Position numbers and translations under genes: made by a program
In this document: one piece after another, positions 1-64,000 of the stretch
How the letters are laid out: each line of letters opens with the position of its first letter
Position numbering within the stretch: the first letter of the stretch is position 1
Assembly (NCBI GenBank): GCA_977018835.1
Contig: OZ361261.1
Span: 1,922,001 to 1,986,000 of the forward strand
DNA: 64,000 nt
Source of the DNA: Minutocellus sp. GHC0000111
Taxonomy: Eukaryota
Reading direction: 5' to 3'
The notes under the pieces: model-generated
What the model saw: only the letters and a program-made list of their open reading frames with translations
Databases searched by the model: none
What the model was told of the DNA's origin: nothing

Positions 1-314
1 CTAGCTAGGCCTACGTAGAACACCATACAGCTAAGGTTGCTATATAGTTTTCACTTATAATAATGTTTTTGCTTTATGTGCATGTAACGACGACACACTC
101 TATTCTGCATGTGCACCTGTCATGCATACTGTATTGTTACCTTTTCATAACACTATTATTACGTCGTATTTCAAGTCATCAAAATTGTCTACACCACGCG
201 GCCTACCGGTATTTGCATATCATAATCTCGTGGGAGAAGAGTGACGTAATACTAGAGTAGGCAGATATAGGCACTTCTGCACTTCCACCGAAAGTCGGTC
301 GGTTGCTTGGCTGG

Positions 315-815
315 TTAATCATGAATTGGCACCTCGTAACAGTACTCGTCGTTCCCGAGGATGCTCTCCATGGTTACGGACTGTATGCCCTGACGCGGCC
401 TTCGTGAATCGTCCTCCGAAGATGGCTTCACCGCGGATGATCTTCGGTGCATAAGGTGACTGCTCATCCGCCTGGTCCTGTCTAGAAATTCAACGATGCA
501 TTCGTTGATGCTTTCAACGCCAGAGAGCGCCGAGGCGAGCGAATCCAAGCTGGTCCGGCGCCTTCGTCCGCTGCCTCGGCGACTTGAACGGCGAGGGCGG
601 GAGCTCGCCGGCTGCTGCTTTGGCGCGTTTGTGGCAATCGCCTTGGCAGACAATTTTTTGACCAGTAGGCCTACATTGTCATCGTGACCTCGTTTGTTGG
701 TGGTCGAATCCTTGTCGGCCACGACGCTGGCAGTTTCAGCCGAGTCATCGCACTTGACGGGGCTGCCTGAGGGCAAGTCGACGACCACTTCATCCACGGA
801 GTAACAAGTTCCCAT
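315..815 (-). CDS. Small hypothetical Ser/Arg-rich protein, possible N-myristoylation (MGTCYS...)
   Basis: Within ORF 315..944. The ATG at 815 gives MGxCxS, a myristoylation-like start. No recognisable domain. Confidence 0.45.
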   Translation of the reverse strand: MGTCYSVDEVVVDLPSGSPVKCDDSAETASVVADKDSTTNKRGHDDNVGLLVKKLSAKAIATNAPKQQPASSRPRRSSRRGSGRRRRTSLDSLASALSGVESINECIVEFLDRTRRMSSHLMHRRSSAVKPSSEDDSRRPRQGIQSVTMESILGNDEYCYEVPIHD

Positions 816-1366
816 GATGATGGTTACACACATCAGGACAAGGATGTGGATGGAATGGGAGAAGGTGCAACGCTTGATATTTTGGGTATCTCTTGTGTTT
901 TGGGAATTCCTATTGACTGAGCGAGAGGCTCGGCATGCGGACAAAGACTGCTCACTACTTTTGGCGTGTCAACTGCTACTTCCAAATACACAAGGCGACG
1001 CACATAATATGAAAAGTGACATGCATTGGGGGGAGTAGCCTTCGACGATTTCAGATGCCGAGTCCGAGTTCCGTATGTTATCGTAGTCGGATTTGTCGTC
1101 GGTCACGCGACGGCACGGTGTCCGAAGTCAATAGCAATCTGACTCTACTTACATGTCATGTACTTAGGCCTACACTTCGCAATAGTAGATCAAGTGCTGT
1201 GCGTGGCAACTTCAACGTGCAAAGTGATAAAATAAGTCAGAATAGAGGCTGAATTCGTGCTTGCCTTCAAGCTTCAACGTGGCCTGTAGTACCGTGAGTA
1301 TCTTTCTCGCGAAAGATACCATTGCCTTGGCCGGCGCTTCTGCATCGACACTCCCAGCAGCTGAAG

Positions 1367-1955
1367 ATGTCGTCCGAGGAAGTAACTCTCAAATGCAAAT
1401 GCGGCAAGATCGAGTGCAAGTTCGACGCACCGCCCCGGCTGGTCTTCAACTGCCACTGCCACTCCTGCGTCGGAGCGATGCGAACAATTGAGGGAAAGGA
1501 GGGCTTCGACGGCATCTCCGCCGCAGTGGAAGGAGGCGTCGGTGGTGCCATCTACAAATCCAACAACGTGTCGGTCGTCAAGGCATCCTCCGATGACATT
1601 GGCTTCGTGAAGGTCGGGGAGGCGGGCCAAATTTTTTAGGCCATACTGCTCTTCTTGCGGCACCATGGTGTTCAATGTCTTCCTGAAGAACTGGGTCGCT
1701 GCGAATCGCAATGCCATCACCAAGCGTGACGGTTCTGCCTTTGTGCCCGATGGCACCATCAAGAACATCAATTGCAAGTATGCCTTTGATCCCGAAGCCA
1801 CCCCCGAGCCCAAGCATGGCACTGTCCCCCTGAGCATGCTCATGAGGTTCATGCCTATTATCATGGGTTTCGGGTGCGATGGAAGCAATTCAACTGAGGC
1901 TCTCCTGCCGGAGGATATGGACAAGGTGGAGGTTGTCCCGATCACCTGGGAATGA
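1367..1955 (+). CDS. GFA/CENP-V (Mss4-like) Zn-binding protein; 1-nt frameshift at T-run ~1632-1637
   Basis: CKCG..NCHCHSC motif. Removing one T from 'attttttagg' gives GQIFRPYCSSCGTMV, restoring the third CxxCG motif and joining ORFs 1322..1639 and 1665..1955. Confidence 0.75.
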
Positions 1956-2220
1956 TCTGCCCAGAAAGACACTATTACACATGCACTATTACACATACGT
2001 CGTATATTGACATAATTAATATAAATAGAAGAATACATGTATCGACACCATGGAATTTGGCTTCTACTAGCTGGCTAGACTACATGTAGAAAGTCTATAT
2101 GAAGATATCGTACATGCACCGTAGGATAGGAGGGGACTCGCTATATCCTGTTGTTGTCCTCGTGTGCATTTCAAAATGTTAATTCGGTCACGAAGGTGAG
2201 AGCCCTGCACGTAAGATCGG

Positions 2221-2660
2221 CTAGTCGTTGCGGCTGACTGGGTAAGGTCCCACAATGCCTTTGCAGCTTTTATCGCCGTCCTCATTGATCTCTAGGAGTT
2301 TGTTTGCGTGTTGGGCAGACATATTCTCGTTGGGATGACGGTCGTCTCGGAACAGAGCCAAGGCGTCGGCCGAGTCACGTCCTTGCCACACAGCTCTGTC
2401 GAAGTCGTATAGGCATAGACTGCGGTCCGATGCGATGACGCGGATCTCATCATTGAGGCGCTTCATTGTCTCCATGTATTTAAGGTTAATGGAGGAGGGA
2501 GTGGTCTGCAGGTGAATCTGTGTGCTATTGCTCGTCCTGCACAGGAAAACATCATCCAAACGTCCTTCGATTCTCTCCCGGAAGGCAGAAGAAGATTCTT
2601 TTGTGTTCTCAACAAAGCCAGGGACAACATCCCAGCCTCTGGTACAAAAACCACGTGCAC
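2221..2660 (-). pseudogene. 5'-truncated SGNH-hydrolase-like fragment
   Basis: Open frame ...RGWDVVP...RLNDEIRVIASDRSLCLYDFDRAVW...FRDDRHPNE resembles the SGNH C-terminal half (DxxHP block). No start or N-terminal half is evident. Confidence 0.35.
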
Positions 2661-2953
2661 GGTTTTTCGTTGATTTCGAACGAAGCTCCTTGCAGTTTTT
2701 GCTCTTTCTTGCGCCGAGTCCTCCTAAGTTGTCAACTTACACCTGGTCAACCGGTGGTTCGGGGGCGGCCGACACAAGACGTGCGTCGTTTCATCCCATT
2801 GCCAGCCTGCATCGCCAACACTCAAAAAACATGAAACACAACTTGACTGCATGCTTTGTCCACGTTATTTTTTTCGAAGCAATGAGGCCCTTCTTTTCTT
2901 TCGAAACACGTGGCACAACGACGCCGCCTCCAAGTGAACGTAAGAGGCCTGGT

Positions 2954-3028
2954 GTAGGCCTACTAGGCCTACGTACCTACTAGGCTAGGTAGCTACGTAG
3001 TAGGCTAGTACATAGGCCTACTACGTAG
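2954..3028. repeat. Stacked TA-palindrome-TA tract (putative excision-footprint array)
   Basis: ta-ggcc-ta-c-ta-ggcc-ta-cg-ta-cc-ta-c-ta-ggc-ta-gg-ta-gc-ta-cg-ta-g-ta-ggc-ta-g-ta-ca-ta-ggcc-ta-c-ta-cg-ta. Confidence 0.7.
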
Positions 3029-3277
3029 CACGAGCTTCGTACATGAAATCCCGAAACAACGCAACGACGTGCGTACGACAGACGAAATCCACAAAACCAG
3101 ACGCCGAAAACAATTATTGTCCAATTAGTAAATCCAGTTGGCCAGAACTCTTTCGTCTCTTGCTTCCTGGAAATTCCAGGGAAGTTTTGCAGAATTTTAT
3201 GCATTGCCCGCAACCTCCAGTTGAACAACCACAAAAAGCAACAAGCGCCAAGCCAAGCGAAGAATACACACGTAGCA

Positions 3278-4282
3278 TGGTGGCAAGACGACCATCGACC
3301 ACCCAAGCCCGTCACACTTCCACCGTCCATTCCCTCATGCCCGGGCTGATCCGCACCCGCAACGCGCTGGCGACCCGCCGTCGAAGTTCCGGCAATAAGA
3401 ATCCTACCGGCTTCGGAGGCCGACCCGAACCTGCCTCCGACGATGCGGCCACCGACCCCCTCGACGGCAGCACGTCGGTCCACCGCCGGATGGACCTGCT
3501 GCTGGCCAAGTCGGCTTCCGTCGAGGAGCCGAAATCGGCACATGCCGCCGATGGCGACCTCCTCCGCGCATCGACGGCGAGCACGGCCGTCGACGACTCC
3601 CTCCGATCCTCGACCGGCGGCGAGTCCGCACTTTCATCAGTGGCAGAAAAGAAAGTTCCCGAAAAGGAGTCCCGAGTCCTCGTCAAGCATACGGGCGAAT
3701 CGGCCAGGCTGACCCCGGCACCGACTCCGGCGCCGGCACCAGCACCCAAACTGGAGACCTCGACTTCCTCCACCAGTTCTGTATGTAGTGCCGTCAGCCG
3801 CCGCCGCCGTCCGCTCAAGTCGGCCATGGCCCGCACATGCGCAGGTACAACCACCACCACCGCAACTGCCACCTCCACTCCCAAGCCACCCAAGAAGACC
3901 GTCCAATTCTCCCATCTCGAGATCCGGACCTACCCGGTAACCCTCGGGGACAATCCGTCGGTGTCGTCCGGACCCCCCCTCACCCTCGACTGGAACTACT
4001 AGGTACACCACCACCCACACCTTTGCCGTCGACACCTACGAGAGCCAGCGCCCCCCCGCTTCCCGCCGCAAGCTGTCCGAGATGGCTCTGCCGCAATCCC
4101 TCCGGATTGAGCTGCTGTGCGAGGATGCCCGCATTAGTCTGCGGACCATCGAGGCGCAGTGCCGGGAGGTGGAGCGGTGCAAGAAGCAGAGGAGGCGGAC
4201 CGTCGAGAGTTTGAACAGCGCGTGGCTGTGCCGCGCGGTCAAGAAGATGGCACCGGCGTGTCGATCAAGTCGTCGGGCGTAA
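3278..4282 (+). pseudogene. Diatom-type hypothetical protein (VQF..IRTY..TLGDNPSVSSGPPLTLDW motif), frame broken by a 7-nt TA-footprint-like insertion at 3997-4005
   Basis: The motif continues in another frame as YTTTHTFAVDTYESQRPP...LRIELL...ERCKKQRRRT after 'tac-tagg-tac'. Start codon uncertain. Confidence 0.6.
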
Positions 4283-4836
4283 GAGAGGGCGCATGCCCAT
4301 AGGGGAGAGCGAAGATGAGCGAGGACATCACCCTCGCCGCCTTCAACCTCCAACCCCCAACAGCTATTTTTGTTAGGTGACCCCGCCCACGTCCACACCG
4401 TCATGGTCACCAATTTTGATATCCCCCACCACTCCAACCCCAATTTTGAAGCGAGCTAATTTTTCACATCCGAGCCAGCTAGCCAAACCATTTTTTTTAC
4501 CGCACCGCATTCCCACAACACTTTCCACCCACCCCACCATGTTCATACGAAAACGAAAAAGGGAGACGCATATTATATAATAGATGTAACAATACACCAA
4601 CCTGTGATACTAGACTAAACAGTTTTGATTTTGACCCAACATTTGTATATAGATATATACATTATGTGTCCGCAGTAGAAAAGCGACCGAGCTCGAAAGA
4701 AGAAGGGGAGGGACGCAAAAGGGAATAATTAATGAAGGCGCGTGCGACGGCGGCGTTGGTTTGTGGACCTTGATCGGCCTTGAGCAGTTTCTCAACGGTA
4801 AAAAAACGCGTAAGGTAAATAAATTTAGTCTTACGA

Positions 4837-5873
4837 CTAATACCCAAAGTCCTTCAGTGCCTTTTTTAGCTCCTTTGCAGTAAAGTTTCCAAGGTAATAC
4901 TGATGGTAGAGACCGATGAGCATTTTATCATTGTTTTCCTTTGCTTTCTCGAATGACGAACACCTCTCGCGGTCCTCGCTATTTCTTTCGTCGTTCGCAT
5001 TTTTGTGCGCCCTCAAAATGCCCTCAAGATTATCCTTGCTCAGCTCTCCCTGGTAAAACAACTTCCAAAGATTTTTCATTGCTACCTGATGGCCGCCTTC
5101 TGCAGCAATCACCCAGTGTCGGATGGCTAGGTCTTCATTGTTACTCTTAAAGTCGACCACCCCGAAACAGAACCAAGCAGGAGTATTTCCCCCTTTACCG
5201 CCTTTATATAAAACTCACGAGCCTTGTCCAAATCTTGTATGACGCCCAACCCCCCAGACTCATAAACACGTCCAAGGAACGCCATGGCCTGGGCAGAACC
5301 CAATTCGGCGGCGCGGATATGGAGCTCCAGCGCCTTAGACTCGTCTTTGGGCAGACCATTGGTGCCATCCCGATAACTGTTTGCGATACTAAAATAGGCT
5401 TTGCAGTCGTCTTTCTCCGTTCTTAGAAGAAGTTGCTTTACATAGTCATCCTCATCACAATACGGCGTCCTACAAAAAGCACAGGACTCCTTCACCGGCG
5501 GCTCCTCCTTCTTCGCCCTCTTTGAGTTGATGATCCTCACAGCTCGACGACTCTCGTTAACACAGGCTCTGCAAATCAGCATCCCGCAGCAGGGATAGTA
5601 TATACTTTGATCGTTCGCTATAGGTAACGGAATCATGCACACTGGACAGTCCTCCGGGGGAGGGCCGGGCTTCCAAAGGTCGGGGTCGTTCGCCACAAGC
5701 ACATCGGCATTCGGTCGTGTCTCATTTTCCTTCTTATGCTCCCCTTCGGTTTCCCCGGATACACTCATCGAAGCCACCTCATCAGCCGCCGCAGCCAACG
5801 CCGAGGATTCTTCATCCGCCATTTTGGCGCCAGTGCCTGGCAAGGCAGCAGTATCCGTCGTTTCCTTCGTCAT
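4837..5873 (-). CDS. Sel1-repeat protein with N-terminal RING-like Zn finger; 1-nt frameshift in G-run ~5189-5193
   Basis: EDCPVC..YYPCCG..ICRAC..CAFCR followed by Sel1 repeats (GLPKDESKALELHIRAAELG). Adding one G joins to ...VKGGNTPAWFCFGVVDFK...HWVIAAEGG. Confidence 0.85.
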
Positions 5874-6027
5874 TATTGCTTCTCCACTTGACTTGCGGTC
5901 GGAAGAAATGAGATGAGACTTACTTGAGACTTGCCAAGATTATATGGGGGCATGTGGGATTTAGGGGATAAAATGGGGACGAAAACCATATCTTCAGGCA
6001 GATGGCTTTATTGCCGCAAGAGCAACG

Positions 6028-7158
6028 ATGCCCAAGGAACGAAAGGATACCGCGCCGACTGCCCAGGAGGAGGATGCGACAGAAGTGTCTCCACACGCTC
6101 ATGAGGGTGGTGGTGAGATTACGGCGGCGGCCGATCAGCTTGCGGCGGCGACTCTTGCCGATCATGATGAGGCCGGTTCAGGCATGTCGGAAACTCAACA
6201 AGAAGGAGTAGCAGAATTGCACGATTCTTTGTTGGACCCCGAGCTTTGGAAGCCTCATCCGCCGACGGAGGATTGTCCAGTGTGTTTGGTTCCGCTGCCT
6301 CTAGAAAATATGGAGACGGCGTACAACTCCTGTTGTGGCAAAACGGTATGTGTTGCGTGCAAGCACGAGAGCGTTCGAGCCCTGAGAATAACAAATAGAA
6401 AGAGGGAAAAGAAGGAGCTGCCTCCCCTAGACGCATCCTGTGCCTTCTGCAGAGAACCGGTATATAAAGATGATTTAGAATTGATCGAGCGGATGGAGAA
6501 GAGAGTTGCCAAGGGCGATGTCGAGGCCATTCTCTCGATGGCGCTCTGTTGCCAAGACGGGCTGAAAGGCTTTCCAAAAGATGAGGCGAAAGGCAAGGAG
6601 CTGCTCGAAAAGGCCGCTGATATGGGTTGCGCAAAAGCCGTGCATCAAATCGGCTACTCCTACATTAAGGGTACTCACGGTTTTCCAAGAGATGGGAAGA
6701 GAAGCATAGGGTATTTCGTGAATGGAGTGGAGATGGGCAACACTTCTTCTCGATGTGCCCTTGCTGCGATTTTGGCTGATAAAGGAAATTATTATCTTGC
6801 TAACAAACATTTACGTCTCGCAGCAGAGGCCGGGGACGAGAATGCAGTAAAACAACTCTGGCAACATTTCTCAGATGGGAAATTGAGCAAAAAGGATCTC
6901 GAAGAGATATTAAGAACTCACCAAGCGGCCTACAACGAAATGGATAGCGAGGATCGACAAAGATTTGATGCTCGTAACGAAGCTTTGACTGGAAATGATA
7001 AAATTTTGAAAGGTCTCTACGGAAGCTATTATTTTGGATACACCAATGCAGAACAGCTAAGGGGGGTATTGAAGATGCATCAAAAGGGGTGTGGGTTAGA
7101 AGAGATTCGGGAATTCCTCAGAAAATGTGGTGTCACTGATACAATTGTAAATAAATGA
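6028..7158 (+). CDS. Sel1-repeat protein with RING-like Zn finger (paralog of the divergent neighbour)
   Basis: Intact 376-aa ORF with DPELWKP..EDCPVC..CCGK..CAFCR and Sel1 repeats. Collinear similarity with 4837..5873. Confidence 0.88.
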   Translation: MPKERKDTAPTAQEEDATEVSPHAHEGGGEITAAADQLAAATLADHDEAGSGMSETQQEGVAELHDSLLDPELWKPHPPTEDCPVCLVPLPLENMETAYNSCCGKTVCVACKHESVRALRITNRKREKKELPPLDASCAFCREPVYKDDLELIERMEKRVAKGDVEAILSMALCCQDGLKGFPKDEAKGKELLEKAADMGCAKAVHQIGYSYIKGTHGFPRDGKRSIGYFVNGVEMGNTSSRCALAAILADKGNYYLANKHLRLAAEAGDENAVKQLWQHFSDGKLSKKDLEEILRTHQAAYNEMDSEDRQRFDARNEALTGNDKILKGLYGSYYFGYTNAEQLRGVLKMHQKGCGLEEIREFLRKCGVTDTIVNK

Positions 7159-7263
7159 TGCATAAACTTGGTCCATTCATGAAGAAAAACCAAATTGTTG
7201 GCGAGGCCTGGCTAGAAAGATAAAATCAGCTCTATATTACATTGCGGCCAATTTGTAAATAAC

Positions 7264-9845
7264 CTATGCCCCAGCCACTTGAGACTCGGCAGCCTTCTTT
7301 TCCTCAGCATACTTCTTCGCCTTGTTCTTGGCTTGAACGTGATGGTACAGATACACCAAGCTTTGCGGTGTGATACCACTGATTTGTGATGCATCGGCAA
7401 ATGTAGCAGGCCGGACAAGATTGAGCTTCTCCAGCTCCTCGCTGCTGAGCGTTGGTAGATTTTCGTGGCTGTACTGCATGTCCGGTGGTATCCGTGCTCC
7501 CTGGGCCTTCCTCCAACTGGCCATATCCTTGTTCTGCCGGCGGACGTAGGACTTGTACTTGACGGAGGCCTCAACGGTGTCGTAAATGGATGACGGCGAA
7601 GGTTCCATGACGGCAATCTCCTCGGCTTCCACCTCGGCATCACTGCTAGCCACCAGCTCTTCTGATGCCTTGCGCTTCTCCGTTTGAACATCGCGCATGA
7701 TGCCTTCGACAGATGAGAGGGTAACATGAGGCATTCCCAGAACCTCCTCTGCGGACTTCATGTCGTGTCGTCTCTCCGGCTTGTGTGCCGATGCAGCGCC
7801 CATCAGCTCGTTGCCGCCCCTCTCGGCCCAGTCGGTAACAAACAATCGAAACTTGCACAATTCACCAATGCGATCCTCAATCATACCCTCCCGGGCCTCC
7901 AATGCAGCGATGCGCTCCAAATCATTGACCAGTCCAGCATCCACGCCCTTTTGGGTCAGACGAAGATCGGCATTGTCGGCACGGAGACTGATGCGATACT
8001 CGGCTCGCGAGGTGAACATACGATACGGCTCGTTGGTACCACGTGTTACCAGATCATCAATGAGGACACCAATGTAAGCCTCATCTCTGCCAAGGACAAA
8101 CGGCGCGGCCGTCTCTCCATTCGCCGCAGCGGCAGCCGCCCGTCCAGCGTTGGCACCGGCAATGACACCCTGGGCGGCCGCCTCCTTGTATCCAGTAGTG
8201 CCGCAAATCTGTCCCGCCAAATATAGTCCGCCAATCGTCTTGGTCTCCAGACAATGTGTCAAACATTGGGGATTGATAAAGTCATACTCGACGTCGTAAC
8301 CCGGTCGGACAATCTCCACCTTCTCCAAACCGACCATGGTCCGCATAATCTTGAGCTGAATCTCTTCCGGATACGGTCCCGACATGCCATTGGGATAGAC
8401 AATGTTGGTGTTGAGACCCTCTGGTTCCAGGAACGAATTGTGTCCGGTTCGGTCGGGAAAACGCTCCACCTTTTTGTAGATGGAGGGACAATATCTGGGT
8501 CCGTTGCCCTTGCCATCGAGGCCATCGTATTCCGGCAGCATGTGGGCATAGTCCATGACCAACTTGTGAGTTTCCTCGTTGGTGCACGATTTGTAGCAGT
8601 TGATCAGCGTGTTGGCTTCAACTAATGGTGGCTGCTCCCCACGAAACTGCCGCAGATGCGAGAACGGCACGGCGGGATTCTCGCTGGGCTGGATGGCACA
8701 CGCGTCCCAATCGATGGTGGTGCCATCGAGCCGGGGTGGGGTGCCCGTCTTGAGTCTGCCGAGAGGAAACCCAAATCTGGCGAGCGTGTTGGCCAACCCC
8801 ACCGAGGGAGGCTCGACCTCCTCGGAATCGCGCAGATGACGTCCACCACTGTAGCGCTCCTTGCCGATCATGAGTACTCCGCGAAGGAACGTACCGGTGG
8901 TAATTACCACGGTCCGTGCCGATATCTCCTTCGTGGTCCCATCGGGCAAGGTAACTACCACACCCCGAATGCGTGCCCTGCGATGCTGCGCGTTGGCCGC
9001 GGCACTGGCCAGATCGGCCATCTTCTTTTCGGCATCGGAGGCGCTGTCAAATTCTGTGGTGGTGGTATCGACACTGAGTCCGGCCAAGGTTTCAATCCCC
9101 TCCCCTTCGTCCAGCAGCAGATCCTCCACGCTGGCCTCGACCGTGCTGAGGGTGTCGGCCGTGCCGCTCTCGTCGCTGCCATTCAAAATCAACTCCTGCA
9201 TGGCGCTCTTGTACAGATCCCGGTCCATCTGTCCCCGCGGTCCTCTCACGGCGGGTCCCTTCGTCTATTGAGCATGCGAAAGTGCACCCCCGCCCGATCG
9301 GCGGCTTCGCCGGCATCGACTTCTTTTACGAGGTGGCCCTTGCCGATCCCGCCGATGGAGGGGTTGCACGACAGCTCGCCGATGGTGTCGATCCGCTGGG
9401 TGACCAGGGCGGTCCGGGCGCCGGTCCGGGCGGCGGCCGTGGCGGCCTCGCAGCCCGCGTGTCCTCCCCCGACGACGATGACGTCGTAGTCGTATTCCGA
9501 GTCTGACGAGGTGGAGGTTGAGACGGCGTGGAGAGAGGTGGAAAATAGACGGTGGCTAGAAGCAGCGTTGAACAAACGCCGATTATTCGCGCATGCCTTT
9601 GCCTGAGTGGCCACCGGCCGAGCGAGGCGCATCATCGTCGTCATCGTCATGGCCGTCTGCAAGTTCTTCTGCGTCATTCCAATACTCGCAGCAGAGGAAT
9701 GCGACGACGGAACGACAAAGGCCTGTGCCGCGGGCAAAGATACGGCCGCCAAGAATACGAGTGCACGTGCCGTGGAGATCGACGAGGGGGCGGTTCCGTC
9801 TCTCCTGCTGCTGGTCCTGGTGGGCGCTCGACGACGGACCGTCAT
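7264..9845 (-). CDS. mnmG: tRNA U34 carboxymethylaminomethyl modification enzyme MnmG/GidA (MTO1 family), organelle-targeted; frameshift ~9260
   Basis: [70 protein letters not shown]. Adding one A restores [14 protein letters not shown]-terminal signal ending AQA-FVV. Confidence 0.93.
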
Positions 9846-10265
9846 GGTTGCGGTTGGACGCCGTTTCCTTTTGCTTGTGGTGGAGATGGTTGGTGCCGGT
9901 TTCTCTGCTAAATTTACATATGTACCGTACGTACGTCACTTTGTGCGTCAGAAAAACCCGGAGGAATGAAAAACCAGCGCATATTGGGACTCGCTCGACC
10001 CAATCGCTTACGTAAGTCGACCCTTCGCGCGCCGTGCAAGTTGAAGGAAGATCGATCGGCGGAAGGCGCCAAGCAACAGCAACTGGCGCCCCCCGCCCAT
10101 CACTCAAATTATTTGAACGGTATCGAGCAAGTTGACCGCCTGCTTGTGTTCCGCTACTCTGCCCTTTTTTGGTAAAAAGCAGCATATCGTTTCAAGTGAC
10201 GCGAATCAATTGTGCTCGTTTTAGATTTTAGATTTTGAAAAAAAAAAAGCAGCACAGAATACACC

Positions 10266-13200
10266 ATGCGCTTCATCGCGGCGGCCCTCACCGTCCTCCT
10301 CGTGGCGGAGACCGTCCAGGCGTTCGTTCCGGCCTCTCCCTCCGTGGTTTCTCTTTCCGCCTTTTCTGCCAGTTCCAGCGCCCTGTCGGCCACGTACAAG
10401 CTGGGCGAGAACGATCCCAACGACGTCAGCATCCCGTACGATGCCGCCGCCCGTCTGGCCTACGACGAGTGGACCAAATCCTACAACAAACCGTACGACG
10501 CCGCCCGGTACGAAACCTTCAAGGCCAACTACGAGGCGCTGACCGTGGCCAACGTCAAGGCCGCCAAGGCCGCCCGCGAGGCCGGCAGCGACGAACCCCC
10601 CAAGAAGTTGGACCTGAACGAGTACGCCGACATGACCGCCGAGGAGTACATGGCCATGCAGAACGGGGGGGCGGCCAGTAGTACTGGTGGTACCACCGCC
10701 CTCAAGTCGGAGTCCACTGAAGAGGAAAACAGCACGGGAGATGTGCTGGGTCAGGCCGTCGAGGCCGCCGGACTGCAGAACGATGCCAGCTCCGCGTTGG
10801 CCGAGGCGGCCGATGCTCTCGCCGAGGAGGAGGAGGTGCGTTCATTTGGCTTGACTTTGCGTGCACTTTTGAGGGATGTTGATGGGTAGAGTTGGCTTTG
10901 ATTTGGTTGGTGGGGAAAGGAAGTACATGGGCTTAGGCTGATTATGGATCAATGTGGAAGTTGGAAAAGGAGATGAAGGCAAGAAATTGAACTGCAAGGA
11001 ACGAACGAATTAGCATTGACTGCTGCATGTGACTTGTTCGTTCAGGCCTGATGGATGGGTATCCTGGATGCTCATTTGCATTTGCCGGACAATATCTGAA
11101 GATCAATTCATGAAGTGATTTGGTTGGGCCGAATCAATGCATGTTGGGATGTCGAGGTTTTCGTCATTGGCATCACTTATTTCTACTCTGCATCTCAAGC
11201 AAGTATCTGACCCATACACATCATATCATTTCCTCTTACTTCACTTCACTCCTACATCCCATCACAACAGGCTCTCGCCAAGGCCCTTGGTCTGGAGAGC
11301 GTCGAAGAGCTCGAGGTGGCCCTCGATTCCCTCGAGGGCATCGCCGAGGATGGCGGCGAGCTGGATCCCGAGAATCTGTCCCGCGAGGCCCGCGTCCGTT
11401 CCGCGTATCTGGACTGGTGCAAGGAGTTCGACAAGCAGCCCGACGAGGCCCGCTTCCCCCAATTCTCCTCCAACTACCTCGCCATGGAGGCCTACGCCAA
11501 CGAGAATGGCAAGGAGATGACATTGAACAAGTTTGCCGACTGCACCGAGGAGGAGTACGTTCAGATCACCACCGGCAAGGCTCCCGAGCCCAAGGCCGAG
11601 CCGGAGCCCGAGCCCGAGCTGGCCGCCGCTTCTGCTGCTGCTCCCGTGGAGGAGGCCAAGTTGGAAGACGGCATTGATATCAGCATTCCGTACGATGCTG
11701 CTGCCAAGTTGGCGTACGAGTCCTCGGACAAGTCCATGTCGTTTGATGACTTCAAGGTCGAGTATGAGGCCGAAGCCATTGCATTGGTCAAGTCCAAGCA
11801 GGGTGCTCCCGCCCCCGCTCCGGTGGCCAAGGCACCCGCCCCGGCCGCAAAGAAGGCTGCTCCGGTGGCCAAGAAGCCGGCCCCTGCTCCTGCTAAGAAG
11901 GAACCGGAACCCGAGGTGGATACCAAGACACGTCGGGCGCAGCAGGAGAAGGCTGCGGAGAAGCTCCGTGCGGACAACGAGGCGGCTGCTATCGCTGCTG
12001 TCAAGGCCGCTGCCGAGGCTGAGGCTGCCCAGATTGCTAAGCGACGTGCTCTCGATGAAAAGGCGGCTGAGTTGGAGAGGCAAAAGGCCGCCGAGGCAGC
12101 TGAGAAGATTGCCAAGAAGCAGGCCGAGAGAGGTTCTACTATTGTTATTCCTCGGAGGGAGCCTGTTAAGCCCACTCCGCCCCCTCCTGTTGCCGAGGAG
12201 AAGAAGCCTGCTGGAGTTTTGGGTATGTTTGCCAAGCCTGCTGCTCCCAAGGTTGCTGTCAAGAAGCCCGCTGCTCCCAAGGTTGCTGTCAAGAAGCCCG
12301 TCGCTCCTCCTCCTCCTCCCGCTGCCGCGAAGAAGGAGCCTGCTGCCGGAGGTCTGTTCGGTATGTTTGGCGGAGATGCACCCAAGCCCACTGCTAAGAA
12401 GGCCACTCCTCCTCCCAAGGCTCCTGTGAAGAAGGCTGCTCCTGCTCCTGCCCCCGCCAAGGCCGCTGCTCCCGCGCCCGCTTTCCCCTTCTTCGGAGGA
12501 GCTGCCAAGCCCGCTGCTCCCAAGAAGGCCGCCCCCACCCCTGCGCCAAAGGGTAAGTTGTATCGGTGTCGTTGATACATCTCCTTGATATCGTCGCCTT
12601 TTTTGCTTTCATATATCTAATTTTTGTATACCCCCTACCGATCGTTCTGATATTGTAGCACCAGTCAAGGCCGTGCCCAAGGTCACTTCGGAGGATCCTG
12701 TCACCGATGCATTCTCGGCTTTCTTTGGTTCCAAAGCCAAGCCTGCCGCAAAGAAGGCTACCCCTCCTCCTCCTGCTCCAGTACCTGCTCCCAAGCCGGT
12801 ATCTCAAAAGTCTGCTACATTCTCTCTGTTTGGCAACGCCGCACCGAAGAAGGCTGCTGCTCCTGCGCCTGCTCCCGCCAAGGTCGCTCCTGCTGGGCCT
12901 ACCCCAGCGCAGATTGCCGCTGAACGCAAGGCAGCCGCCGAGGCTAAGCGCCAGGAGGCTCTTGCTGCCGCCCAAGCTCGTAAGGTGGAACAGCAGCGAG
13001 TGGCCGCCGAGAGAAAGGCTGCCGCCGAGGCCAAGCGCCAGGAGGCTATCGCTAAGAGGGAGGAACAGGCCCGTATTGCTCAGGAGAAGAGAGCTGCCGC
13101 CGCCGCTGCCGCACAGGCCAAGCGCGAACAGGCTCTCGCTGCCGCAAAGGCTAGAAAGGCCGCTGCTTCTGCTCCTGCCCCCGCTCCTAAGCCCGCGCCA

Positions 13201-14136
13201 GTCAAGAAGTCGCCTACCTTCTCTCTGTTTGGCAATGCTCCTAAGCCTACTCCTCCTCCCGCTCCGGTACAGGCACCCGCCCCGGTTGCGAAAAAGCCCG
13301 CTCCATTCTCGTTCTTCGGCGCTCCAAAGCCTGCTGCCAAGGCACCCGCTCCGGCTCCTCCTGCCCTGAAGGCCCCTGTGAAGCGTTCTCCTACCATCTC
13401 GCTCTTTGGCAATGGCCCCAAGCCCGCTGCAGCAAAGCCTGCTGCTCCTGCTCAGGCCCTTCCCAAGGTCACTTCTGCCCCGAAGGGTGTGCCGACCATT
13501 GTTGGATTCCGAAAGCTCCGAGATGGAAGCGTTACTGGAAAGATCTACGGATCTCCTAGCTTTGAGGATGGCGAGCAACTCACCACCTCGCCCATAACCT
13601 CTGGAACTGTCGCTAACGGCAATCTTGTCCAGACTGGATCTGGTAGCCGGTACTTCTTGAGCGCTACCAAGCCTGGCGGTGCTGCCGCTGCCGCCAAGCC
13701 GGCTGGAGGAGGGTTCTTTGGCAAGCCCGCTGCCAAGAAGGTCGCGCCTCCTCCGGCTGCCGCCGCCAAGCCCGCTCCTGTGAAGCGATCGCCCACTATC
13801 TCTCTCTTTGGCAACGCTGCCCCGAAGAAGGCCGCTCCGGCTCCTCCGGCACCGACCCCCGCTCCCGTCAAGAAGTCCCCAACCTTCTCCCTCTTTGGAA
13901 AGCCCGCTGCCGCACCGAAGAAGAACGGCGCCGCACCGGCCGCTTCCGTTGCTGATGCCAATATTCCTGTCCTCAAAAACTGGGTTCAGAATCCGGATGG
14001 CAGCCTAACGGGCAATGTCAGCAACACCAAGTCGTTCCGTGCTGGTACTGAGATCACGACGTCTCCTGTCCGACGAGGGGCCAAGGCTGGCACTGTTGTG
14101 GCCACTAGCTCTGGCAGCAAATACAAGCTTATGTAA
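10266..14136 (+). CDS. Large plastid-targeted multi-repeat protein (I29 propeptide-inhibitor-like domains, Pro/Ala/Lys-rich linker, C-terminal beta repeats); exons ~10266-10835, 11271-12552, 12659-14136
   Basis: Signal peptide VQA-FV. GT-AG introns restore the frame (EEE|ALAK, PK|APVK). Two 'W.K..K....R...F..NY....N......LN.(Y/F)AD.T.EEY' units, two 'SIPYDAAA.LAY' units and two 'DGS.TG....F..G...TTSP......V.T.SGS.Y.L' units. Confidence 0.85.
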
Positions 14137-14526
14137 TTGATATGATATGGTTTTATAATAAATATCAATGAGTATTAGACATGCTAGACCATCTCTCGAC
14201 TAACCTACCGATGCCAAGGATAAATTCCGCTCGATGCAATTGTTTCGATTTCCCTTGGATTTATAACCACCACTGCGCGCCAACGTGTGGCGAGTTGTCA
14301 ATAGTAGTGCTGTAGGGTGAATTGCCAGCCGTACAATTGCATAAGCTTTCGATGATATCAATACAGCAGCTGAGATGTACCTAGGTAAACATTAACAACA
14401 AAAAACTTATAATTTCTTTAAGTGGTTCGATTCGATTCACAATCCTTCCAGCCCGCATCATTTCTGGTCAATGTCAACACAAGGAAACAAAGAAGGATCC
14501 TCTCTGGAGGATGCCGCCTAATCTAT

Positions 14527-17500
14527 CTACACCTGCATCTTCCTCTTAGGAACATCAGCCGGAGCGTTATCATTCCGGCGACGTTCACGCGTGTCTCTAT
14601 TGCTGTAGTAGGAGGGAGGGCCTTGAGGTCCCGACGTGTAGGATTCCCAATCGCTTCCTTCTGTCGCCTGCGAGTCGGTCTCCCACTCGTCGCTGTACTC
14701 AGACTCATCATAGCTGTGTGAGAACTGCAGCTGCGATCGAGCTCCGACTTGCTTTCTGGGCATTCCAGTAGACTCGCTGTAGTGAGATCCTCCGTAGCTT
14801 GCACTCGCGTGTGATCTGCCATCACGGCTTGAGCGTGGCTGCCTCTTGTTATAGCGATCGTCCTGACTGGCGCTTCGCATAACCGCAATATACTGGGCAA
14901 CGGAGTTCCAGTCGTTCTTGGCAATGTATTGGTCGAGCTCAGACTGATTGAATTCCTTGTCGGATGCGGACGAGCTCTTTCTAGCTGGCCTTGCAGGAGA
15001 GGCCCGATAGCGGGCTGAATATCTTTGATTGGACTGTATTGATAGATGGAAGCAAAACAAAATACAAGCAGACAGTGGAGAAACAGCGTATGTGAGCATT
15101 GATATCCAAAAAAGATGCAGCAGGAACGATCGTGCAAAAAAACTCAAACAAAACAAAGAACTTACATCATCACTGCGCTCTCTCTTGCTGAGTTCTTGAG
15201 CAACGGTGGCGGCCTTGTTCCAGTCTTTCTCCTCCATCGCAGCACCGAGTGCCTTCTTCTGTCGACGTTCCTGCCGAGCCCGGATACCAGCGTATTCGAT
15301 ATCCGTACTGAGGGCCGATACCGAGTCCGAAACAGAATACTGGTCGGCATGCTCGTGGTCGGCGGTGTAGCTTTCTTCCTCCGCAGGCCTGGCGGCCATG
15401 CCACTGCGGTTCGATCTCTGCGATCGGGTCCGGACAGCCTCCGACGTCTGCTGAAGGGCGGCATTCCCTCCGCCTTTGGCACCGGCGGCGGCCGTACCAA
15501 CCATCTCCTCCGCCTTGGACGAAATGCTGGTCTCGTCATCGTCCTCGCCATCCTCGGCGATCGGTGCCACGCCGGGAGAGATCGACTTCGTAACGTTGTT
15601 GACACGCTGGGTGAGCTCGGAACGCATGCCAGTGCCGGAGGTGTAGGTGGAATACGTCCGGCCGATGGAGGGTGCGTCCATTCTGGACGGGGGCTGGGTC
15701 GACACGGCGGCGGCGGACACGGCCGCCCCGGCGAGGGCCAGTACGTTGCCGGACTTGCGCGCCTCGATCTGGTCCATCTTGGTAAGGACCGCGTCGTACT
15801 CGATGCACTCGTCGAAGGGGGTGTCCTCCTGCAGCTCCTCGAGGGCCGTGAGAAGATCGTCCTCCTTGCTCTTGTATTTCTCCAGCAGCTCGTCGTGCTG
15901 CTTCTGCTGATCGGGCAGGGCCGAGGCCAGAGCCTTCTGCAGCTCGAGGTTGACGGGATCGAAGGCCGGACCACCGCCGGACGACGCCAGGGCGGCGCGC
16001 TTCTTCTCCTTGGCCTCCGCCCGCTTCCGCTGGCGTTCCTCCTTCTCCTTCTTGAGGGCCTCCTGCTGCTCGTCGAAGCCGGCGGGCTTGACCCACGTCA
16101 CCTCCTTGGTGATGGTGTGGTAGAAGTAGGTCTTGCCGGACTTTTGGTCGACGGCCTCCTTCCAGATGGCCCGCCGGGGCTTGGTGGACGACGACGCACC
16201 GGCGGGATCCTTCTTGCTCCGATTCTTCTTCTTGCTCTTGGAACGGCGCGCGTCGAGCGCCTCGTCGTAGTCCTCGGGCTTGTCCCACCGAGTCTCCTTG
16301 GTGAGGGTGTGGTAGTAGTACGTCTTGCCGGAATTGTCGTCGACGACGGACCTCCAGCCGTGAACACGCTCCTTCTTCTTCTTGCTCTTGCCACCGCTGG
16401 CGGCGGCCGACGACTTGTTGCCGTGATGCTTGTTGAGGGAGCGGGTCCGAGTGCGGAGGGCGTGGACGGCGGCCATCATGCCCAGATTCTTCTTGGAGTG
16501 GGACACGTTGGACCCCGAGCGTTCGATGGACACCTCCCCCTCGGCCCCCTGGACGACCTCGACGTTGGAGAAGGTACGGGTGGGAGTCAGGCCTAGGTCG
16601 GTGAGCTCGTCGTCGGGCAGCTCCTCGTTGGCGGCGGCCATCCCGTTGAGGACGGCCTGGTCGGCGGTGGTGGCTTCGTTGCTGGTGGCGGCCGGGGCGT
16701 CCTTGGTCTTGCCGTGGCCCTTCTTGCCCATGCCCAGCATCTTGCGGATGGACTTGCCACCATTGGAAAAAGCCGACTTGTTGGTGGACTGGGTGGTATT
16801 GACATCGGACTCGTTGTTGGCATTGGCGGCGGCCACGGCGGCGGCTCCAAAGACGGCGGCTCCGGCAGCAGTCGTAGTCGTACCGGCACCGATACCCTTG
16901 GAGTTCTGCATAGCAGCCTTCTTGGCCACGACGGAGCGGTAGGCATCGACGAGCTCGGGAGGTGGATCCCACTTGGTCTCCTTGGTGACGCGGTTGTAGT
17001 AGTAGGTCCGGCCGGTGGCGGGATCGGTGGCACTCCGCCACGTTTCCAGGGCGGACGCCACGGAGGCATCGACAAAGTCTTCGGTGGGGGCGGTGGATTT
17101 GGCGTTGGTCGAGGCCGCCGAGGAGATGGGCCGGGAGGAGGCGGCGGCTGCGGCTCTCCTCCTTGCTCTTGAGGAGGTTCTTCCGGGCGGCGCTCACCAC
17201 CTCGTCCTGCTCCATCTGCTGCTGCTGCTGTCGCTGAGCTTCCGCTTCCATGGCACCGGCCAGATTGGCCGAGGGGCTGCCATTGTCGGGAGTTTCCACA
17301 CCCCCATCGGTAGCCGTCCCAGCGCCACCCCGTTCGGGCGTCTGCTGCAGGACGAGCTCGACGTCGTCGTACTCGCCGACGTCGCTGCTGCGGCCGACGG
17401 TGTCGTCGTCGTCCGACAGTACCGGGGCGATGCCCCAGATGGGGGCCTTGGCAAACTTTTGGCCCTGGACGCGCTGTCCGCTGCGTACCTTGGACAGCTG

Positions 17501-17602
17501 CGAGGCGGCACTTTCCTCACCGGCCTTGCCCTTTTCCAAAATGCCGCACGCCTCGAGGGGTGCCGAGGCGTAGTCGAGGGCGGACGAGACCATGTCGCCC
17601 AT
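14527..17602 (-). CDS. WW-domain protein (3 WW domains); intron ~15034-15165; slip in GA repeat ~17155
   Basis: WRSATDPATGRTYYYNRVTKETKWDPP, WRSVVDDNSGKTYYYHTLTKETRWDKP, WKEAVDQKSGKTYFYHTITKEVTWVKP. Confidence 0.85.
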
Positions 17603-17908
17603 GTACGAATCGAGGCCCGGCGTCGGCGCCGCGGTGGCCGGGTTGCGCGATACGATGGCCACACAGCACCATCTGCCGGATGACTCGCATACTTTTGGTC
17701 GCACTTTCGGTGGCCGGCCGGCGCGCGAAGCAACCGACCGGCGCGCGCCCAACAAGAGCCACCATGGCGGCAAAAATTCAAATTGCCGCCGCTGCGTGCA
17801 GAACGAAGGCGATGTCTCGCGCTGGTGTGGGAGAATTACGGCACGAGACCAACCAGGTACTCCCGACATCCTGGTGATATTCCCGTTGGTCTCGATCCAC
17901 AGCTCTCC

Positions 17909-19121
17909 ATGAGCAAAAAAATGACGGCCGCAATCCCGCAGTCAACACCGCAGACAGAGTTGCGGTGCAGGACGCCCTCTGGCTGAACTGCTCGTCCGTC
18001 TTCGCAGAAAGGAACTTCATTACTACAATTTCATCGGCAACAACAACGACTCCTTGATGAATGTGTTGGGATGCAGTCCCATCACGTGCGGCGCCGTCAT
18101 GCACACTGCGGGCATCTTGGGTTTGAAGAAGAAGAAACACTATGACGACGACGTGTTTTTTGTGAGGACAGACAACCAGAATGGATGGGATGAAATGGCA
18201 TCAAGACACTGCCTTGCCGACGACGTTCAGCGAACCCCATGCAAAAGAGCATGTTTGTTCGCCTCGGCTCTGTCAATCCTCGTGCAGCCGACGCTCTCCA
18301 TGATGATGGATGGATGGCTTTCGACATGGTCACGGTCGAGCAACAACTTCGCCTCGAAATGCCGCCGCCGCGGCTCAATTTGACGAAGGCATGCAATGCA
18401 TTCCTCAAGTCGGTCGCACCACACATGTCGGTGGGACATGCGGCGATGGACTACGAAATCAACAGGCAGATGTTGCTCGAGGCCCAGAAGTTCCCTGGTG
18501 GGTGCAATGGCCAGGACGATGGGTGGGACAATGACGACGATGTTGGGACGGTGGGCACCCTGACCACGACGGAGGCCGGCGAGATCAGTGAGGACGATGA
18601 CGACGAAGACGAGGACTGTGTGCCCTGTTGTGAGAGGACGAAGCTGACATTGCAAGAGAGGACGCCACACATGAAGCATGCATGCAGCAGCACTTTGTGA
18701 GAAGAATCGTCAGAAGCACGGTGATGGCGAGCCAGAGATGGGAGCTGTCGATGATGCCGAGGATGACGATGCCCCTCACTTCCATTTCCTGAAAAAGGCC
18801 GGCATTGAGGCGGCCGACTCAGGTAAAATAAGGGCAGTGCTGGCAGAATGCTGGAGAGCTTTATCTGTTAATGTTTCTGATGGCAACAACAAGAAGAAAC
18901 CAAGGACAACAGAGTTCATCCACCACAACACCTCCACCAAAGGAACTCTCCTAGAGCACAATCGCGAGGAAGATGGCATGACGGATGACGACATCAAAGA
19001 GCTCTGCAAAGCTTGCTCTAATTTGCTCCACACTCTTGACACAATGTGTTCCAGGTTTCTGAAATGGCACATGAAGTGGGATGATGAGGCAAAGGAACTG
19101 ATGACAAGCGCCAACAAATGA
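17909..19121 (+). pseudogene. Degenerate, frameshifted repeat-derived ORF (probable transposable-element remnant), TpA-depleted
   Basis: Several overlapping ORF pieces with frameshifts. A second copy of part of it lies at 40510-40776. Almost no Tyr codons, with excess Cys/His. Confidence 0.55.
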
Positions 19122-20172
19122 TCATGATGGCCACCGATGGAGATGAGGATGTAGAGATGGGAGCAGGGCATGTATAAAATTAGAAAATGAAATTACACTG
19201 CTACTACACAATGACAAATGAATTGCATGGTCCAACTTTTACAAACAGCATCGCGATTGAGCAAAAAAGCAAGTAAATTGTGCACCCAAACAAACACATC
19301 ACGTCCTTCTTAACTCACCCATTTTTATCTCCCAGACCAAAAAGTCCCTTTGTCGGGTTGATTGTTGCATAAACTTATCCCAATACTATCTGTTTCTCCT
19401 CGGGCGCAAAATTGTTGTCGGAATTCCGGGAGGTCGAGTGGGGATGCGATCGGTCGGGATGATCAGCGAGAGTCGGTCATGCGGGGGGTGCGGCGCAATC
19501 CCGGCAGTTCATCATCAACAACAACGTGGGAAAGTACCAGAGGGTCTGGGGCATCACAACGGGAGCACGACGAGCACAAAGACGGAGCAATGGCACCACC
19601 CCAGAGAAACGAACGGCCGACAGATGATGATGGTGGAGGAAAAGTGGGCCGATGGTTCGTGGCGTTGATGCGCAGCGGAGGCCAATCTGAGGATGTGCAG
19701 TGAGCTTCAACTACATCCAAACATGATATAATGAATGCGTATTTGGTACGAAAATATAGTTATACGCCGGCGCAACGCCGACGGACCACCATGGTGTTGG
19801 ACGGTCAAAGAATGGGTGACGAACGAGATTGGGTTTTGGTGGGTTTCTTCGTGACGTGTTCGTCTTCTGCCGAAAAACGCTTCATCCGAAACAAGACGAG
19901 ATGGTGGGGCTGTGTGATCAAGCAAGATGCGATAAAATCTGTCCGTCAACCGGACACAACCGATCTGTCCTTCAACCGGAACCACCACAGACTCAGTACG
20001 AGTAGGTCATACGAGGTCAGATTCGCGAGAAATCGAGCGCCCGGTTTTTGACTGCTTTCGAGGGGATTGAAAAGCGCCTCGAAGAATAGTCATGCTGAAA
20101 TATTTAAGAAAATGGCTATTTTTACTCTAATTTTGATTTATCTTCATGTGAAACAATAATTCGGATATAAGT

Positions 20173-20620
20173 TTAGATTTCAGCGGCTGTAATCAAATGG
20201 TTCGTGCGACGCGACGGTTCGGCCTCCATCTCGTCTTCATCTTGAACGATGGCATGATGCTCGCCTCGGATCGGCAGTACGATGCATTCGTCCCGGATCT
20301 CGCACCACAGCCAATCCGGGATGAGTTTGAGCTTCTTTAGCTCCCGCTTCACGCCGTTGAACTTGTAGATGAAGGTAACTGAGGAGTGGAACATCTCCGC
20401 GGCCTTGTCGTACACCGATTCAGTTATTGCCACGACATCATCCATGTCGAGGGGCATGTTCTCGGCCCTTATCGCCCGGCAGACGAGTCGACTGACGACA
20501 TTGAGGAGCATGTGCTTCTCAAAATCCTCGGGCCCGTCAATCTTGAGAGTTTTCTCCTGGTCAATGATGATGGCCAAGACAGCGGTGAGCATGTGTTCAA
20601 TCCATTTGTGTCGGGCGGAA
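20173..20620 (-). CDS. Unknown helical protein fragment on the antisense strand inside element 1
   Basis: Part of ORF 20173..20790. KWIEHMLTAVLAIIIDQEK...FIYKFNGVKRELKKLKLIPDWLWCEIRDE has natural protein-like composition and ends near the left TIR. Confidence 0.4.
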
Positions 20621-22111
20621 GTCGAAGCTGAGCATTTCGATGACGCGATCGGCATACTTGGACCGGTATACTGCTTCCCAACGAGTGCCGATGATTCATC
20701 TGATTCGGCCGCCTTCCGTTCTGTCATCGACGATCTTGCAACGGCGACCCGGCGGCATACTGCACCATGTCTCTTTGCAATAATTGCCAAGTGCAGGGAG
20801 CAGGCAAAGGTGGACTATTCGGTGCTGTCCAGCGCAGAGCATGGTGCACGATTTTCGGGATGGATGAAGGCGTATGGTGCTCTACCTGCATCTGAGAAGG
20901 CGATGTGGGAGATGAAGAGGAGATCTCATCTGGCTATGCAGCCACACATTCGAGATGTTATTGTTGATGCTCTGATACGAAATCCTCGGGAATCTTGGCG
21001 GGAGCTGGAGGTTGATGTCAACTTTTGGTGTTCCTACTCGGCAATACGGCGGTGGATAATGTCGCGGGAGGGGTTCCGGTACTATGCCGAAAGGATCATC
21101 CCTCTCCTTACTACCCATCAGATGGAGAAACATTTGGTATTTGCGCGGAAATTCCGAAACAATTGGGGGCTCGGCGGTGGCAAGTTTCTCCTTATTATGT
21201 TCGATGAGAAGTGGTTTTGGGGCTTGGTTCTTCGATCGTATGCCAAGCAAGTTGCAGAATTGGGTATTGATCCTCGGTCCTTCTCGGCATATCACCGAAA
21301 TCACATCAACAAGTGCATGGTGGTGGCTGTCACTGCCTTGGCTTTTATTGACAGCATTGAGAATGGCGGCATTGCGTTCAAGCTTGGACGTTTTCGGGCT
21401 CAGGCGCATAAAATTGCGAGGCAGATGGTAAGGGAGGCGGTGCGGCAGGCAGATGGTAGAATCAAATATTGCGGCCCGGTGGTTCGGAAGAAAGACGATC
21501 TATACCTTGTGGATTGCGCGGTGACTGGATGCAGCCATGGCACCCTTGATAATCCCAAGTTCCCACTGAAAGCTTTATTTGAGAACAAGATGTTTCCGGA
21601 TGTTGAGGCTTTGGTCGGACCTGGTGGAAAGTTTGAAGGCTATGTCCCTATTTTTCAGGGCGACAATGCTGGGCCCCATGCCGAGACTGAATTTGTGGAA
21701 TATGTGGAAGGATACTGTCGGGACAAGGGATGGCGTTGGGAACCTCAGGCCCCGCAAATGCCCCATATGAATGTTCTTGATCTGTCTGTTTTCCCTTGCA
21801 TGTCAAAGCGGCATACAATGTTGAGCCGCGATCGGGAGGGGCTGAAGGTTTTGACAGAAGATCAGACTTGGGATGCAGCGGAGGAAGTTTGGATGGGGCT
21901 GGAAAACTGGAAGATCGCATCGGCATACATCCAGGCTCATAGAATTGCAAAGAAGGTAATCGTTGCAAAAGGCAACAATGATTTTCTTGGAAACGGTGAA
22001 GGCATTCATGTTGGGGTGCGAACGGATTTCAGGCCGACTGAAAATGGCATGGTTCGGATAGATGGGAAAATTATCGCTCCTCCTCCTGCTGATCCAACCA
22101 TGGATAATTAG
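20369..22111 (+). CDS. Mariner-like transposase, DD38D, with HMG-box-like and HTH-like N-terminal regions (true start uncertain)
   Basis: FDEKWF / FQGDNAGPH / QAPQMPHMNVLDLSVF correspond to the DEKWF / QQDNA.PH / QPPNSPDLNVLDLGFF blocks of plant-type mariners. 38 residues lie between the 2nd and 3rd Asp. Confidence 0.9.
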   Translation: MKVTEEWNISAALSYTDSVIATTSSMSRGMFSALIARQTSRLTTLRSMCFSKSSGPSILRVFSWSMMMAKTAVSMCSIHLCRAEVEAEHFDDAIGILGPVYCFPTSADDSSDSAAFRSVIDDLATATRRHTAPCLFAIIAKCREQAKVDYSVLSSAEHGARFSGWMKAYGALPASEKAMWEMKRRSHLAMQPHIRDVIVDALIRNPRESWRELEVDVNFWCSYSAIRRWIMSREGFRYYAERIIPLLTTHQMEKHLVFARKFRNNWGLGGGKFLLIMFDEKWFWGLVLRSYAKQVAELGIDPRSFSAYHRNHINKCMVVAVTALAFIDSIENGGIAFKLGRFRAQAHKIARQMVREAVRQADGRIKYCGPVVRKKDDLYLVDCAVTGCSHGTLDNPKFPLKALFENKMFPDVEALVGPGGKFEGYVPIFQGDNAGPHAETEFVEYVEGYCRDKGWRWEPQAPQMPHMNVLDLSVFPCMSKRHTMLSRDREGLKVLTEDQTWDAAEEVWMGLENWKIASAYIQAHRIAKKVIVAKGNNDFLGNGEGIHVGVRTDFRPTENGMVRIDGKIIAPPPADPTMDN

Positions 22112-22356
22112 TCCTGCGGTGCTTTTAAGTTATGTTATGTTTAAAATAATACTAGATTATTTAGATTCGAGCTATATTTGTGCTACTACACACACATGCC
22201 GTACATGCATGTGTAGTGCTCTCTTGTCAGTTTTGATGGTTCCGGCTTTACATGCATGTGTCCGTGTCCGGGTTGCGGACCCAAAAATCGACATTTTTTG
22301 GTCCCGGCCCTGCGCTCGATTTCTCGCGAAACGGACTTGTAGGATTCCTATGAACA

Positions 22357-23420
22357 ATGACGAACGAAATCCCAACTACAATGAAGCGGCTGGTCGTCAA
22401 GGAACCAGGGGAAAATGTTGAGACATGCAAAATCGAGGTCGAATCGGTGCCCGTTCCTGAGCCCCGAAGTGGTGAGCTGCTGATCAAGGTGGTAGCGGCA
22501 CCCATCAACCCCTCTGACTATGTCGAATGGTACAAATCGAACCCATCCAAGTATCCACTGCCAATGGGCAAGGAGGGTTGTGGCATTATCGTCAAAAGAG
22601 GCGGTGGCTTGGCGACGTACCGCTTTTCCGTCGGTTCATGCGTTGGCTTTATCGGCCTAAAAGGAAAGCAGGGTTCGTATTCCGAGTACATTACGATTGC
22701 CGCCACCGGGTGCTTTACAATGCCCGATGATGTTCCAATTGAAGACTGTGCATCCTTTTTTATCAACCCATACACTGCCATTGGTATTATTGACACAGCC
22801 AAGAATAAGGAGGGTAGCTCTGCATTCGTCCATACCGCTGCGGCCAGTCAATTGGGACAGATGATTGTGAAGCTAGCCCCACAAGAAGATGTTACGGTGA
22901 TCAATGTCGTGAGGAGAGACGAGCAGGCCGATATATTGAAGCAGCTCGGTGCGGAGCATATCGTCGTCACGGGCTCCAGTACAAATGACGAAGACGTTGC
23001 CAAGTGGAAGGAGGAACTAAAGTCCAAAATCAAGGAGTTGGGTGCAACCTGTGCGTTTGATGCCGTATCAGGACGCATGACTGGCGACCTTCTTGATTGT
23101 GTGCCCCCCAAGGGACCGCATTTACATATGGTGGTCTGGCTGGTTTAGCAGGCAATATCGACCCATCCGATCTGATATATCGCGAGAAGAAGCTGAAAGG
23201 ATTCTTCTTGACGAGCTGGATCCAAGACGGGGGGATGATTAGTATGGTGCCTCGTATGCTCAAGGCATCAAGCAAGGTGAATGCCGGATTGAAAGGACCA
23301 GATGGCTGGAGCAGTACACAATTCGAAGACACAACTCTGGAGAAGGCGCATGATTCCATCGTGGGCTTGCTGGGGAGCAGCATCACTGGGAAAAAGCTTC
23401 GCATTAGGTTTGACCAGTAG
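22357..23420 (+). CDS. MDR-family NAD(P)-dependent oxidoreductase (quinone/enoyl-reductase-like); frameshift ~23112
   Basis: ELLIKVVAAPINPSD, PMGKEGCG, FFINPYTA, VHTAAASQLG, AFDAVSG. A one-base addition joins to GTAFTYGGL...LKGFFLTSW. Confidence 0.88.
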
Positions 23421-23585
23421 ATCTAGCTACGTAGCTAGCTGGAGCTGCGTGCAGCCTAGGAATTCTAATATCTTGAGGCATGACAATTTTTAATCTTATG
23501 TTCGTACAACGAATACGTAGACAAATTATCACATAGCGCCCCTTCAAATTAGCTTTTCCTCTTGGGGTGTTTCGTACAAGTAACC

Positions 23586-25405
23586 TCACGGTCCAAAACA
23601 GTGCATCTCTTCGTGCCCTCCGGGCAGGATCGGGTGGGGATTCCACACACCAAGGGCCCGCTCCCACAATTTGAGGCTGGCGGGCAGGTTGGGGATATCG
23701 CTGGCATCACATGGCCTGCCGCCATTGGACAGCACCACGCAATGCGCCTCGCCCTTGCTCGGATCCTCGCGGATCCGCACCCTGCGGCGGCCCACGGACG
23801 ATGCACGCCACGCCTCGTCGCCGAAGAAGCCGTCGAGGATGGTATACACCAGCTCGAAGGCGTCGCCCCCTGCACGGGCCTCTGCGAGCATCCGACGCAG
23901 CTCGAGGGCCGGCACCGTGTAGCGCACAAAGGGCTCCTCGCCCCGCTCGAAGGCCGGCGGGGGCAAAGCCCACGAGCCAAGGACTCGTCCCATAGCAAAG
24001 TTGAACTGGCGTCCGGTGTGGTTGGCATCTCGAAGGACCTGCGTCGCCCGTGGAGTGATGACGCTGCTGATCTCGCCGGGGTAGAGGGCATTAATGACCG
24101 ACGACGTCGACGACTCGACGCGGACAATCTCACCGCTCCACCGCAGGAGGTTGGTCGGTACGAGCAGGTGATTGCTCCCACCGAGCATCCGCAGATTGCC
24201 ATACATGTTGGACGAACCGAGGTCCTGGATGCCAAATATGGGACCCGCGAAGGCATGGAACCACGCCAAGGCAACGAGACACGGCCCCAGGAGCGAGGAG
24301 TAGATCCCGCCCTGATTGCTATTCGTGGAGTCTTTGCCCACGGCCCCAGTGCCCTTGCTCGTTGCATTCGTACTAGTAGGTGTGGTTGGAAACCACCCAA
24401 TATCGTATACGAGACCTCGAAGCAGCACAGCGATCATGAGGACAAGAGTCGGGACGCTCCAGTCGAGTCCCCCGACGAACATGATGGACATTTTGGCCCG
24501 CCTCGCCCTCCGACGCCGCGGAGCCGCTCCCCCCCGCCGCCGTCGCTCGGGCTGCACCGGTAGCGACGGCTACGGCGACGGCAAGGACGGCGACGGCAAG
24601 GACGGCGCCCAGTCCCCCGAGTCCGGCCAGACCGTGTGGCCAGCTGGTACCCACCGTCATGGCGTCGGGACTGAGGAATGCCGGCAACCGGGCCGCCATA
24701 ATGACCGAGAAGGCACCAATGTTGTTGGGAGGGGGCGTAACGGCGATGGCCAGATGGAGGAGGAGGGCAAGGACGACGCCGAGGGGGGCGGCACATCTGC
24801 CCCCGCGGCCGGCTGCTGCCGCTACGAGCGCCAGGCTGAGGAGGGCCTCCCCCCCGACCACCAGGACGGGCGCCAACGACACCACGGCTGCCAAGTGATC
24901 TGGCGTGGCAAAGGCGAGGTCGGCGGGCAGGTAGGCCGCGAGGAGCTGGGCCATATACGGCGACGCGCACGAGTACCGATGGTCCAGGAAGGACGTGTTG
25001 AGCTTGAAGAAGGCCGCCGACAGGTACCACCCGGCGAGCTGCCACCTCATTACGCGGCTGGTCTCCACGACGACCTCCCGCCGCTGACGGGGGGAAAGCG
25101 ACAGCGAAGGTGACGAGATCATCCGAGCCAGGAGCGACAGGAGCAATGCCAGGTCCGTCTGGGCGCACCAGTACAGCGATTCCCACGCGTTCGGAAACAC
25201 GGCCACCGTGTTGGCATAGATGCGGCACATGAGGGCAGCGCACAGCGTTGGGGGCCATGCCGCGCCGGTGAGGACGGCGACGACCAGCAGCGCCGCCTGC
25301 AGCCGATCGAACGGTGTGGCCAGCTGGGCATAGGACAGGATGAGACCCTGCTGCAGGCACCAGATGAGCGACAGAGACGCAAGGGCGTCTCGTCCGCGCG
25401 GCATG
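23586..25405 (-). CDS. HTTM-like multi-pass membrane protein; frameshift in C-run ~24528-24535; GC-rich
   Basis: Multiple TM helices with WYLSAAFFKLNTSFLD..YSCA, GVVLALLLHLAIA, then SSNMYGNLRM.GGSNHLLVPT. ORFs 24373..25437 and 23586..24557 join. Confidence 0.65.
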
Positions 25406-25746
25406 CTGCGATAACTAGCTAGCTGCGGCAGCACCACTCCACGATTAGCACTTCGTCAAGTTACTAGGAGGCACTTAGTCCTCCCCAGACACCAGCATGA
25501 GCTCGGCCTACCTCTTGCCCTCATCGGCTCGCTCTCGCTCTGCTCCACATTTTTGCTGAAATGCCGCGAAACGCTCGAATGACCGTCCGTCCGCCGTCCA
25601 TTGGGTGGAAAAGGCCTTCCGGATCCACGAAGCCTACCTGCATGCGCCAAGCGATGAGGAGAACATGAGAACGCTTTTGATGGGGGATCATAAAACTGAC
25701 TGCAAGCAGACTGCACGGAAGACACCACCGCGAAAGCAACATTATT

Positions 25747-26803
25747 ATGGCGCGCGAGAATACCAGGTAAGATTATTTGATTCGAAGATATCAGTGGTGA
25801 CTTGGTATGGTGGTACCGCGGTGAAATACAATTGTAGATTCGATTCATGCGTGAATTGCTGTCATGAAGTCAAGCTACCGTAGTCGAAAAGTGCAAGAGA
25901 GCGAACTAAAGTATCAGTCAACTTTGGCCTCCATGTGCAGGATTTGTTCATGGACATTTATTTGTGCTCACTGCTTACATGCACGTAATGTCTGACCGGC
26001 TCACTCATGCTTACGTCTCATTTCTCACTCGTTCCTCGTTTCTTCTCGTCTCGTGACGATTCTCGCTTTCTACCCACTTCCATTTGACTCTGATGCAGAG
26101 AATCACGTGCCGGGCTCGGCTGCACCGGTCTCTACATAATCGCCGCGTTTGGTCTAATTATATCCGCCGTAAGTTATTATATTATGCCTTGGTATTTGAC
26201 TTTGCCCGGGCCCAACCTCCTTCTTATCAACTGACTTCCTCTTGTTGAAATGTATTGCATGTGCTCAAACAAATATAAATGCAGACCGTCCTGTGCAACT
26301 TTGTGAAGGTGACCGGAACAGTAAACGGCGAAGTCGTATCGATTGCTCGTGGCATCTGGAAGGGTCAAGAGTTCGTGGATTCGCCTGGGTGTGCATCATA
26401 TTCCTCCATCAGCCTCGATACCAAGTGGAAATCTTCGCAAGCCATGTCCATCCTGGCCTCCTTCACAGCGATATTGGCAACCTGGCCACTCGTGTGTGCC
26501 TGCGGCAGGCAGCTGACCATGTCCACCGTCCTCAACATCGGCTCCAACTGTACCTGGTCTTGTCTCTGGTCCGGATTAACTCTGCTCATGCTTCGAAGCA
26601 ATGCCTGCCAGGCGGCTGATCTCACCGATCCCAAATGCGAGCTTGATACTGGAGCAAAGTGCGCCATTGCCGCTACGGTCCTGTTCTTCATGGCATCCAT
26701 GGCAATTTCATGTTCTATTGCCGTGGCTACCGTTGTTAAGGTGGCCGAGGCAGAGCAGGAGAAGCAGGCGGCTGCCGAAAAGGACGAGGAACAGGGCAAA
26801 TAA
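25747..26803 (+). CDS. Claudin-like 4-TM protein; exons ~25747-25766, 26099-26168, 26285-26803
   Basis: Splicing gives MARENTRESRAGLGCTGLYIIAAFGLIISATVLCNF...GIW...C...W..SQAMSILA...CELDTGAKCAIAATVLFF. GT-AG sites are consistent with the frame. Confidence 0.65.
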
Positions 26804-27036
26804 TAAATGAGCGCGGAGCACTTTCACCCGCTGACAGAAAGGGAGGAATTGAATACGTGTAGGGATCCCCTGTAATGAAAAAATATGTCTGTTTTATACA
26901 ATCAGTGCTAGGTCGTGGTTTTGCTACTTCTATCAAGCGCTTCCGAGAAATATTCGCGAAAAACACGCGCTTAATCACTGCCTAAAACTCAGGTCCGCCC
27001 GAATGAATGTGAAAACCCATCTGTGTTTGCCAGCAT

Positions 27037-27567
27037 CTATTGGTATTCCTCAGGTAACGTGAAGGTGCTCATGGTCTCCTGTCCTTGGCTGTCCTGATGC
27101 AATGCGCCGGTCAGCGGCATGTGATCCCAATGCAACTGCAGCTGGACGTCCTTCCCCCGCAACTCATCGGCCTGATCGACCAGCGCATACTTGACGAAGA
27201 TGTTGTCCTGCTTCAACACCTTGGCATCGTCGGGGCCGGTCGCCTCCACGATTTTGTCCCACAGAATGATTTGATTCCGCGGATTGGTCTCGGTGGCATA
27301 CTCGGCCACGACATACACGAACAGCTGCTTGATGTTCCAGTGAAAGGCCGGTCGGAGGTCGGCATGAATGTCAAACGAGAGGAGGGCCCGGTCCACTCCG
27401 CCGTGCGATTTGAGCGATCGGAGGGTGTTGAGGCTGAGGTCGTGAATGATGGGCTTGGTCCGGTTGGAGTGGCCGTATTTGCTCAGTGCAGCCAGAATGG
27501 ACAATCCCAACAGGACGGTCAGACCGAAGAACACCACGGCATTTAATCGTACCCAAACAGTGTTCAT
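27037..27567 (-). CDS. SPCS3: Signal peptidase complex subunit 3 (SPC22/23)
   Basis: MNTVWVRLNAV, FDIHADLRPAFHWNIKQLFVYVVAEY, NQIILWDKI, KYALVDQ. Confidence 0.93.
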   Translation of the reverse strand: MNTVWVRLNAVVFFGLTVLLGLSILAALSKYGHSNRTKPIIHDLSLNTLRSLKSHGGVDRALLSFDIHADLRPAFHWNIKQLFVYVVAEYATETNPRNQIILWDKIVEATGPDDAKVLKQDNIFVKYALVDQADELRGKDVQLQLHWDHMPLTGALHQDSQGQETMSTFTLPEEYQ

Positions 27568-28169
27568 TGTATTGTATTATTTAGCGTGCGTCGTGGGGGT
27601 TGGACGTGGTCAGCTGGGAGCGGACACGCAACACTGAGATGATCCGGAGCGTCAATTGATAAAGCGATGCCGGTCGCAATAGAATGTGCAAATGGACGTG
27701 ATCAGCAGCGATAGAGCAGGCTACAGGTGGCAGCAGCAAACAGTAAACCGCCGCATTCATCGCGGCCATCGTTGCGTTTCTCTCATCGAGATCCGACGAC
27801 GAAAAGACCAGTTCTTTCGTCCGTCCTTCCGTCGCCCTCGCGATCGCCTCATCATCAGTCATCGCATCTGCTGCTACTAGCTAGGCCTAGCTAGCTAGAA
27901 GTAGCTACGTAGCTAGGCTATCTATCTCGAGCTCGCGAGAGCCGCGATTTTCTTTCCCACACCGAGTGGGCGCCATTATCAGCGCGCTCTCCGAGGGCAC
28001 TTCGTGATTGCTACGAAGTGGTGAGAAGGACAACAGCAGACTGGCACCGACTGACTGACTGACTGTGATGCTGTGACACATGTGTGTGTGTGTGTGCGCG
28101 CACGAGAGTCGCACGCAGAGAGTCAAGATCATCTACTACGTAGCTAGCAGACTAGATCTACACATGTAA

Positions 28170-29040
28170 CATGCACAATGTCCGGGAAGTGGCCGCCTTC
28201 GGCTTCTACCCGCGCAACGGGCACGAACCTCTCTCTCCAGACACCATGATGATGCTAAAGCTCGCGCCTCAGCAGCCTTGTCTCACAAAGCCCCCCCCCT
28301 CGGCCAGCCAGCCCGGTTTCCGTCCTGGCTGGAGAAAAACCACCTAAGGACGCCACCTACCTTCCAGATGCCCTCCTTGGTCGAGGTGCCCCAAATCACG
28401 GGCGCCGGTGCTGCCTCTGCGGCCGGTCCGATCGACCACTGGCTCCGCCAAAACTTCCCGCAGGACGACCCGGTCCTCCTCCGCCTTGACGGCGAGCCGC
28501 CACTCACATCATGCGCACTGAACAATGCTGGCGCCGACTCCCAACCAACCACTTGCCCACACATCCTCCCTGGCACCTTGGCCACCACAGCCCCCGCCAG
28601 TCTCTTCACACCATTCGCTCCCAGCAGGAGGAGGAAGCGCGGGTCGCCGAATGGCGATGGAGCCTGTCGGACCCACGCCCAGACAACAAAAGCACCCGCT
28701 GGAACCTCCTTGCCTTCCCCTCCCATGCGGAACCCCTCACACCGGACGAACTCGGCAGCCGCGTCCCACAGCGTTCGGAGACACCATCCGCCTAGACCCT
28801 GAGTGCTCAGACCGTCGAATGCCATGCGCCCGCACCATCGATGGCCTCCAACCTGCGGCCCTCGCCGCCTCCGATGCCCAGAGGTCTGCAATCGGACGGA
28901 TTCGGCACACTGCTGCACAACTAACTCAACTCCTTCCCTGTCCTCGCCTCCGACGCTGGACGAGCCGTTATCAACGGCGAGGCCTACGTCGTCGCGGCAG
29001 CAGTCCTGTGCACAATAGACCTTCGACAGATTGACATCAC
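28170..29040. other. Probable degenerate repeat/TE fragment (Pro-rich broken ORFs, TpA-poor), next to a TA-palindrome tract
   Basis: Broken + strand ORFs with His/Cys-rich, Tyr-free translation. No homology recognised. Confidence 0.35.
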
Positions 29041-29044
29041 CTCC

Positions 29045-30523
29045 TCAACGGACTGGGAATCCCTCCCTACCATCCCCCTCCTCGCCGTATACCGCCCAAA
29101 ATTCGGAATGGATCTTGTCTTCGTGACCCTTGTTCCATGGCTTGTTCGGGCCGGACCAGTGCATGCGACAGACCTCATCGCGAAGTGCACCAGTATCGTC
29201 GACATTGACGTATCTCATCTTGACGTTCCAGCTCTTGGGCAAATGCTCAAAGTGAGTCTTGACGGCCAAGGCCAGCGGTGGTTGCGATCCGGTGTAGTAC
29301 CAGTTCTGATATCGGTTGGCTAGGGTGATTTCTCGGATCTTGTCGGTGAGCTGTTGAGCTCTCCATCTGTTTGTTGAAAAGGTGAAGAAATGATGACCAT
29401 AAAGCGTCAGATCGAGACGTATGCTGCGAAAAGAAGAGCAAAAACTAAAGCACCAGCATCAAACTTACCTGTCCAATTGCATGAGATAAACGCCGGCGTT
29501 GAAGCTTATCTCCTCGTCGCCGTATATTCTTCTCCCACGTCCACTGAGGCCGATGGGATAACCCGTCCGCGGTACCGCCGCGACGGCAGGTAGGTTCAAA
29601 ATGTCCCCGCTGTGCGATTCCTCCTCCTCATTAAAGGTATTCTTGAATAATTGTACCACGTCGCACTGAACGATCGTGTCGGCATCGATCCACATGGCCT
29701 TTGACTGCTTGGGCAACAGCTCATGGACGACGAACCGCACGTAGTTGGCTGGCTCCGTGTTCAACTCGGAGTTCTTGCCGGATCGAGCGTATGTAGGGTT
29801 CGTAAACTCTTCGAGTTTGTAGCGCTTGACGACCTGGGACAGCTTGCGGAACCGCACCTGGGGCATGTCGTCCATCCCCGGCAGCGGCGTGTCGCCAATG
29901 TAGAGGAATTCGACCGGCCCGGATGCGTGCATGAGAACCGAACGGATGGAGGCCACGACGCCTGGCTGCTGTTCCTTGTCGGACGAGTATACCAGGACCG
30001 GACCGTGCCGTTGGGAGATGCTGCCACTGCTGCTGCCCAGGCCACCGCCTATTAACCTTCCGCTACTACTACGACCAAAGCCTAGGCCGCCATAGAAGAA
30101 TCCGCCGGTAACACTGGCCACGAACAGGACAGCCCCGGCGGCCCAAAGGGCGAAGCTCCGCCTTGTTTTGGGCGCTGTGTCCGTCACGGCACGACATCCG
30201 TTGGGAGAGAGCAGGTCGACGTCGAGACGATTTTCCATCATCAAATCGTCATGCTGCGGACACCGGCACCATCCGCCGCTTCCCTCCGCAGGCTCACCTG
30301 GCGATTCGACGAAGGAATCCACGCTGCCATCGTCGTCGTCGTCATCGATGTCGTTGGCGGCAGCGCAGCTATTATTCTCGAAATAGGACGACCCATAAAG
30401 TGGCGGCACGGTTCCTGCTACTTCGGTAGACCGGCCAAAATCACTGCCACACAAGTTATCCTCATTGCGCAGAGATATCTGCGATGGATGGGCATCCTGC
30501 CCCCGTCGGCTGGAATCCATCAC
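29045..30523 (-). CDS. Glycosyltransferase family 8, type II membrane protein; intron 29367-29468
   Basis: TM anchor, ANYVRF, WIDADTIVQCD (DxD), SFNAGVYLMQLDR|WR, GSQPPL, WNV, MHWSGPNKPW. Confidence 0.9.
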
Positions 30524-31038
30524 TTATTATGCTTCCCAGATAAACTTCCGGCGGTGATGGGTCGGTAACGGGCCGGAAGGTTGCCACAAAAACAATAAAG
30601 ACAAGGCACAACACAGAACACAAAAAGTATATGTAGAGGGGACGTGGAACTGGATTTAACAGAGCATGGGCGAAGGTATTTGATTGTGGTGGAAGTTGAA
30701 TGAAGTTCCCGGGCGCTACAGTGTGTAGTACGAGAGGATACGTTTCCCACCGCCACGGCAATAACAACCACAGAGCGCTTTTTGCTTTTCAAAACTGAAA
30801 TTTTCAGCTGCACGTGCAAGAAGAGCATGCCCAACGGAAACTGGCAGCTCTCAGGATCTGACGAATAATGACGCAAGAGAAAGTAGCAAGTCATTACAAT
30901 TGGCTCTGCAGATGCGCAGAAACAATCAATGTGCACGGCCGGAGATCGAGACGGCCTACACTACATGTATGATGCTCTGTCAAGCTAGCCTCTCTAGCTT
31001 TACATACAACATTCGTATGAAATATTCTTTAACAAAAA

Positions 31039-31152
31039 CTACCGTAGCTACATCAGATCCATTTACATGTAGATCTAGATCTAGTCACTGGAACACATCC
31101 ATCATGTGTCGTCAAAAAGTTTGCTAGATCTAGATCTAGCTAGATCTAGCTA
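31039..31152. repeat. Stacked TA-palindrome-TA tract (putative excision-footprint array)
   Basis: ta-catg-ta-gatc-ta-gatc-ta and ta-gatc-ta-gatc-ta-gc-ta-gatc-ta-gc-ta. Confidence 0.7.
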
Positions 31153-33399
31153 TCAAATCATAACAACCACCTCCTCCATACCTTCCTTATTGTGGTAAGG
31201 ATACACCGCGTTGGGTACTGAGTGAGTGTCAACATACAGCTCGCCCTCAAATCCATCTACAGCAGTCATCACGTTGACAACAAATCGGTCCGATAGAAAG
31301 TCCACTTTTAGAAACGTTTGAAAGCTTGCCGACCCTGAGTAGAATATTGGTATGCGCTCCTTTGATTCTTCCTCTTCCCCGACACTATCCTTCGAAGGAA
31401 ATTCCGAATTGCCATAGACACCCCGCCTGCAACGAAGTGTGTTGTTTAGGATGGCAATTTTCCTTGGTGCCGGACACAGCTTGCGATCTGGACATATATA
31501 GGGTTCATGGAACAAGGTCTGTTCTGGAAGATTGTAATCTGAGCTTGCATTTTGCAAATAAAACATGCTCATCATGCCAGCTTCTGCGTTGCCCCCACAA
31601 GTGCCGGTGCTCCCAGTTTACACTCATCGTATAATTCCGGAGGCAACACTTTGCTGGAGGTGCCGTTTTGGACTTCACTCACATCTGAGACGTCCGTGAT
31701 ACTTGCATTAGTCGAGTTTCCAATTTCGTCTTCGTAGACGAGGGCAGGGGCCACACATTTGCGCATAAGACATCTATGAGAATGGCCAGCAAATATGGCC
31801 TTCACGTTTCGACCAAGAAGTACCTTTTCCAGTGCACCATTCAAGCCTTGTGCCGCATGAACAAAAAGGATTGTGGTCAAATTTGCTTCATTTGCAAGAG
31901 AGATATCTCGGTCTAGCCAAGCAATGGAAGAGCCAAGGCCGATCCCAGCACTCTCAAAGCCTGGGTAGTAGTGCGTGTGGACAAAATGATATCGACCGAC
32001 CTCCCAACTGTATGCCAAACTCGAAGCGTGGTATCGAGCGATCTTGTCGGGGTCAAATTTCGGTATGTTTCCGCATATACCGGATCGAATGTAGCCAAGA
32101 GAGTGAATTGAATTGCAATAAGGCGTGCCAACCCATTGATCTGAACCATACTTTGCGCCCGAACCGTGTTCTACCTCATGATTCCCAAGAGCAGGAAAGT
32201 ACGCGTCTAGGCCGCCAATGTCATGGTAAATGGATTCATACTTGGATCTTTCTTTTGGATGATAGTAGGCTGTAAGATCACCATTCAACACCAAGGTTTT
32301 CGGGGCGGGACTGTTTGTAGCCTCATCGTTTCCGCTGATTAGTCTTTCCATAGCTATTTTCATTTGCTGTTGTATGCCTGCCGACCTTTGCTGTGCACGA
32401 CGAGCAGGTATCTACTCGTGAACATTCTCGTGGAATTTCCAACTGACCAAGGTCTGGCATCTCTCCATCGAACCAGTCCAATTGCGCGTCGGAAGCAATA
32501 ATGTAGGAAAACGAAGCCTCATCATCGCCATCCGGAGTTGCACCACGAGTAGCCCCCGTCCACTTCGTCGACGGCCGGTCAATATCAATGTTTCCCTGTT
32601 GACATTCAGAATATTGACTGTAGCATTTCGGTGTAAATCTCATCGCCTGAACTGACATCATCCGCTTGCCCCGCACATCAATAAGAGATGCGATGGAGAT
32701 CGTAAGAACTATCACAATCCCAATGTTCAAAGCAATGAGCATTATGACTCGGCTGTATCTTCGTGTTCGTCTAGGTGTGCTCTCATTTTGGACTGCGACG
32801 GCAGAATGCTCGTCGTCGAATTCATTTTCCTCCGACATCTCGATGTGCTCTGCTGGTTCTTCTTCATCGACAAAGTCGTACTCATTATTGTTTACATCGA
32901 CACTTGAACCGTCCCCTCTGGCGACTAATACCAACAAGGCAAAGAGCTGGATCAACATGGCGATTGATCCAGCGATTGTCAAGAACCACCACAGCGATGA
33001 GCTCTTCGCCAATCGATCCGAAGACGTTTCCAACTCTTCACCAGCACCTCGAGCACATTGTAGGTATGGGAATGAGTTGCCAAAATGTCCCGGTGCAGTG
33101 AGCTTGGTTTCAACATTCGACCATAGCTCGGTATCGCTAGCAACATTCAGTGCACATCTCCACACCGACGTAGAGTCCAGTGTCGAAAGAAACGTTGTCT
33201 GGTGCGGATCGGCCACATTGGACGGGGTGTATTCTACATCTGCATCACCGATCGTGGAGACTTCCCAGAAGCAGAAATCGTTGCATTTGCGAGGGTTGGA
33301 AAAAGCGTACCATCCCGAGAACCCATCACGAAACCCCGAGTAGCACTTGATGGGATACTGGGAAGACTCCCACACGAGATTATCGGTGGGGTATCTCAT
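31153..33399 (-). CDS. Membrane-anchored calcineurin-like metallophosphoesterase; frameshifts ~32366 and ~31599
   Basis: IIASDAQ, LVLNGDLT, ALGNHE, FVH, IFAGHSH motifs spread over three joinable ORFs. Two TM segments. Confidence 0.8.
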
Positions 33400-33678
33400 T
33401 TTGTTGCTTCATCGTTGCAAACTGACTTGCTTGGCACGGCCGATCCCACGAGCAAGGGAGTTTCGATCGAAGTTGGCGGCAGCAGCAGCTGGATGGCGAA
33501 TACGAGATTGTATACGTACGTTGATGTCGCGTCTGAAGCTACGTACGTACAGTATACTTACAGAACGTACGTACTTGGCTCTACTCTTTCAGGCAGATTT
33601 ATTGGCGGGTCTTGACACCCCTTCAGCAGAGGCGAGCTCACCAAAGATCGCAAGGCGTTTATCTTGAAATCCGCCAGC

Positions 33679-35023
33679 ATGAAACTTCGCTGTCTCATTC
33701 TTCTTCCAGCCATCAGTCTTCTTGATGCGCCGAAATCATCAGCCTTCATTTCCCTTCCTGCGACCCGTCCTCGGGCATCAACGACTCCTCTCTACAGCAC
33801 TCAAAGTGAAAAAGAGGCCAAAGATATCGACGAAAATGCAATCTTTGCCGATGCAGATGCCACGGTCAAGAAGCTGTCCGATGAGCAGCAGGACCGAGAG
33901 GTTCGATCGCTCGTCGCCGAAGACGAGTGGAGCGGCCTTGCGATGGAGATGACGCGTGTAATCGGCAAGGCCATCATCGAAGATGCCAAAAAGAAGAAAG
34001 TCAAGCTCAAGACCAAGACCGACACATTTATGGGCACCGATGACTACACCACGTCTGATGTGTTGAATGCGTTGGATCAGAAGGTCAAAAGCGAAGTAGC
34101 CAATCTTCGCGGCAAAGAAGAGTGTGAGTAAATACATACATGTAGATGTAGCCTGTATTTTGTATTACGGTATGGTCACAATATATGTTGTTCTTGCTTT
34201 TACGAATTGATCATCCAACATTCAACATCCTTGTATCTATTGAATCTATTTTGTCTCCACTTTTCTACCTACAGACGAGATCGGCGACCTCGCTTTGGCT
34301 CTTGATGAAATCTCAAAGGATCTGGCCTGCAAGGTCATTGGCAAGGATGGCGTATACGAATTTGGAGATCTTTCTCGCGAAGTCGACAGCAGGATCAAGA
34401 ATGTCGTCGCTGGTTATTGTGGAAAGGATACATACGAATGTAAGCTGTGTCGATGTAGAGTTTAGTGCACTTCTATTGCGTCTTTCATAATACAGATCAC
34501 TCATCCTTTATCCTACTTTTTAATTTTAACCGCAAAATCACAGTTGGAGATCTCTCAGCTGAAGTAAAAAAGCGAACCAAGGCCCGCGTACTTAATTTCA
34601 CTGGCAAAGATGAGTGGCACTTTGGAGACATTGCCAGGGAGGTGAACAACAGACGTCAAGAATGGGCCAAGGACTATCTTGGAGAGGAAGTATGGGAAAA
34701 CTACGAGAGCGGAGATTTCACCAAGAAGGTTCTGAGCGACCTTAAGGCTCTCAAGAATGACTACAGCGTTGGAGATGGTAAGTGCCGGCCTTAGCTTAAT
34801 GTATTTTGATGAATTAATTTTTGCGTTTGATTGCGCAACTCTATCGTTCATCCTCACGGTGCTACTTATTGTTTTCTCCTGGGGGTTTCCGCATCCAGCT
34901 TCGAAAGATGCAGCGAAGAAGGTCGTTAAGAAGGCGGCCAAGGCAGCCAAAAATAAGCTCATGTCAAAGATGAAGGGTGCCTTTGGAAGTACCTCCGATC
35001 CTTCTCCTTCAGCAGAAAAATGA
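33679..35023 (+). CDS. Plastid-targeted protein with repeated 'Y(E)xGD(L/I)' helical units; exons 33679-34123, 34275-34439, 34544-34777, 34899-35023
   Basis: Signal + SSA-FI. The spliced product has KEEYEIGDL, VYEFGDL, TYEFGDL, WHFGDI, YESGDF, YSVGDA. Confidence 0.75.
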
Positions 35024-35772
35024 TGCACTACACACAAGGAGAGATTGATATGATGGGCGGTGAGAGAAATAAAGCGAACTACATTTACAACAAGAAGAAC
35101 CAAATGAATAATGATATCACCCGATCCCCAACCAACCACCAAAGTCAAGAGAATCAACAACAGAATCTAGGAAAAGCGATTAATTTGCCACGACGAATCG
35201 AATCAATCAACCTGGATATAGATCTTGGAGCTGTACCAGGTTATTATACATGTATATATTGATCTAGATCTAGCTCTGCTGTAGCTAGCTAGGCACAAAT
35301 AAAAGAATAGATGTGCAAACAAGCAGCCTGTACATGTAAAATATTGATAGTCAGGACGTAAGTGATGCACAATGACCATCGGGACGGGGGGCGTCTAGCT
35401 AGGAATTCCTATTTGACTGACTTACATGAATGCACCGGTACATGTACTACCTTTCCCGGTAGACCAGAGTTTATAGGCCTACTTACATACCGGTAAATCT
35501 ACATGTATCAATTCTACATGTACACGCGCGCTCTCCTCAATCCTTCGGCCTCGCCGCCTTTTCGCGACTTCCTCGTCTTGCTTCGTTCGCGCTCTCGCGC
35601 ACACGTTCGCTCCGTCCGCCGTCGCGTCGCATCGCTCGCATCGCATCGCGCGGGCGCGCTTTCGACATTCGTCATTGGCCTTTGTCATTTATTTTGAAGG
35701 CAGACAGCTTGCAAGCTGCTGTCTGCTGCTAACCTGCTGATTACCGTTATTGTTGTCTCTTGTCAGATTCAA

Positions 35773-36492
35773 ATGATGATGAAACGCCTCGTGCTACTGC
35801 TGGTCTACGCCACAACGTCCTGGCCGCTCGCACTGGCCTTCCAGCAACATCTGCAAAACAGACCACCTCATTTTCATCGCAGCTTTCGGCTTGGTGCCCT
35901 CAATAGCAACAGCAACATGCCGCAGTTTTGCGAACGTTGCGGAACTGCCACGCGCATAGAGATCCCATCCGGTGATGAGAGAGAGCGGAGCATTTGTGGA
36001 GATCCCGAGTGTGGGCACATCACTTATCAAAACCCAAAGGTTGTTGTCGGCGTGGTGGCGACTTACAAGGGCACAGTTTTGTTGTGTGAGCGAAATATTG
36101 AGCCCTGCAAGGGAAAATGGGGTTTCCCGCAGGGATTCCTCGAATTGGGAGAGTCATCTCGCCAGGGCGCCGCGAGGGAGGCTTACGAAGAAGCGGGGGT
36201 TACCGTTGATCCTGACAATGCTCAGTTGCTCGCCCTATTCAATCTCGCCGGAATGCAAGTACAAGTATTATATCGAGCGGAACTTGGGGATGATATGTTT
36301 GAGGCCGGCCACGAATCTAGTGATGTCAAATTCGTCTCTTGGGACGATATTTGGGGATATGATCTGGCTTTTCCAACTGTTGAGTGGGCATTGAAACATG
36401 CAGAAGAGATGAGAAATGAAGAAAAGCCAACTGTACTGGAACGAACAAAATTATTACAGGCAAATGGCGAATGGACCTCTGAAGAGGGATAA
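35773..36492 (+). CDS. Nudix hydrolase with N-terminal Zn ribbon (plant NUDT23-like), organelle-targeted
   Basis: FCERCG..C..CGHITYQNPKVVVG. Nudix box GFLELGESSRQGAAREAYEEAG. LAFPT. Confidence 0.9.
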   Translation: MMMKRLVLLLVYATTSWPLALAFQQHLQNRPPHFHRSFRLGALNSNSNMPQFCERCGTATRIEIPSGDERERSICGDPECGHITYQNPKVVVGVVATYKGTVLLCERNIEPCKGKWGFPQGFLELGESSRQGAAREAYEEAGVTVDPDNAQLLALFNLAGMQVQVLYRAELGDDMFEAGHESSDVKFVSWDDIWGYDLAFPTVEWALKHAEEMRNEEKPTVLERTKLLQANGEWTSEEG

Positions 36493-36592
36493 ATCTTTCT
36501 TTCGTAATGGTAAGCATTATATCATACCTGACAATAAACAAAAACTATTATTAATGATGAATATGATATTGGATCCTACGCCTAGCAGAGAT

Positions 36593-38090
36593 CTACTTCT
36601 TGATACTAACTGGGAACAAATCAGGATCAGTATCCTGGCTCCGGTCACAGCATGGTCGAGAATCAAATGTCTGGGGGAACTGATTCGCCTTCTGACCAAC
36701 GTGGTGCTCACCATAAATTGTCTTGCCCTGGTATCCAACTCCCGCTAGCCAACAGCTATACTGACAGTACTGCACGGGCGAGTCCAGCCACCACGATCTC
36801 CACGCCACGCCCGTCAGCGGATCAGGTGGGAGCTCATTGGAGCATCGGTTCGTAAAAGCAAAGGCATAGGTGGCACACTCCTCCCCATTCTCCACCATAA
36901 ATTGAGTCCTATGGTTGGTGCACTCCTGACAACTCTTGCCGTCATCGGGCTTTTGGGCCGAAATGTCACAACATTTCTTTCCAATGTCGTATCCCGTAAT
37001 CCAGCAGGAGAACTCACAGTAGCCCTGTCCAGAGGTGCACTCAGTGGGACGGCAGTTTGTACAAGAATCGCAGACCGAGTTCCTAGCCAACATTGTTGGC
37101 GATCGGTGGTTGTTGCAGAAGACGCATCCCGTCTGGTCTTCGGGCTTCTCTACGACTTGAACGGGGGATTTGACATTAGGATCGCACGAGGTGGTTGCTA
37201 CTTCGCACGTGGTTTGGGCATTTTTCTGTGTGAAAGGGAAGAAAAAAAGGAACAGTGGGTGAGATGCGAACATGTACCATGGTAGCGACCAGGAATAGAT
37301 GTACAGCGACATCAACAGTCAGTATGTGCAAGCACCCCGCCCCTTCATGTATGATATTACTCACCTGCACGGCTCGGAATGGGGCCTTTTCGAACAGTCG
37401 GCACTTCTGTTTGCCACCACCGATGTATTGGATGGCAACGCACCCCCTTCTGCGCTTGCAAATCTTGCGACACTCCTTGATGTCGACGGCGTTCTTCACA
37501 ACGACATCCTCCGGGGAGAAGTCACCGTCGCACTCGTACCCAGGTATTTTGTCATCCAATAGCGGGCGGGTCTTGACGCTGAACTTCATCCGGGCGTTGG
37601 TGCAGTCGTCCCCGACGTCGGAGGCGAACCACTTCTTCCCCGGGGTGAGGTTGCCCTCCCGGGAGATGACGAAGGTACCGGCTGTCTGCGGTCCGACGAG
37701 GAGCCAGGCGTTGGAAAAGTCGCAATTCTTGTAGGCAATCTCGTCGGTGAACTCGTACAGGCTGTGGGCCATTCCGTCTCCTCCCCACTGGACGGTAACT
37801 GTTTGGCATTGCAGTTGGTCGTACGGCTTGCCGCCCTGGGGATGGAATCGCTGCCAGGTGACCACCTCATCGACGGCCATTGCGGTCGGAATGAGAGAAC
37901 CGATAATGGCAATGGCGAGCAAAGTCACGATCGCACCGGACCTTTGGATCATGGGAAGAATTGCCGTGCTTGGTTGTGCGCCACGGGTGCAAGCAGGTCT
38001 ACTCCGGAGAGTGGTACTGGTTGTGCCGGCATTGTTGGCATGTTGTACCGGGGCTGCGGCTATTGACTGAACAGAAATAGAATCACACAT
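36593..38090 (-). CDS. Secreted protein: cupredoxin/phytocyanin-like + PAN/apple-like + Cys-rich domains; intron 37226-37364
   Basis: Signal peptide. HSLYEF..AYKNCDFSNA...WFASDVGDDC...MKF, then ECRKICKRRRGCVAIQY...CRLF, then two C..C.NHR..M...C...C..SCW..GY....CCD units. Confidence 0.7.
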
Positions 38091-38481
38091 CTTGCGTTGC
38101 CGACAGTGCTCTGCGTCTATTGGAGGTTCACTCTCGGCGGCCGCGGGTTATGACGAAGGGCGACAGTAGAATTACCCAGTCCAGCGTGGCTCATCACATC
38201 CAAAGCAAAGCCACCACCAACCCTTCGGCATTTGCGCGCGTGGCCTCAACGGCTGTTGCAAGACCGCATCAAATGTTTGCACTTGGTTCAGTGCAAAAAT
38301 GATGGGATCGAAATGGCTCGACTCGACTAACTTGACTGATTCATATTAATCGAATGAGTCGGAGTTTTATACGTACGTTGCAATGTAGTAGATGAAATAC
38401 TTATGCTCGCATTTTTCAATGAAGAAGGCAAAGGCGTGAGAGCAACCAGCGGCCACACCGGTAGTCCATCGACAATCAATC

Positions 38482-40972
38482 ATGACCAGCGCCCGGCGCA
38501 GAACAAATCGCTCAGGAGGACATGGTGGCAGCACAGAGAGAACAATGAACGAAGGCCAATCTGCCGGTGCCATCTCCTCCGCACTCCAGCCCACCACCCT
38601 CAAAATCATTTGCGCCCTGGCTGGTTTTCTCCTGCACATGCGATCGACATGGAGATGTTACTTCCCCTACGACGACGGTGGGGGTGTGCGGAACAATCCC
38701 GATGTGCTCAACCAGTCCAACGCCAGCGGGTTGGGCGTCGGCGTCATGTCAAAATGGACCGAGGTGTTTCGCAACGATTTCTGGGGCACCAGCATTAGCA
38801 GCCCCCTCACACACAAGAGTTGTCGGCCGATTGTCATCATGAGCTTTCGGATCGACGCCATCATCACTAAATGGGTAGAACGAAACGTGCTGGGCGAAGC
38901 ATGGGTGGAACAAATGGAACACGATGCTGACATTGAGCATAAAGGGGCATGGATGTTCCACGTGACGAATGTTGTGCTTTGTGCACTGGTTTGGTATCTG
39001 GTGGTGGATGTCCTGCTGATGCCAGTCGCCAAGGCGGCAGCTGAAGGATTCATATCAACGCGACGCCAATCCATGAATACGTTGTCGAGGAGTCAATCAT
39101 TGGGAATCCTCTTGGCCGGCCTTTGGTTTGCATCCCACCCAGTCCACGTTGAATGTGTTGCTCAGATTGTCGGAAGAGCGGAGACACTTGCTGCCTTGTT
39201 CTGTCTCGTTGGCACAAAATGCTACAATGTTGCTAAAACGAGTGATAACGTTTTGTCATCCTTGGGAGCCAACATTGGTCTCATGATATCGCTGTTTCTC
39301 GCGTGTCTCTGCAAGGAAACTGCGTGCGTCTTGCCAATTGTTCTTATCGGAACCGACATTGCCGTAGCTGTCTTGGCTCCCTCAAACATAAATGTCAAGG
39401 ACCACATCTGGACCAAGCCATCGTTTCCAACTCTATCATCCATCAGTGCCCTGAGCGTGACGGTTGGCTACCTTGCCTTTCGATCATGGCTCTTTGAGGG
39501 CCGTCAAGATCTGTCACCGCAAAACATTTTGATGTGCGACAACTTTGTTCTGCATTTATCAGGGATGCCAAAGTTGATGACGGCATTGTGTGTTCAAGCC
39601 AAGCATGTACAACTGTTACTCTGGCCCGATGAAGCATCGTCCGATTATTCTCTGGGGGTTGTTGATCCAATTTTCACTTGGTCAGACTCGAACATGGTTT
39701 TATTTTATGGTGTCGCGATGGGCCTAACACTTGCAATTGGATCGGCGTTACAAACATTGATGCAGCGTGGGAATACAGCGCTAGTTCAAGCAATTGGCTG
39801 GACTTTCGCCCCGTTAGTTCCAGCTTCGCATGTTGTGACAATAGGGACGCCCATGGCAGAACGGTTGCTGTTTACGCCGAGCATCGGGGTTGCCATTTTG
39901 ATTTGTTATTTATTTGCGGTTGCGGAGGAACCGGGAGCGCGCTTTGCATCGGGTCGCCAAAGAATGCCGATACAGACCATCATTCTCATTGCAATGGTGG
40001 CAGCATCGACTGCTCGTTTTTCTATTATGACATATCAGAGAGTTCCAGAGTGGGAAGATTCGAAGGCTGTATTTGAAGCTGATGTCAAAAAGTTCCCACA
40101 GTCAGTCAAGTTGAACATGGCACTTGCTCGGGGGTGGTGGGGTGAGACCGCCGAGGAGTCAGCCAAAAGTTATGCGCATGCAATGGCAGCGCAAGAAGTA
40201 GTTGATTTGTATGGAGATGGTTTGAAAGATACGCCATATGTTATCGGGCTCCCGATGATGGCCTTTCAGCATGCACGGACCTCTGCATGGCCAGATGCAG
40301 ACTTGGGCAAAGCTCTTTCATTGGCAAAAAAAATTGAAGAACTAGATGCGCAGCGAAAGATTAGTGCTGACGACATGGCATTCGTCTTGTCCGCGAGGGG
40401 GCAGGAATTTCTCAAATTAGGACTGCCGAAGCAAGAGAAGCAGCTTCTCATTGAAGCCGAGGCTGCATTTCGAGAGGCTGAACGAAATGATGGCACCAAA
40501 AGAGCGCCATGGCTGAACTACTCGTCCGTCTTCGCAGAAAGGAACTTCATTACTACAATTTCATCGGCAACAACAACGACTCCTTGATGAATGTGTTGGG
40601 ATGCAGTCCCATCATGTACGGCGCCGTCATGCACACTGCGGGCATCTTGGGTTTGAAGAAGAAGAAACACGAAGACTGCGATGTGTTTTTTGTGAGAGAG
40701 GACAGACAACCAGAGTGGATGGGATGAAATGGCATCAAGACACTGCCTTGCCGACGACGTTCAGCGAACCCCATGCTGATGTGAGTGATTATGCAAACTT
40801 AATGGGCGAACTTGCGGGATTTAAGAACACAGATGTATCAGCTGCCTCAAAATGGGGCACGGAAGCAAAACGGGCTCTGAGTACAGTTCTATCGCATCCA
40901 GGGCTCCACGAGAAGCCCGGGCACGAGAAATTGTGGCAGACAATGTTGAGTTGGGTTGAATCAAATGTGTAA
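38482..40972 (+). CDS. TMTC-like (DUF1736) protein O-mannosyltransferase, C-terminus interrupted by a captured ~265-bp fragment
   Basis: YDD...RNNP, FRNDFWG, HKSCRP, FHVTNV, FASHPVHVECVAQIVGRAE, LCKET, SSDYS, AERLLFTPSIG, R..EW. The tail resumes after 40776 (ADVSDYAN...WVESNV*). Confidence 0.85.
40510..40776 (+). repeat. Dispersed duplicate of 17980-18242
   Basis: Near-identical sequence tggctgaact...cgaaccccatgc at both loci, with a few substitutions and one 4-nt indel. Confidence 0.95.
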
Positions 40973-41725
40973 AAAATATAAAAGGACAGCATTGCTGGGA
41001 ACTGTTCTATCTAGCTAGAAGCTTAGTCCCTTGGAGATTTGCTGCTGTAGTTGACTTGCTGATGATTTAGACCTACCTACATACGGGAAGCTTCCGGTGT
41101 GTAGTAGTACCTGGCAAGCAACTGAACTCTCCTCCGCGTTCGGTACGAGGTCGCGGACAGCAGTTTCAGGGACCCGGTTTTCGGGTCTTTGGGCAAAATC
41201 TCATAAAAATCAGCACAAACGCACGCAGCAAGCAGCATTTATTTGCCATCGTCCTGTCTTCAAGATGGCGGTGACGGCAGTGCCGATGGCATCCGCTTCA
41301 CGCAAGGGACAAGCGTGGTGTCTCCAGAACGGGTTGGTCCTTGACCTTGGACCGACTCGGAGACATCGATTTCATCTTCCCATGCCAGCGTCTGGCCGAT
41401 TCACCCCATCCATCGCCCCTCCCGACTTCTGCCAGTTTTTCCGATGACAACCGGTCACCTCCTCCACCTCCCGACCCCACCACCACCTCCCAAATGCATT
41501 GATTCAAGTAGCCATGTGGTTTGAGCTCCGACATCGGTCTCCATGGTCCCCACAATGGCGCATCTTATGCGGTCCGGGTGACCCCGCGCCAAAATCGAGC
41601 GGGCCAAAAAAATCATCACCCGCCCGGCGCGCCCTCCACTCAATGAAACCTTCCTCATTTCCAACCCACCCGACATACAAACTGTTGCTCTACTGCCACA
41701 AAATACTGCATCCAACACCATATTA

Positions 41726-43361
41726 ATGCAAATGGCTGTTGCTGCTGCTGCCACCGCAGCTGATGCGCCAGCATGTCGCCGCTCCCGTCGGTCCGGCAGC
41801 TCCATCCCATGCTTTGATTATTTTGTCCATCGGAGCGGCACCATCGATGCCTCTACGATTCGTGGCAAGTCTCCTGGGATGATCCAGACCATAGCGAACC
41901 GGGCATGGGCGGGCCTCTCACTTCAGAAACAGCAGGATGTCATGGAGCAAGCCCGAGAGGAGGAGCTGTGCTGTCCGAGCCAGACCGGTCCTGATCCGGC
42001 ACAAGATGTGCCGATTTCTCAAATTCAAATTGCTCGGCGCAATTCGTCATCCAACATCGCCGATGCCAGCCCTGAGCCGACGGTCGAGGACAATGCTGGT
42101 GTCGCTGCTCGTCCTGGTGATGATGACATCGAAGCTGGGGGCATCGCCGAGTCCATGGTGGTGGATGGAAGCGGCAACAGTGAAGAATCTGGCAATCCTG
42201 CCAGTGTCGGTGTTTCTGCTACCGGCACCGCCAATTCTGGTGGATCGACCGAGGAGAATTTGGATGTGCTGCTGGTTGAGGCCGAAGCGCAATGCAAAGC
42301 TGCAGAGGAGGCTTTGAAAGGGCTAAGGGACACCTTGAAACGAGAAAAGCGGAAGGATGAAAAGGCCATGGCCGATGCCGAGAAGAAAAGGAACAAAATG
42401 AAGGATGAGAACGGCAATTTACCGAATGCGAGTTCTCCTCGTGCATTGCGATGAGAAATGGTTCTGGGGTCTCGTCCTCCGAGCTTTTGCGAAGGCTTGC
42501 GAGGAAATCGGCGTGAAAAAGCGAGATTACGCGGCCTTTCACAGGAGCCACATCAACAAGGTCATGGCCATTGCATTTGTTGCCGCTGTCTTTGACGGTT
42601 CTCTTGAGAGTGGGTGCGAGGTTGTAAAACTGCCACTGGTACGAGCTCAAGCTCCTAAAATAGCGGAGCGAGCTCAGCACGAAGCAGTGTCACAGCCTGA
42701 TGGTTCAACACGGCACCCAAATACCAACCCCGATGGGACACCAAAGGAACCTCTTCGCCGGAAAGGAGAGTCGTTTCTTGTTGATTGTTGCGTTACTGGA
42801 TCGAACGAAGGCACCAAAAAGGATCCGAAATGCTCTTTGCTCCTCGTATTCAAGGAGACTATTTTCCCAGCGATTCTCAACCTTGTCGGTCCGGGCAAGC
42901 AATACGAAGATTGCCATGTTATTATCCAGGGCGACCAGGCCGGGCCTCACGAGGACGGAACCTTCACGCAATTTGTTACTAACTTCTGTGCTGAGCAAGG
43001 CTGGACGTGGCAGCCACAGGCACCGCAGATGCCTCACGCCAACGTCCTTGACTTGAGCGTGTTCCCCGCGATGAGCCGGCGGCACTCGGAATGGGCACGA
43101 AAAATGGTAGGCACCTCCGTCATTTCCACCGACCAGATCTGGGACACTGCCGAGGACGTTTACGATAGCATGCCTAACTGCAAAATTGCTTCGGCCTTCA
43201 TTCAGTACTGGAGGATAATGGGCCTGGTGATTAAGGCCGGTGGTAGCAATGAGTTTGTTGGAAGGTTGGGTGACGAAAACTTGCACACTGGAATTAGGAT
43301 CGACTTCAACGAAACGGCCAAGGGGATGGAGCCCTCAGCTCGTCATCCTTCTAATAAATAG
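41726..43361 (+). pseudogene. Mariner-like DD38D transposase, frameshifted or internally deleted at ~42420
   Basis: ORF 41726..42454 (HMG-box-like segment + coiled coil) overlaps ORF 42405..43361 (CDEKWF, QGDQAGPH, QAPQMPHANVLDLSVF). The HTH/linker region present in element 1 is missing. Confidence 0.85.
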
Positions 43362-43456
43362 ATAGTGTTAATGTCTTTACACATGTATTAAATAAATGTT
43401 ACACGTCTACAAATTATTTATAGATCTACATGTAAGATGCAGCAGCATTGGTTTGT

Positions 43457-44590
43457 TTATGTCACGGTGGGCTTCTTTGTTCTTCTATTTCTACCGGTAT
43501 TCTTTTTTGCCTCCTTGGCCTTCTTATGATCATTAGAAAGCCACACAGCGTGGAGGGACTGACGAATCTTTCCGCGCTTCACACCATATGCATCGGCAAG
43601 TTTATTGTCAGTGAGGTCAGGGTGAGCAGTTGGTTGTTTACTCCCATCCTCATATCCCAACTTATATGCATCTAATGCAATCTTGTCAGTAGATAATGCA
43701 ATAGAGAATTCTATTGTCTTGTTATCATACAATCCGAGTTCTCTGCTTCTCCACCCTTTCGGGTAGGCACCACGACCCTCTCTTACTTGGCGATCGACTT
43801 CGATCATGCCTAGCACTGTGGTGACCGCGACCTCGCTACCCCAACCAGGAACTTGTTTGAAGGGGAGGTAGACCCCTTTCTCTTTTCTTCTTGGTTCGGG
43901 CCTCTGACTACATGTGGGTGACTTGTAGTTCTTTATATCTTGTGGTAGTGGTGCTTCTCCGTACGTCAAAAAGCACGCAAGCCTCCGATGTTCCTCAACC
44001 TCTCGTTCAATCTGTCGTTCGGTTGGTTCGGTTGGAGGCAAGGGCTCCAAGATGGTAGGGGATGACAATTGAAGGTTGCTGAACGACGGGCATGAGCGGC
44101 TTGGGGTAAGAGCATACTGAGTATGAACTGACATTGGACTTGTTACCATGGGCGTGGCGGAGGGAAGGTCGAATGAGCTCACGGGCTTTCTCCTCTCGCC
44201 GCTTGGCTTTGCGTCGGCGGTTGCTATGCTCATCTCTGAGAATGAATCATCTTCATCAGAATGAGATGAAACGGTAGCGGTACCGCGAAAGTCGGCACGC
44301 AATATGTCATGATGCAAGTACTTCCTTGCTTGGGCTTGTTCGGCGGCGAAGCCATCCTCTTCGTTGTACTCGCGTCGATATTTCAACACACGAGGAGATG
44401 TGAGGTCTGACGATGCCGGTGGGACCCCTTGGTTGTCCTCCTCGTCATCGTTGTCCTTGTTCTCTCGATACCGCGGATGTTCCGGCGGAACGGAAGTTTC
44501 CTTCTCATGGCGCGAGGGGCTGAATGCAGTCGCCTCGGCGCATTTCGGTGGACGCGGTGGACTGAAGATGTGTCCCTTTGGAGTATCCAT
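43457..44590 (-). CDS. Unknown cargo/accessory protein inside element 2 (~377 aa; disordered N-half, folded C-half, basic NLS-like tail)
   Basis: Uninterrupted ORF from MDTPKG, lying entirely between the TIRs and convergent with the transposase. Confidence 0.7.
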   Translation of the reverse strand: MDTPKGHIFSPPRPPKCAEATAFSPSRHEKETSVPPEHPRYRENKDNDDEEDNQGVPPASSDLTSPRVLKYRREYNEEDGFAAEQAQARKYLHHDILRADFRGTATVSSHSDEDDSFSEMSIATADAKPSGERRKPVSSFDLPSATPMVTSPMSVHTQYALTPSRSCPSFSNLQLSSPTILEPLPPTEPTERQIEREVEEHRRLACFLTYGEAPLPQDIKNYKSPTCSQRPEPRRKEKGVYLPFKQVPGWGSEVAVTTVLGMIEVDRQVREGRGAYPKGWRSRELGLYDNKTIEFSIALSTDKIALDAYKLGYEDGSKQPTAHPDLTDNKLADAYGVKRGKIRQSLHAVWLSNDHKKAKEAKKNTGRNRRTKKPTVT

Positions 44591-44828
44591 GAGTATGGAA
44601 GCTTCTTGAAGCGCCAGTCGGCAGAAGTTGCCCAGTCTATTTGTGGTAATTGCTTGGAGGTCGGTTGTTGACGGATTTGTTTTGTTTTGCTTGCTTTGCC
44701 ACGTGTTTTTCAAGGTGGGCGCAAACCGCCGTGTCGGAAAGTCCAAAGACCCAAAAAACCGGGTCCCCGAAATTGCTGTCCCGGACCTCGTAGGAGACAC
44801 CCGGAGGATGTGATGACCTCGCCAAAAG

Positions 44829-44854
44829 TACGAGCTCGTACATGTAGGAATTCC
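44829..44854. repeat. Footprint array TA-CGAGCTCG-TA-CATG-TA-GGAATTCC
   Basis: The first unit equals the first 4 and last 4 nt of element 2 joined between two TAs. Confidence 0.75.
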
Positions 44855-44949
44855 GCCTGCAGCTGCGGCTTTCAACACAAGAAGGCTGATCCCCCGAGTA
44901 GACGACGATACGCCGGTTTGCCACCAATGGCCTCAGCGGAGCAAAGATA

Positions 44950-45598
44950 ATGACACCACAAACTCCTACGCAATGCGTTGATAGCGCAGTAGATGCGACG
45001 ACGCCAGCCGAGCGGCTTTCCACAGCGCTGAAGATGGCGCGAGCGACCATGATCGTCTACTCCTATGACAAGAGTGGCAATGACAAGGACATTGCCAATA
45101 ATGAACGCCTACAGGATAGTGCAATCAGCCAAAGCGTTGCATCAACGAGGGACTTGACCCTGGAGATGGAGTCGGCTGGTCTTGAAAGGCAGCGAGCACT
45201 TCGAGAAGCTCAAGATTTTCTTGCACTGGAAAATCGCCAGGATACAAACACGGAAGAGCAACGACAAGATATTCAGTGCGACGAAAGATGCGACAATAAC
45301 AAGCAGCGTGGAAGATTCTATCGAACCTTTTGATGTTCAGTCACTACTGGACGAGATTGCCGCATTGAAGAAATCCGTCAAGGAAGCCAATGAGGAAGTG
45401 ACGGAACTGAAATCAGCGCTGAACAGCTCATTGAATAATCCTGCAATTAAAGCGGACATGGACGCGAAGTCACCCGTCGACGAGGTGTTGTGTTCCAAGT
45501 CTACATGTGATACAACTCTTATTACTTGCAGTGTCCGCCATTATGATGAGTTCCAGTACGACCATGGAGAAAATGGAATGAGAACCGGCGCAGATTAG
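44950..45598 (+). CDS. Hypothetical coiled-coil protein; probable frameshift ~45285
   Basis: ORFs 44950..45333 and 45182..45598 join at an A-run. Heptad-like segments. Confidence 0.45.
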
Positions 45599-45831
45599 GG
45601 GAGAGACTGCGAAGATATGTGCGACAATCTTTGTTTCCTAGGAAAATTCGCCACTTTGATCTCGGGAAATGCTGCCCACAAGAAGCAAACGCTGATAGAG
45701 TAATAATAATCAACAAGAGCATTCGATAACAAATGACACGCGGCAAGATATGAAACACCGTTGAAAAACGCAATACCTTTCTAGAATTAAATATTGATTA
45801 GACCAAGACATGAATGTGATATTCATCGTTT

Positions 45832-47438
45832 CTATCCCTTGTATTCCTTGAGTACATCGCCGGCAATCACAAGATGCTGAATCTCACTCGTGCCTTCGTA
45901 AATTTCTGTAATCCGAGCATCGCGATAATGTCTTCCGGCTGGCATATCCGAGACGTATCCCATCCCACCAAGGACTTGAATTGCTTGATGAGAGCACATG
46001 GTTGCTGCCTCGCTTGCTGCCAGCTTGGCCATGGCCGCTTCTCGAGTGTACTTTTCACCAGCGTCCTTGAGCATAGCCGCTCTCCACATGAGCAGTCGGG
46101 AAGAGTCGCGGGCTATAGACATGGCGCTAATCTTGTTCTGAATGGATTGAAAGGAGGCGATTGGCTTGCCGAATGCCTGGCGTTCAAGAGCGTAGTTGGC
46201 TGCGCAATCAATCGAGGCAGAAGCAATGCCCACAGCTTGACCGGCAACTCCAATGCGCCCTCCATCCAAGGTTTTCATGGCAATCTTGAAGCCATCGCCC
46301 TCCTTGCCAAGCAAACTATCAAGTGGAATGCGAACATTATCAAAGATGAGGTTGGAAGTTGACGAAGCACGGATGCCCAACTTGTCTTCCTTGGCGCCAA
46401 GAGAAAATCCCTCGGCATCAAGAGGCACGATAAAAGCCGAAATACCCTTGTGTTTCAGAGATTTATCGGTAGTGGCAAATATGACAGCCGCCGTAGATTC
46501 ATGAGCATTGGTAATCCATGCCTTGGTGCCGTTGATAATCCACTCACTTCCATCCTCCGACAGGGTGGCGGTTGTCGAGGCGGCGCCGGCATCACTACCA
46601 TTGCCAGGTTCCGATAGGCCGAAGCAGCCAATGTTGAGGGTTTCGTCGTCCTTAATTGGCTGCGCGTACGGGGTCACCCACTTCTCCTTCTGCTCGTGAG
46701 TTCCGAATGCCTGGATGGGCCACAGGTAGAGCGAATTGTGCGCGGACATGATGACGCCAGCAGATGCGCACCCACGGCTAATCTCCTCCATGGCGATGGC
46801 ATAGGCGAGAGCATCGAGCTCAGAGCCACCATACTCACCGGGGACGTTGATTCCCATCAGGCCAAGCTCGGCCTATTGGAAGCGAAAGAGCAAGTAGTGT
46901 GTCATCGAAATGTGTATCAATTGCATGTGTCAATTGCAGCGATGCAATTCAGCATTTCATGTGATGTGACGGAATGGAATGGAATGTGACAAGAGCAAGG
47001 AATGAGAAAGATGCAAAGAATGGCTTTTGTCAGTTGAATGGTGATAAAATGGGCACAGCTTGGCACAGCAAAGTCCTAACCTCTGAAACCGAACCGATGG
47101 CATGAAGATTTGCCAATCGGCGCACTTCAACGTTACGTGCGGTAACGCACCATATGAGTGATTGCCTCAGTGGGAAATGCATGTTTCTGGTCCCACTCGC
47201 CGGCGTTGGGCGCCAGCTCTTCGTTTGCAAAGTTGCGGCACATCTCGTAGATCATCTGATGCTCCTCAGGAAGCTGTGAGTGGGTGGTGTATTGGCGCTG
47301 ATTGGAAGGTAGGGAAACATTCGCCGATGACGAACCCGAACTCGTTGCTGCAACGGCCGGTGCCAGCTGCTTCGAGACGGCGGTTGAGATGGAGTAGCCG
47401 GCCCTCTTGGACAGGAGGGAAGCTGAACGGGAGAGCAT
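45832..47438 (-). CDS. ACADS: Short-chain acyl-CoA dehydrogenase, mitochondrial; intron 46873-47150
   Basis: [69 protein letters not shown]. Mitochondrial transit-like N-terminus. Confidence 0.93.
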
Positions 47439-47898
47439 GTTGGATCTGTTTGCTTTGTGATTGACTGCCTTGGAGATGTTCTGATTTATGATTTGATCGC
47501 ATTCGTTGGCTGTTTTGGTTGGAGGAGTGTTGATGGATGGATCTTGACACCAGAAGCTGGAGGACGCGATGACGATGCGCCAATCTTTTCCATGACCCCG
47601 AGTTTTTTGCATAGGAGACACAAGCTCAGCGGCCTCTCGGCCGAATCGCCCAGCGCGTGCTGCTTGCTGCTGTCGATTGCCGCAAAGGGGCGAGATATCT
47701 TGGTACCTGCAGCCCATGCAGCTATATGTAAGTTAGCTACAGCAAGCACTACAAGCAGACGCTCTGTATATCATTCATTTACTGGTATGTAGGAATTCCT
47801 ATCAGCTGGTCAGTCAGAGTCGAGCCTTCCTGCATGCAACCAATTCTCTCCTGCTTCCCTTTTTCCATTCTTCATTGATGATAAAAATCCTTGCTTCT

Positions 47899-48771
47899 TC
47901 AGGAGACAGTGGCATGGTCCTTCCAAAAGTTATACGCCTCCATATAGGCATCGCGATCAATCTCGACACCACTTCCGCCATGCTCCTTCCCGAGCGCATT
48001 TCGCATTGCTGTGATGGGGGTCATCGGCAGCTCATAGTCCACTCCCTGTGCCTTGATACTGACAATTCCCCAGGGTGCAGTCTCTCCCTCTCTTCCCGGC
48101 TTGCCCATGCTCTCATTTTCCTTGTCGATTTGTTCACGAGAATACAAGATCAAGTCCAAATATTCTGCGGTGGGGAGCATGTCATCACCAACCAGTTCCG
48201 AGGGGAACCATCTCGTCAAAACAGGCAGCTCCTTATCGTTCCGCGCTTCGTATTTGCTCCGCAGCAGGTGCTCATTCTCCTTGGTGATGGGCAAAATGTT
48301 CGACTTGGCATCCGGGGCAATATCGTTCTTCAAAAAGATGTGCTTGCAGAATGGTGCGTATCCGTCTTTCAGATTTGCCTCGTCGTATCTGGAATTCACA
48401 ATGGCCTCAAATTCTTCCACGGACATGTTGAACACCGTGCCCTTGTATTCCTTCGATGCCTCGTGCTCGGCAAACTGCCGGAAGCAGAATGGGTCTGGCG
48501 ACGAAAGAAGTCGAGCGGACGTGCTGTCAGTCAAACTGATTCCCAATATGTAGCATAGTTGCAAACAAAGATCAAATAAATATGTGAAGAGTCACTGTTC
48601 TTCGAAAGTAGCCTGTAACAATCAAAGCCATCGATCCAAGATTAACTTACCTACAACGAGCTGCTTGTCCCCAGACGATGCCATTGTGAGTGATGTTAGT
48701 GGTCGTGCGGCGTTTGGCCTCAGGGAAGATGGATTTGTAAACGCCGCAAACAGAGCGATGGTTGGCCTCAT
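47899..48771 (-). CDS. DUF3228 / flagellar-associated-type protein; intron 48495-48650
   Basis: VV|DPFCFRQF, LKDGYAPFCKH, YEARNDKELPVLTRWF, YLDLILYSREQI, ELPMTPITAMRNALG.EHGGSGV. Confidence 0.8.
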
Positions 48772-48932
48772 TGTTGTCGCAGTGTGATGACGAGTGACGC
48801 TTGAAGATATCAGGTTATGAGTCAATAGCACTCTTTGACTGTCATCTTCAACTGGCTATGGCGCCTACCTAGGTACGCTTTGGCGTCTTGTTGGCCGCAG
48901 TGCTTTCTCCTCTGCAAGCAAATCAGGCAAAA

Positions 48933-49964
48933 ATGGCATCAGCAATTCTCTTGGGCGCTTTGGCCCTGCTACCAAGCGCCACATTCTCGTTTGTGTCTCC
49001 CATCGCTCACCGACCAACGACGCCACCGCCCCTTGTTGCGCTCCAATCGTCAGTTGGCCAAAGGATACCAATCGATGAATCCTTTCCTGGCGCCAAACGA
49101 ATCCACAGGAATCCGGATATATTTGTGTTGGAAAATTTCCTTGACGATGATGCCTGTGAAGATATTATCACTCGGGCAAAAGCTAAGGGCGACATGGCGC
49201 AGTCGCCAGTCGCATACGCGGGCTGGACGAGTGATTTGAAGGATTTGACCGAGCTTGCAGCGAAAGGACCAGTGGCGTGGTTGGCAATTGGCGGGGCATG
49301 GTTCCAGACCAAGGATGATGCATCGGCATCACAGATTGACCTCGTCGTACATATGCTCCAAAATTTCGGCATATTGCTTGTGATTGCCATCGCGGGCATT
49401 GCTGTCTTTACGAAGAATCGCGCTGATAGTCTTCAACAACTGAGGACCAGTACCTCGACGACACTTAGCACAGTTGAGGGTGGATCTGGAGCCTTTGTGC
49501 GTCGAGCAACGGCTCTATTCGGGGATGGGGTCGAAACCAGCAAGGCGGCCAAGAGAGAAAGCAGGCTATTTGAAGCACCAACTGTTATTCGATATGAAAG
49601 CGATCAGGTACTCGCCCCGCATTATGCGGCCACCGAGGATGCGAATAGGGGAGGCCAAACCTTGGCCACATTATTAGTCTATCTCAATGACGTTCCCAGT
49701 GGTGGCAATACTCGATTTGGCAAGCTGCCGGCAATAACGACCGTTGAAGGCGATCCGAATGACTCCAAGCTCACCATCAAGCCAAAGAAAGGCGACGCTT
49801 TGCTATTTTTCCCTGCCGATGCGAACGGTGTATTTGACGAAAGAACAGAGCATGAAGGTTGTGCAGCGGTAGACGAGAAGTGGATAGCGCGGATATGGCG
49901 TCACGAGCAAAGAGTTGCGCCGCCCTTTGGCTTGTCAGACAATGAGCTTGATAAACTTAGTTAG
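48933..49964 (+). CDS. Prolyl 4-hydroxylase-like 2OG-Fe(II) oxygenase, organelle-targeted; HxD Asp apparently missing
   Basis: PDIFVLENFLDDDAC, RTSTS, EAPTVIRY, ATLLVYLNDV..GGNTRF, PKKGDALLFF, HEGC, EKWIARIW. Confidence 0.82.
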   Translation: MASAILLGALALLPSATFSFVSPIAHRPTTPPPLVALQSSVGQRIPIDESFPGAKRIHRNPDIFVLENFLDDDACEDIITRAKAKGDMAQSPVAYAGWTSDLKDLTELAAKGPVAWLAIGGAWFQTKDDASASQIDLVVHMLQNFGILLVIAIAGIAVFTKNRADSLQQLRTSTSTTLSTVEGGSGAFVRRATALFGDGVETSKAAKRESRLFEAPTVIRYESDQVLAPHYAATEDANRGGQTLATLLVYLNDVPSGGNTRFGKLPAITTVEGDPNDSKLTIKPKKGDALLFFPADANGVFDERTEHEGCAAVDEKWIARIWRHEQRVAPPFGLSDNELDKLS

Positions 49965-49983
49965 TTAGTTAGTTAGTTAGTAG
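49957..49983. repeat. (TTAG)n microsatellite overlapping the stop codon
   Basis: About six tandem ttag units. Confidence 0.8.
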
Positions 49984-50016
49984 GGTAGAAGGCTATAAGG
50001 AATCGCCTAGTTTGTG

Positions 50017-51345
50017 CTATCTCTGTTGTGTAGGGTTGGTGAATGTAGCAGCGTTCCCAATTTGTTGTATTTTTCGTTTCTGTTTGCGTTTGCGTTGTTT
50101 TGCGGCCTTTTTCTCTCTCCAGAGTTGCACGGATGTATCGTTCTTAGGTATCTTTCGTATTCGTTTCGCCATCGGCACAGATTTGGCAAGCGCCACGGTT
50201 CCATTCCCTGCCAACAGTTCCTTGTGTGTCTCGGACTCTGGGTTGACATTGTGCGCACCCCAGCAGGATTGATCCACGTCGAAGAGCTCTGCAAAATAGT
50301 CACCAATGTCGGGATCACCAACCATGATTTCGACAAGCTTGTGGGATGGATGTTGAAGGACAAACTTTCGCACACGTTCTACTTGTTCGCAATAAAATTT
50401 CTTGAGCGCAACTCGAACCCTTGGCAGGTTTTGATACCGTCGTGGATCAAACGCCTTGTCCAGAATACCACGAGGGTATTCTCCCAGTTGGCATTTGGCC
50501 AGTCGCATGTGATATTGATGCCATTTCGACATACTGGCGTACCACTTATCAAACGGACGGTGGCTGAATGTAAATGTAGCCTCTGGGCGAAAGTTGTGAA
50601 AAGTTTCCAGCATATCAACTTGTGGCCAAAAGCATTCTCCGGATCCCGGTGACATATCAATTTGTGTAAAGGCGTCGTAATTGCCACACCGATACAAACG
50701 GTCGCCGATGCCATCAGCAAACGTTTTATTCCGCAACGCATCGGTGAGGCATCTGCCGCAGTAATCTCCAATCTTTTGCTCACGATTGTCAAATAGCAAG
50801 GGTTGGTATCGGCAGAACTGATGGCTAACGTTCCACTCCGGCTTGCCGCACTCCAAAAAGTTCTGAAAGCTCGTCGTACCGGCTTTCGGAAACCCCAGGT
50901 TGATAATGGGCAACGCAATCTCCGTCGTCTCTGGATCTGGACGAAAGTGCGGATGTGGTTCAAAGCACGATCCCCACTCCACGCCGTCAAATCCCAAGTA
51001 ACTGCTTCGATCGGCAGGTGCGGCATCAATCTCCGCCTCCTTCTGCTGCAGATCTGGCATCTGTCCCTTCTTCCAATCGTCGATGGGGTACCGTCGCGTT
51101 GGTCGCTGGGGCACTCCTGCCTCCCTTCGTTTCCGTTTGCGCTCCGCCAGAACGTGCTTCAGGTTGGTCTTTGCCGTTCGCTGGGAATTAGCCAACATCT
51201 TTTGCACCATTATGTCATGTGCATCCCCCACATTGCTTTGCCTGCCGGTTCGATTGTGCAATGCTCGAAAGTTGGATGATACTGCAACCAGTATTGCCAG
51301 ACCAAAGACGATGAAGGTGAGCGGACGGACGAGTTCGGACAGCAT
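50017..51345 (-). CDS. Sulfotransferase-like P-loop protein, type II membrane
   Basis: N-terminal TM. IINLGFPKAGTTS (PAPS-binding loop), AFTQID, CFWPQ, RPFDKWYASM. Confidence 0.8.
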   Translation of the reverse strand: MLSELVRPLTFIVFGLAILVAVSSNFRALHNRTGRQSNVGDAHDIMVQKMLANSQRTAKTNLKHVLAERKRKRREAGVPQRPTRRYPIDDWKKGQMPDLQQKEAEIDAAPADRSSYLGFDGVEWGSCFEPHPHFRPDPETTEIALPIINLGFPKAGTTSFQNFLECGKPEWNVSHQFCRYQPLLFDNREQKIGDYCGRCLTDALRNKTFADGIGDRLYRCGNYDAFTQIDMSPGSGECFWPQVDMLETFHNFRPEATFTFSHRPFDKWYASMSKWHQYHMRLAKCQLGEYPRGILDKAFDPRRYQNLPRVRVALKKFYCEQVERVRKFVLQHPSHKLVEIMVGDPDIGDYFAELFDVDQSCWGAHNVNPESETHKELLAGNGTVALAKSVPMAKRIRKIPKNDTSVQLWREKKAAKQRKRKQKRKIQQIGNAATFTNPTQQR

Positions 51346-51516
51346 TGTTGCGATACGCGGGTCGAGGATGCGGAGACCACCGCCCTACGTTACCGCCCGA
51401 CCGATCTCGTTAAGATACTATTGCCTTATTTGCCAATGACTGTGACTCATTGCGAGCAGATTTGACTCGAGTTGCCGCGTCTCACGGTGGTGGGCGTATC
51501 GGAGCGAGGTGGAGCG

Positions 51517-51588
51517 GGTAACATTCAGATGCTCCTTAGCAGTCGATATCAAGCCGGTAACATTCAGGTGCTCCTTAGCAGTCGATAT
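51517..51588 (+). repeat. 39-bp tandem duplication in the divergent promoter region
   Basis: ggtaacattcag(a/g)tgctccttagcagtcgatat occurs at 51517 and 51556. Confidence 0.92.
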
Positions 51589-51655
51589 TAATGAACGAAA
51601 GCGTTGGTTGCCGCACCCACGCCACAACGGACCACCACATACATACCACAAAAAC

Positions 51656-52945
51656 ATGACGATGAAAGAACCAAGGCGGAATATTGCATGCTCCGTAGTT
51701 GACGGCGAGAGAAATTATGTGAAGAATCGAAAGAGGCACCGCGGAGAAGTCGGATCATATCACACGCAGCACTCTCACTTATTTTCAACGGCGTCGGCAT
51801 CGGCCGCCGCTGCTGCCCTCGTTTCCTGCCTTGCCGTTGCATCGGCACTGACGCATGTTCCATTGAGACCCAGATTTTCCCACCATGCATTTCGTTTGCG
51901 TGCCCATATGTTCTCGCGAAAATCGGCGGCAAGGGCAAGACAAACACAGACCCAGCTGAGCGTAAACAGTGCCTCTCGATCGTCCATGTCGCTGGACGAA
52001 ATACCGACCAGCCTGGAACGGACCAACGACCGCCGAATCCAAAACTGGAGCATTCGTTATTCTGATTTGGTCGAATACAAACGCAAGCATGGCCATACCA
52101 ACGTCCCGCTATCGCATTCCGACACCAAGCTAGCCATTTGGGTTCGCAATCAGCGGCATCAATTCCGCCATCTGCTCCATGGACGACGCTCCACCATGAC
52201 CCGAGATCGGTACGAGAAACTCTGTGCCATCGACTTTGACTTTGGCACCCCATTCCGTGAAGCGTGGGATCGACGATGCCAGGAATTAATTGCCTTCAAA
52301 AAGAAGCATGGGCATTGCAACGTCCCACAGCTTTGGGACGAAAATCCAGCCTTGAGCCGATGGGTCGCTTTGCAACGTCTTTGTTATCGCAAGTTGCAGT
52401 TGGAGATGAAACCGGACATATCCGAGGACAGAGTTCAGGCGTTGGAAGACATTGGATTCGAATGGGCAATCAATGATAAGAAATGGAGTGATATGCTGGA
52501 ACGAACGCAGAAGACATTGTTTTACGTTCAAGACAATGCAGCCGATGAAGATGAGGAAGATTCAAAAGAGACAACATTGGAACGACGACCAGATTGGACC
52601 AAGTTATTAGGCCGACCGCACAATCGCGACGTTCGAGTTTGGATTGATGTACAAAGGTATCAATACGCACGGTTGCAGAGAGACGAGGCGTCCAGCCTCA
52701 CCCCTGACCGCATCGAGAAGATCGAGCGGTCGATACCCGGATTTCAATGGATCGGATCTCGAGGTCCTCGGCCGAAGACGGCAGAAGAAGAGCGGTTGGA
52801 GGAGGACTGGGCTAAGATCGTCGAGGAGGCGAAGAAGGTCGATATCGAAGCGGTAGTTGTTGCTGGCAAAGATGAGGAGGAGGAGGATTCCACGGATTGG
52901 AGTGATACCGATCTGATGGATCTGTGGGCCATGGAGGATGACTGA
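51656..52945 (+). CDS. Helicase-associated (HA) domain protein (3 HA repeats)
   Basis: W..RY.DLVEYKRKHGHTNVP...LAIWVRNQR...R...L.AIDFDF and two further repeats. Start uncertain. Confidence 0.85.
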   Translation: MTMKEPRRNIACSVVDGERNYVKNRKRHRGEVGSYHTQHSHLFSTASASAAAAALVSCLAVASALTHVPLRPRFSHHAFRLRAHMFSRKSAARARQTQTQLSVNSASRSSMSLDEIPTSLERTNDRRIQNWSIRYSDLVEYKRKHGHTNVPLSHSDTKLAIWVRNQRHQFRHLLHGRRSTMTRDRYEKLCAIDFDFGTPFREAWDRRCQELIAFKKKHGHCNVPQLWDENPALSRWVALQRLCYRKLQLEMKPDISEDRVQALEDIGFEWAINDKKWSDMLERTQKTLFYVQDNAADEDEEDSKETTLERRPDWTKLLGRPHNRDVRVWIDVQRYQYARLQRDEASSLTPDRIEKIERSIPGFQWIGSRGPRPKTAEEERLEEDWAKIVEEAKKVDIEAVVVAGKDEEEEDSTDWSDTDLMDLWAMEDD

Positions 52946-53730
52946 CTGACTGGCTGACTGAGTGACGGATCTAGCTACGTAGCTACGTAGCTGCAAACAC
53001 AAAAAAATACACACCAATTTTACAATTGTAAATGCGACAAATAATGCTGTCTGTTTGGCTTCATGTAGATCGAGCTACATGTACATGTAGATCTACGTAC
53101 CGATAGCTCTAACTAGAGCATGCCGGGACAGGAGCTGCTGGATGTCTGGTCCGTTGAGTCGAGGAGCCCACCGACACCTGCAGGCGGCGAAGCAGCATTG
53201 AGGCACACACACAGAGGCGTGTGAGGATCGAGCAGGCCAGGCGATTCTCGGCGGAGCTGGTCGTCACGGTGTTTCTGGTGCCGGTGACCACTTTCCACAA
53301 CAAACATGTACCTGTATTTTTGGCCTCTCTTTCCCTCCTTTATGGCCTCTTTATTATTTACATGTATGTACAGGACCCTGAGACGGTACCTAGGTAGGCC
53401 TACAGCATGTAGGCCAGGATTGATTCCACCCCCCGTCTCTTGAACTTTCTTTTTTTGTGTTCGGGATCAAGATTCTGACCCCTATCGGCGCGGCCTTGCT
53501 TTCCTCGCAGTCTTGTTCTCGTCGAACGCGCGGCACCCCACAACACGGTGACTGCCCACAACCCCACAAGCCACGAGAATTCCCAGCGTCTAGGTCCTAG
53601 CTAGCTAGAAGCTACGTAGTACCGGTAGTGCCTGGTCGCGGTGAACAGATCAACCGATCGATTGCCCCCAGCCCAGACAAGCTTGAAAATGCATACGAGT
53701 AGTACCGTCTTGCAGGGCAGGAAGAAGCTG

Positions 53731-56700
53731 ATGTCCGACGGTGGCAACCACGAGAACCACGAGGAGGTCCTCGAAGGCCTGGTTGGTCCTGCTCCTGCGG
53801 GCTCTGCCCACGACGATTGCGGCGGTCTTGGCGGCAATACCGGAGCCGGCACCCGCCCGCGAATGGCCGGAGGAAGAGCAAAGGGAAGCATCGACGGCAC
53901 GGCCACGCCCGGCAGCATCGTGCCAAGATGCGACGTCCGCCCCCTGGACGTCCTCATGGGTCGGGGCAACTTCCACCAACCTGGGAATGTACGGTTCCTC
54001 CGGATCGTTTCCGAGCGCCAGACCGAATACGTCTCCGCCTCAACGAATACCGACAAGAATCGGATCGCTGCCGAGGTGGTAGAACGTGTCGCCGATGTTG
54101 CGTTCCGAACTGGCATCGAGGATGGCTTTGAGGGTTACTACGATGGCAACAACGAGAAAGGTGACGAAATGAAATTGACTGGCCGATTCCTCGTTCCGAT
54201 CGAGGGCGACGATAGTGGCACATTGTACCGGGTCTTGGATGGAAGGGCTTTGGCGGCAAAGGTCAAGATGAATTTGAGACAAAAGCCTCGTTCGCGAAAA
54301 TCTACCGGCACCCGCAAGGAAGATGCCGCCGGCGACGGCAGCACCGCGAAGCCGATCGACGCCCAAACGATATGTTCTGACAGGAACAAGGGCAAAACCA
54401 AGGGGAAACGCCAGGTCGACGCTACTGCGGACAAAGAGGAGGGTGATAGTAACCAATTGACCAATTTGTTGGCCGATTCCTTCTGCTCGAGTCTTCGGAG
54501 GACGGAGAAATGAACTTGTGGGGAGAAGGAGGAGATGGTATGCTCCTCCAAGACTTCGGAGACCTCGACGATTTCGAGCAGGATCTCCGGGGTGCTCGTG
54601 CTTGTGAGGTAACCAACAATAACGCTGACAGCGGTACAACAGCAATCGCAGCCGCTAGCAGTAATTTTGACGATGATGGCATCCACCGGTCTACAGGCAT
54701 TGCCCACGGAACCGTCGTGGAAGGTAACGCCTTCGGAGAAATATGTGGAGTGTCCTCTACTTCAAACAACCAATACCAGCGGATTTTGCATAATGTGCGG
54801 TTTGCCCTCAACCGAGCGCAGATGGTGATTCCAGAGCACAAGGCTGCCGAAACGGCGAGAGAACCGGGCTGGGAAGCCACCGTTCAAAACAGCCTGAACG
54901 CTCTCGGGCGTGAGCTGTTTGTATTCCTTACAGGTATCGAACCTTCGGCGCTCCTATCTGAGTCAGATGCGATAGTTTCAGCTCGAAACGATGAATTTCT
55001 TCCAAATCAGAAGCGGAAGAAGCGTACTGTGCACGCTGTTGGGTTCAACGATGGCTTACCATCGCCCTCCCTTTCAGCCTCTACGAGTCCCGGTCTTTCC
55101 ATTTCTCTGTCAGATAAGCTTCGCGATGCTGGTGTTCCAGTCTCATTTTCCACCGTCGTTACATCACTTCTTGACGCGACAGATCCAAATGCATCGGAAC
55201 GATATCGCACTGCCTTTGAGGTAGAGGCCGACCTTGGCCGAATGATATCGAACCCCGATCGGTACCTGTTCGATCCACCCCTTGATCATCATGGCGGCAA
55301 ACTTTGCTTCGTCCCCAATCGTCTCTATGGGCGAACAAAGGAATGGGAGCAGGTACAGTCCGCTTTTGATAAGATCATTGTCACGCAGGAAGAGACCCAT
55401 GGATATCTTCTCATCAGTGGCCCGCCTGGGAGGTAAGTTGCGACACCACATCTTGTCCTAATCCTTTTTTGCCCTCTATTTCGATCTTGCTTTGTTTACA
55501 TTGACAAGCATTCTTTGCCTATCGCTGCTATCATACACTTAGTGGCAAGACGGCCTTAGTGCAAAAGCTCAAGGATTCTCTCGCTGAACTCCGAGGAAAG
55601 ATCGTTTGGGTCAAGTTCGATTCGCAACAGCAAGAGAATCCCATGACGAATATTTGCCGTGGTCTGGATGAGTACTTCCAGCGACTCTTACAGGGAGATA
55701 TCCATCGCTTATCTGAAATATGCAATGTACTCAAGGAAACCTTGGGGTCGACCGTTGTCGTTCTGAAAGATCTCATTCCTACCCTGGGTATCCTCGTGGC
55801 GGGTTGGCCAGCATCAAACACTGAGACTGAAGGCAGAGAGACGTACAATCTTATTTTGTACTGTCTCAAAAAGGTGATGAATGTCATCGCACAACCCTCG
55901 CATCCAGTCATTGTTTTATTTGATGATTTGCAATGGTCCGACGCTGCCAGTCAGGATATCATTCGCATGCTGGTATCAGATGAGGCCTCACGGGCGGCTA
56001 TGTTCATTGGATGTTATAGAGACAATGAAGTTGATGCAAACCATCCGGTAGCAGAGAATGTCGGGGCTATTTTAATGTCACTGGTACCCTTAGCCACTGT
56101 GAGATTGGACAGCCTCGACAAGGATAGTGTGAACGATCTTTGCAGCGACGTGTTACATTTGTCGCCTCGGCTCACCCGTCCTCTCGCCGAGGCCCTTCAC
56201 TCCAAAACATCGGGCAATCCAATGTTTCTTCGTCAACTGATGAAATCACTGTCGGACGAAGGTCAACTGCAATACTCAGCATCCGAGCGTCGATGGAGAT
56301 GCGATATTGATGCAATCCGGAACAAGGCTGTTGCTGACGCCACTGTCGATCTAATCATTGACATGATGGATTCATATGGGCCGGAAGTAAGATGGCTGTT
56401 GCAGGTTGCCTCTTGCCTGGGATTCCGATTTGATAAGGCTTCCATTGTTGCACTAGCCTCAGCTGCACAGGACATTTTTCCTCATAGAGATGACATATAC
56501 AAACACGTCGATGTTGCTATGGCAGATGGACTCCTACTGAAAAATGGGCCTGATACTTACCGCTTTTCTCACGATCAGATCTGGCTGGCAGCTTATTCTC
56601 TTATGTCAGAAAAAGATAAAGGTGCCATGCATCTGCAGATTGGTCGGAAGCTACATGAGGAGCTAAAACAAGGGAGAGATGCCGATTTGTCCCTCTCCAC

Positions 56701-58681
56701 GGTCGTTGATCAATACAACAGAGGCAAAAAGCTGTCACCGATCACTCTGACGAGTTGGAGATTGCAGAATTAAACCTCAAGGCTGGAGAAAAGGCTCTGT
56801 CGGCACTCTTGTTTCAGCCTGCCTCCACTTATTTGTGTGCGGGGGTTTCTTTGCTCGCGGCCGATGATTGGGACACAGAGTGTACACTGTGTGCTCGTCT
56901 ATATTTAGCAAGTGCAGAGGCTCAACTGGCTCAAGGAAGGTAAGAAAGGGATTTTCCCCCCGAAAGATTTCTTTGAAATTCTAGTCGGAGTCAGGAATTC
57001 CTACATGTCCTAGAGAGGACCTGGAAGTGTACTCAGACATTAGCGGGAGATATGTGCCTTCTTATCTTCATTGGTGTTATGTTTCCCATCTACACATCTC
57101 AACAAAATTTGTCTATTTGATCTTTGTAATTCTCTTGGGAGCAGCAATGAAGACGCGTTATCGTCCATCGCCCAAGCACTTTCGAATGCCAAGAATACTG
57201 AAGATCGGATGAAAGCCCATGAGATTCAAATTCTTGCATATGTTGCCCAAGCCAAGTTCCAGGATGCTATTCGCGAAAGCCCAATTATTCTCGACGAGCT
57301 TGGCATTGATGTCTCGAATGTAGACCCTGTGTCCATACAAGCCGAAGTTGTCAAAACGCAATCCTTACTTGAATCAAGCGACATCACGGGCCAGAAGCTA
57401 ATCCAGTTTCTTGCGTCCAAACCGGTGTCTACAAATTCTCGGCAAATAGGCCTTATGCGCATTTTATGCTTCTCCTCCCGAGCCGCATATGCGGCAAGCC
57501 CGCCGCTGATGCTGTACATCATTCTAAAGATGGTACAAAATGTGATACTTTTCGAAGAAATCACCGCGGAGTCATCGTACGCCTTCGGGGCACTTTCTGT
57601 GGCATTTTGTGGCCTCGGCTACCACCAAGAGGCTCACTTGGCCTCAGAGGTAGCCCTGGCTTTGCTGGACCGATTTGATGGAAAATACTACACCACTGTT
57701 GTCTGTCAAGTCGTGTCAGGCAGCATCCCGTACAGGCAACCGGCTCAAGCCTGCGTCGACTTATTGCGACAAAGTTACAAAGGAGCTTGTTCCGTCGGTG
57801 ACCGGGATTGGGCTCGGATCTCAATAAATCAAATCAGTCAGATTAGCATTATGGCACCGGAGCGGGGTAAGTCCTTAGCTGATGCCGAGAAAGAGATTCG
57901 CCAAATGCTCACAGAATTTCCCGCAGAAGAAGAAGATTCGAAGGAGAGTCTTACCATATTGTCAATGCAATATCTACAGCTACTTCTCAACTTGAAGGAG
58001 GTGACTTCGATTTCAATGGATACCTCCATCGACCCAACGGTGCTGACAGGATCAGCACTGAATCAGGAGGATTACCTCCAGATTTGCCGGGAAAAGGGAG
58101 TTAGGGATTACTTCCGTTATTTCTACACTTCTCGATTATACTTGGGATACCTGTTCCGCCGTCGAGATGTTTCAGAGAAAATGGCCAATGAATTAGAGGA
58201 GATAGCAGCTCAGGGGAAATTCTGCTCTTCTTTTGAGATGATTGTGGAGACATTTTACATGGGACTTGTTGCGGCGGATATTCTACAGAGGCAGATGGCT
58301 TCTGATGCGGTCACTGATACCAAGCGTTGGCAAAAGATGGCCATGGATTCTCTGCATTCTCTTACGAAGTGGGCCGACGAGGGCTCCGAATGGAACTTCC
58401 AACACAAGGCCGATTTGCTTCGTGCCGAGATCGCTGTTGCAAATGGCGACGCCGCAACTGCGATTTCATCGTATCAGAGCGCCATACTTGGAGCCGGAAA
58501 TAGTTGTCACATCAACGAAGAGGCGCTCAGCTGTGAGAGAGCTGGGCTGTTCTTTGTCGGCCGAGGTGACATAGAGGAGGGACGAATCTATCTCCGTCGA
58601 GCTGAGACGTTGTACAATGTGTGGGGAGCACATAGGAAGGTGCAGGACGTTTCATCATTGATCAAGGACCACTGTTCTTAA
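53731..58681 (+). CDS. DUF6824 + AAA ATPase (STAND-like, bacterial multi-sensor kinase ATPase/TPR-type) protein; introns 55433-55542, 56940-57144; A-run frameshifts ~54508 and ~56728
   Basis: DVLMGRG...PGNVRF...GRFL (DUF6824). LYGRTKE, spliced Walker A SGPPGSGKT, LFDDLQWSD, GCYRDNEV, KTSGNPMF, YRFSHDQI, NFQHKADLLRAE, EALSCERAG, WGAHRKV. Confidence 0.85.
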
Positions 58682-58825
58682 TTGCGTGCTTGTTAATTCG
58701 ATGTACCGTAGAGTGTAATATAAATAAAGACTACGTGGTTTCCTATCTTTCTTTTCCATATTCGTTCATCCATACACATACGAGTAGCAACTCTATCAAA
58801 ACTCAGTCAACTGACTATTCCTTTC

Positions 58826-59674
58826 TTAGTAGGCATGCGGATCGCCGGTGGCAGGTCCGTACAGAACCTCGCTATTCAGACCATGTCCAAGGTGATGATG
58901 AGCATTGTCGTCAACCCCGTCGTTGCCGTAGGCATCGTCGTGGGGCACATTGGGGTTGGCGGCACTGTGAGTGCGGGCAATGTCGGATCTGGGATGGCTG
59001 GACGTTAGACCATCGTAGGTGGAGGTTTTGGTGTACCCACCGAAACCGACGGGAAGCTCGGCCCTCTTGTTGGTCTTGGTTCCCATGTACGAGTAGGGCT
59101 TGGAGTCGTCGAGGATGGTACCACCGGCATCGCGGCCGAAATGTCTCTGCTGAGCGGGGGTGGCCACCTTGCTGATGGCGACGCCACTTCTCACCTGCTC
59201 GGGGGTGGCGGGAGAGCGGCGGATGTCAGATCGCTGATGGTGCGACTTGAGACCGTCAAAGGTGGAGGTTTTGGTACATCCTCCGAAACCGAGGGGCAGC
59301 TCCTTCTTTTCGACGGCCTCCAACTTATCCGCTCGAGGGTGATGAGAGGCCAGGCCGTCCACTCCAGAGGTTTTGGTGCTGCCGCCGAATCCAACTTCAG
59401 GAGCTGCCGGAGCCGGAGCCGCAGCCACGGGAGCGGGGGCAGCCGCGGCAGCGCCGCCGTCGCGCATCTTCAGATACTCCTCGAACGATGGTGCGGCCGA
59501 GATGGACTTGCGTGGATCCTCGTGCTCGAAGGCATCAGGATTGCGAGTGTCGGCCATGCCGCCAGCACCGATTTCCAGATTGTAGAGCTGCGTCGACGCC
59601 CGGCCAGACAGCTGAGGACTGAAGGCAGCGGTGCTACCGGCGAGGAGAGCGAGGGCAGTGCACTGAATCTTCAT
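58826..59674 (-). CDS. Plastid-targeted protein with three ~22-aa GFGGxTKTSxxDGLxSxHxRxD repeats
   Basis: Signal + TAA-FSP, GAGGMADTR..ISAAPSFEEYLK segment, three internal repeats. Confidence 0.75.
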   Translation of the reverse strand: MKIQCTALALLAGSTAAFSPQLSGRASTQLYNLEIGAGGMADTRNPDAFEHEDPRKSISAAPSFEEYLKMRDGGAAAAAPAPVAAAPAPAAPEVGFGGSTKTSGVDGLASHHPRADKLEAVEKKELPLGFGGCTKTSTFDGLKSHHQRSDIRRSPATPEQVRSGVAISKVATPAQQRHFGRDAGGTILDDSKPYSYMGTKTNKRAELPVGFGGYTKTSTYDGLTSSHPRSDIARTHSAANPNVPHDDAYGNDGVDDNAHHHLGHGLNSEVLYGPATGDPHAY

Positions 59675-60073
59675 AATGCTGTTCTATTCTGGGTAAACAA
59701 GTGAGGATATCAACGGCCACGAGAGCGAGAGATGGATTGTGATTTCGTGCTCGGCGGGGCGATTTTTGGTTGAAGCCGCTTTTCGATGACGATTTGCTTC
59801 CGGGTTGCATCATTTTAGGGGGATGTGAGGTTGGATCTCCCGAAAGGCAGATTAGCGGGGAAAACCAGGGAGGACAGCGCGGCTGGCTTGGCAGCGATTT
59901 GCAGAGAGATTCTCTTTTCTCTCATGGGGAGAACTGGTGGTAGACGTCTAATAGCAATGCATTTGTTGAGTAAAAATTATCACTAATTAATACTTTACAA
60001 AAATAATACATATGTATAGTCTACGCACTGTGTCCTTCGGTACCTTATGCACAAGGACGTGTGTGATGTCTGC

Positions 60074-62188
60074 TTATATCTCCATCCCACCTTCTTGCTC
60101 CATCGATATGGAAGCCCCATCGGCCGCCGCCGCTATCGCAACTGCACTCTCAGCCAGCGCCGAAGGTGCCGCTGGCGTATCTGCTACCGTGCTGCCATCG
60201 TCCTCTCCAGGACCCCAAAAGTCCAACTCACGAAGCTCAACGACGCGCTCGGCCGTCATCTGACTCTTCCGACCCTCCCTCCTGGCCTTCATCTCACCGC
60301 GCTGCTTGCTAACCCACTTGGCCAGCTTGGGGTCCTTGGCATAGGTGTACGGGACACGGCAGTGTCCGTGCTGGGCCTTGTAGGCGCGCAGGGCCTCCAT
60401 CCGCTCGGACCAAACCGTGGCGCGGGAGGTGAAGGTGAATCCAATCGCCTTGAGGCGCTCCTCTCGCTCATCGGTCATCTGCGTCGGCTTGCCCTCCGAT
60501 TTCAGTCGAAGCTCATTCTTCTGCTTCTCGACCCAGTTGGCCAGTGGTTGATTTTCGGGATACTTGTGAGGGACGGCGAGGCTACCCGTCCGTCGTTCGT
60601 AGTCTACGAGCTCCCGCAGTCGCAGCTCCCACTTGGTCTGCTGCGTGGGACGGTTGGTCTTGCCGGTAGCAGCAGCAGCAGCAGCAGATCCCGATCCCTG
60701 TGCGACGGCAGCATCCGCGGCGGTAGCCGTCTGCACCTGGCTGTAGTAGGCATTGTCCTCGTCGCCCTCGGCCCTACCACCTCCCGCGGCAGCAGCCTTG
60801 CTCGCAGGCCCCGACCGGAGACTGAAGACGAATCCCGCATCGGCCAACCTCTGCACACGCTCCTCGGTCAGCTGGCTGTGCTTCCCGGCCTTGAGCATCT
60901 TGTACCAATAGCGCTGCCGGTCGACCCACCGGGCCAGCTTGGGGTTGGCCTCGTAGTTGTACTTGACGCGGCAATCTCCGTGGACGCGCTTGTATTCGAG
61001 AAGCTCGGAGAAGCTTGACTCCCACCGGGCCGTGTGCTTGTTGGGACCGTTGGCAGCGCTGGTTCCGGCGCCGAGATCGGTGTTGGCGTTGGTGGCAGTG
61101 CTCGATGCGGCTGCCGCAGCGGCGGCGGCGGCGGATTGGGCGGTCCCCGCCACCTCCGGCTTGGCCCCGGCCGCCACGGCGGCAGGTCCGACGAAGGCCA
61201 GCTCCTCCAACTTGCGGGCCCGCTCCTCCGTCATCTGACTCTTCTTGCCCTCCCTGAGGAGGCGGTACCAGTACCTCTGCCGATCGCACCACTTGCCCAA
61301 CTTGGCAAAGTCGGCGTCGACCCCGGAGGCGGGAACGGCGTCCCCCTCCAGCTCGTGCGTGTAGGGGATGTCGTGACAGACCCCGCCGTGGTCGTTCTTG
61401 TATTGAACGAGTAGGTCGTAGCGGGCGTTCCACTTGGTCTCGTTGCCCCCCATGCCGCCGCCGGTGCGCTCCTCGAGGTCGAGGCCGATGGACTTGAGGG
61501 CGGCAATCCTCGCCGGCGTCATGGAGGTGGTGAGCTGCCTCCGGTGGTGGGACGACGACGAGGAGGACGATTCGGTCTGCCCCAGGCGGATCTTGACGAG
61601 ATTGCGATACTGCGTGCACTGGTTGTGCACCCAGTGGTACAGGCTGCGCGTACCGGGGCCGTACTTGACGAAGGTCGACCCGCCGTTGGCCTCAGCGAAC
61701 CGCCGCAGCTCTTCGAACATGCCCTGCCACTGCTCGTCGGCGGTAATTGGCGGCGCGGGGATGGCGGCTGCTGCCGCTGCCGAAGTCTTGGCGGCGGCCC
61801 GGGCATCTCCGTCTTCGGGGACCGACGATGCCTTGCGCTTCTGTCCTCGGGATGGAGTGGAGTCCTCGATGAGTCCCAGAGGTGGGAGGGGTTCCAAATC
61901 ATCTTCCGGGGGGAGAAGGCCGTCGACTCCGGTGCCGGCCGCCGCCTCGGGTGCCGCCGCAGCAACTCCTGCCGTTTGCGTGGTGGCCTGTTCGACGACG
62001 GCCGCCGCCACGACCGCCGCGGTTTCCGCCGCCGAGGCCGCGTCGGCCACGACGCCACCAGCGGCAGCAGCCGCCTCCGGAGCAGCCGATGCCACGGCGG
62101 TGCCCTCAATGAACTTCCGGCCAGAGTTGGCACGGAACCCACCGGCCTTGTGGACCGGACGGTTCCTGGAACCCCTGGGACGGCCCAT
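60074..62188 (-). CDS. HA-domain protein (5 repeats) with N-terminal AT-hook
   Basis: MGRPRGSRN (AT-hook). Five W...F/L..L..YK..HG.C.V......LA.WV..QR...MT.ER...L units. Confidence 0.88.
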   Translation of the reverse strand: MGRPRGSRNRPVHKAGGFRANSGRKFIEGTAVASAAPEAAAAAGGVVADAASAAETAAVVAAAVVEQATTQTAGVAAAAPEAAAGTGVDGLLPPEDDLEPLPPLGLIEDSTPSRGQKRKASSVPEDGDARAAAKTSAAAAAAIPAPPITADEQWQGMFEELRRFAEANGGSTFVKYGPGTRSLYHWVHNQCTQYRNLVKIRLGQTESSSSSSSHHRRQLTTSMTPARIAALKSIGLDLEERTGGGMGGNETKWNARYDLLVQYKNDHGGVCHDIPYTHELEGDAVPASGVDADFAKLGKWCDRQRYWYRLLREGKKSQMTEERARKLEELAFVGPAAVAAGAKPEVAGTAQSAAAAAAAAASSTATNANTDLGAGTSAANGPNKHTARWESSFSELLEYKRVHGDCRVKYNYEANPKLARWVDRQRYWYKMLKAGKHSQLTEERVQRLADAGFVFSLRSGPASKAAAAGGGRAEGDEDNAYYSQVQTATAADAAVAQGSGSAAAAAATGKTNRPTQQTKWELRLRELVDYERRTGSLAVPHKYPENQPLANWVEKQKNELRLKSEGKPTQMTDEREERLKAIGFTFTSRATVWSERMEALRAYKAQHGHCRVPYTYAKDPKLAKWVSKQRGEMKARREGRKSQMTAERVVELRELDFWGPGEDDGSTVADTPAAPSALAESAVAIAAAADGASISMEQEGGMEI

Positions 62189-62703
62189 TTTGATTTCTTT
62201 CTCGTGTCTTGCAAGAAGTTACCGTTGAAATTCAAGGGACTCTTCGCCCCAAATCGGCACAAATGCGATGCAGATTGATGTGATAGATTGGGTTTGGTGG
62301 TGCGGTGGAGGGATATCGATGGAATTTGGGACCGGAAGGCAACGTATCCCGGTCGTATCCTGGGGACGGCACAAGATGTGTTGGTGCGTTGGTTTTTGAC
62401 TGTTTGTGTTTTGAGTGAGTTTGGAATTGAGGGGCAGGAGATCTCCCTGAATTTAAACCGAACAACAACCAGGAGTCAGTTGAGAGCGGCAACCACCGAA
62501 CATCATGGAGAGATACTCCACAGCGCATCCATGAGGATATGCGGAATCGAACGATGAAGGCAGCACATCAGAATAGTCGGCTTTCTTGCCGCCCCGTATT
62601 TCGCATTTGCACCTCAAATATCACCACCCTCTCGATCGATCTCTCAGTTTGTTCTTCTCACCACATCAAGCAATATTAGACTCTACTTAGATTTACTTTT
62701 TAC

Positions 62704-63522
62704 TTAGACGATATAATACTTTGTCCCGTGGATGAGCGTGTGTGGTAGGCTCTCTTGTTTTGGAGGGGCTGCCACCTTGGACTTCTTTTTGGCGGGAGAA
62801 TGAGATTCGCCAATGCTGCTGCTGCTGTCATTATTCTCGGCAGCACTTCTCTTCCCATTCGGCGATACAAGAGGAGACGTCTTTACCGCGGCACCATCCT
62901 GTTGCGCATTCAGTGGATCAGTAGAAGTACCCGCTGATTCCTTTTGACTTGAAGCTGCGGTGGATTCTTCAGTACCGGTACCGACTGTCTTGCTACCTGC
63001 ATGCGCACTTGGATCAATCGTCGGATGAGATACCGGCGTCGGTGCATCGCCCACCCACTTTAGTTCGCCCTTGCCGGTCCAGTAGACCAGATCGAACCAC
63101 CTCACATCTCCATCATCAAAGGTCACCTGGTGCGTCGCTTTGAGCTTTATGGTGCCATTAGTACTGCTCTCGTCGGACTTGCTCTTGGCACCCCGCCTCC
63201 CTCCGCGCTTTCCACCGCCTCCAGCACCGGCGTTGGCTTTGGCATTGGCCGGCTCCAATTGCACAGCGGTTATGGTCCCCTCGTACCACTGATGGGCCAT
63301 CGGCTCGTCGTCCTTGCCAGTGTCAACATCAAACAAAACCTGAACGCGGCGGTTCAGCACCTCCTCTTTGAATATCAGGCCATTGGCACCGCTGGCATTC
63401 GTGGTGTTTTTGCCGTTGGTGGTGGCCGCTTGTTCGTCCTCCTCGGGATCGGCCTTGATGGCCGCGGCGCCACTGCTTGAGGAGCTCTCGCGACGCTTTC
63501 TCCCGGAGGGTGGTTTTGCCAT
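62704..63522 (-). CDS. Nuclear protein with Tudor/chromo-barrel-like domain (may continue in a further exon)
   Basis: LNRRVQVLF...WYEGTITAV...HQVTFDDGDVRWFDL. Basic NLS-like patches. Confidence 0.65.
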   Translation of the reverse strand: MAKPPSGRKRRESSSSSGAAAIKADPEEDEQAATTNGKNTTNASGANGLIFKEEVLNRRVQVLFDVDTGKDDEPMAHQWYEGTITAVQLEPANAKANAGAGGGGKRGGRRGAKSKSDESSTNGTIKLKATHQVTFDDGDVRWFDLVYWTGKGELKWVGDAPTPVSHPTIDPSAHAGSKTVGTGTEESTAASSQKESAGTSTDPLNAQQDGAAVKTSPLVSPNGKRSAAENNDSSSSIGESHSPAKKKSKVAAPPKQESLPHTLIHGTKYYIV

Positions 63523-63801
63523 CTTTGCTGGTGGGAATTCCTACTCTAGCCAACAATGCTGCTGCGAGAACAGATGAGCAAGTCAATACTAGCTAGTACC
63601 GCGAAAAAACGATGGCATCAGTGAATTCGCCAGCGGCCAGCGGCCAGCGCATTGCGTAGAGGGGCAGGGACTCTCCCTGGATTCAAACCATAGAACCGCG
63701 ATGATCTGCGATCTGACTTGTGAAACAGAACCCGAAGTTGCAAAGAAGCGACGGCGGTGAATCAGCCATAAATTCTAAGTAATACAATACAATTGACGAC
63801 C

Positions 63802-64000
63802 ATGACGACCCCAATGCTAGCGAAGAAGCTGTCCGAGTCGTTCATCACGACGAAGAGAGACCAGACGCTGCCCAGCCTGCAGCCCCTGCCGGCGTCGGAG
63901 AGCGCAGGATCCATCACAAGCGGTAGCGATGAAGATGATGCCGCCCCGTCTCCCTTCCCAAGCGGTTCGATTCCTCCTCCCGATGGATCACTCAATGATC
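63802..64000 (+). CDS. 5' end of a hypothetical protein (runs off the window)
   Basis: ATG at 63802 opens MTTPMLAKKLSESF... with no stop to the window end. Confidence 0.4.
   Translation, partial: MTTPMLAKKLSESFITTKRDQTLPSLQPLPASESAGSITSGSDEDDAAPSPFPSGSIPPPDGSLND

Follow-up and report, generated by a model that had tools for sequence, protein, structure and literature searches.

In the non-coding DNA of a diatom, short words are enriched between TA dinucleotides, the set of these words is restricted, neighbouring words share their TAs in stacks, and a transposon family that is flanked by TA and ends in CGAG is resident beside them. We consider that these TA-word-TA units are probably excision scars of TA-targeting cut-and-paste transposons of the Tc1/mariner type, in which both overhangs would usually have been kept and on whose TAs new elements probably inserted again. 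This reading is least certain for GC and CG, the words of two bases. The window, that is, the whole stretch of DNA that was analysed, is 64 kb long.

How would such units be made? The basic mechanism by which excision leaves a footprint is textbook knowledge. Insertion would duplicate a TA, and excision would leave each flank with a 3′ overhang of 2-4 terminal bases, as is described for Tc1/mariner elements in the available text of PMC6943129. Joining of both overhangs would give a palindrome (CA+TG, GA+TC, CC+GG, CGAG+CTCG or GGAA+TTCC), and trimming at the join would give its centre-shortened forms. Because such a scar begins and ends with C or G, it would place two TAs in the most frequently hit flank context, and this preferred context might build the stacks in combination with local hopping or hot spots of open chromatin. 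Slippage would later multiply units, chiefly CTAG and GATCTA. The vocabulary would call for at least three to five families, not one per word.

Words between TA dinucleotides

Words were counted in the 15,140 bases (15.1 kb) of the window outside ORFs against 100 dinucleotide shuffles, and in the whole window against an order-3 Markov model. In the non-ORF DNA, TA-flanked GC, CG, CATG, GATC and GGCC spacers are in 7- to 65-fold excess over the shuffles (observed/shuffled: GC 21/2.8, CG 14/1.9, CATG 13/0.2, GATC 10/0.2, GGCC 7/0.1), and the rarer words give CCGG 2/0.1, GGAATTCC 2/0.01 and CGAG 2/0.2. In the whole window, observed and Markov counts are 15 vs 0.60 for TACATGTA, 10 vs 0.25 for TAGATCTA, 9 vs 0.18 for TAGGCCTA, 25 vs 4.5 for TAGCTA, 19 vs 4.3 for TACGTA and 2 vs <0.01 for TAGGAATTCCTA. 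The vocabulary that the original prediction had proposed is thus enriched in its five short words, with GGAATTCC present twice, but not in the one-base spacers C and G (22 vs 19.8 in shuffles of the non-ORF DNA). Similarly, the TACAGTA site of Sleeping Beauty type that it had pointed out at 33548 is present, but CAG/CTG spacers are not enriched in the same DNA (2 vs 1.1). One-sided GA/TC forms show no excess over shuffles (5 vs 5.2), and the CACG spacer, which is in excess (27 vs 2.4), is not accounted for. Of the 11 TA-free palindromic 4-mers, four are enriched and the other seven occur 0-1 times; this holds for the window as well as for 63.8 kb of non-ORF DNA from 51 metagenome loci. Core words lie outside ORFs of at least 120 aa in 71 of 86 cases in the window; an intron, converging gene ends and the interior of the transposon E2 are further settings. 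The tracts and single words, none assigned to a strand, are the following.

1..18: stack GC, GGCC, CG (word parse)
2064..2089: loose tract holding a single CATG word (word parse)
2954..3028: long tract upstream of a + strand gene, core words in 7 of 17 spacers (word parse)
19997..20004: TA-CGAG-TA word, 5 bases off the E1 insertion site; putative one-sided 4-base scar
22340..22350: TA-GGATTCC-TA, a centre-trimmed GGAATTCC word; E1 has its target site at the first TA
23417..23467: stack GATC, GC, CG, GC, with converging gene ends on either side
27874..27925: tract, core words in 7 of 11 spacers, upstream of a signal peptidase subunit gene
28133..28168: tract CG, GC, GATC
31039..31152: two stacks, CATG, GATC, GATC and GATC, GATC, GC, GATC, GC
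33513..33575: four CG and one CAG spacer (33548), diverging genes on either side
34137..34144: CATG word within an RNA-supported intron (34124-34274)
35245..35292: tract CATG, GATC, GC, GC, past the 3′ end of a gene
35396..35522: tract GC, GGAATTCC, three CATG, GGCC, CCGG, upstream of a NUDIX gene
43420..43434: stack GATC, CATG within E2, downstream of the E2 transposase
44829..44854: stack CGAGCTCG, CATG, GGAATTCC (last word without closing TA), 36 bases right of E2
47789..47802: lone GGAATTCC word
48865..48877: spacers CC, GG; no core word
52968..53110: two stacks (GC, CG, GC, CG; CATG, CATG, GATC, CG) past a stop codon
53358..53412: tract including CATG and GGCC
53590..53628: tract GGTCC, GC, GC, CG, CCGG; a DUF6824 gene lies downstream
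63588..63599: one GC word

All 17 tracts of the original prediction, and the site at 33548, lie where it had placed them. Its statement that they parse cleanly is right for four short tracts, 62-80% of which is covered by core words, but the cover is 22-58% in twelve others and 0% in 48865-48877.

Resident transposons and matching ends

Two transposons stand among these tracts.

20012..22339, + strand: E1, a 2,328-bp mariner-type transposon, flanked by TA at 20010-20011 and 22340-22341
20369..22111, + strand: E1 transposase frame with a D-D-38-D triad and a Tc3-type HTH
41146..44790, + strand: E2, a 3,645-bp mariner-type transposon with TA on both sides and ends CGAG..CTCG
42402..43361, + strand: catalytic part of the E2 transposase, with 47% identity to that of E1 and 96% to P0043 (cluster of 22)

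TA duplication, terminal inverted repeats and a DDD/E transposase with an HTH place both elements, by sequence features, in the Tc1/mariner superfamily. E1 begins with CGAG and ends with CTTG, one mismatch to CTCG; its inverted arms lie at 20016-20040 and 22312-22336, and its right end is imperfect. The inverted repeats of E2 are ~47 bp (88%), and a relaxed TIR search of the window returned E2 as the sole element. The CGAG ends of E1 and E2 match the TA-CGAG-CTCG-TA word, and a TA-duplicating family with CGAG..CTCG ends, as had been predicted, is present in the window itself. CGAGCTCG, the first word of the stack at 44829-44854, is identical to 4+4 bases from the ends of E2. The E1 empty site is a single TA in runs X1, X2 and X5, and this TA is the first TA of the GGATTCC word; E1 sits at a TA that belongs to an older word, in line with the original prediction.

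The E1 transposase has 98% identity to P0002, the representative of a cluster of 146 sequences, with a frameshift near 20610 relative to it, and the summed contig depth of E1 is ~100-fold. The Pfam model HTH_Tnp_Tc3_2 scores P0043 above and P0002 below its curated cut-off, and a PDB sequence search with P0002 gave no match. The motif of the two transposases may resemble that of PlantMar. The three aspartates (DD38D) were placed by motif, and the second and third are 38 residues apart in 92 of the 95 homologues with the motif (121 proteins examined), unlike the 39 residues at this place that define PlantMar (DD39D) in the accessible part of PMC7325037.

Further ends came from metagenome loci that were chosen for GGAATTCC beside CATG or GATC and that share the word vocabulary of the window. 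In L181, a diatom locus by protein homology, a TA is followed by exactly 4 end bases, 32 bases that match the E2 inverted repeat at ~90%, and a TA. Such a structure is what aborted gap repair would leave, and its four-base side would fit a 4-base stagger of the transposase cut. Two further loci hold TA-flanked elements, one of 1,394 bp with GA..TC ends that adjoins a GATC, GGAATTCC stack (L142), and one of 1,122 bp with CA..TG ends (L143), neither with a transposase match. Agreement of a word with the 2-4 terminal bases of a resident TA-duplicating element is seen for CGAG in the window; for GA..TC and CA..TG, the corresponding elements lie only in metagenome loci. The idea that each word reports a separate family is not established: across the window and 121 metagenome loci, no element ending in GGAA, GG, CC or GC came up, and GGCC could have arisen by trimming of a GGAA..TTCC scar, as CG could from CGAG..CTCG. 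Among rejected candidates, the inverted repeat of L145, taken up as a GG..CC element, continues past the TAs; the repeat common to L147, L158, L167 and L196 has the TA internal in three of the four and was left out of the count; and AT-rich TIR calls in L133, L152 and others are low-complexity noise.

Stacking, allele states and other possible origins

Words had been described as stacked on shared TAs, and indeed the window has 28 shared-TA junctions against 6.1 and 15.3 under two nulls (0 of 2,000 null draws reached 28). Different words meet at 22 of the 28, and same-word junctions (6 vs 5.4 expected) are at chance level, so that neighbouring units are overall not copies, as those of a microsatellite would be; part of the GC and GATC words are. 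In the metagenome loci, same-word junctions are slightly more frequent than expected (26 vs 18.9, p 0.039). The tracts had further been called self-amplifying landing pads, and this stands in part: target context accounts for only part of the stacking, with 11.4 junctions predicted by a flank-context model of targeting against 24 observed. Variants of 6-7 bases are shortened at the join rather than on the TA side, since in the window plus 81 loci the 7-mers of GGAATTCC comprise 10 centre-shortened forms vs 1 lateral and the 6-7-mers of CGAGCTCG 11 vs 1; lateral 5-mers also occur there (GGAAT 6, CGAGC 3).

Unit-wise states of 0, 1 and 2 words on one TA, which the original prediction would lead us to look for, are present across three tandem copies at L155, a locus of a related organism. 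There the insert adds a TA-bounded word+TA to a single TA, and neither word is copied from adjacent DNA. The direction of change is unpolarised, and the states could alternatively be losses between TAs. Between strains, a 6-base unit at 31070 (GATCTA, two vs one copy) is missing in run X1 and one X5 allele, but this difference, a perfect tandem duplication and the only indel within a tract among the 12 of 83 listed, also fits slippage; the other X1/X5 indels near tracts among these 12 are slippage-like. In nine allele-like metagenome pairs, a clean new word+TA was found at 0 of 14 gaps, most of which are tandem-type. No site was found with an element in one allele and a scar in the other, and this species showed no excision allele; the other allele of E1 is the pre-insertion single TA. 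Joints between tracts found with 24-letter sides turned out to be other loci, and the diverged relative X13 is unalignable across tracts.

What else could have written the words? Slippage with short template switching might build palindromic repeats from CTAG or GTAC seeds with no transposon at all. In agreement with this, full tandem duplication is seen for GC (14/24) and GATC (5/10), tandem-type indels occur at 31070 and between L204 and L219 (an 8-base CTAG repeat), and GC/CG neighbour pairs are ~2x as frequent as predicted from frequencies. Tandem duplication is rare, however, in longer words (CATG 2/15, GGCC 0/8, CCGG 1/5, GGAATTCC 0/2), the seven palindromic 4-mers without enrichment are not accounted for, 8-base words are repeated letter for letter at unlinked sites, other organisms included, and palindromes mostly end at TAs or one base past them. 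CG and GATC favour the CTAG flank like GC does, yet no duplication goes with it for these two, and the L155 words are missing from adjacent DNA. Thus, local replication errors are likely a real contributor but not the origin of the words, and as a full explanation they are unlikely. Copying of the flank by another type of break repair, such as hairpin opening or snap-back synthesis, into palindromes at TA sites is very improbable. Ac/Ds footprints are palindromes of flanking DNA, according to the accessible part of PMC4561436, and a strong C/G flank bias could let few words dominate; but the words are independent of the flank, the same ones standing in different flanks, and GGAATTCC of L155 is absent from its own.

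It is also unlikely that the words are clustered dimeric binding sites of transcription factors, selected near genes. In Phytophthora, TACATGTA is abundant upstream of genes and is taken as a site, not a footprint (PMC3520976), and it is bound by a MYB protein (PMC11134190), as far as the available text of these papers goes; several tracts of the window are also upstream of genes. Tracts are found, however, also at 3′ or converging gene ends and within an intron and a transposon, all words keep one TA frame and overlap on TAs, the centre-trimmed series and the extended scar match a transposon end, and the X13 contig has 454 unrelated letters where 35217-35774 stands in the window. Scar origin and later use as binding sites are compatible. 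An artefact of assembly or library, for which nothing but the restriction-site-like look of the palindromes speaks, can practically be dismissed: contigs from the independent runs X1, X2 and X5 cross 31039-31152 and 35245-35522 with few differences, the same tracts appear in contigs, from which their presence was judged, of runs from two to three studies, the vocabulary recurs in unrelated metagenome assemblies, and the words are mostly confined to non-coding DNA.

Meaning of the probable scars and known systems

If the words are excision scars, short intergenic words would count past DNA-transposon activity far beyond the surviving copies. They would also give the terminal letters and the cut stagger of families that might be extinct, and report a break repair of this lineage in which both overhangs are kept. 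A motif search in diatom DNA would then have to allow for such words being scars, and a promoter motif that is abundant in stramenopiles might be transposon-derived. A bolder and only tentative extension is that, in a group of marine diatoms, past cut-and-paste events in the tens of thousands survive as two-sided palindromic scars, that the mariner-type families behind them are several and include an unseen one with GGAA ends, and that scars create preferred targets; much 'promoter motif' vocabulary, perhaps even the oomycete TACATGTA, might hence be written by excision and be adoptable later by transcription factors.

Excision footprints and re-insertion next to them are already published. 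Our searches of literature listings found no such tracts described for diatoms, no account of scar density or of both-end retention, and nothing on end joining in diatoms. Viral contigs gave 0 matches for the 18-base stack, chance matches only for a loose 14-base pattern, and no transposase relative; the 32 matches in 596 billion bases of prokaryote genomes are taken as chance level.

Among known systems, footprints of Tc1 and Sleeping Beauty resemble the window in having a TA on either side of 2-4 element-terminal bases (PMC6943129, PMC12632400, PMC3520976). In what is available of these papers, the Sleeping Beauty scar has three bases, TATGTA/TACATA makes up 78% of somatic Tc1 events, and the usual scar is one-sided in worms and vertebrates (PMC12632400, PMC6943129); TACATGTA is a recorded Tc1 footprint but is rated rare (PMC3520976, PMC12632400), not the commonest, which contradicts its description as the classic one. 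Unlike there, two-sided palindromes dominate in the window, at ~1 per 240 non-coding bases and in stacks. Stowaway/Osmar5 elements (PlantMar, DD39D) in Triticeae likewise leave 1-4 base end fragments at each TA, and a new element has inserted on the TA of an older footprint (PMC1925063, in its accessible part); that case concerns one locus across species and one family, whereas the window has many sites, several end types and a diatom DD38D transposase. The promoter motif TACATGTA of Phytophthora has the same eight letters and is also abundant in stramenopile non-coding DNA, where the available text of PMC3520976 and PMC11134190 reads it as a transcription-factor site, bound by PsMyb37. In the window, in contrast, TACATGTA is one of several words that keep one TA frame and are stacked with words agreeing with a transposon end.

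Enrichment and position of the words

What could have left so many short palindromes between TA dinucleotides? The tracts are a real feature of this DNA, and all of those listed in the original prediction were found in the window. Their words are best read as scars left by TA-targeting transposons, which is probably correct; this reading is firm for the CGAG words, good for CATG, GATC, GGAATTCC, GGCC and CCGG, and weakest for GC and CG. An order-3 Markov model served as the baseline for the whole window, in which TACATGTA occurs 15 times (0.60 expected), TAGATCTA 10 times (0.25), TAGGCCTA 9 times (0.18), TAGCTA 25 times (4.5) and TACGTA 19 times (4.3); TAGGAATTCCTA occurs twice. Masking of ATG-started ORFs of at least 120 aa, a rough stand-in for coding DNA, left 15,140 non-ORF bases, in which the spacers between successive TAs were compared with shuffled sequence. 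GC (21 vs 2.8), CG (14 vs 1.9), CATG (13 vs 0.2), GATC (10 vs 0.2), GGCC (7 vs 0.1), CCGG (2 vs 0.1) and GGAATTCC (2 vs 0.01) exceed the shuffles, and the seven remaining TA-free palindromic 4-mers occur there once or not at all. One-base C/G spacers (22 vs 19.8) and CAG/CTG (2 vs 1.1), also predicted to be part of the vocabulary, stay at the shuffle level in non-ORF DNA and are therefore dropped from it. The excess amounts to about 64 words per 15 kb of non-ORF DNA, or one per 240 bases; core words cover only 22-58% of the long tracts.

The window is eukaryotic and gene-dense, with 53% G+C, spliced GT..AG introns, helicase-associated-domain and DUF6824 genes, and a signal peptidase subunit whose named relatives are diatoms (top, Odontella aurita, 78%). 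At 11211-14136, a repetitive long protein rich in Ala, Pro and Lys is spread over two frames. By a rough codon-score annotation of genes, the tracts are positioned as follows.

2954, 27874, 35396, 53590, 63588: upstream of genes
23417, 35245, 52968: past the 3' ends of genes, or where two genes converge
43420: inside the transposon E2
34137: a single word in an RNA-supported intron

Such positions do not fit a pure promoter code, and they are compatible with later regulatory use of the words. In Phytophthora, TACATGTA is a bound promoter motif (PMC11134190, in excerpt).

Stacking on shared TAs and the part played by slippage

Two core words share a TA at 28 junctions, more than in any of 2,000 shuffles; shuffling of spacer order yields 6.1 across segments and 15.3 within them. 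After collapsing of words, 40 of 686 TA sites bear words: one at 27 sites, two at 6, three at 3 and four at 4, where a Poisson distribution gives 58, 2.7, 0.08 and 0.0. Flanking bases also matter, with words at 9 of 40 CTAG sites and at 3 of 118 ATAA/TTAT sites. In a target simulation with a one-base context preference, fitted on the same data, this preference lifts the junctions from 5.5 to 11.4, and 24 are observed by the stricter count used there. Thus, new TAs in a favoured context account for only a part of the stacking.

Simple slippage would also lengthen such tracts. Among the strain indels at 30900-36500 (12 of 83 indel rows), the only one within a listed tract concerns six bases at 31070 (run X1 and an allele of X5); these form a perfect tandem copy, and the neighbouring CATC, GCA and GATA indels are likewise of tandem type. 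Full tandem copies make up 14 of 24 cases for GC and 5 of 10 for GATC, but only 2 of 15 for CATG and none of 8 for GGCC; identical words meet at 6 of the 28 junctions (expectation, 5.4). In nine allele-like pairs of metagenome loci, no clean gain of a word plus TA was seen among 14 gaps, one of them complex. From the tandem-type indels and the GC and GATC copies, slippage is therefore real here, and it acts on the tracts as a modifier.

Contigs of X1 and X2 skip 27840-29083 and 30142-30993 by half-depth joints (those of X5 the second stretch too) with sides of only about 30 letters, possibly reflecting divergent haplotypes. X5 contigs exit the window to either side at 35508-35522 and overlap there by 15 bases, the pattern that a retroposon-like insertion with a long target duplication would give.

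Resident elements and the words at their ends

The scar reading calls for elements whose ends match the words, and two mariner-type transposons reside in the window.

20012-22339: E1, TA-flanked, inverted ends starting CGAG, transposase gene
41146-44790: E2, TA-flanked, inverted ends starting CGAG, transposase gene

Their transposases are related (47% identity) and belong to clusters of 146 (E1) and 22 (E2) members. Of 95 homologues in which the motif could be read, 92 have a catalytic triad spacing of 38; therefore, by that feature, neither is PlantMar as defined in PMC7325037 (in excerpt). The right end of E1 is CTTG. Over E1, contig depth sums to about 100-fold that of the flanks, which points roughly to a high copy number. 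Contigs of X1, X2 and X5 join 20009 to 22340 at a single TA (shorter side 92 letters; intervening letters are possible), and this TA begins a TA-GGATTCC-TA word, while TA-CGAG-TA lies 5 bases from the insertion site on the opposite side. TA-CGAG-CTCG-TA is found at 44829, 36 bases from E2.

In metagenome loci, L181, a diatom by protein homology, carries a TA, four end bases, 32 bases matching the inverted repeat of E2, and a TA. This may be an excision site where repair kept the overhang alone on one side and partly rebuilt the other by copying a template. The metagenome locus L142 is an inverted-repeat element of 1,394 bp that is flanked by TA and has GA..TC ends; its right TA opens a stack of GATC and GGAATTCC, and its five end bases are seen again as a spacer in 13 cases (vs 0.8). 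The metagenome locus L143 is an element of 1,122 bp with TA on either side and CA..TG ends; a search for a transposase match gave none for L142 or L143. In three tandem copies within L155, the same TA bears no word, GGAATTCC, or GGAATTCC plus CATG. Shortened forms in the window and 81 loci have mostly lost the centre (7-base forms of GGAATTCC, 10 vs 1; 6-7-base forms of CGAGCTCG, 11 vs 1); 5-base forms include lateral ones (GGAAT 6, CGAGC 3). Neither the window nor, among the matches listed, the 121 metagenome loci yielded an element ending in GGAA, GG, CC or GC.

Several further features lie around these elements. Immediately left of E1's TA (19630-20009), summed contig depth is at least that in E1, which suggests that a second high-copy repeat abuts the site. 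To the right, a zinc alcohol dehydrogenase gene (22354-23420) is seemingly split into frames 22354-23148 and 23097-23420. A 263-base duplicate of 95% identity lies upstream of each transposon (17980-18242 and 40510-40776). Behind the transposase, about 1.4 kb of E2 (43457-44790) contains, in antisense, a frame of some 490 aa with no Pfam match. The transposases P0002-P0121 form a widespread DD38D clade, with named matches from the diatom Cylindrotheca closterium only and neither a Pfam catalytic-domain nor a PDB match.

Distribution of the stacks and comparison with known systems

A metagenome scan for GGAATTCC adjoining a four-base S-AT-S word returned at least 121 loci. Among the matches listed, the neighbouring word is palindromic 95 times and non-palindromic 4 times where G+C is at least 44%; below 44% the numbers are 13 and 14, as expected by chance. 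The same pattern gave 32 matches in 596 billion prokaryotic bases. Among the matches listed, a set of 51 loci (44-60% G+C and at least 1.5 kb; 63,823 non-ORF bases once duplicates were removed and the match to the query was masked) shows enrichment of the same four 4-mers as the window and not of the other seven, although word counts are biased because the loci were selected by two of the words. An excess of CACG spacers (27 vs 2.4) counts against the scar reading. Tetranucleotide profiles of the longer loci resemble that of the window (up to 0.81). Stacks of GGAATTCC plus CATG are also present in L152 and L176 (40-42% G+C, TACAGTA-rich) and in L129, L149, L157, L192 and L200 (63-66%); loci of such different composition possibly belong to other eukaryote groups. 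L166 (near 3144) and L206 (near 151) have longer perfect palindromes between TAs, of 6+6 bases from CAG to CTG, which are possibly longer scars.

A literature search of mainly open-access papers listed none on diatom tracts of such words. The following comparisons rest on excerpts of the sources cited. On excision, Tc1/mariner elements leave 3' overhangs behind, and the footprints correspond to 2-4 bases from the start or the end of the element (PMC6943129). The usual somatic footprint of Tc1 is one-sided (PMC12632400), and its two-sided CATG footprint is termed rare (PMC3520976). Scars of Ac/Ds are palindromes of flanking DNA (PMC4561436). Osmar5 (second-hand) and Stowaway leave fragments of 1-4 bases beside each TA, and re-insertion at a footprint is documented (PMC1925063).

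Follow-up and report, generated by a model that had tools for sequence, protein, structure and literature searches.

A regional process in this diatom turns TA into TG or CA, at T[A]Y and best at RTAY, in transposon copies and in a host-gene allele broken by an insertion, and the signature it leaves in the sequence points, with slightly more confidence than doubt, to a DNA adenine deaminase that is directed to the silenced chromatin of transposons. What is observed is the class and direction of substitution, the hierarchy of contexts, the equal use of both strands, the copy-by-copy patterns, the unequal loads of copies and alleles, and a reach that takes in about 2 kb of a single-copy gene. 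The TA-poor sequence in the window (the whole stretch of 64 kb that was analysed) is a transposon copy with the following parts.

17662-19914, plus strand: non-autonomous Chapaev/CMC-like DNA transposon copy, heavily TA-eroded, with a terminal inverted repeat and ends CAC...GTG.
17979-19174, plus strand: frameshifted remnant of a 1097-aa transposase, keeping residues 5-328, 901-950 and 1072-1097, spread over several frames (family member P0101 used in tblastn).
18241-19140, no strand: TA-poor core with 7 TA, in which 22 of 25 family-polymorphic TA sites are converted (12 to TG, 10 to CA).

A first-pass annotation of the window had estimated by eye about seven TA in the core, and the count is exactly 7, compared with 47 expected from base composition and 28 expected at the window-wide ratio (Poisson P 2e-6 for 7 versus 28; 1.4e-4 after correction for 71 windows). 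The observed/expected ratio of TA is 0.15 there versus 0.60 across the window, those of TG and CA are 1.70 and 1.34, and the lowest six TA scores in 900-bp windows sliding over the 64 kb all lie in the core region. RTAY does not occur in 17909-19140, where RTGY and RCAY together number 61; the rest of the window (minus this region and the TMTC/mariner block described below) has 620 RTAY versus 1616 RTGY plus RCAY. The scarcity of Tyr that the same annotation reported is equally real (none in the 147 aa of ORF 18678-19121, one in the 153 aa of ORF 18239-18700), and of the Cys/His-rich stretches that it cited, VPCCER is partly a frameshift product. The TA/TG differences that it saw between duplicate copies exist at 17990/40520 and 18088/40618, but they are just two of nine substitutions between those copies and are thin alone. 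The depletion is not an assembly artefact, since among the contigs of four runs some have TA and others TG/CA, and one X5 contig agrees letter for letter with the window across seven clustered derived sites (39503-39653). Elsewhere in the window, a third stretch (28001-29000) has 0 RTAY versus 47 RTGY plus RCAY and ORFs without a Pfam match, possibly representing another eroded element, and 11211-14136 is a long Pro/Ala/Lys-rich repetitive coding region with an I29 propeptide-like match at its N-terminus.

Other copies of the element terminate in GCTGTG followed by differing flanks, and contig depth summed over 17640-19900 is 1e5-1e6 in four runs versus 686 in the flank in run X1, a quantity that shows a very abundant repeat and is not a copy number. 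The family set, assembled from the hits of a single-ORF search and from cluster membership, with large clusters represented in part, comprises at least 76 proteins (8 representatives and 68 members listed), mostly on megabase contigs, and at least two of the proteins listed are full-length (1089 and 1097 aa). Alignment of the transposase with 21 distant relatives (22 proteins) revealed invariant D516, D615, E1004/E1008, C632/C635, L703/H704 and H983, and a nearly invariant H978. The DDE triad and the C(2)C, LH and H(4)H motifs are present in full-length P0101 and deleted from the window copy together with the rest of the catalytic middle (residues 329-900), a deletion that most family copies have as well. 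Chapaev/CMC transposases are described as having CAC/GTG terminal inverted repeats, an acidic triad, and C(2)C, LH and H(4)H motifs (PMC4079192), and the element shares each of these features. It differs in lacking a recognised 3-4 bp target duplication: its flanks GGCCA and TGATC share no repeat (a single site, with no empty site seen), and by its sequence it is therefore named Chapaev/CMC-like instead of being filed as a full member. A Pfam search of the window element's ORFs gave no match, Pfam and solved-structure searches of its relatives gave nothing past weak DUF1280 matches, a profile search of solved structures gave coiled-coil matches only, and a metagenome scan with the transposase found no relative; a Gag_p24 identity for family members was rejected, the scores being weak and non-significant. 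The near-full-length transposases P0047, P0098 and P0101 differ mutually by Tyr/Cys, Tyr/His and Ile/Thr, which indicates that autonomous copies are hit too. Joined together, the flanks of the element (17661/19915) give CATG, an apparent minus-strand start codon of a WW-domain gene, with a mariner about 95 bp further upstream of this start; the gene may be disrupted in the window haplotype, yet it shows no TA loss.

The substitution spectrum of the family was derived from 74 of the 76 proteins at 478 columns, each with at least 15 copies, with residues near gaps, ends and frameshifts masked; it is counted on predicted proteins, to which synonymous sites and broken-frame copies are invisible. 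The conversion of TAY to TGY and CAY, giving Cys and His from Tyr as the first-pass annotation held, is evident at 13 Tyr columns (74 copies, 603 calls), which contain 195 Tyr, 201 Cys, 204 His, one Arg and two Ser, and no Phe, Asn or Asp. (Two of the 13 columns show no Tyr, and their ancestral state was called from the mixture of Cys and His.) Single transitions to Cys or His make up 405 of the 408 derived calls and transversions make up 2, so that the columns form a star around TAY, with both strands equally used and no double hits. Six ATA columns contain 104 Ile, 85 Met, 108 Thr and one Pro. Controls at the same codon positions are far lower (N>S 27/846, H>R 1/789, D>G 1/2391, K>R 0/1538, Q>R 2/811, E>G 1/2147), and reverse, RIP-type changes are nearly absent (C>Y 1/340, H>Y 1/789), in keeping with the earlier remark that RIP works in the opposite sense to TA>TG/CA. 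The window copy has 24 of 27 family-polymorphic TA sites converted (12 to TG, 12 to CA), the survivors being CTAC, ATAA and TTAT, and one family copy of 544 aa has zero Tyr. Together, the 22 converted and 7 surviving TA of the core imply at least 29 ancestral TA, a normal figure, and hence an ancestor that was not TA-poor. The refuting condition set by the first-pass annotation therefore fails: the 24 conversions speak against a family consensus that is itself TA-poor, and a control gene (see below) kept all ten of its conserved Tyr. The proposal of an A>G mutator at TpA acting on repetitive DNA is thereby sustained, on either strand, by the family of 74 copies and by the window copy.

It is hardly credible, and largely refuted, that nothing special is involved and that this pattern comes from codon choice, decay of CpG, errors of assembly, or a bias that is genome-wide and visible only where DNA is dead. 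TA is indeed under-represented window-wide and the strongly hit sequences are all probably selection-free, but TA is ancestral according to orthologues and outgroups (columns 941 and 1027 hold Tyr or Phe in the outgroup transposases), the same derived sites turn up in independent runs, RTAY is at 0.84-1.12 of expectation elsewhere in the window, and two alleles of one locus differ by 14 versus 0 losses among 46 TA. CpG decay as the source was rejected, with the Arg (CG) allele found once in 603 calls and CpG-type changes in the family numbering 20/3052.

The share of sites changed is 33% at T[A]Y, 3% at A[A]Y and about 0.1% at C/G[A]Y, a steep fall from the first context to the second and a further one to the third, and a 3' purine protects. 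At 14 sites mapped on the window DNA, the counts per strand are 406/896 for RT[A]Y, 60/227 for YT[A]Y and 13/227 for RT[A]R. Adenine methylation of the ApT type was rejected as a poor match to this pattern, in which T[A]C and T[A]T are equally hot while G[A]Y and C[A]Y stay cold. Polymerase eta has a WA preference, and the 5' order T>>A>C,G also fits this enzyme. An error-prone Y-family polymerase (eta-like or iota-like) that puts G opposite T on methylated, late-replicating transposon chromatin, yielding A>G at W[A], would therefore account for the gradient of rates from T[A]Y through A[A]Y to C/G[A]Y, as well as for the A>G class and the preference for TA over AA. This route is also compatible with reports that polymerase eta, which works preferentially where replication is late, inserts dGTP across from template T (PMC13716900), and that diatom transposons are CG-methylated islands (PMC9998398). 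It is nevertheless unlikely, given the strict 3' pyrimidine, the A[A]R class left untouched (see K>R above), and the absence of the same-strand clustering that repair patches would give. Hypermutation driven by eta yields many transversions, in strand-coordinated patches, whereas transversions are nearly absent here (the two Ser, and no Phe, Asn or Asp, at the Tyr columns); such pure transitions favour base chemistry over a sloppy polymerase.

Base chemistry could in principle act on the other strand, since the sequence cannot separate A>G from T>C on the partner strand: thymine at R[T]A on repeats, oxidised to 5-hydroxymethyluracil and then 5-formyluracil, would pair with G and yield T>C as a pure transition. 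5-Hydroxymethyluracil is reported to be enriched on repeats in a dinoflagellate, and 5-formyluracil to pair with G, giving T>C (PMC11071213). The same source describes 5-hydroxymethyluracil without a sequence motif (PMC11071213), as opposed to the sharp motif found here, and the route is quite improbable.

The distribution of hits among copies is individual: 29 copies complete over nine sites have 28 distinct patterns, and the variance of load among copies is 0.028 versus 0.014 when permuted (the observed value was reached in 0 of 2000 permutations). The share of mutated pairs on the same strand is 0.49 versus 0.50 by chance, and this lack of strand coordination is the ground on which RNA editing followed by reverse transcription, and processive deamination of single strands, were rejected.

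A second body of evidence is the hypermutated allele of a host gene for a TMTC O-mannosyltransferase, broken near its 3' end by a piece of the same element.

38440-40510, plus strand: TMTC O-mannosyltransferase gene, approximately single-copy, hypermutated allele with 22 of 70 ancestral TA lost (14 to TG, 8 to CA).
40510-40776, plus strand: 267-bp piece of the CMC-like element, 95% identical to 17980-18242, which replaces about 38 codons near the 3' end of TMTC (orthologue alignment).
40777-40972, plus strand: stranded C-terminal piece of TMTC, the translation of which matches orthologue C-termini.

At 40510, runs X1, X2 and X5 each show a loose end that is the intact continuation of TMTC, and contig depth over the gene does not exceed the flank's in X1 and is near the flank's in X2; the runs compared here derive from three studies, one of which may be the source of the window sequence. 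Of the 36 listed allele differences, all of which were classified, 26 pair G/C in the window with A/T in some other allele; one site (39892) ran the opposite way, with orthologues siding with the window, and was dropped, leaving 25 polarised A:T>G:C changes, versus only 2 window-derived changes of any other class. The 25 comprise 22 at TpA (14 TA>TG and 8 TA>CA; Fisher P 2e-17 versus other A/T sites), two at A[A]T and one at G[A]T. At 17 of the 22 sites, the residue in close orthologues is that of the other allele and in no case the window's (three are silent, one precedes the start codon and one is ambiguous), from which it follows that the direction was TA>TG/CA. Losses by context are 17/28 for RTAY, 5/25 for YTAY, 0/8 for RTAR and 0/9 for YTAR, the same order as that of the family from independent data. 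There is no gradient of TA loss towards the insertion (6/16, 9/29 and 8/26, counted before one site was re-polarised), and the 19 TA just upstream are unchanged (P 0.003).

Several damaged alleles of TMTC segregate: besides the window's, there are alleles with 5-bp insertions at 38458 and 38613, the second of which breaks the frame, and with an unrelated insertion at 40114. Where one X2 contig covers the gene, 14 of 46 TA are gone from the window allele and 0 of 46 from the X2 allele (P 4e-5). The X1/X2 allele carries a 5-bp frameshift with TA loss absent in X2, so that it may be just as dead and yet is unhit, implying that being dead is not enough to be hit. The third allele, which received a separate insertion at 40114, shows TA>CA/TG changes not shared with the window at 40026, 40034, 40070 and 40083; its loose end at 40114 gave no convincing match when compared with the window. 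These allele counts and the overdispersed loads of the transposon copies are indirect evidence, from standing variation, of activity that is uneven between lineages. Two further TpA-type changes at 38635 and 39634 (Tyr>His and Val>Ala versus orthologues) are the same in all compared alleles and are probably older shared hits, and about 150 bp upstream of TMTC (38147-38300) are also present in another context in X1 and X2, with loose ends on both sides, such that the gene is bracketed by repeated DNA.

The TMTC allele bears on what triggers the mutation. The description of the process as repeat-targeted and RIP-like in the first-pass annotation is right in that transposon DNA is hit, but is too narrow, as an approximately single-copy gene beside insertions is hit as well, which makes duplication no more than a candidate trigger; the gene may also have been reached by leakage from repeats. 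A true analogue of RIP would sense duplication by homology, perhaps through DNMT4 (related to fungal RID), and mutate in the sexual cycle, leaking into unique DNA. The main victims are indeed high-copy elements, with loads that differ among copies as episodic events would make them, and DNMT4 is reported from 31 of 60 diatoms and may group with RID, its function being not known (PMC9998398). Such an analogue is very unlikely, with chemistry at A:T and not C, with about 2 kb of a single-copy gene hit evenly, and with a target in Bigelowiella natans that is single-copy and mutates in clonal lines (bioRxiv 10.64898/2026.01.13.699255).

The reach of the process can be judged from the two mariners of the window and from a control gene about 1 kb from the second of them.

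20012-22339, plus strand: mariner-type transposon 1, lightly hit, with Tyr>His at 20945 and intact TA duplications at 20010 and 22340.
41146-44790, plus strand: mariner 2, adjoining TMTC, with RTAY observed/expected of 0.19 in its left part and 0.65 in its right part, and intact TA duplications.
45832-46872, minus strand: acyl-CoA dehydrogenase control gene, unhit, with 10 of 10 conserved Tyr kept and 6 departures among 321 conserved columns, none of them TA>TG/CA.

Both mariners keep their two TA duplications intact (four in all), contrary to the earlier expectation that mariner target sites would be erased. A metagenome scan with the mariner found 3 loci of 66-82% DNA identity, too diverged for a spectrum and used only to polarise Tyr>His at 20945; in the main alignment of the window mariner with one of them (L001), the window has TG/CA against TA 17 times and the reverse 12 times. 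The right part of mariner 2 carries an unrelated minus-strand open frame of 491 codons (43457-44932). RTAY observed/expected is 0.00 at the TA-poor region of the element, 0.38 in TMTC and 0.19 in the left part of mariner 2 (range 0.00-0.51 in element, TMTC and mariner 2), whereas most of the window is near expectation, including the genes beside the 17662-19914 element. The spread is patchy, the WW-domain gene (1.03) and a dehydrogenase gene (1.12) having normal ratios despite adjoining elements. The named relatives of the acyl-CoA dehydrogenase are from diatoms, for instance Thalassiosira pseudonana (81%) and Cylindrotheca fusiformis (82%), and it is on these matches that the analysis took the source to be a diatom; erosion as the cause of a low RTAY ratio over this gene was rejected on account of its conserved Tyr. 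Tyr loss in TMTC (6/18) versus the acyl-CoA dehydrogenase (0/10; P 0.06) is a weak contrast, confounded by selection. Mutation is confined to regions of foreign or mobile origin, and the host gene that is hit sits between insertions.

The process itself is already known: TpA hypermutation was described in B. natans by Mettrop et al., who found in mutation-accumulation lines that A:T>G:C at TpA made up 230 of the 231 mutations that arose in two viral inserts (single-copy, from integrated giant-virus and virophage DNA), in a subset of lines and at a rate raised about 1000-fold, with transposon domains enriched among TA-poor genes (bioRxiv 10.64898/2026.01.13.699255). Shared with that system are near-exclusive A:T>G:C transitions, TpA targeting that gives TG and CA on both strands, regional action on mobile DNA, loads uneven among lineages, and single-copy DNA among the victims. 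The differences are that the host is a diatom (a stramenopile) and not a rhizarian, that the victims are DNA transposons and a host-gene allele, that the evidence is standing variation here and new mutations there, and that RTAY is hot, YTAR cold and A[A]Y weakly hit (about 3%), departing from strict TpA; the main text of the preprint mentions neither diatoms nor flanking context (bioRxiv 10.64898/2026.01.13.699255). What is new in this window is a DNA-transposon family in which the process could be measured on 74 copies, a weakly hit A[A]Y context, a spectrum free of transversions and of strand coordination, and a single gene with several alleles that were hit differently. A literature search for a diatom report of TpA hypermutation found none, most subscription papers being outside its reach.

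Fungal RIP consists of C:G>T:A transitions, mostly at CpA, which create TA, and is duplication-triggered, premeiotic and RID-dependent. The process in this diatom resembles it in making dinucleotide-specific transitions on both strands, degrading transposon copies and being able to reach neighbouring genes, but removes TA, raises GC and makes no stop codons. With the chemistry reversed, no stop codons, and single-copy DNA hit, it is RIP-like in purpose and is not RIP.

The most likely agent, judged from these patterns, is a chromatin-guided DNA adenine deaminase. Adenine would be deaminated to hypoxanthine and read as G at replication, and a site would no longer be a target once TA had become TG or CA, which would explain the lack of CG products. 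Hits would arrive one site at a time over many generations, with targeting that would follow a chromatin mark placed on inserted elements and not the pairing of duplicated sequence. No sense codon becomes a stop by TA>TG/CA, which limits the damage to missense, and the outcome would be a slow missense poisoning (Tyr>Cys/His, Ile>Val/Met/Thr) that leaves reading frames open. Mettrop et al. propose an ADAT2/3-like deaminase for B. natans (bioRxiv 10.64898/2026.01.13.699255), and by analogy such an enzyme may be hypothesised as the candidate here.

A mutation process in print for one rhizarian alga thus extends to a diatom, suggesting a broad, overlooked genome defence with chemistry opposite to that of RIP; an adenine-deaminating defence against selfish DNA is likely. 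The bolder reading, tentative and somewhat short of probable, is of a natural defence shared by diatoms and chlorarachniophytes as the mirror of RIP, in which an RT[A]Y deaminase would be switched on allele by allele at transposon landings, rewriting host genes too and killing by missense with frames left open. Hot RT[A]Y, weak A[A]Y, no transversions and no strand coordination constitute a fingerprint for testing candidate enzymes. The deaminase, if real, would amount to a base editor that occurs in nature, acts on adenine in eukaryotic DNA and is targeted through chromatin, which would be of interest for base editing. In such genomes an open reading frame may have been killed by missense, the age of a transposon calculated from copy divergence would be inflated, and host genes near insertions can gather dozens of amino-acid changes in one allele.

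Follow-up and report, generated by a model that had tools for sequence, protein, structure and literature searches.

Two elements in the window (the whole stretch of DNA analysed here, 64,000 nucleotides of Minutocellus sp. GHC0000111) appear to be internally deleted copies of a DD38D clade of Tc1/mariner transposons related to PlantMar, the transposase of which has a predicted divergent HMG box before its second helix-turn-helix (HTH). This box likely binds and bends the terminal inverted repeats (TIRs), and we put the probability of this reading at roughly 0.6. The domain architecture is real and family-wide and was not found in print; the catalytic chemistry is ordinary.

Two internally deleted elements and their copies

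The features of element 1 are as follows.

20012-22339, plus strand: element 1, an internally deleted DD38D Tc1/mariner, flanked by TA at 20010-11 and 22340-41
20016-20040 and 22312-22336: inverted arms of element 1
20012-20040, plus strand: left TIR, starting CGAGGTC; the family-wide start is TA-CGAG(G/C)T
22312-22339, minus strand: right TIR, with end bases degenerate in the window copy
20173-20659, minus strand: 3' part of ORF2, divergent to the transposase, 57% identical to L001 827-210
20660-22111, plus strand: 5'-truncated transposase, corresponding to P0002 residues 357-831 at 85% identity
20711-20935, plus strand: internal HMG-like box, with three predicted helices and a short leading helix
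20960-21160, plus strand: second HTH (Pfam HTH_Tnp_Tc3_2, E 9e-6)
21203-21781, plus strand: catalytic triad D(152)D(38)D, with D1 at 21203, D2 at 21662, QMPH at 21755-21766 and D3 at 21779

The third-Asp motif block reads QAPQMPHMNVLD, with 152 residues between D1 and D2 and 38 between D2 and D3. Element 1 equals the intact relative L001 minus about bases 707-1971. Its transposase gene is incomplete, with ~355 N-terminal residues absent, and the element is likely non-autonomous. The deletion also removed the start of ORF2, which is 205 aa when whole, as in L001. The remaining fragment shares 56% identity with L005, and the differences at the three codon positions number 21, 15 and 41 over 117 codons compared; six homologs were found, and the ESM Atlas gave no usable match for ORF2 or the N-terminal region. 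Capture of ORF2 by the window copy as a host fragment was ruled out by its presence in L001. The frame of element 1 is open from 20369, the portion upstream of 20660 being antisense ORF2 DNA. The resulting 580-aa frame was rejected as a real protein: antisense ORF2 sequence accounts for the first 97 residues, and the frame varies among copies. Other copies of element 1 terminate in CTCG-TA at loose contig ends. Contigs from RNA libraries span element 1, which does not demonstrate transcription.

Element 2, which lies outside the coordinates 20012-22339 given in the sequence-only reading, has the following features.

41146-44790, plus strand: element 2, of a second subfamily, internally deleted, with TA at 41144-45 and 44791-92
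41144-41181 and 44755-44792: inverted arms of element 2
41774-41995, plus strand: N-terminal HMG-like segment, possibly decayed, at the same position as the canonical boxes of P0006, P0008 and P0084
42402-43361, plus strand: catalytic domain, with D1 at 42450, D2 at 42933 and D3 at 43050
43362-44754, strand unassigned: long 3' arm, ~1 kb longer than that of L008

The catalytic domain is ~48% identical to that of element 1; it is also DD38D, with 160 residues between D1 and D2 and the third-Asp motif block QAPQMPHANVLD. Compared to its parent P0284, element 2 misses about residues 250-663 (~410 internal residues), and it is likewise deleted relative to L008. The deletion takes out the internal HMG-like box described below together with the barrel and the two HTHs, and joins the N-terminal part to the catalytic domain. 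The transposase gene is incomplete in the window copy, in which 8 bases present in other copies are absent at 42427. A long open frame on the minus strand of the 3' arm gave no Pfam match.

The Tc1/mariner hallmark of TIRs with a TA target duplication is present, and all nine fetched loci have both ends reading TA-CGAG(G/C)T, 2.3-3.7 kb apart. Empty sites were found for element 1 (20009 joined to 22340, with a single TA, in contigs of runs X1 and X5) and for element 2 (41142 joined to 44790, in X5 contigs). Contigs that bridge the flanks retain a single TA at either site; the two insertions are therefore polymorphic, with TA as the target. Both deletion derivatives are multi-copy on many megabase contigs, among the 15 members listed for each of their clusters (146 and 35 members). 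Comparing single contigs from X1 and X5, which represent one sample, the depth was ~10,000 and 17,000 over element 1 versus 96 and 158 at its empty site, and ~20,000 over element 2 versus 140-230. Cluster lists and contig depth, which is no direct copy number, suggest roughly 100 copies of each element. Since element 1 is devoid of the first HTH and element 2 of the whole DNA-binding arm, the window copies were likely moved in trans by intact parents. The copies decay through TpA to CpA/TpG changes, a course described for Bigelowiella in the accessible text of a preprint (bioRxiv 10.64898/2026.01.13.699255).

Intact relatives and their classification

Homolog searches yielded a set of 106 proteins and, in a second search, the best 150 of 1214 representatives (E <= 0.001). 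The intact relatives are transposases of 750-1000 aa, which are predicted to comprise in order a coiled coil, an SH3/Tudor-like barrel, a probable first HTH, the HMG-like box, the second HTH and a Mos1-like catalytic domain. In the AlphaFold model of P0002, built on a 53-sequence alignment (pLDDT 80.8), a long helix (residues 82-122) precedes a β-barrel (146-212) and a helical domain (245-353) ending in a probable HTH, followed by three helices (390-446), HTH_Tnp_Tc3_2 and the catalytic domain. The last of these is predicted to adopt the RNase H-type DDD/E fold of Mos1 and Sleeping Beauty, the top matches being Metnase, Mos1 and Sleeping Beauty (VIA Z 18.1, 17.4 and 15.9, respectively; Foldseek E 1e-8). 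Directly before it lies a RED-like HTH, identified by HTH_Tnp_Tc3_2 and by residues 75-131 of Tc3 (PDB 1u78). The first, PAI-like HTH is less certain; it would consist of predicted helices 328-335 and 340-353 around a conserved WG, with single weak Pfam matches in 26 members, and the first helical domain returned neither a PDB match nor a significant profile match. The barrel resembles Tudor, KOW and PWWP folds, reaching a VIA Z of 8.0 at best, with many SH3-like folds scoring alike; profile searches gave no significant match and no name for it. Searching the PDB with element 1 as a single sequence recovered no transposase and no HMG box. The viral contigs and plasmids searched contained no relatives.

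In both elements, DEKW is followed by 152 or 160 residues, GD(N/Q)AGPH, 38 residues and QAPQMPH(M/A)NVLD. The sequence-only reading had drawn attention to the 38 residues between the second and third Asp, to a QMPH(M/A)N block and to a long region between the first two Asp, and all three hold for both elements. These are not chance features: among the 121 parsable sequences, DD38D spacing occurs in 107 and QMPH in 80 of the 121; those not DD38D comprise 3 DD39D sequences, 9 with other spacings including the PlantMar-like L083, and 2 that were mis-parsed. These 121 derive from 249 sequences examined (homolog searches, both elements and a pair of outside loci), of which 128, mostly fragments, were without some motif. 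The D1-D2 distance is mostly 150-160 residues, compared to 115 in L083. An SP-type block characterizes a sister subclade, and SPDL appears only in L083. FastTree analysis of 83 catalytic domains (255 columns, thinned at 0.72 similarity) grouped 61 sequences into a (Q/H)MPH-type clade (support 0.96), with 20 of the SP type as its sister (0.945), the two united at 0.92; L083 and one IS630-like sequence fall outside this joint clade (0.92), two outgroups being too few for placement. L083 is the one contaminant-type sequence to which 11 GTDB pattern matches reduced, and the motif patterns for tree references hit 0, 0, 0, 0 and 1 locus in viral contigs.

PlantMar is a DD39D group of 2-6 kb elements in plants and oomycetes, according to the accessible text of Dupeyron 2020 (PMC7325037). 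In both PlantMar and the present clade, the first Asp of the DDxD triad sits in DEKWF, the TIRs are short, the elements measure 2-6 kb, TA is the target and stramenopiles are among the hosts. They differ in other respects: in the clade, 38 instead of 39 residues separate D2 from D3, SPDLN is replaced by QMPH or SPxTN, D1 and D2 lie 150-160 residues apart, the proteins are 750-1000 aa long with a predicted barrel and an HMG-like box, and the ends read TA-CGAG(G/C)T. The ends of PlantMar read CTCCCTCC. The NSPDLNVLDL block, named as a trait of plant mariners in the sequence-only reading, was not found in the clade. Judged by sequence and by a tree with these two outgroups, the clade appears related to PlantMar (DD39D) yet set apart by spacing and motif. 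With Mos1 and Hsmar1 (Metnase) of DD34D it has in common the predicted catalytic fold, an HTH preceding that fold, simple TIRs and TA insertion, but its proteins are more than twice as long, with a large D1-D2 insertion, extra N-terminal domains and the HMG-like box.

A search of the openly accessible literature found no description of a DD38D algal family, nor of an HMG box within a Tc1/mariner transposase. The name 'DD38D/IT' is in use for a group that we take to be DD38E Intruder. As a candidate for this clade it was ruled out, since it names an animal family in the accessible part of PMC9219625. Likewise, the accessible parts of PMC12477816, PMC11544213 and PMC12730594 hold nothing on this DD38D family. 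The earlier proposal of an undescribed stramenopile clade therefore stands in part: the clade was absent from the literature searched, and its spacing and motif set it apart from DD39D, but the supplementary PlantMar tree, as far as accessible, contains three diatom sequences, including Pseudo-nitzschia and Fistulifera (PMC7325037). As for the stramenopile attribution, the only named hosts of relatives are Cylindrotheca closterium and Nitzschia inconspicua, both diatoms.

The internal HMG-like segment

Within the set of 106 proteins, 73 homologs have 170 or more residues preceding D1 and could thus contain the internal segment; it is present in 72 of them, the sole miss being the element 2 deletion product. 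Its aromatic core, distributed over helices 1, 2 and 3, comprises F/Y in 35/35, W/Y/F in 35/35 and W in 32/35 segments, and aligns with NHP6A and TFAM in profile matches. A profile of the 35 segments searched against the PDB gave 19 rows, the first 15 of them HMG boxes (TFAM E 0.0017, NHP6A 0.008) that represent five distinct proteins, 11 rows being TFAM constructs. The AlphaFold model of the 75-residue segment has a pLDDT of 84.7. Structural similarity search with this model using Foldseek placed HMG boxes at the top 5 and in 28 of 42 among the rows listed, with E 1.7 or worse, and VIA ranked HMG boxes as the top 28 of 48,161 chains, with a best Z of 7.1 (rmsd 2.3 over 64 residues), below the tool's warning level of 8 for small helical folds. 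Ranks 5 and 22 are presumably HMG boxes.

The 75-residue segment was picked after viewing the alignment, so that an untrimmed profile offers the stronger test. The full-length profile of 18 sister-clade proteins gave HMG boxes as the first 12 of 15 PDB rows (TFAM E 0.0015) at profile positions 198-287, with the second HTH of Tc3 following at 300-356. The sister-clade segment reached HHalign probabilities of 96.6% to the element 1 segment and 92% to canonical boxes. In control comparisons, the internal segment scored 22.0, versus 9.6 when reversed and at most 13.1 in 60 column shuffles. By contrast, sequence matches to the Pfam models are faint: HMG_box matched in 5 of 35 members (best E 0.029), all below the cut-off; the gathering scores of PF00505 and PF09011 were missed, with HMG_box_2 reaching 18.5 bits in P0072 compared to the 22.4 needed; the segment of element 1 itself had no Pfam match; and in the PDB, the untrimmed profile built from 53 close relatives matched neither a transposase nor an HMG box. 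Of the checks proposed with the sequence-only reading, the comparison with HMG_box stays below the Pfam cut-off, and the predicted structure ranks HMG boxes first.

The segment shares with TFAM (box B), NHP6A, HMGB1/2 and SOX/LEF1 the aromatic core and the L shape of three helices, the latter seen in the predicted model, and these are its best profile and structure matches. Compared to the canonical boxes, it falls below the Pfam cut-off, has a longer loop between helices 1 and 2, and carries a short helix in place of the PKRP-type basic extended strand. Its net charge ranges from -5 to +7, with 26 of 35 segments basic and 9 neutral or acidic. Overall, profiles, structure prediction and the sister clade agree with the HMG fold suggested earlier for element 1, and the internal segment is very probably a divergent HMG box.

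Both helical segments quoted in the sequence-only reading are present, but they are not one domain; that of element 1 is internal, whereas that of element 2 occupies a separate N-terminal position. P0006, P0008, P0084 and P0107 possess a canonical N-terminal HMG box besides the internal one (Pfam PF00505 54-65 bits versus 25.4; E 1e-14 to 1e-17), and the tree groups P0084 and element 2 together (support 0.92). Among proteins of 535-1705 aa, only these fusions themselves emerged as a source of the canonical box. For the segment of element 2, the HMG fold proposed earlier is weakly indicated: its profile matched LEF1 at E 0.14 and TFAM at 0.6, HHalign scored 20.9, compared to at most 17.0 for 60 shuffled controls and 12.8 for the reversed one, and Pfam gave no match. 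It is plausibly a decayed second HMG box.

Possible roles of the internal box

Tc1/mariner transposases such as Sleeping Beauty are compact proteins that combine two HTHs with a catalytic domain in ~340 residues; in Sleeping Beauty, a linker joins the PAI and RED HTHs, the DNA-binding domain contains a GRRR AT-hook, and synapsis is aided by host HMGB1, which bends the inner repeat (accessible text of PMC7827188). The clade belongs to the same superfamily and has the same predicted catalytic fold (Z 15.9); however, Sleeping Beauty recruits a host protein to its IR/DR ends, whereas the present elements have simple ends and a transposase that itself includes the box. Flanked by the probable first HTH on one side and the second HTH on the other, the HMG-like box would bind the minor groove and bend the TIR in cis, and may thereby do the work of the short AT-hook linker and host HMGB1 in Sleeping Beauty. 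That the TIRs are simple and short, unlike the IR/DR structure at which HMGB1 acts, argues against a bending role; bending by the internal box is nevertheless somewhat favored.

Several other roles have to be weighed. A box of HMG descent that no longer binds DNA might serve as a spacer or a dimerisation surface in the transpososome, consistent with the replaced basic strand, the 9 of 35 segments that are not basic, the sub-threshold Pfam scores and the addition of a second canonical box in some lineages. We consider this unlikely, as the aromatic core is kept in both subclades, most segments are basic, the box adjoins the second HTH and the sister-clade boxes are nearer to canonical ones. A role on target DNA or chromatin, in which the box pre-bends the TA target or joins the Tudor-like barrel in guiding insertion on nucleosomal DNA, finds a precedent in Mos1, which kinks its target by 147 degrees, the strongest bend being needed for TA insertion (accessible text of PMC6900584), and in the resemblance of the barrel to Tudor, KOW and PWWP folds. 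The placement of the box between probable TIR-binding HTHs and the tied, unnamed matches of the barrel make this quite unlikely. Every single score being modest, and the 53-sequence profile having no HMG match, the segment could also be a generic three-helix linker that merely resembles an HMG box; this is very improbable, given that four methods ranked HMG boxes first in two subclades and that the reversed and shuffled controls scored far lower.

The placement of the clade bears on two further accounts. It may be an algal branch nested within PlantMar/DD39D, perhaps already in Repbase, in line with the common DEKWF and N-x-x-D ending, the SP retained by the sister subclade and the diatom sequences in the published tree. 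The predominance of DD38D over DD39D, the longer D1-D2 region and the position of L083 outside the clade speak against nesting, which we regard as doubtful. A more ambitious account, less likely than not, is that of an unnamed, widespread, recently active algal family sister to PlantMar, in which a true bending HMG box replaced the minor-groove linker, a Tudor-like chromatin reader was added and a second canonical box was captured more than once; such a family would be independent of host HMGB and possibly chromatin-targeted.

With a bending fold encoded in cis, the role of bending in synapsis and target capture would become testable by domain deletion or swap. The polymorphic insertions, together with intact parents, make the family a candidate native transposon tool for diatoms. 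Moreover, the clade bears on the origin of PlantMar, a question left open in the accessible text of Dupeyron 2020 (PMC7325037).

Accessory open frames and other features of the window

Two open frames accompany the transposase copies, and a repeat lies upstream of each element:

20173-20659 (827-210 in L001, a fuller locus of the element 1 subfamily), minus strand: second divergent ORF (205 aa in L001), element 1 subfamily
43362-44790: long 3' arm of element 2, with an open frame of >440 codons on the minus strand
17980-18242 and 40510-40776: 263-bp repeat, one copy upstream of each element, 95% identity

The 205-aa frame is confined to the subfamily of element 1 (2/79 loci), where it is conserved at the protein level, and it had no match in Pfam or Atlas. 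The minus-strand frame of element 2 had no match in Pfam and is absent from the related locus L008. Since the TpA observed/expected ratio is 0.17 at 18001-19000, this segment is probably a further decayed repeat. The gene at 11211-14136 carries repeats rich in Pro/Ala/Lys, with a recurring S-P-T-F-S-L-F-G-like unit. L083, a 1115-bp contig of a GTDB bacterial MAG, encodes a eukaryote-type PlantMar-like transposase (DD59D, SPDLNVLDLG) and is likely a contamination.

Mutational decay of the copies

Copies of both elements (20012-22339 and 41146-44790; protein copies P0252-P0332) decay by TpA to CpA/TpG changes. Tyr is the residue altered most often (0.09 and 0.21 per site), with Y>H and Y>C as the commonest changes. 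Among the 23 transition sites listed for element 2, 17 set TA against CA/TG (one ambiguous), and five are CpG-type. The same signature is described for Bigelowiella natans in a preprint (bioRxiv 10.64898/2026.01.13.699255).

Domains of relatives and possible truncated products

A predicted SH3/Tudor/KOW-like barrel occupies the N-terminal part of P0002, an intact-type relative of element 1 (residues 146-212; L001 1331-1546). This barrel occurs family-wide and is also discernible in the sister clade; both window copies have lost it. The sister clade (P0156-P0242) is a second DD38D subclade with an SPxTN-type motif and a more canonical internal HMG-like box. Several copies of both deletion derivatives retain long open frames and an intact catalytic triad (P0001, P0255, P0258, P0259 and P0264; P0098-type). 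A shortened protein made from such a frame could be inhibitory, or it could have no effect.

Follow-up and report, generated by a model that had tools for sequence, protein, structure and literature searches.

The 12-letter palindrome TACGAGCTCGTA (TA-CGAG-CTCG-TA), which stands 39 nt past the last base of a transposon (element 2) in a 64,000-nt stretch of Minutocellus sp. DNA (the whole of which is called the window here), is very probably the excision scar of a CGAG-ended family of DD38D transposons, a copy of which inserted at a TA and was later cut out. This reading is adopted because the TA is duplicated relative to another allele and the letters between the two TAs are those of both element ends, because TACGAGCTCGTA recurs in loci chosen only by transposase homology, and because a second TA-duplicating indel is found at 48866. 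The features at and around the scar are:

44829-44840, no strand: TACGAGCTCGTA, the likely 4+4 excision scar.
44839-44846, no strand: TACATGTA, a scar-like word that shares a TA with TACGAGCTCGTA; 44841 is A in the other allele.
44845-44854, no strand: TAGGAATTCC, an incomplete copy of the scar-like word TAGGAATTCCTA.
44814-44821, plus strand: TGACCTCG, eight letters that match a family end, located 7 nt upstream of the scar in both alleles.
48866-48875, no strand: TA-CCT-AGG-TA (TACCTAGGTA), the second TA-duplicating indel, at which the window is 8 nt longer than the other allele.

The allele comparison employed the assembled contigs of five of the 22 runs (X1, X2, X3, X15, and X18), and these runs may include the window's own source, so that they are treated as other alleles and not as independent support. 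Ten letters are absent from 44828 in three of four runs (X15, X18, and X1), which carry A at 44841; specifically, the window allele has a second TA together with CGAG and CTCG, whereas the other allele has one TA. The fourth run, X2, keeps the window letters, with no differences over 44790-45039 (250 nt), and the unchanged presence of the scar there indicates that it is not an error of the window only. The site thus displays two signs of an excision footprint, namely a target site that is duplicated with respect to the unoccupied allele and inner letters that coincide with the ends of a resident family, in agreement with the sequence-only reading of this DNA, which had proposed that the word retains 4 nt from each end of the CGAG family. 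At 48866, X15, X18, and X1 lack eight letters, leaving TA, while X2 gives no coverage. Over 4215 nt, 22 differences separate the alleles; among the 12 of 16 indels listed, those at 44828 and 48866 are the only deletions longer than 2 nt, the remaining long one being a GGAAT repeat expansion. Both TA-duplicating indels have a substitution within 5 nt, and the one at 44841 implies that the event at the scar was not perfectly clean; raised mutation beside excision sites is reported for rice (PMC5023962). The related run X3, employed as an outgroup, is not alignable at the scar, skips the whole intergenic stretch, and gives no indel direction. In none of the contigs of the five runs is 44829 occupied by an element, contigs being prone to drop rare variants. 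The palindrome at 48866 also precedes a 2OG-Fe(II) oxygenase frame whose likely start is 48933, and it provides the stop of a 4-codon upstream frame from 48858, a stop that is absent in the other allele.

Within the window, TACGAGCTCGTA occurs only once, even when 1 mismatch is allowed (0.05 copies expected; 5 of 100 shuffles reach 1). The positions 44829-44854 stack three scar-like words with different inner ends and shared TAs, the third being a broken version of TAGGAATTCCTA, which is intact at 35400 and 47790. The site resembles a reused landing spot, and reused landing spots are reported for Stowaway sites (PMC1925063).

The family whose ends match the scar is represented in the window by element 2:

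41146-44790, plus strand: element 2, a 3645-nt, high-copy DD38D IS630/Tc1/mariner element with TIRs of about 36 nt.
41582-43361, plus strand: the element-2 transposase gene, in two frames (41582-42454 and 42402-43361).
43457-44590, minus strand: a convergent second ORF within element 2, with no Pfam match.

The borders that had been proposed for this element, TA-CGAG on the left and CTCG-TA on the right, are found at 41144-41149 and 44787-44792, and the footprint matching both of them does lie 39 nt downstream. Both ends start with CGAGGTC, the 38-nt arms (TA included) are 89% complementary, and the target TAs occupy 41144-41145 and 44791-44792. Contigs of X15 and X1 join 41142 to 44790, leaving one TA at the empty site, and in all four runs (X15, X18, X1, and X2) the left flank runs directly into 44790. 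An empty allele with one TA fixes the ends of the element and the duplication of TA on insertion, a character of ITm elements, as are the terminal inverted repeats seen in the arms of elements 1 and 2. The read depth over element 2 is about 12,300 against 114-136 in its flanks in X15 and about 21,200 against 258-277 in X18, i.e., some 80-110 times the flanks overall, none of which is a true copy number.

The transposase of element 2 is an in-frame internal-deletion form that lacks about 435 aa, including the HTH, and retains an intact DDD domain; moreover, the window copy of the gene is frameshifted and, at 42427, shorter than the common form by 8 nt. A 999-aa full-length relative, 97% identical to both frames, carries the HTH, is found on a contig whose length the other clusters share, and is likely the autonomous partner of element 2. 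Since the gene of element 2 is both frameshifted and devoid of the HTH, this full-length relative is the likely enzyme behind the scar, in place of the element-1 transposase that the sequence-only reading had put forward for an excision assay, a choice that is disfavoured because the closest relative of element 1 has a right end starting with CGAAG. The HTH-less transposase encoded by the abundant form of element 2 could be an inhibitor or inert. As to the convergent ORF, a C-terminal HTH-like stretch weakly matches N-terminal parts of the family transposases P0075, P0080, and P0086 (E values between 5e-6 and 2e-3, for a small database). The two element ends also appear fused, without a TA and sharing CG, in contigs of X15 (depth 377) and X1 (12.2) (ACCT-CG-AGGT; window 41146 and 44781-44790). 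This fusion may be a circle, a tandem (head-to-tail dimer), or an assembly hairpin, and it is what would be expected if excised ends annealed via their terminal CG.

The proteins of the family carry nearly invariant DEKWF, QGD, and NVLD motifs in alignments, present in both window proteins, from which the DDD/E catalytic triad is read; the window transposases have no Pfam DDE match and only a spurious one in the PDB. The second and third Asp are separated by 38 residues in both window proteins and in 82 of the 84 parsed (of 103 proteins), and, among 139 more distant representatives, by 38 residues in 38 of the 53 parsed, the others having 37-56. A Tc3-type HTH (PF01498), a further ITm character, is found in 20 of 26 aligned members, scoring above the cut-off in P0151 (32.6 vs 31.5) and below it in element 1 (26.3), and is missing from the deleted form in element 2. 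P0011, P0014, and P0083, also transposases of the family, have an HMG box at the N terminus (Pfam E values of 4e-15 and 6e-17 in two of them; the third is a precomputed match). Read depth and related protein clusters of 35, 74, and 69 members indicate that the CGAG-ended family is young and abundant. The only named homologues of the transposase are from Cylindrotheca and Nitzschia, and the viral contigs hold no relative of it. The literature searched, which does not include most subscription journals or Repbase, contains nothing on an algal DD38D family or on diatom excision footprints, the nearest texts dealing with Tigger for DD38D and with Kolobok for a diatom excision footprint or palindrome; provisionally, the DD38D family is apparently undescribed.

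The recurrence of the word was assessed in 22 metagenome loci (54,960 nt) selected by transposase homology only. Element ends, picked by eye in nine of them, start with CGAGGT in L001 (left), L003, L006 (both), L009, L011, and, with a query, L019, while others start with CGAAG (L001, right), CGATC (L002), or CGAGCTCC (L012 and L020, both queried); CGAG is therefore the start in most related loci with a pickable end. TACGAGCTCGTA is present in three copies, once in L009, 45 nt inside the right end of an element, and twice in L018, which also holds TACGAGCGTA and TATGAGCTCGTA, a 4+2 form and a C-to-T copy. These three copies are 3 of the 8 TA-N8-TA palindromes in the 22 loci, with none in 300 shuffles (p ~2e-4, per locus, against 256 possible words), which bears out the anticipated co-occurrence of word and family; conversely, the fact that only 2 of the 22 loci carry the word counts against the scar reading. 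The transposases of L009 and L018 differ from those of the window (44% and 54% identity), as does the palindrome vocabulary of L018, and both loci are thus likely to come from other organisms. In L018, positions 2150-3000 form a dense tract of TA-bounded palindromes, TATGCATA recurs 10 times over the locus as a whole, and the family transposase at 6001 is broken. The small element at 41-1831 of L021 is complete, its ends are of the CCC.CTCC type, and its frame encodes 511 aa; it is a distant relative (27%) whose motif SPDLNVLDLG we take to be plant-mariner-like.

Element 1 is the second DD38D element of the window and is bordered by words of its own:

20012-22339, plus strand: element 1, a 2328-nt DD38D element with TAs at 20010-20011 and 22340-22341 and a transposase frame at 20369-22111.
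22340-22350, no strand: TAGGATTCCTA, at the right target TA of element 1, a 3+4 version of the GGAA-type word.
19997-20009, plus strand: TACGAGTA followed by GGTCA, directly before element 1 and resembling a broken duplicate of its left end (19997-20019).

Its left end is CGAGGTCAG and its right end CAAGTCC, i.e., a CTTG-TA right border in place of CTCG-TA, with a 25-nt TIR core of 92%; the counterpart of this right end in L001, the closest locus to element 1, is CGAAGTCC. The CGAAG right end of L001 implies that the element-1 subfamily would leave an asymmetric word, and a symmetric one needs CGAG at both ends, which fits element 2 and not element 1. Element 1 is thus disfavoured as the maker of the symmetric word, and the asymmetric word predicted by the ends of its relative does not occur in the window.

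The half-word TACGAGTA has four copies in the window (19997, 53694, 58779, and 59088), with 0.36 expected in dinucleotide shuffles and 0.91 under an order-3 model (p 0.014 before correction for 136 words), and its reverse form TACTCGTA is absent from the window. The sequence-only reading had counted three of them as half-footprints, overlooking 59088. The copies at 53694 and 59088 are rejected as such, both lying within long reading frames (MHTSS.. and ..PYSYM..), and the one at 58779 is unsupported, since the two copies outside long ORFs are level with other non-palindromic TA-N4-TA words (52 of 120 such words seen there, 71 copies, maximum 3). What survives is the copy at 19997, the only one that stands out by position; this apparent broken duplicate is a possible half scar, and L001 has the end of element 1 without the 19997-20009 flank.

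Perfect TA-bounded palindromes are strongly enriched in the window, mainly outside long ORFs. Against an order-3 model, TAGCTA has 25 copies (4.5 expected), TACGTA 19 (4.3), TACATGTA 15 (0.6), TAGATCTA 10 (0.25), and TAGGCCTA 9 (0.18). The scan for TA-anchored elements with TIRs found none with GA, GG, CA, CCT, or GGAA ends in the window and gave three other pairs, of which two come from palindrome tracts and the third, with 5 mismatches in 20, spans 4907-7019. The proposed link between the palindrome tracts and an identifiable transposase is consequently retained in part, for TACGAGCTCGTA and perhaps TACGTA, and not for the common words of the tracts, which have other ends. Elsewhere in the window, a repeat of about 265 nt at 17980-18242 and 40510-40776 (96-99% identical, high read depth) suggests another mobile element end or fragment, 11211-14136 encodes a long Pro/Ala/Lys-rich repeat protein with recurring SPTFSLFG-like units, and the scan of 34 frames reveals HA repeats and DUF6824 among their domains, which, like the named transposase homologues, point to a eukaryotic and likely diatom source.

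The mechanism proposed for the scar begins with an insertion that duplicates the TA, as seen for the empty allele of element 2. The DD38D transposase responsible, which is likely the full-length 999-aa protein related to element 2, would then nick 4 nt inside each 5' end and at each 3' tip, so that CGAG 3' overhangs would remain on both flanks, and host end-joining would abut and fill both overhangs into a 4+4 palindrome. The retention of four letters from each end implies overhangs of at least 4 nt, and forms keeping five or six end letters are found neither in the window nor in the 22 loci, which makes 4 the simplest value. The cut about 4 nt inside the ends that the sequence-only reading had put forward is likely for the family, as the 4+4 retention fits it; the figure is drawn from the scars, and a deeper cut with trimming would yield the same product. 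A CGAGC-ended subfamily (the candidate ends CGAGCTCC of two loci), cutting 5-6 nt inside and annealing its overhangs, could also produce the same word. If donor-side ends annealed by the terminal CG, TACGTA would result, and this common word may derive in part from the same family. The other TA-bounded n+n palindromes would reflect the same repair habit in families with other ends, the indel being seen for them only at 48866, and element 2 would most likely have arrived separately at a TA-rich, repeatedly used spot.

A one-step local hop, in which the present element 2 was excised from 44829 and landed 39 nt away at 41146-44790, was part of the sequence-only reading and is rather unlikely. The window haplotype does carry element and scar together, both are missing from the contigs of X15, X18, and X1, and, of 985 TA sites outside ORFs, only 6 fall within 40 nt of the four element ends on their outer side (a post hoc count); local hopping is, moreover, general for cut-and-paste elements, though described over kb to Mb (PMC7827188). 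However, in a 646-nt contig of X2 (depth 5.6) the empty site of element 2 is joined to the scar. This contig may represent a genuine third haplotype or a mosaic made in assembly, the latter because contigs mix alleles (45935 vs 46085-46116) and the shared stretch is 41 nt. The scar in L009, 45 nt inside the end of an element, cannot be the donor site of that copy, and the three stacked words at 44829 have different inner ends. Scar-like words also cluster regardless of any hop, as 72 of 98 have another within 40 nt, against a mean of 37.7 and a maximum of 56 when TA sites are drawn at random 2000 times, overlapping words being counted separately.

The contrast between the alleles could have arisen with no transposon ever standing at this TA, through a templated insertion or hairpin-driven indel from double-strand-break repair or polymerase slippage, an account that is improbable. 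TGACCTCG, which carries CTCG and is present in both alleles, could act as a local template 7 nt upstream, the GTA repeats on both sides are such that a 10-nt loss between them would give the same allele contrast, and the neighbouring substitution lengthens the window-allele palindrome to 14 nt. Against this stand the recurrence of TACGAGCTCGTA in two unrelated family loci, the lack of pairing to prime fold-back copying from TGACCTCG, the lack of enrichment of that 8-mer across the window (4 seen vs 2.35 expected), and the folding of the scar region, no better than that of shuffles (z 0.29). Lower still is the probability that selection maintains TACGAGCTCGTA as a binding site for a protein, a role suggested for TACATGTA in promoters of Phytophthora: the word is palindromic, non-coding, and near gene ends, and TACATGTA is taken there as a factor site, the Tc1 footprint being noted and then set aside (PMC3520976), but TACGAGCTCGTA is present in one allele and absent, with the TA-duplication contrast, in another, is single-copy in the window, and in one locus lies inside a transposon. 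Some scars may nevertheless gain a later regulatory use.

The excision-scar reading has consequences beyond this site. Footprints are usually guessed from word counts, whereas TACGAGCTCGTA is linked to its family through a difference between alleles and through its recurrence in other carriers; the origin of abundant TA-bounded palindromes in algal non-coding DNA becomes directly testable, caution is advised in taking such palindromes as promoter motifs, the cut site can be predicted for a DD38D transposase family that is apparently undescribed, and there is a hint of end-joining that preserves unpaired overhangs of 4 nt in full. A broader joint reading, which we hold tentatively and with slightly more doubt than belief, is that algae harbour an undescribed ITm clade, with DD38D spacing, CGAG ends, and enzymes that reach 1000 aa and in some cases have an HMG box, whose members cut 4 nt inside their ends, and that diatom end-joining fully fills both unpaired overhangs, so that each ITm family would write its own TA-bounded palindrome, the stacked tracts would form a legible record of past jumps that is still segregating, and the "promoter motifs" enriched in stramenopiles, such as TACATGTA, would in part be scars.

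Among known systems, the plant mariner-like elements (PlantMar/DD39D: Osmar5, Ppmar2, Stowaway) share the TA duplication, the short TIRs, and the DDD enzyme, and the lengths of 2.3 and 3.6 kb found here agree with the short TIRs and 2-6 kb given for PlantMar (PMC7325037). Their footprints are 1-4 nt and likewise keep up to four element letters per end (PMC9632168, PMC1925063, and PMC4561436); they are presented there as varied, whereas the scars here are mostly symmetric and full-length. The present family differs in its spacing of 38 residues instead of 39 (82 of 84 parsed), in its likely diatom host, in proteins that reach 750-1000 aa, and in ends that start with CGAG, CGAA, or CGAT and not with CTCC, the TIR consensus quoted for rice Mariner being CTCCCTC (PMC4423477). 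Homology searches gave no named PlantMar sequence and the tree contains none; the family is set apart from PlantMar by its spacing and TIR consensus. Tc1 and Sleeping Beauty, in turn, share element-derived 3' overhangs and end-joining repair, the overhangs of Sleeping Beauty being 3 nt long and the Tc1 footprint taCATGta keeping both ends; they differ in retaining two or three letters against four here and in having DDE against DDD here, and the Tc1 footprint is called rare in C. elegans, whereas such words are abundant in the window (PMC3520976 and PMC7827188). The excision-scar mechanism is thus already known from plant mariners and Tc1, and the family that would employ it here is apparently undescribed.
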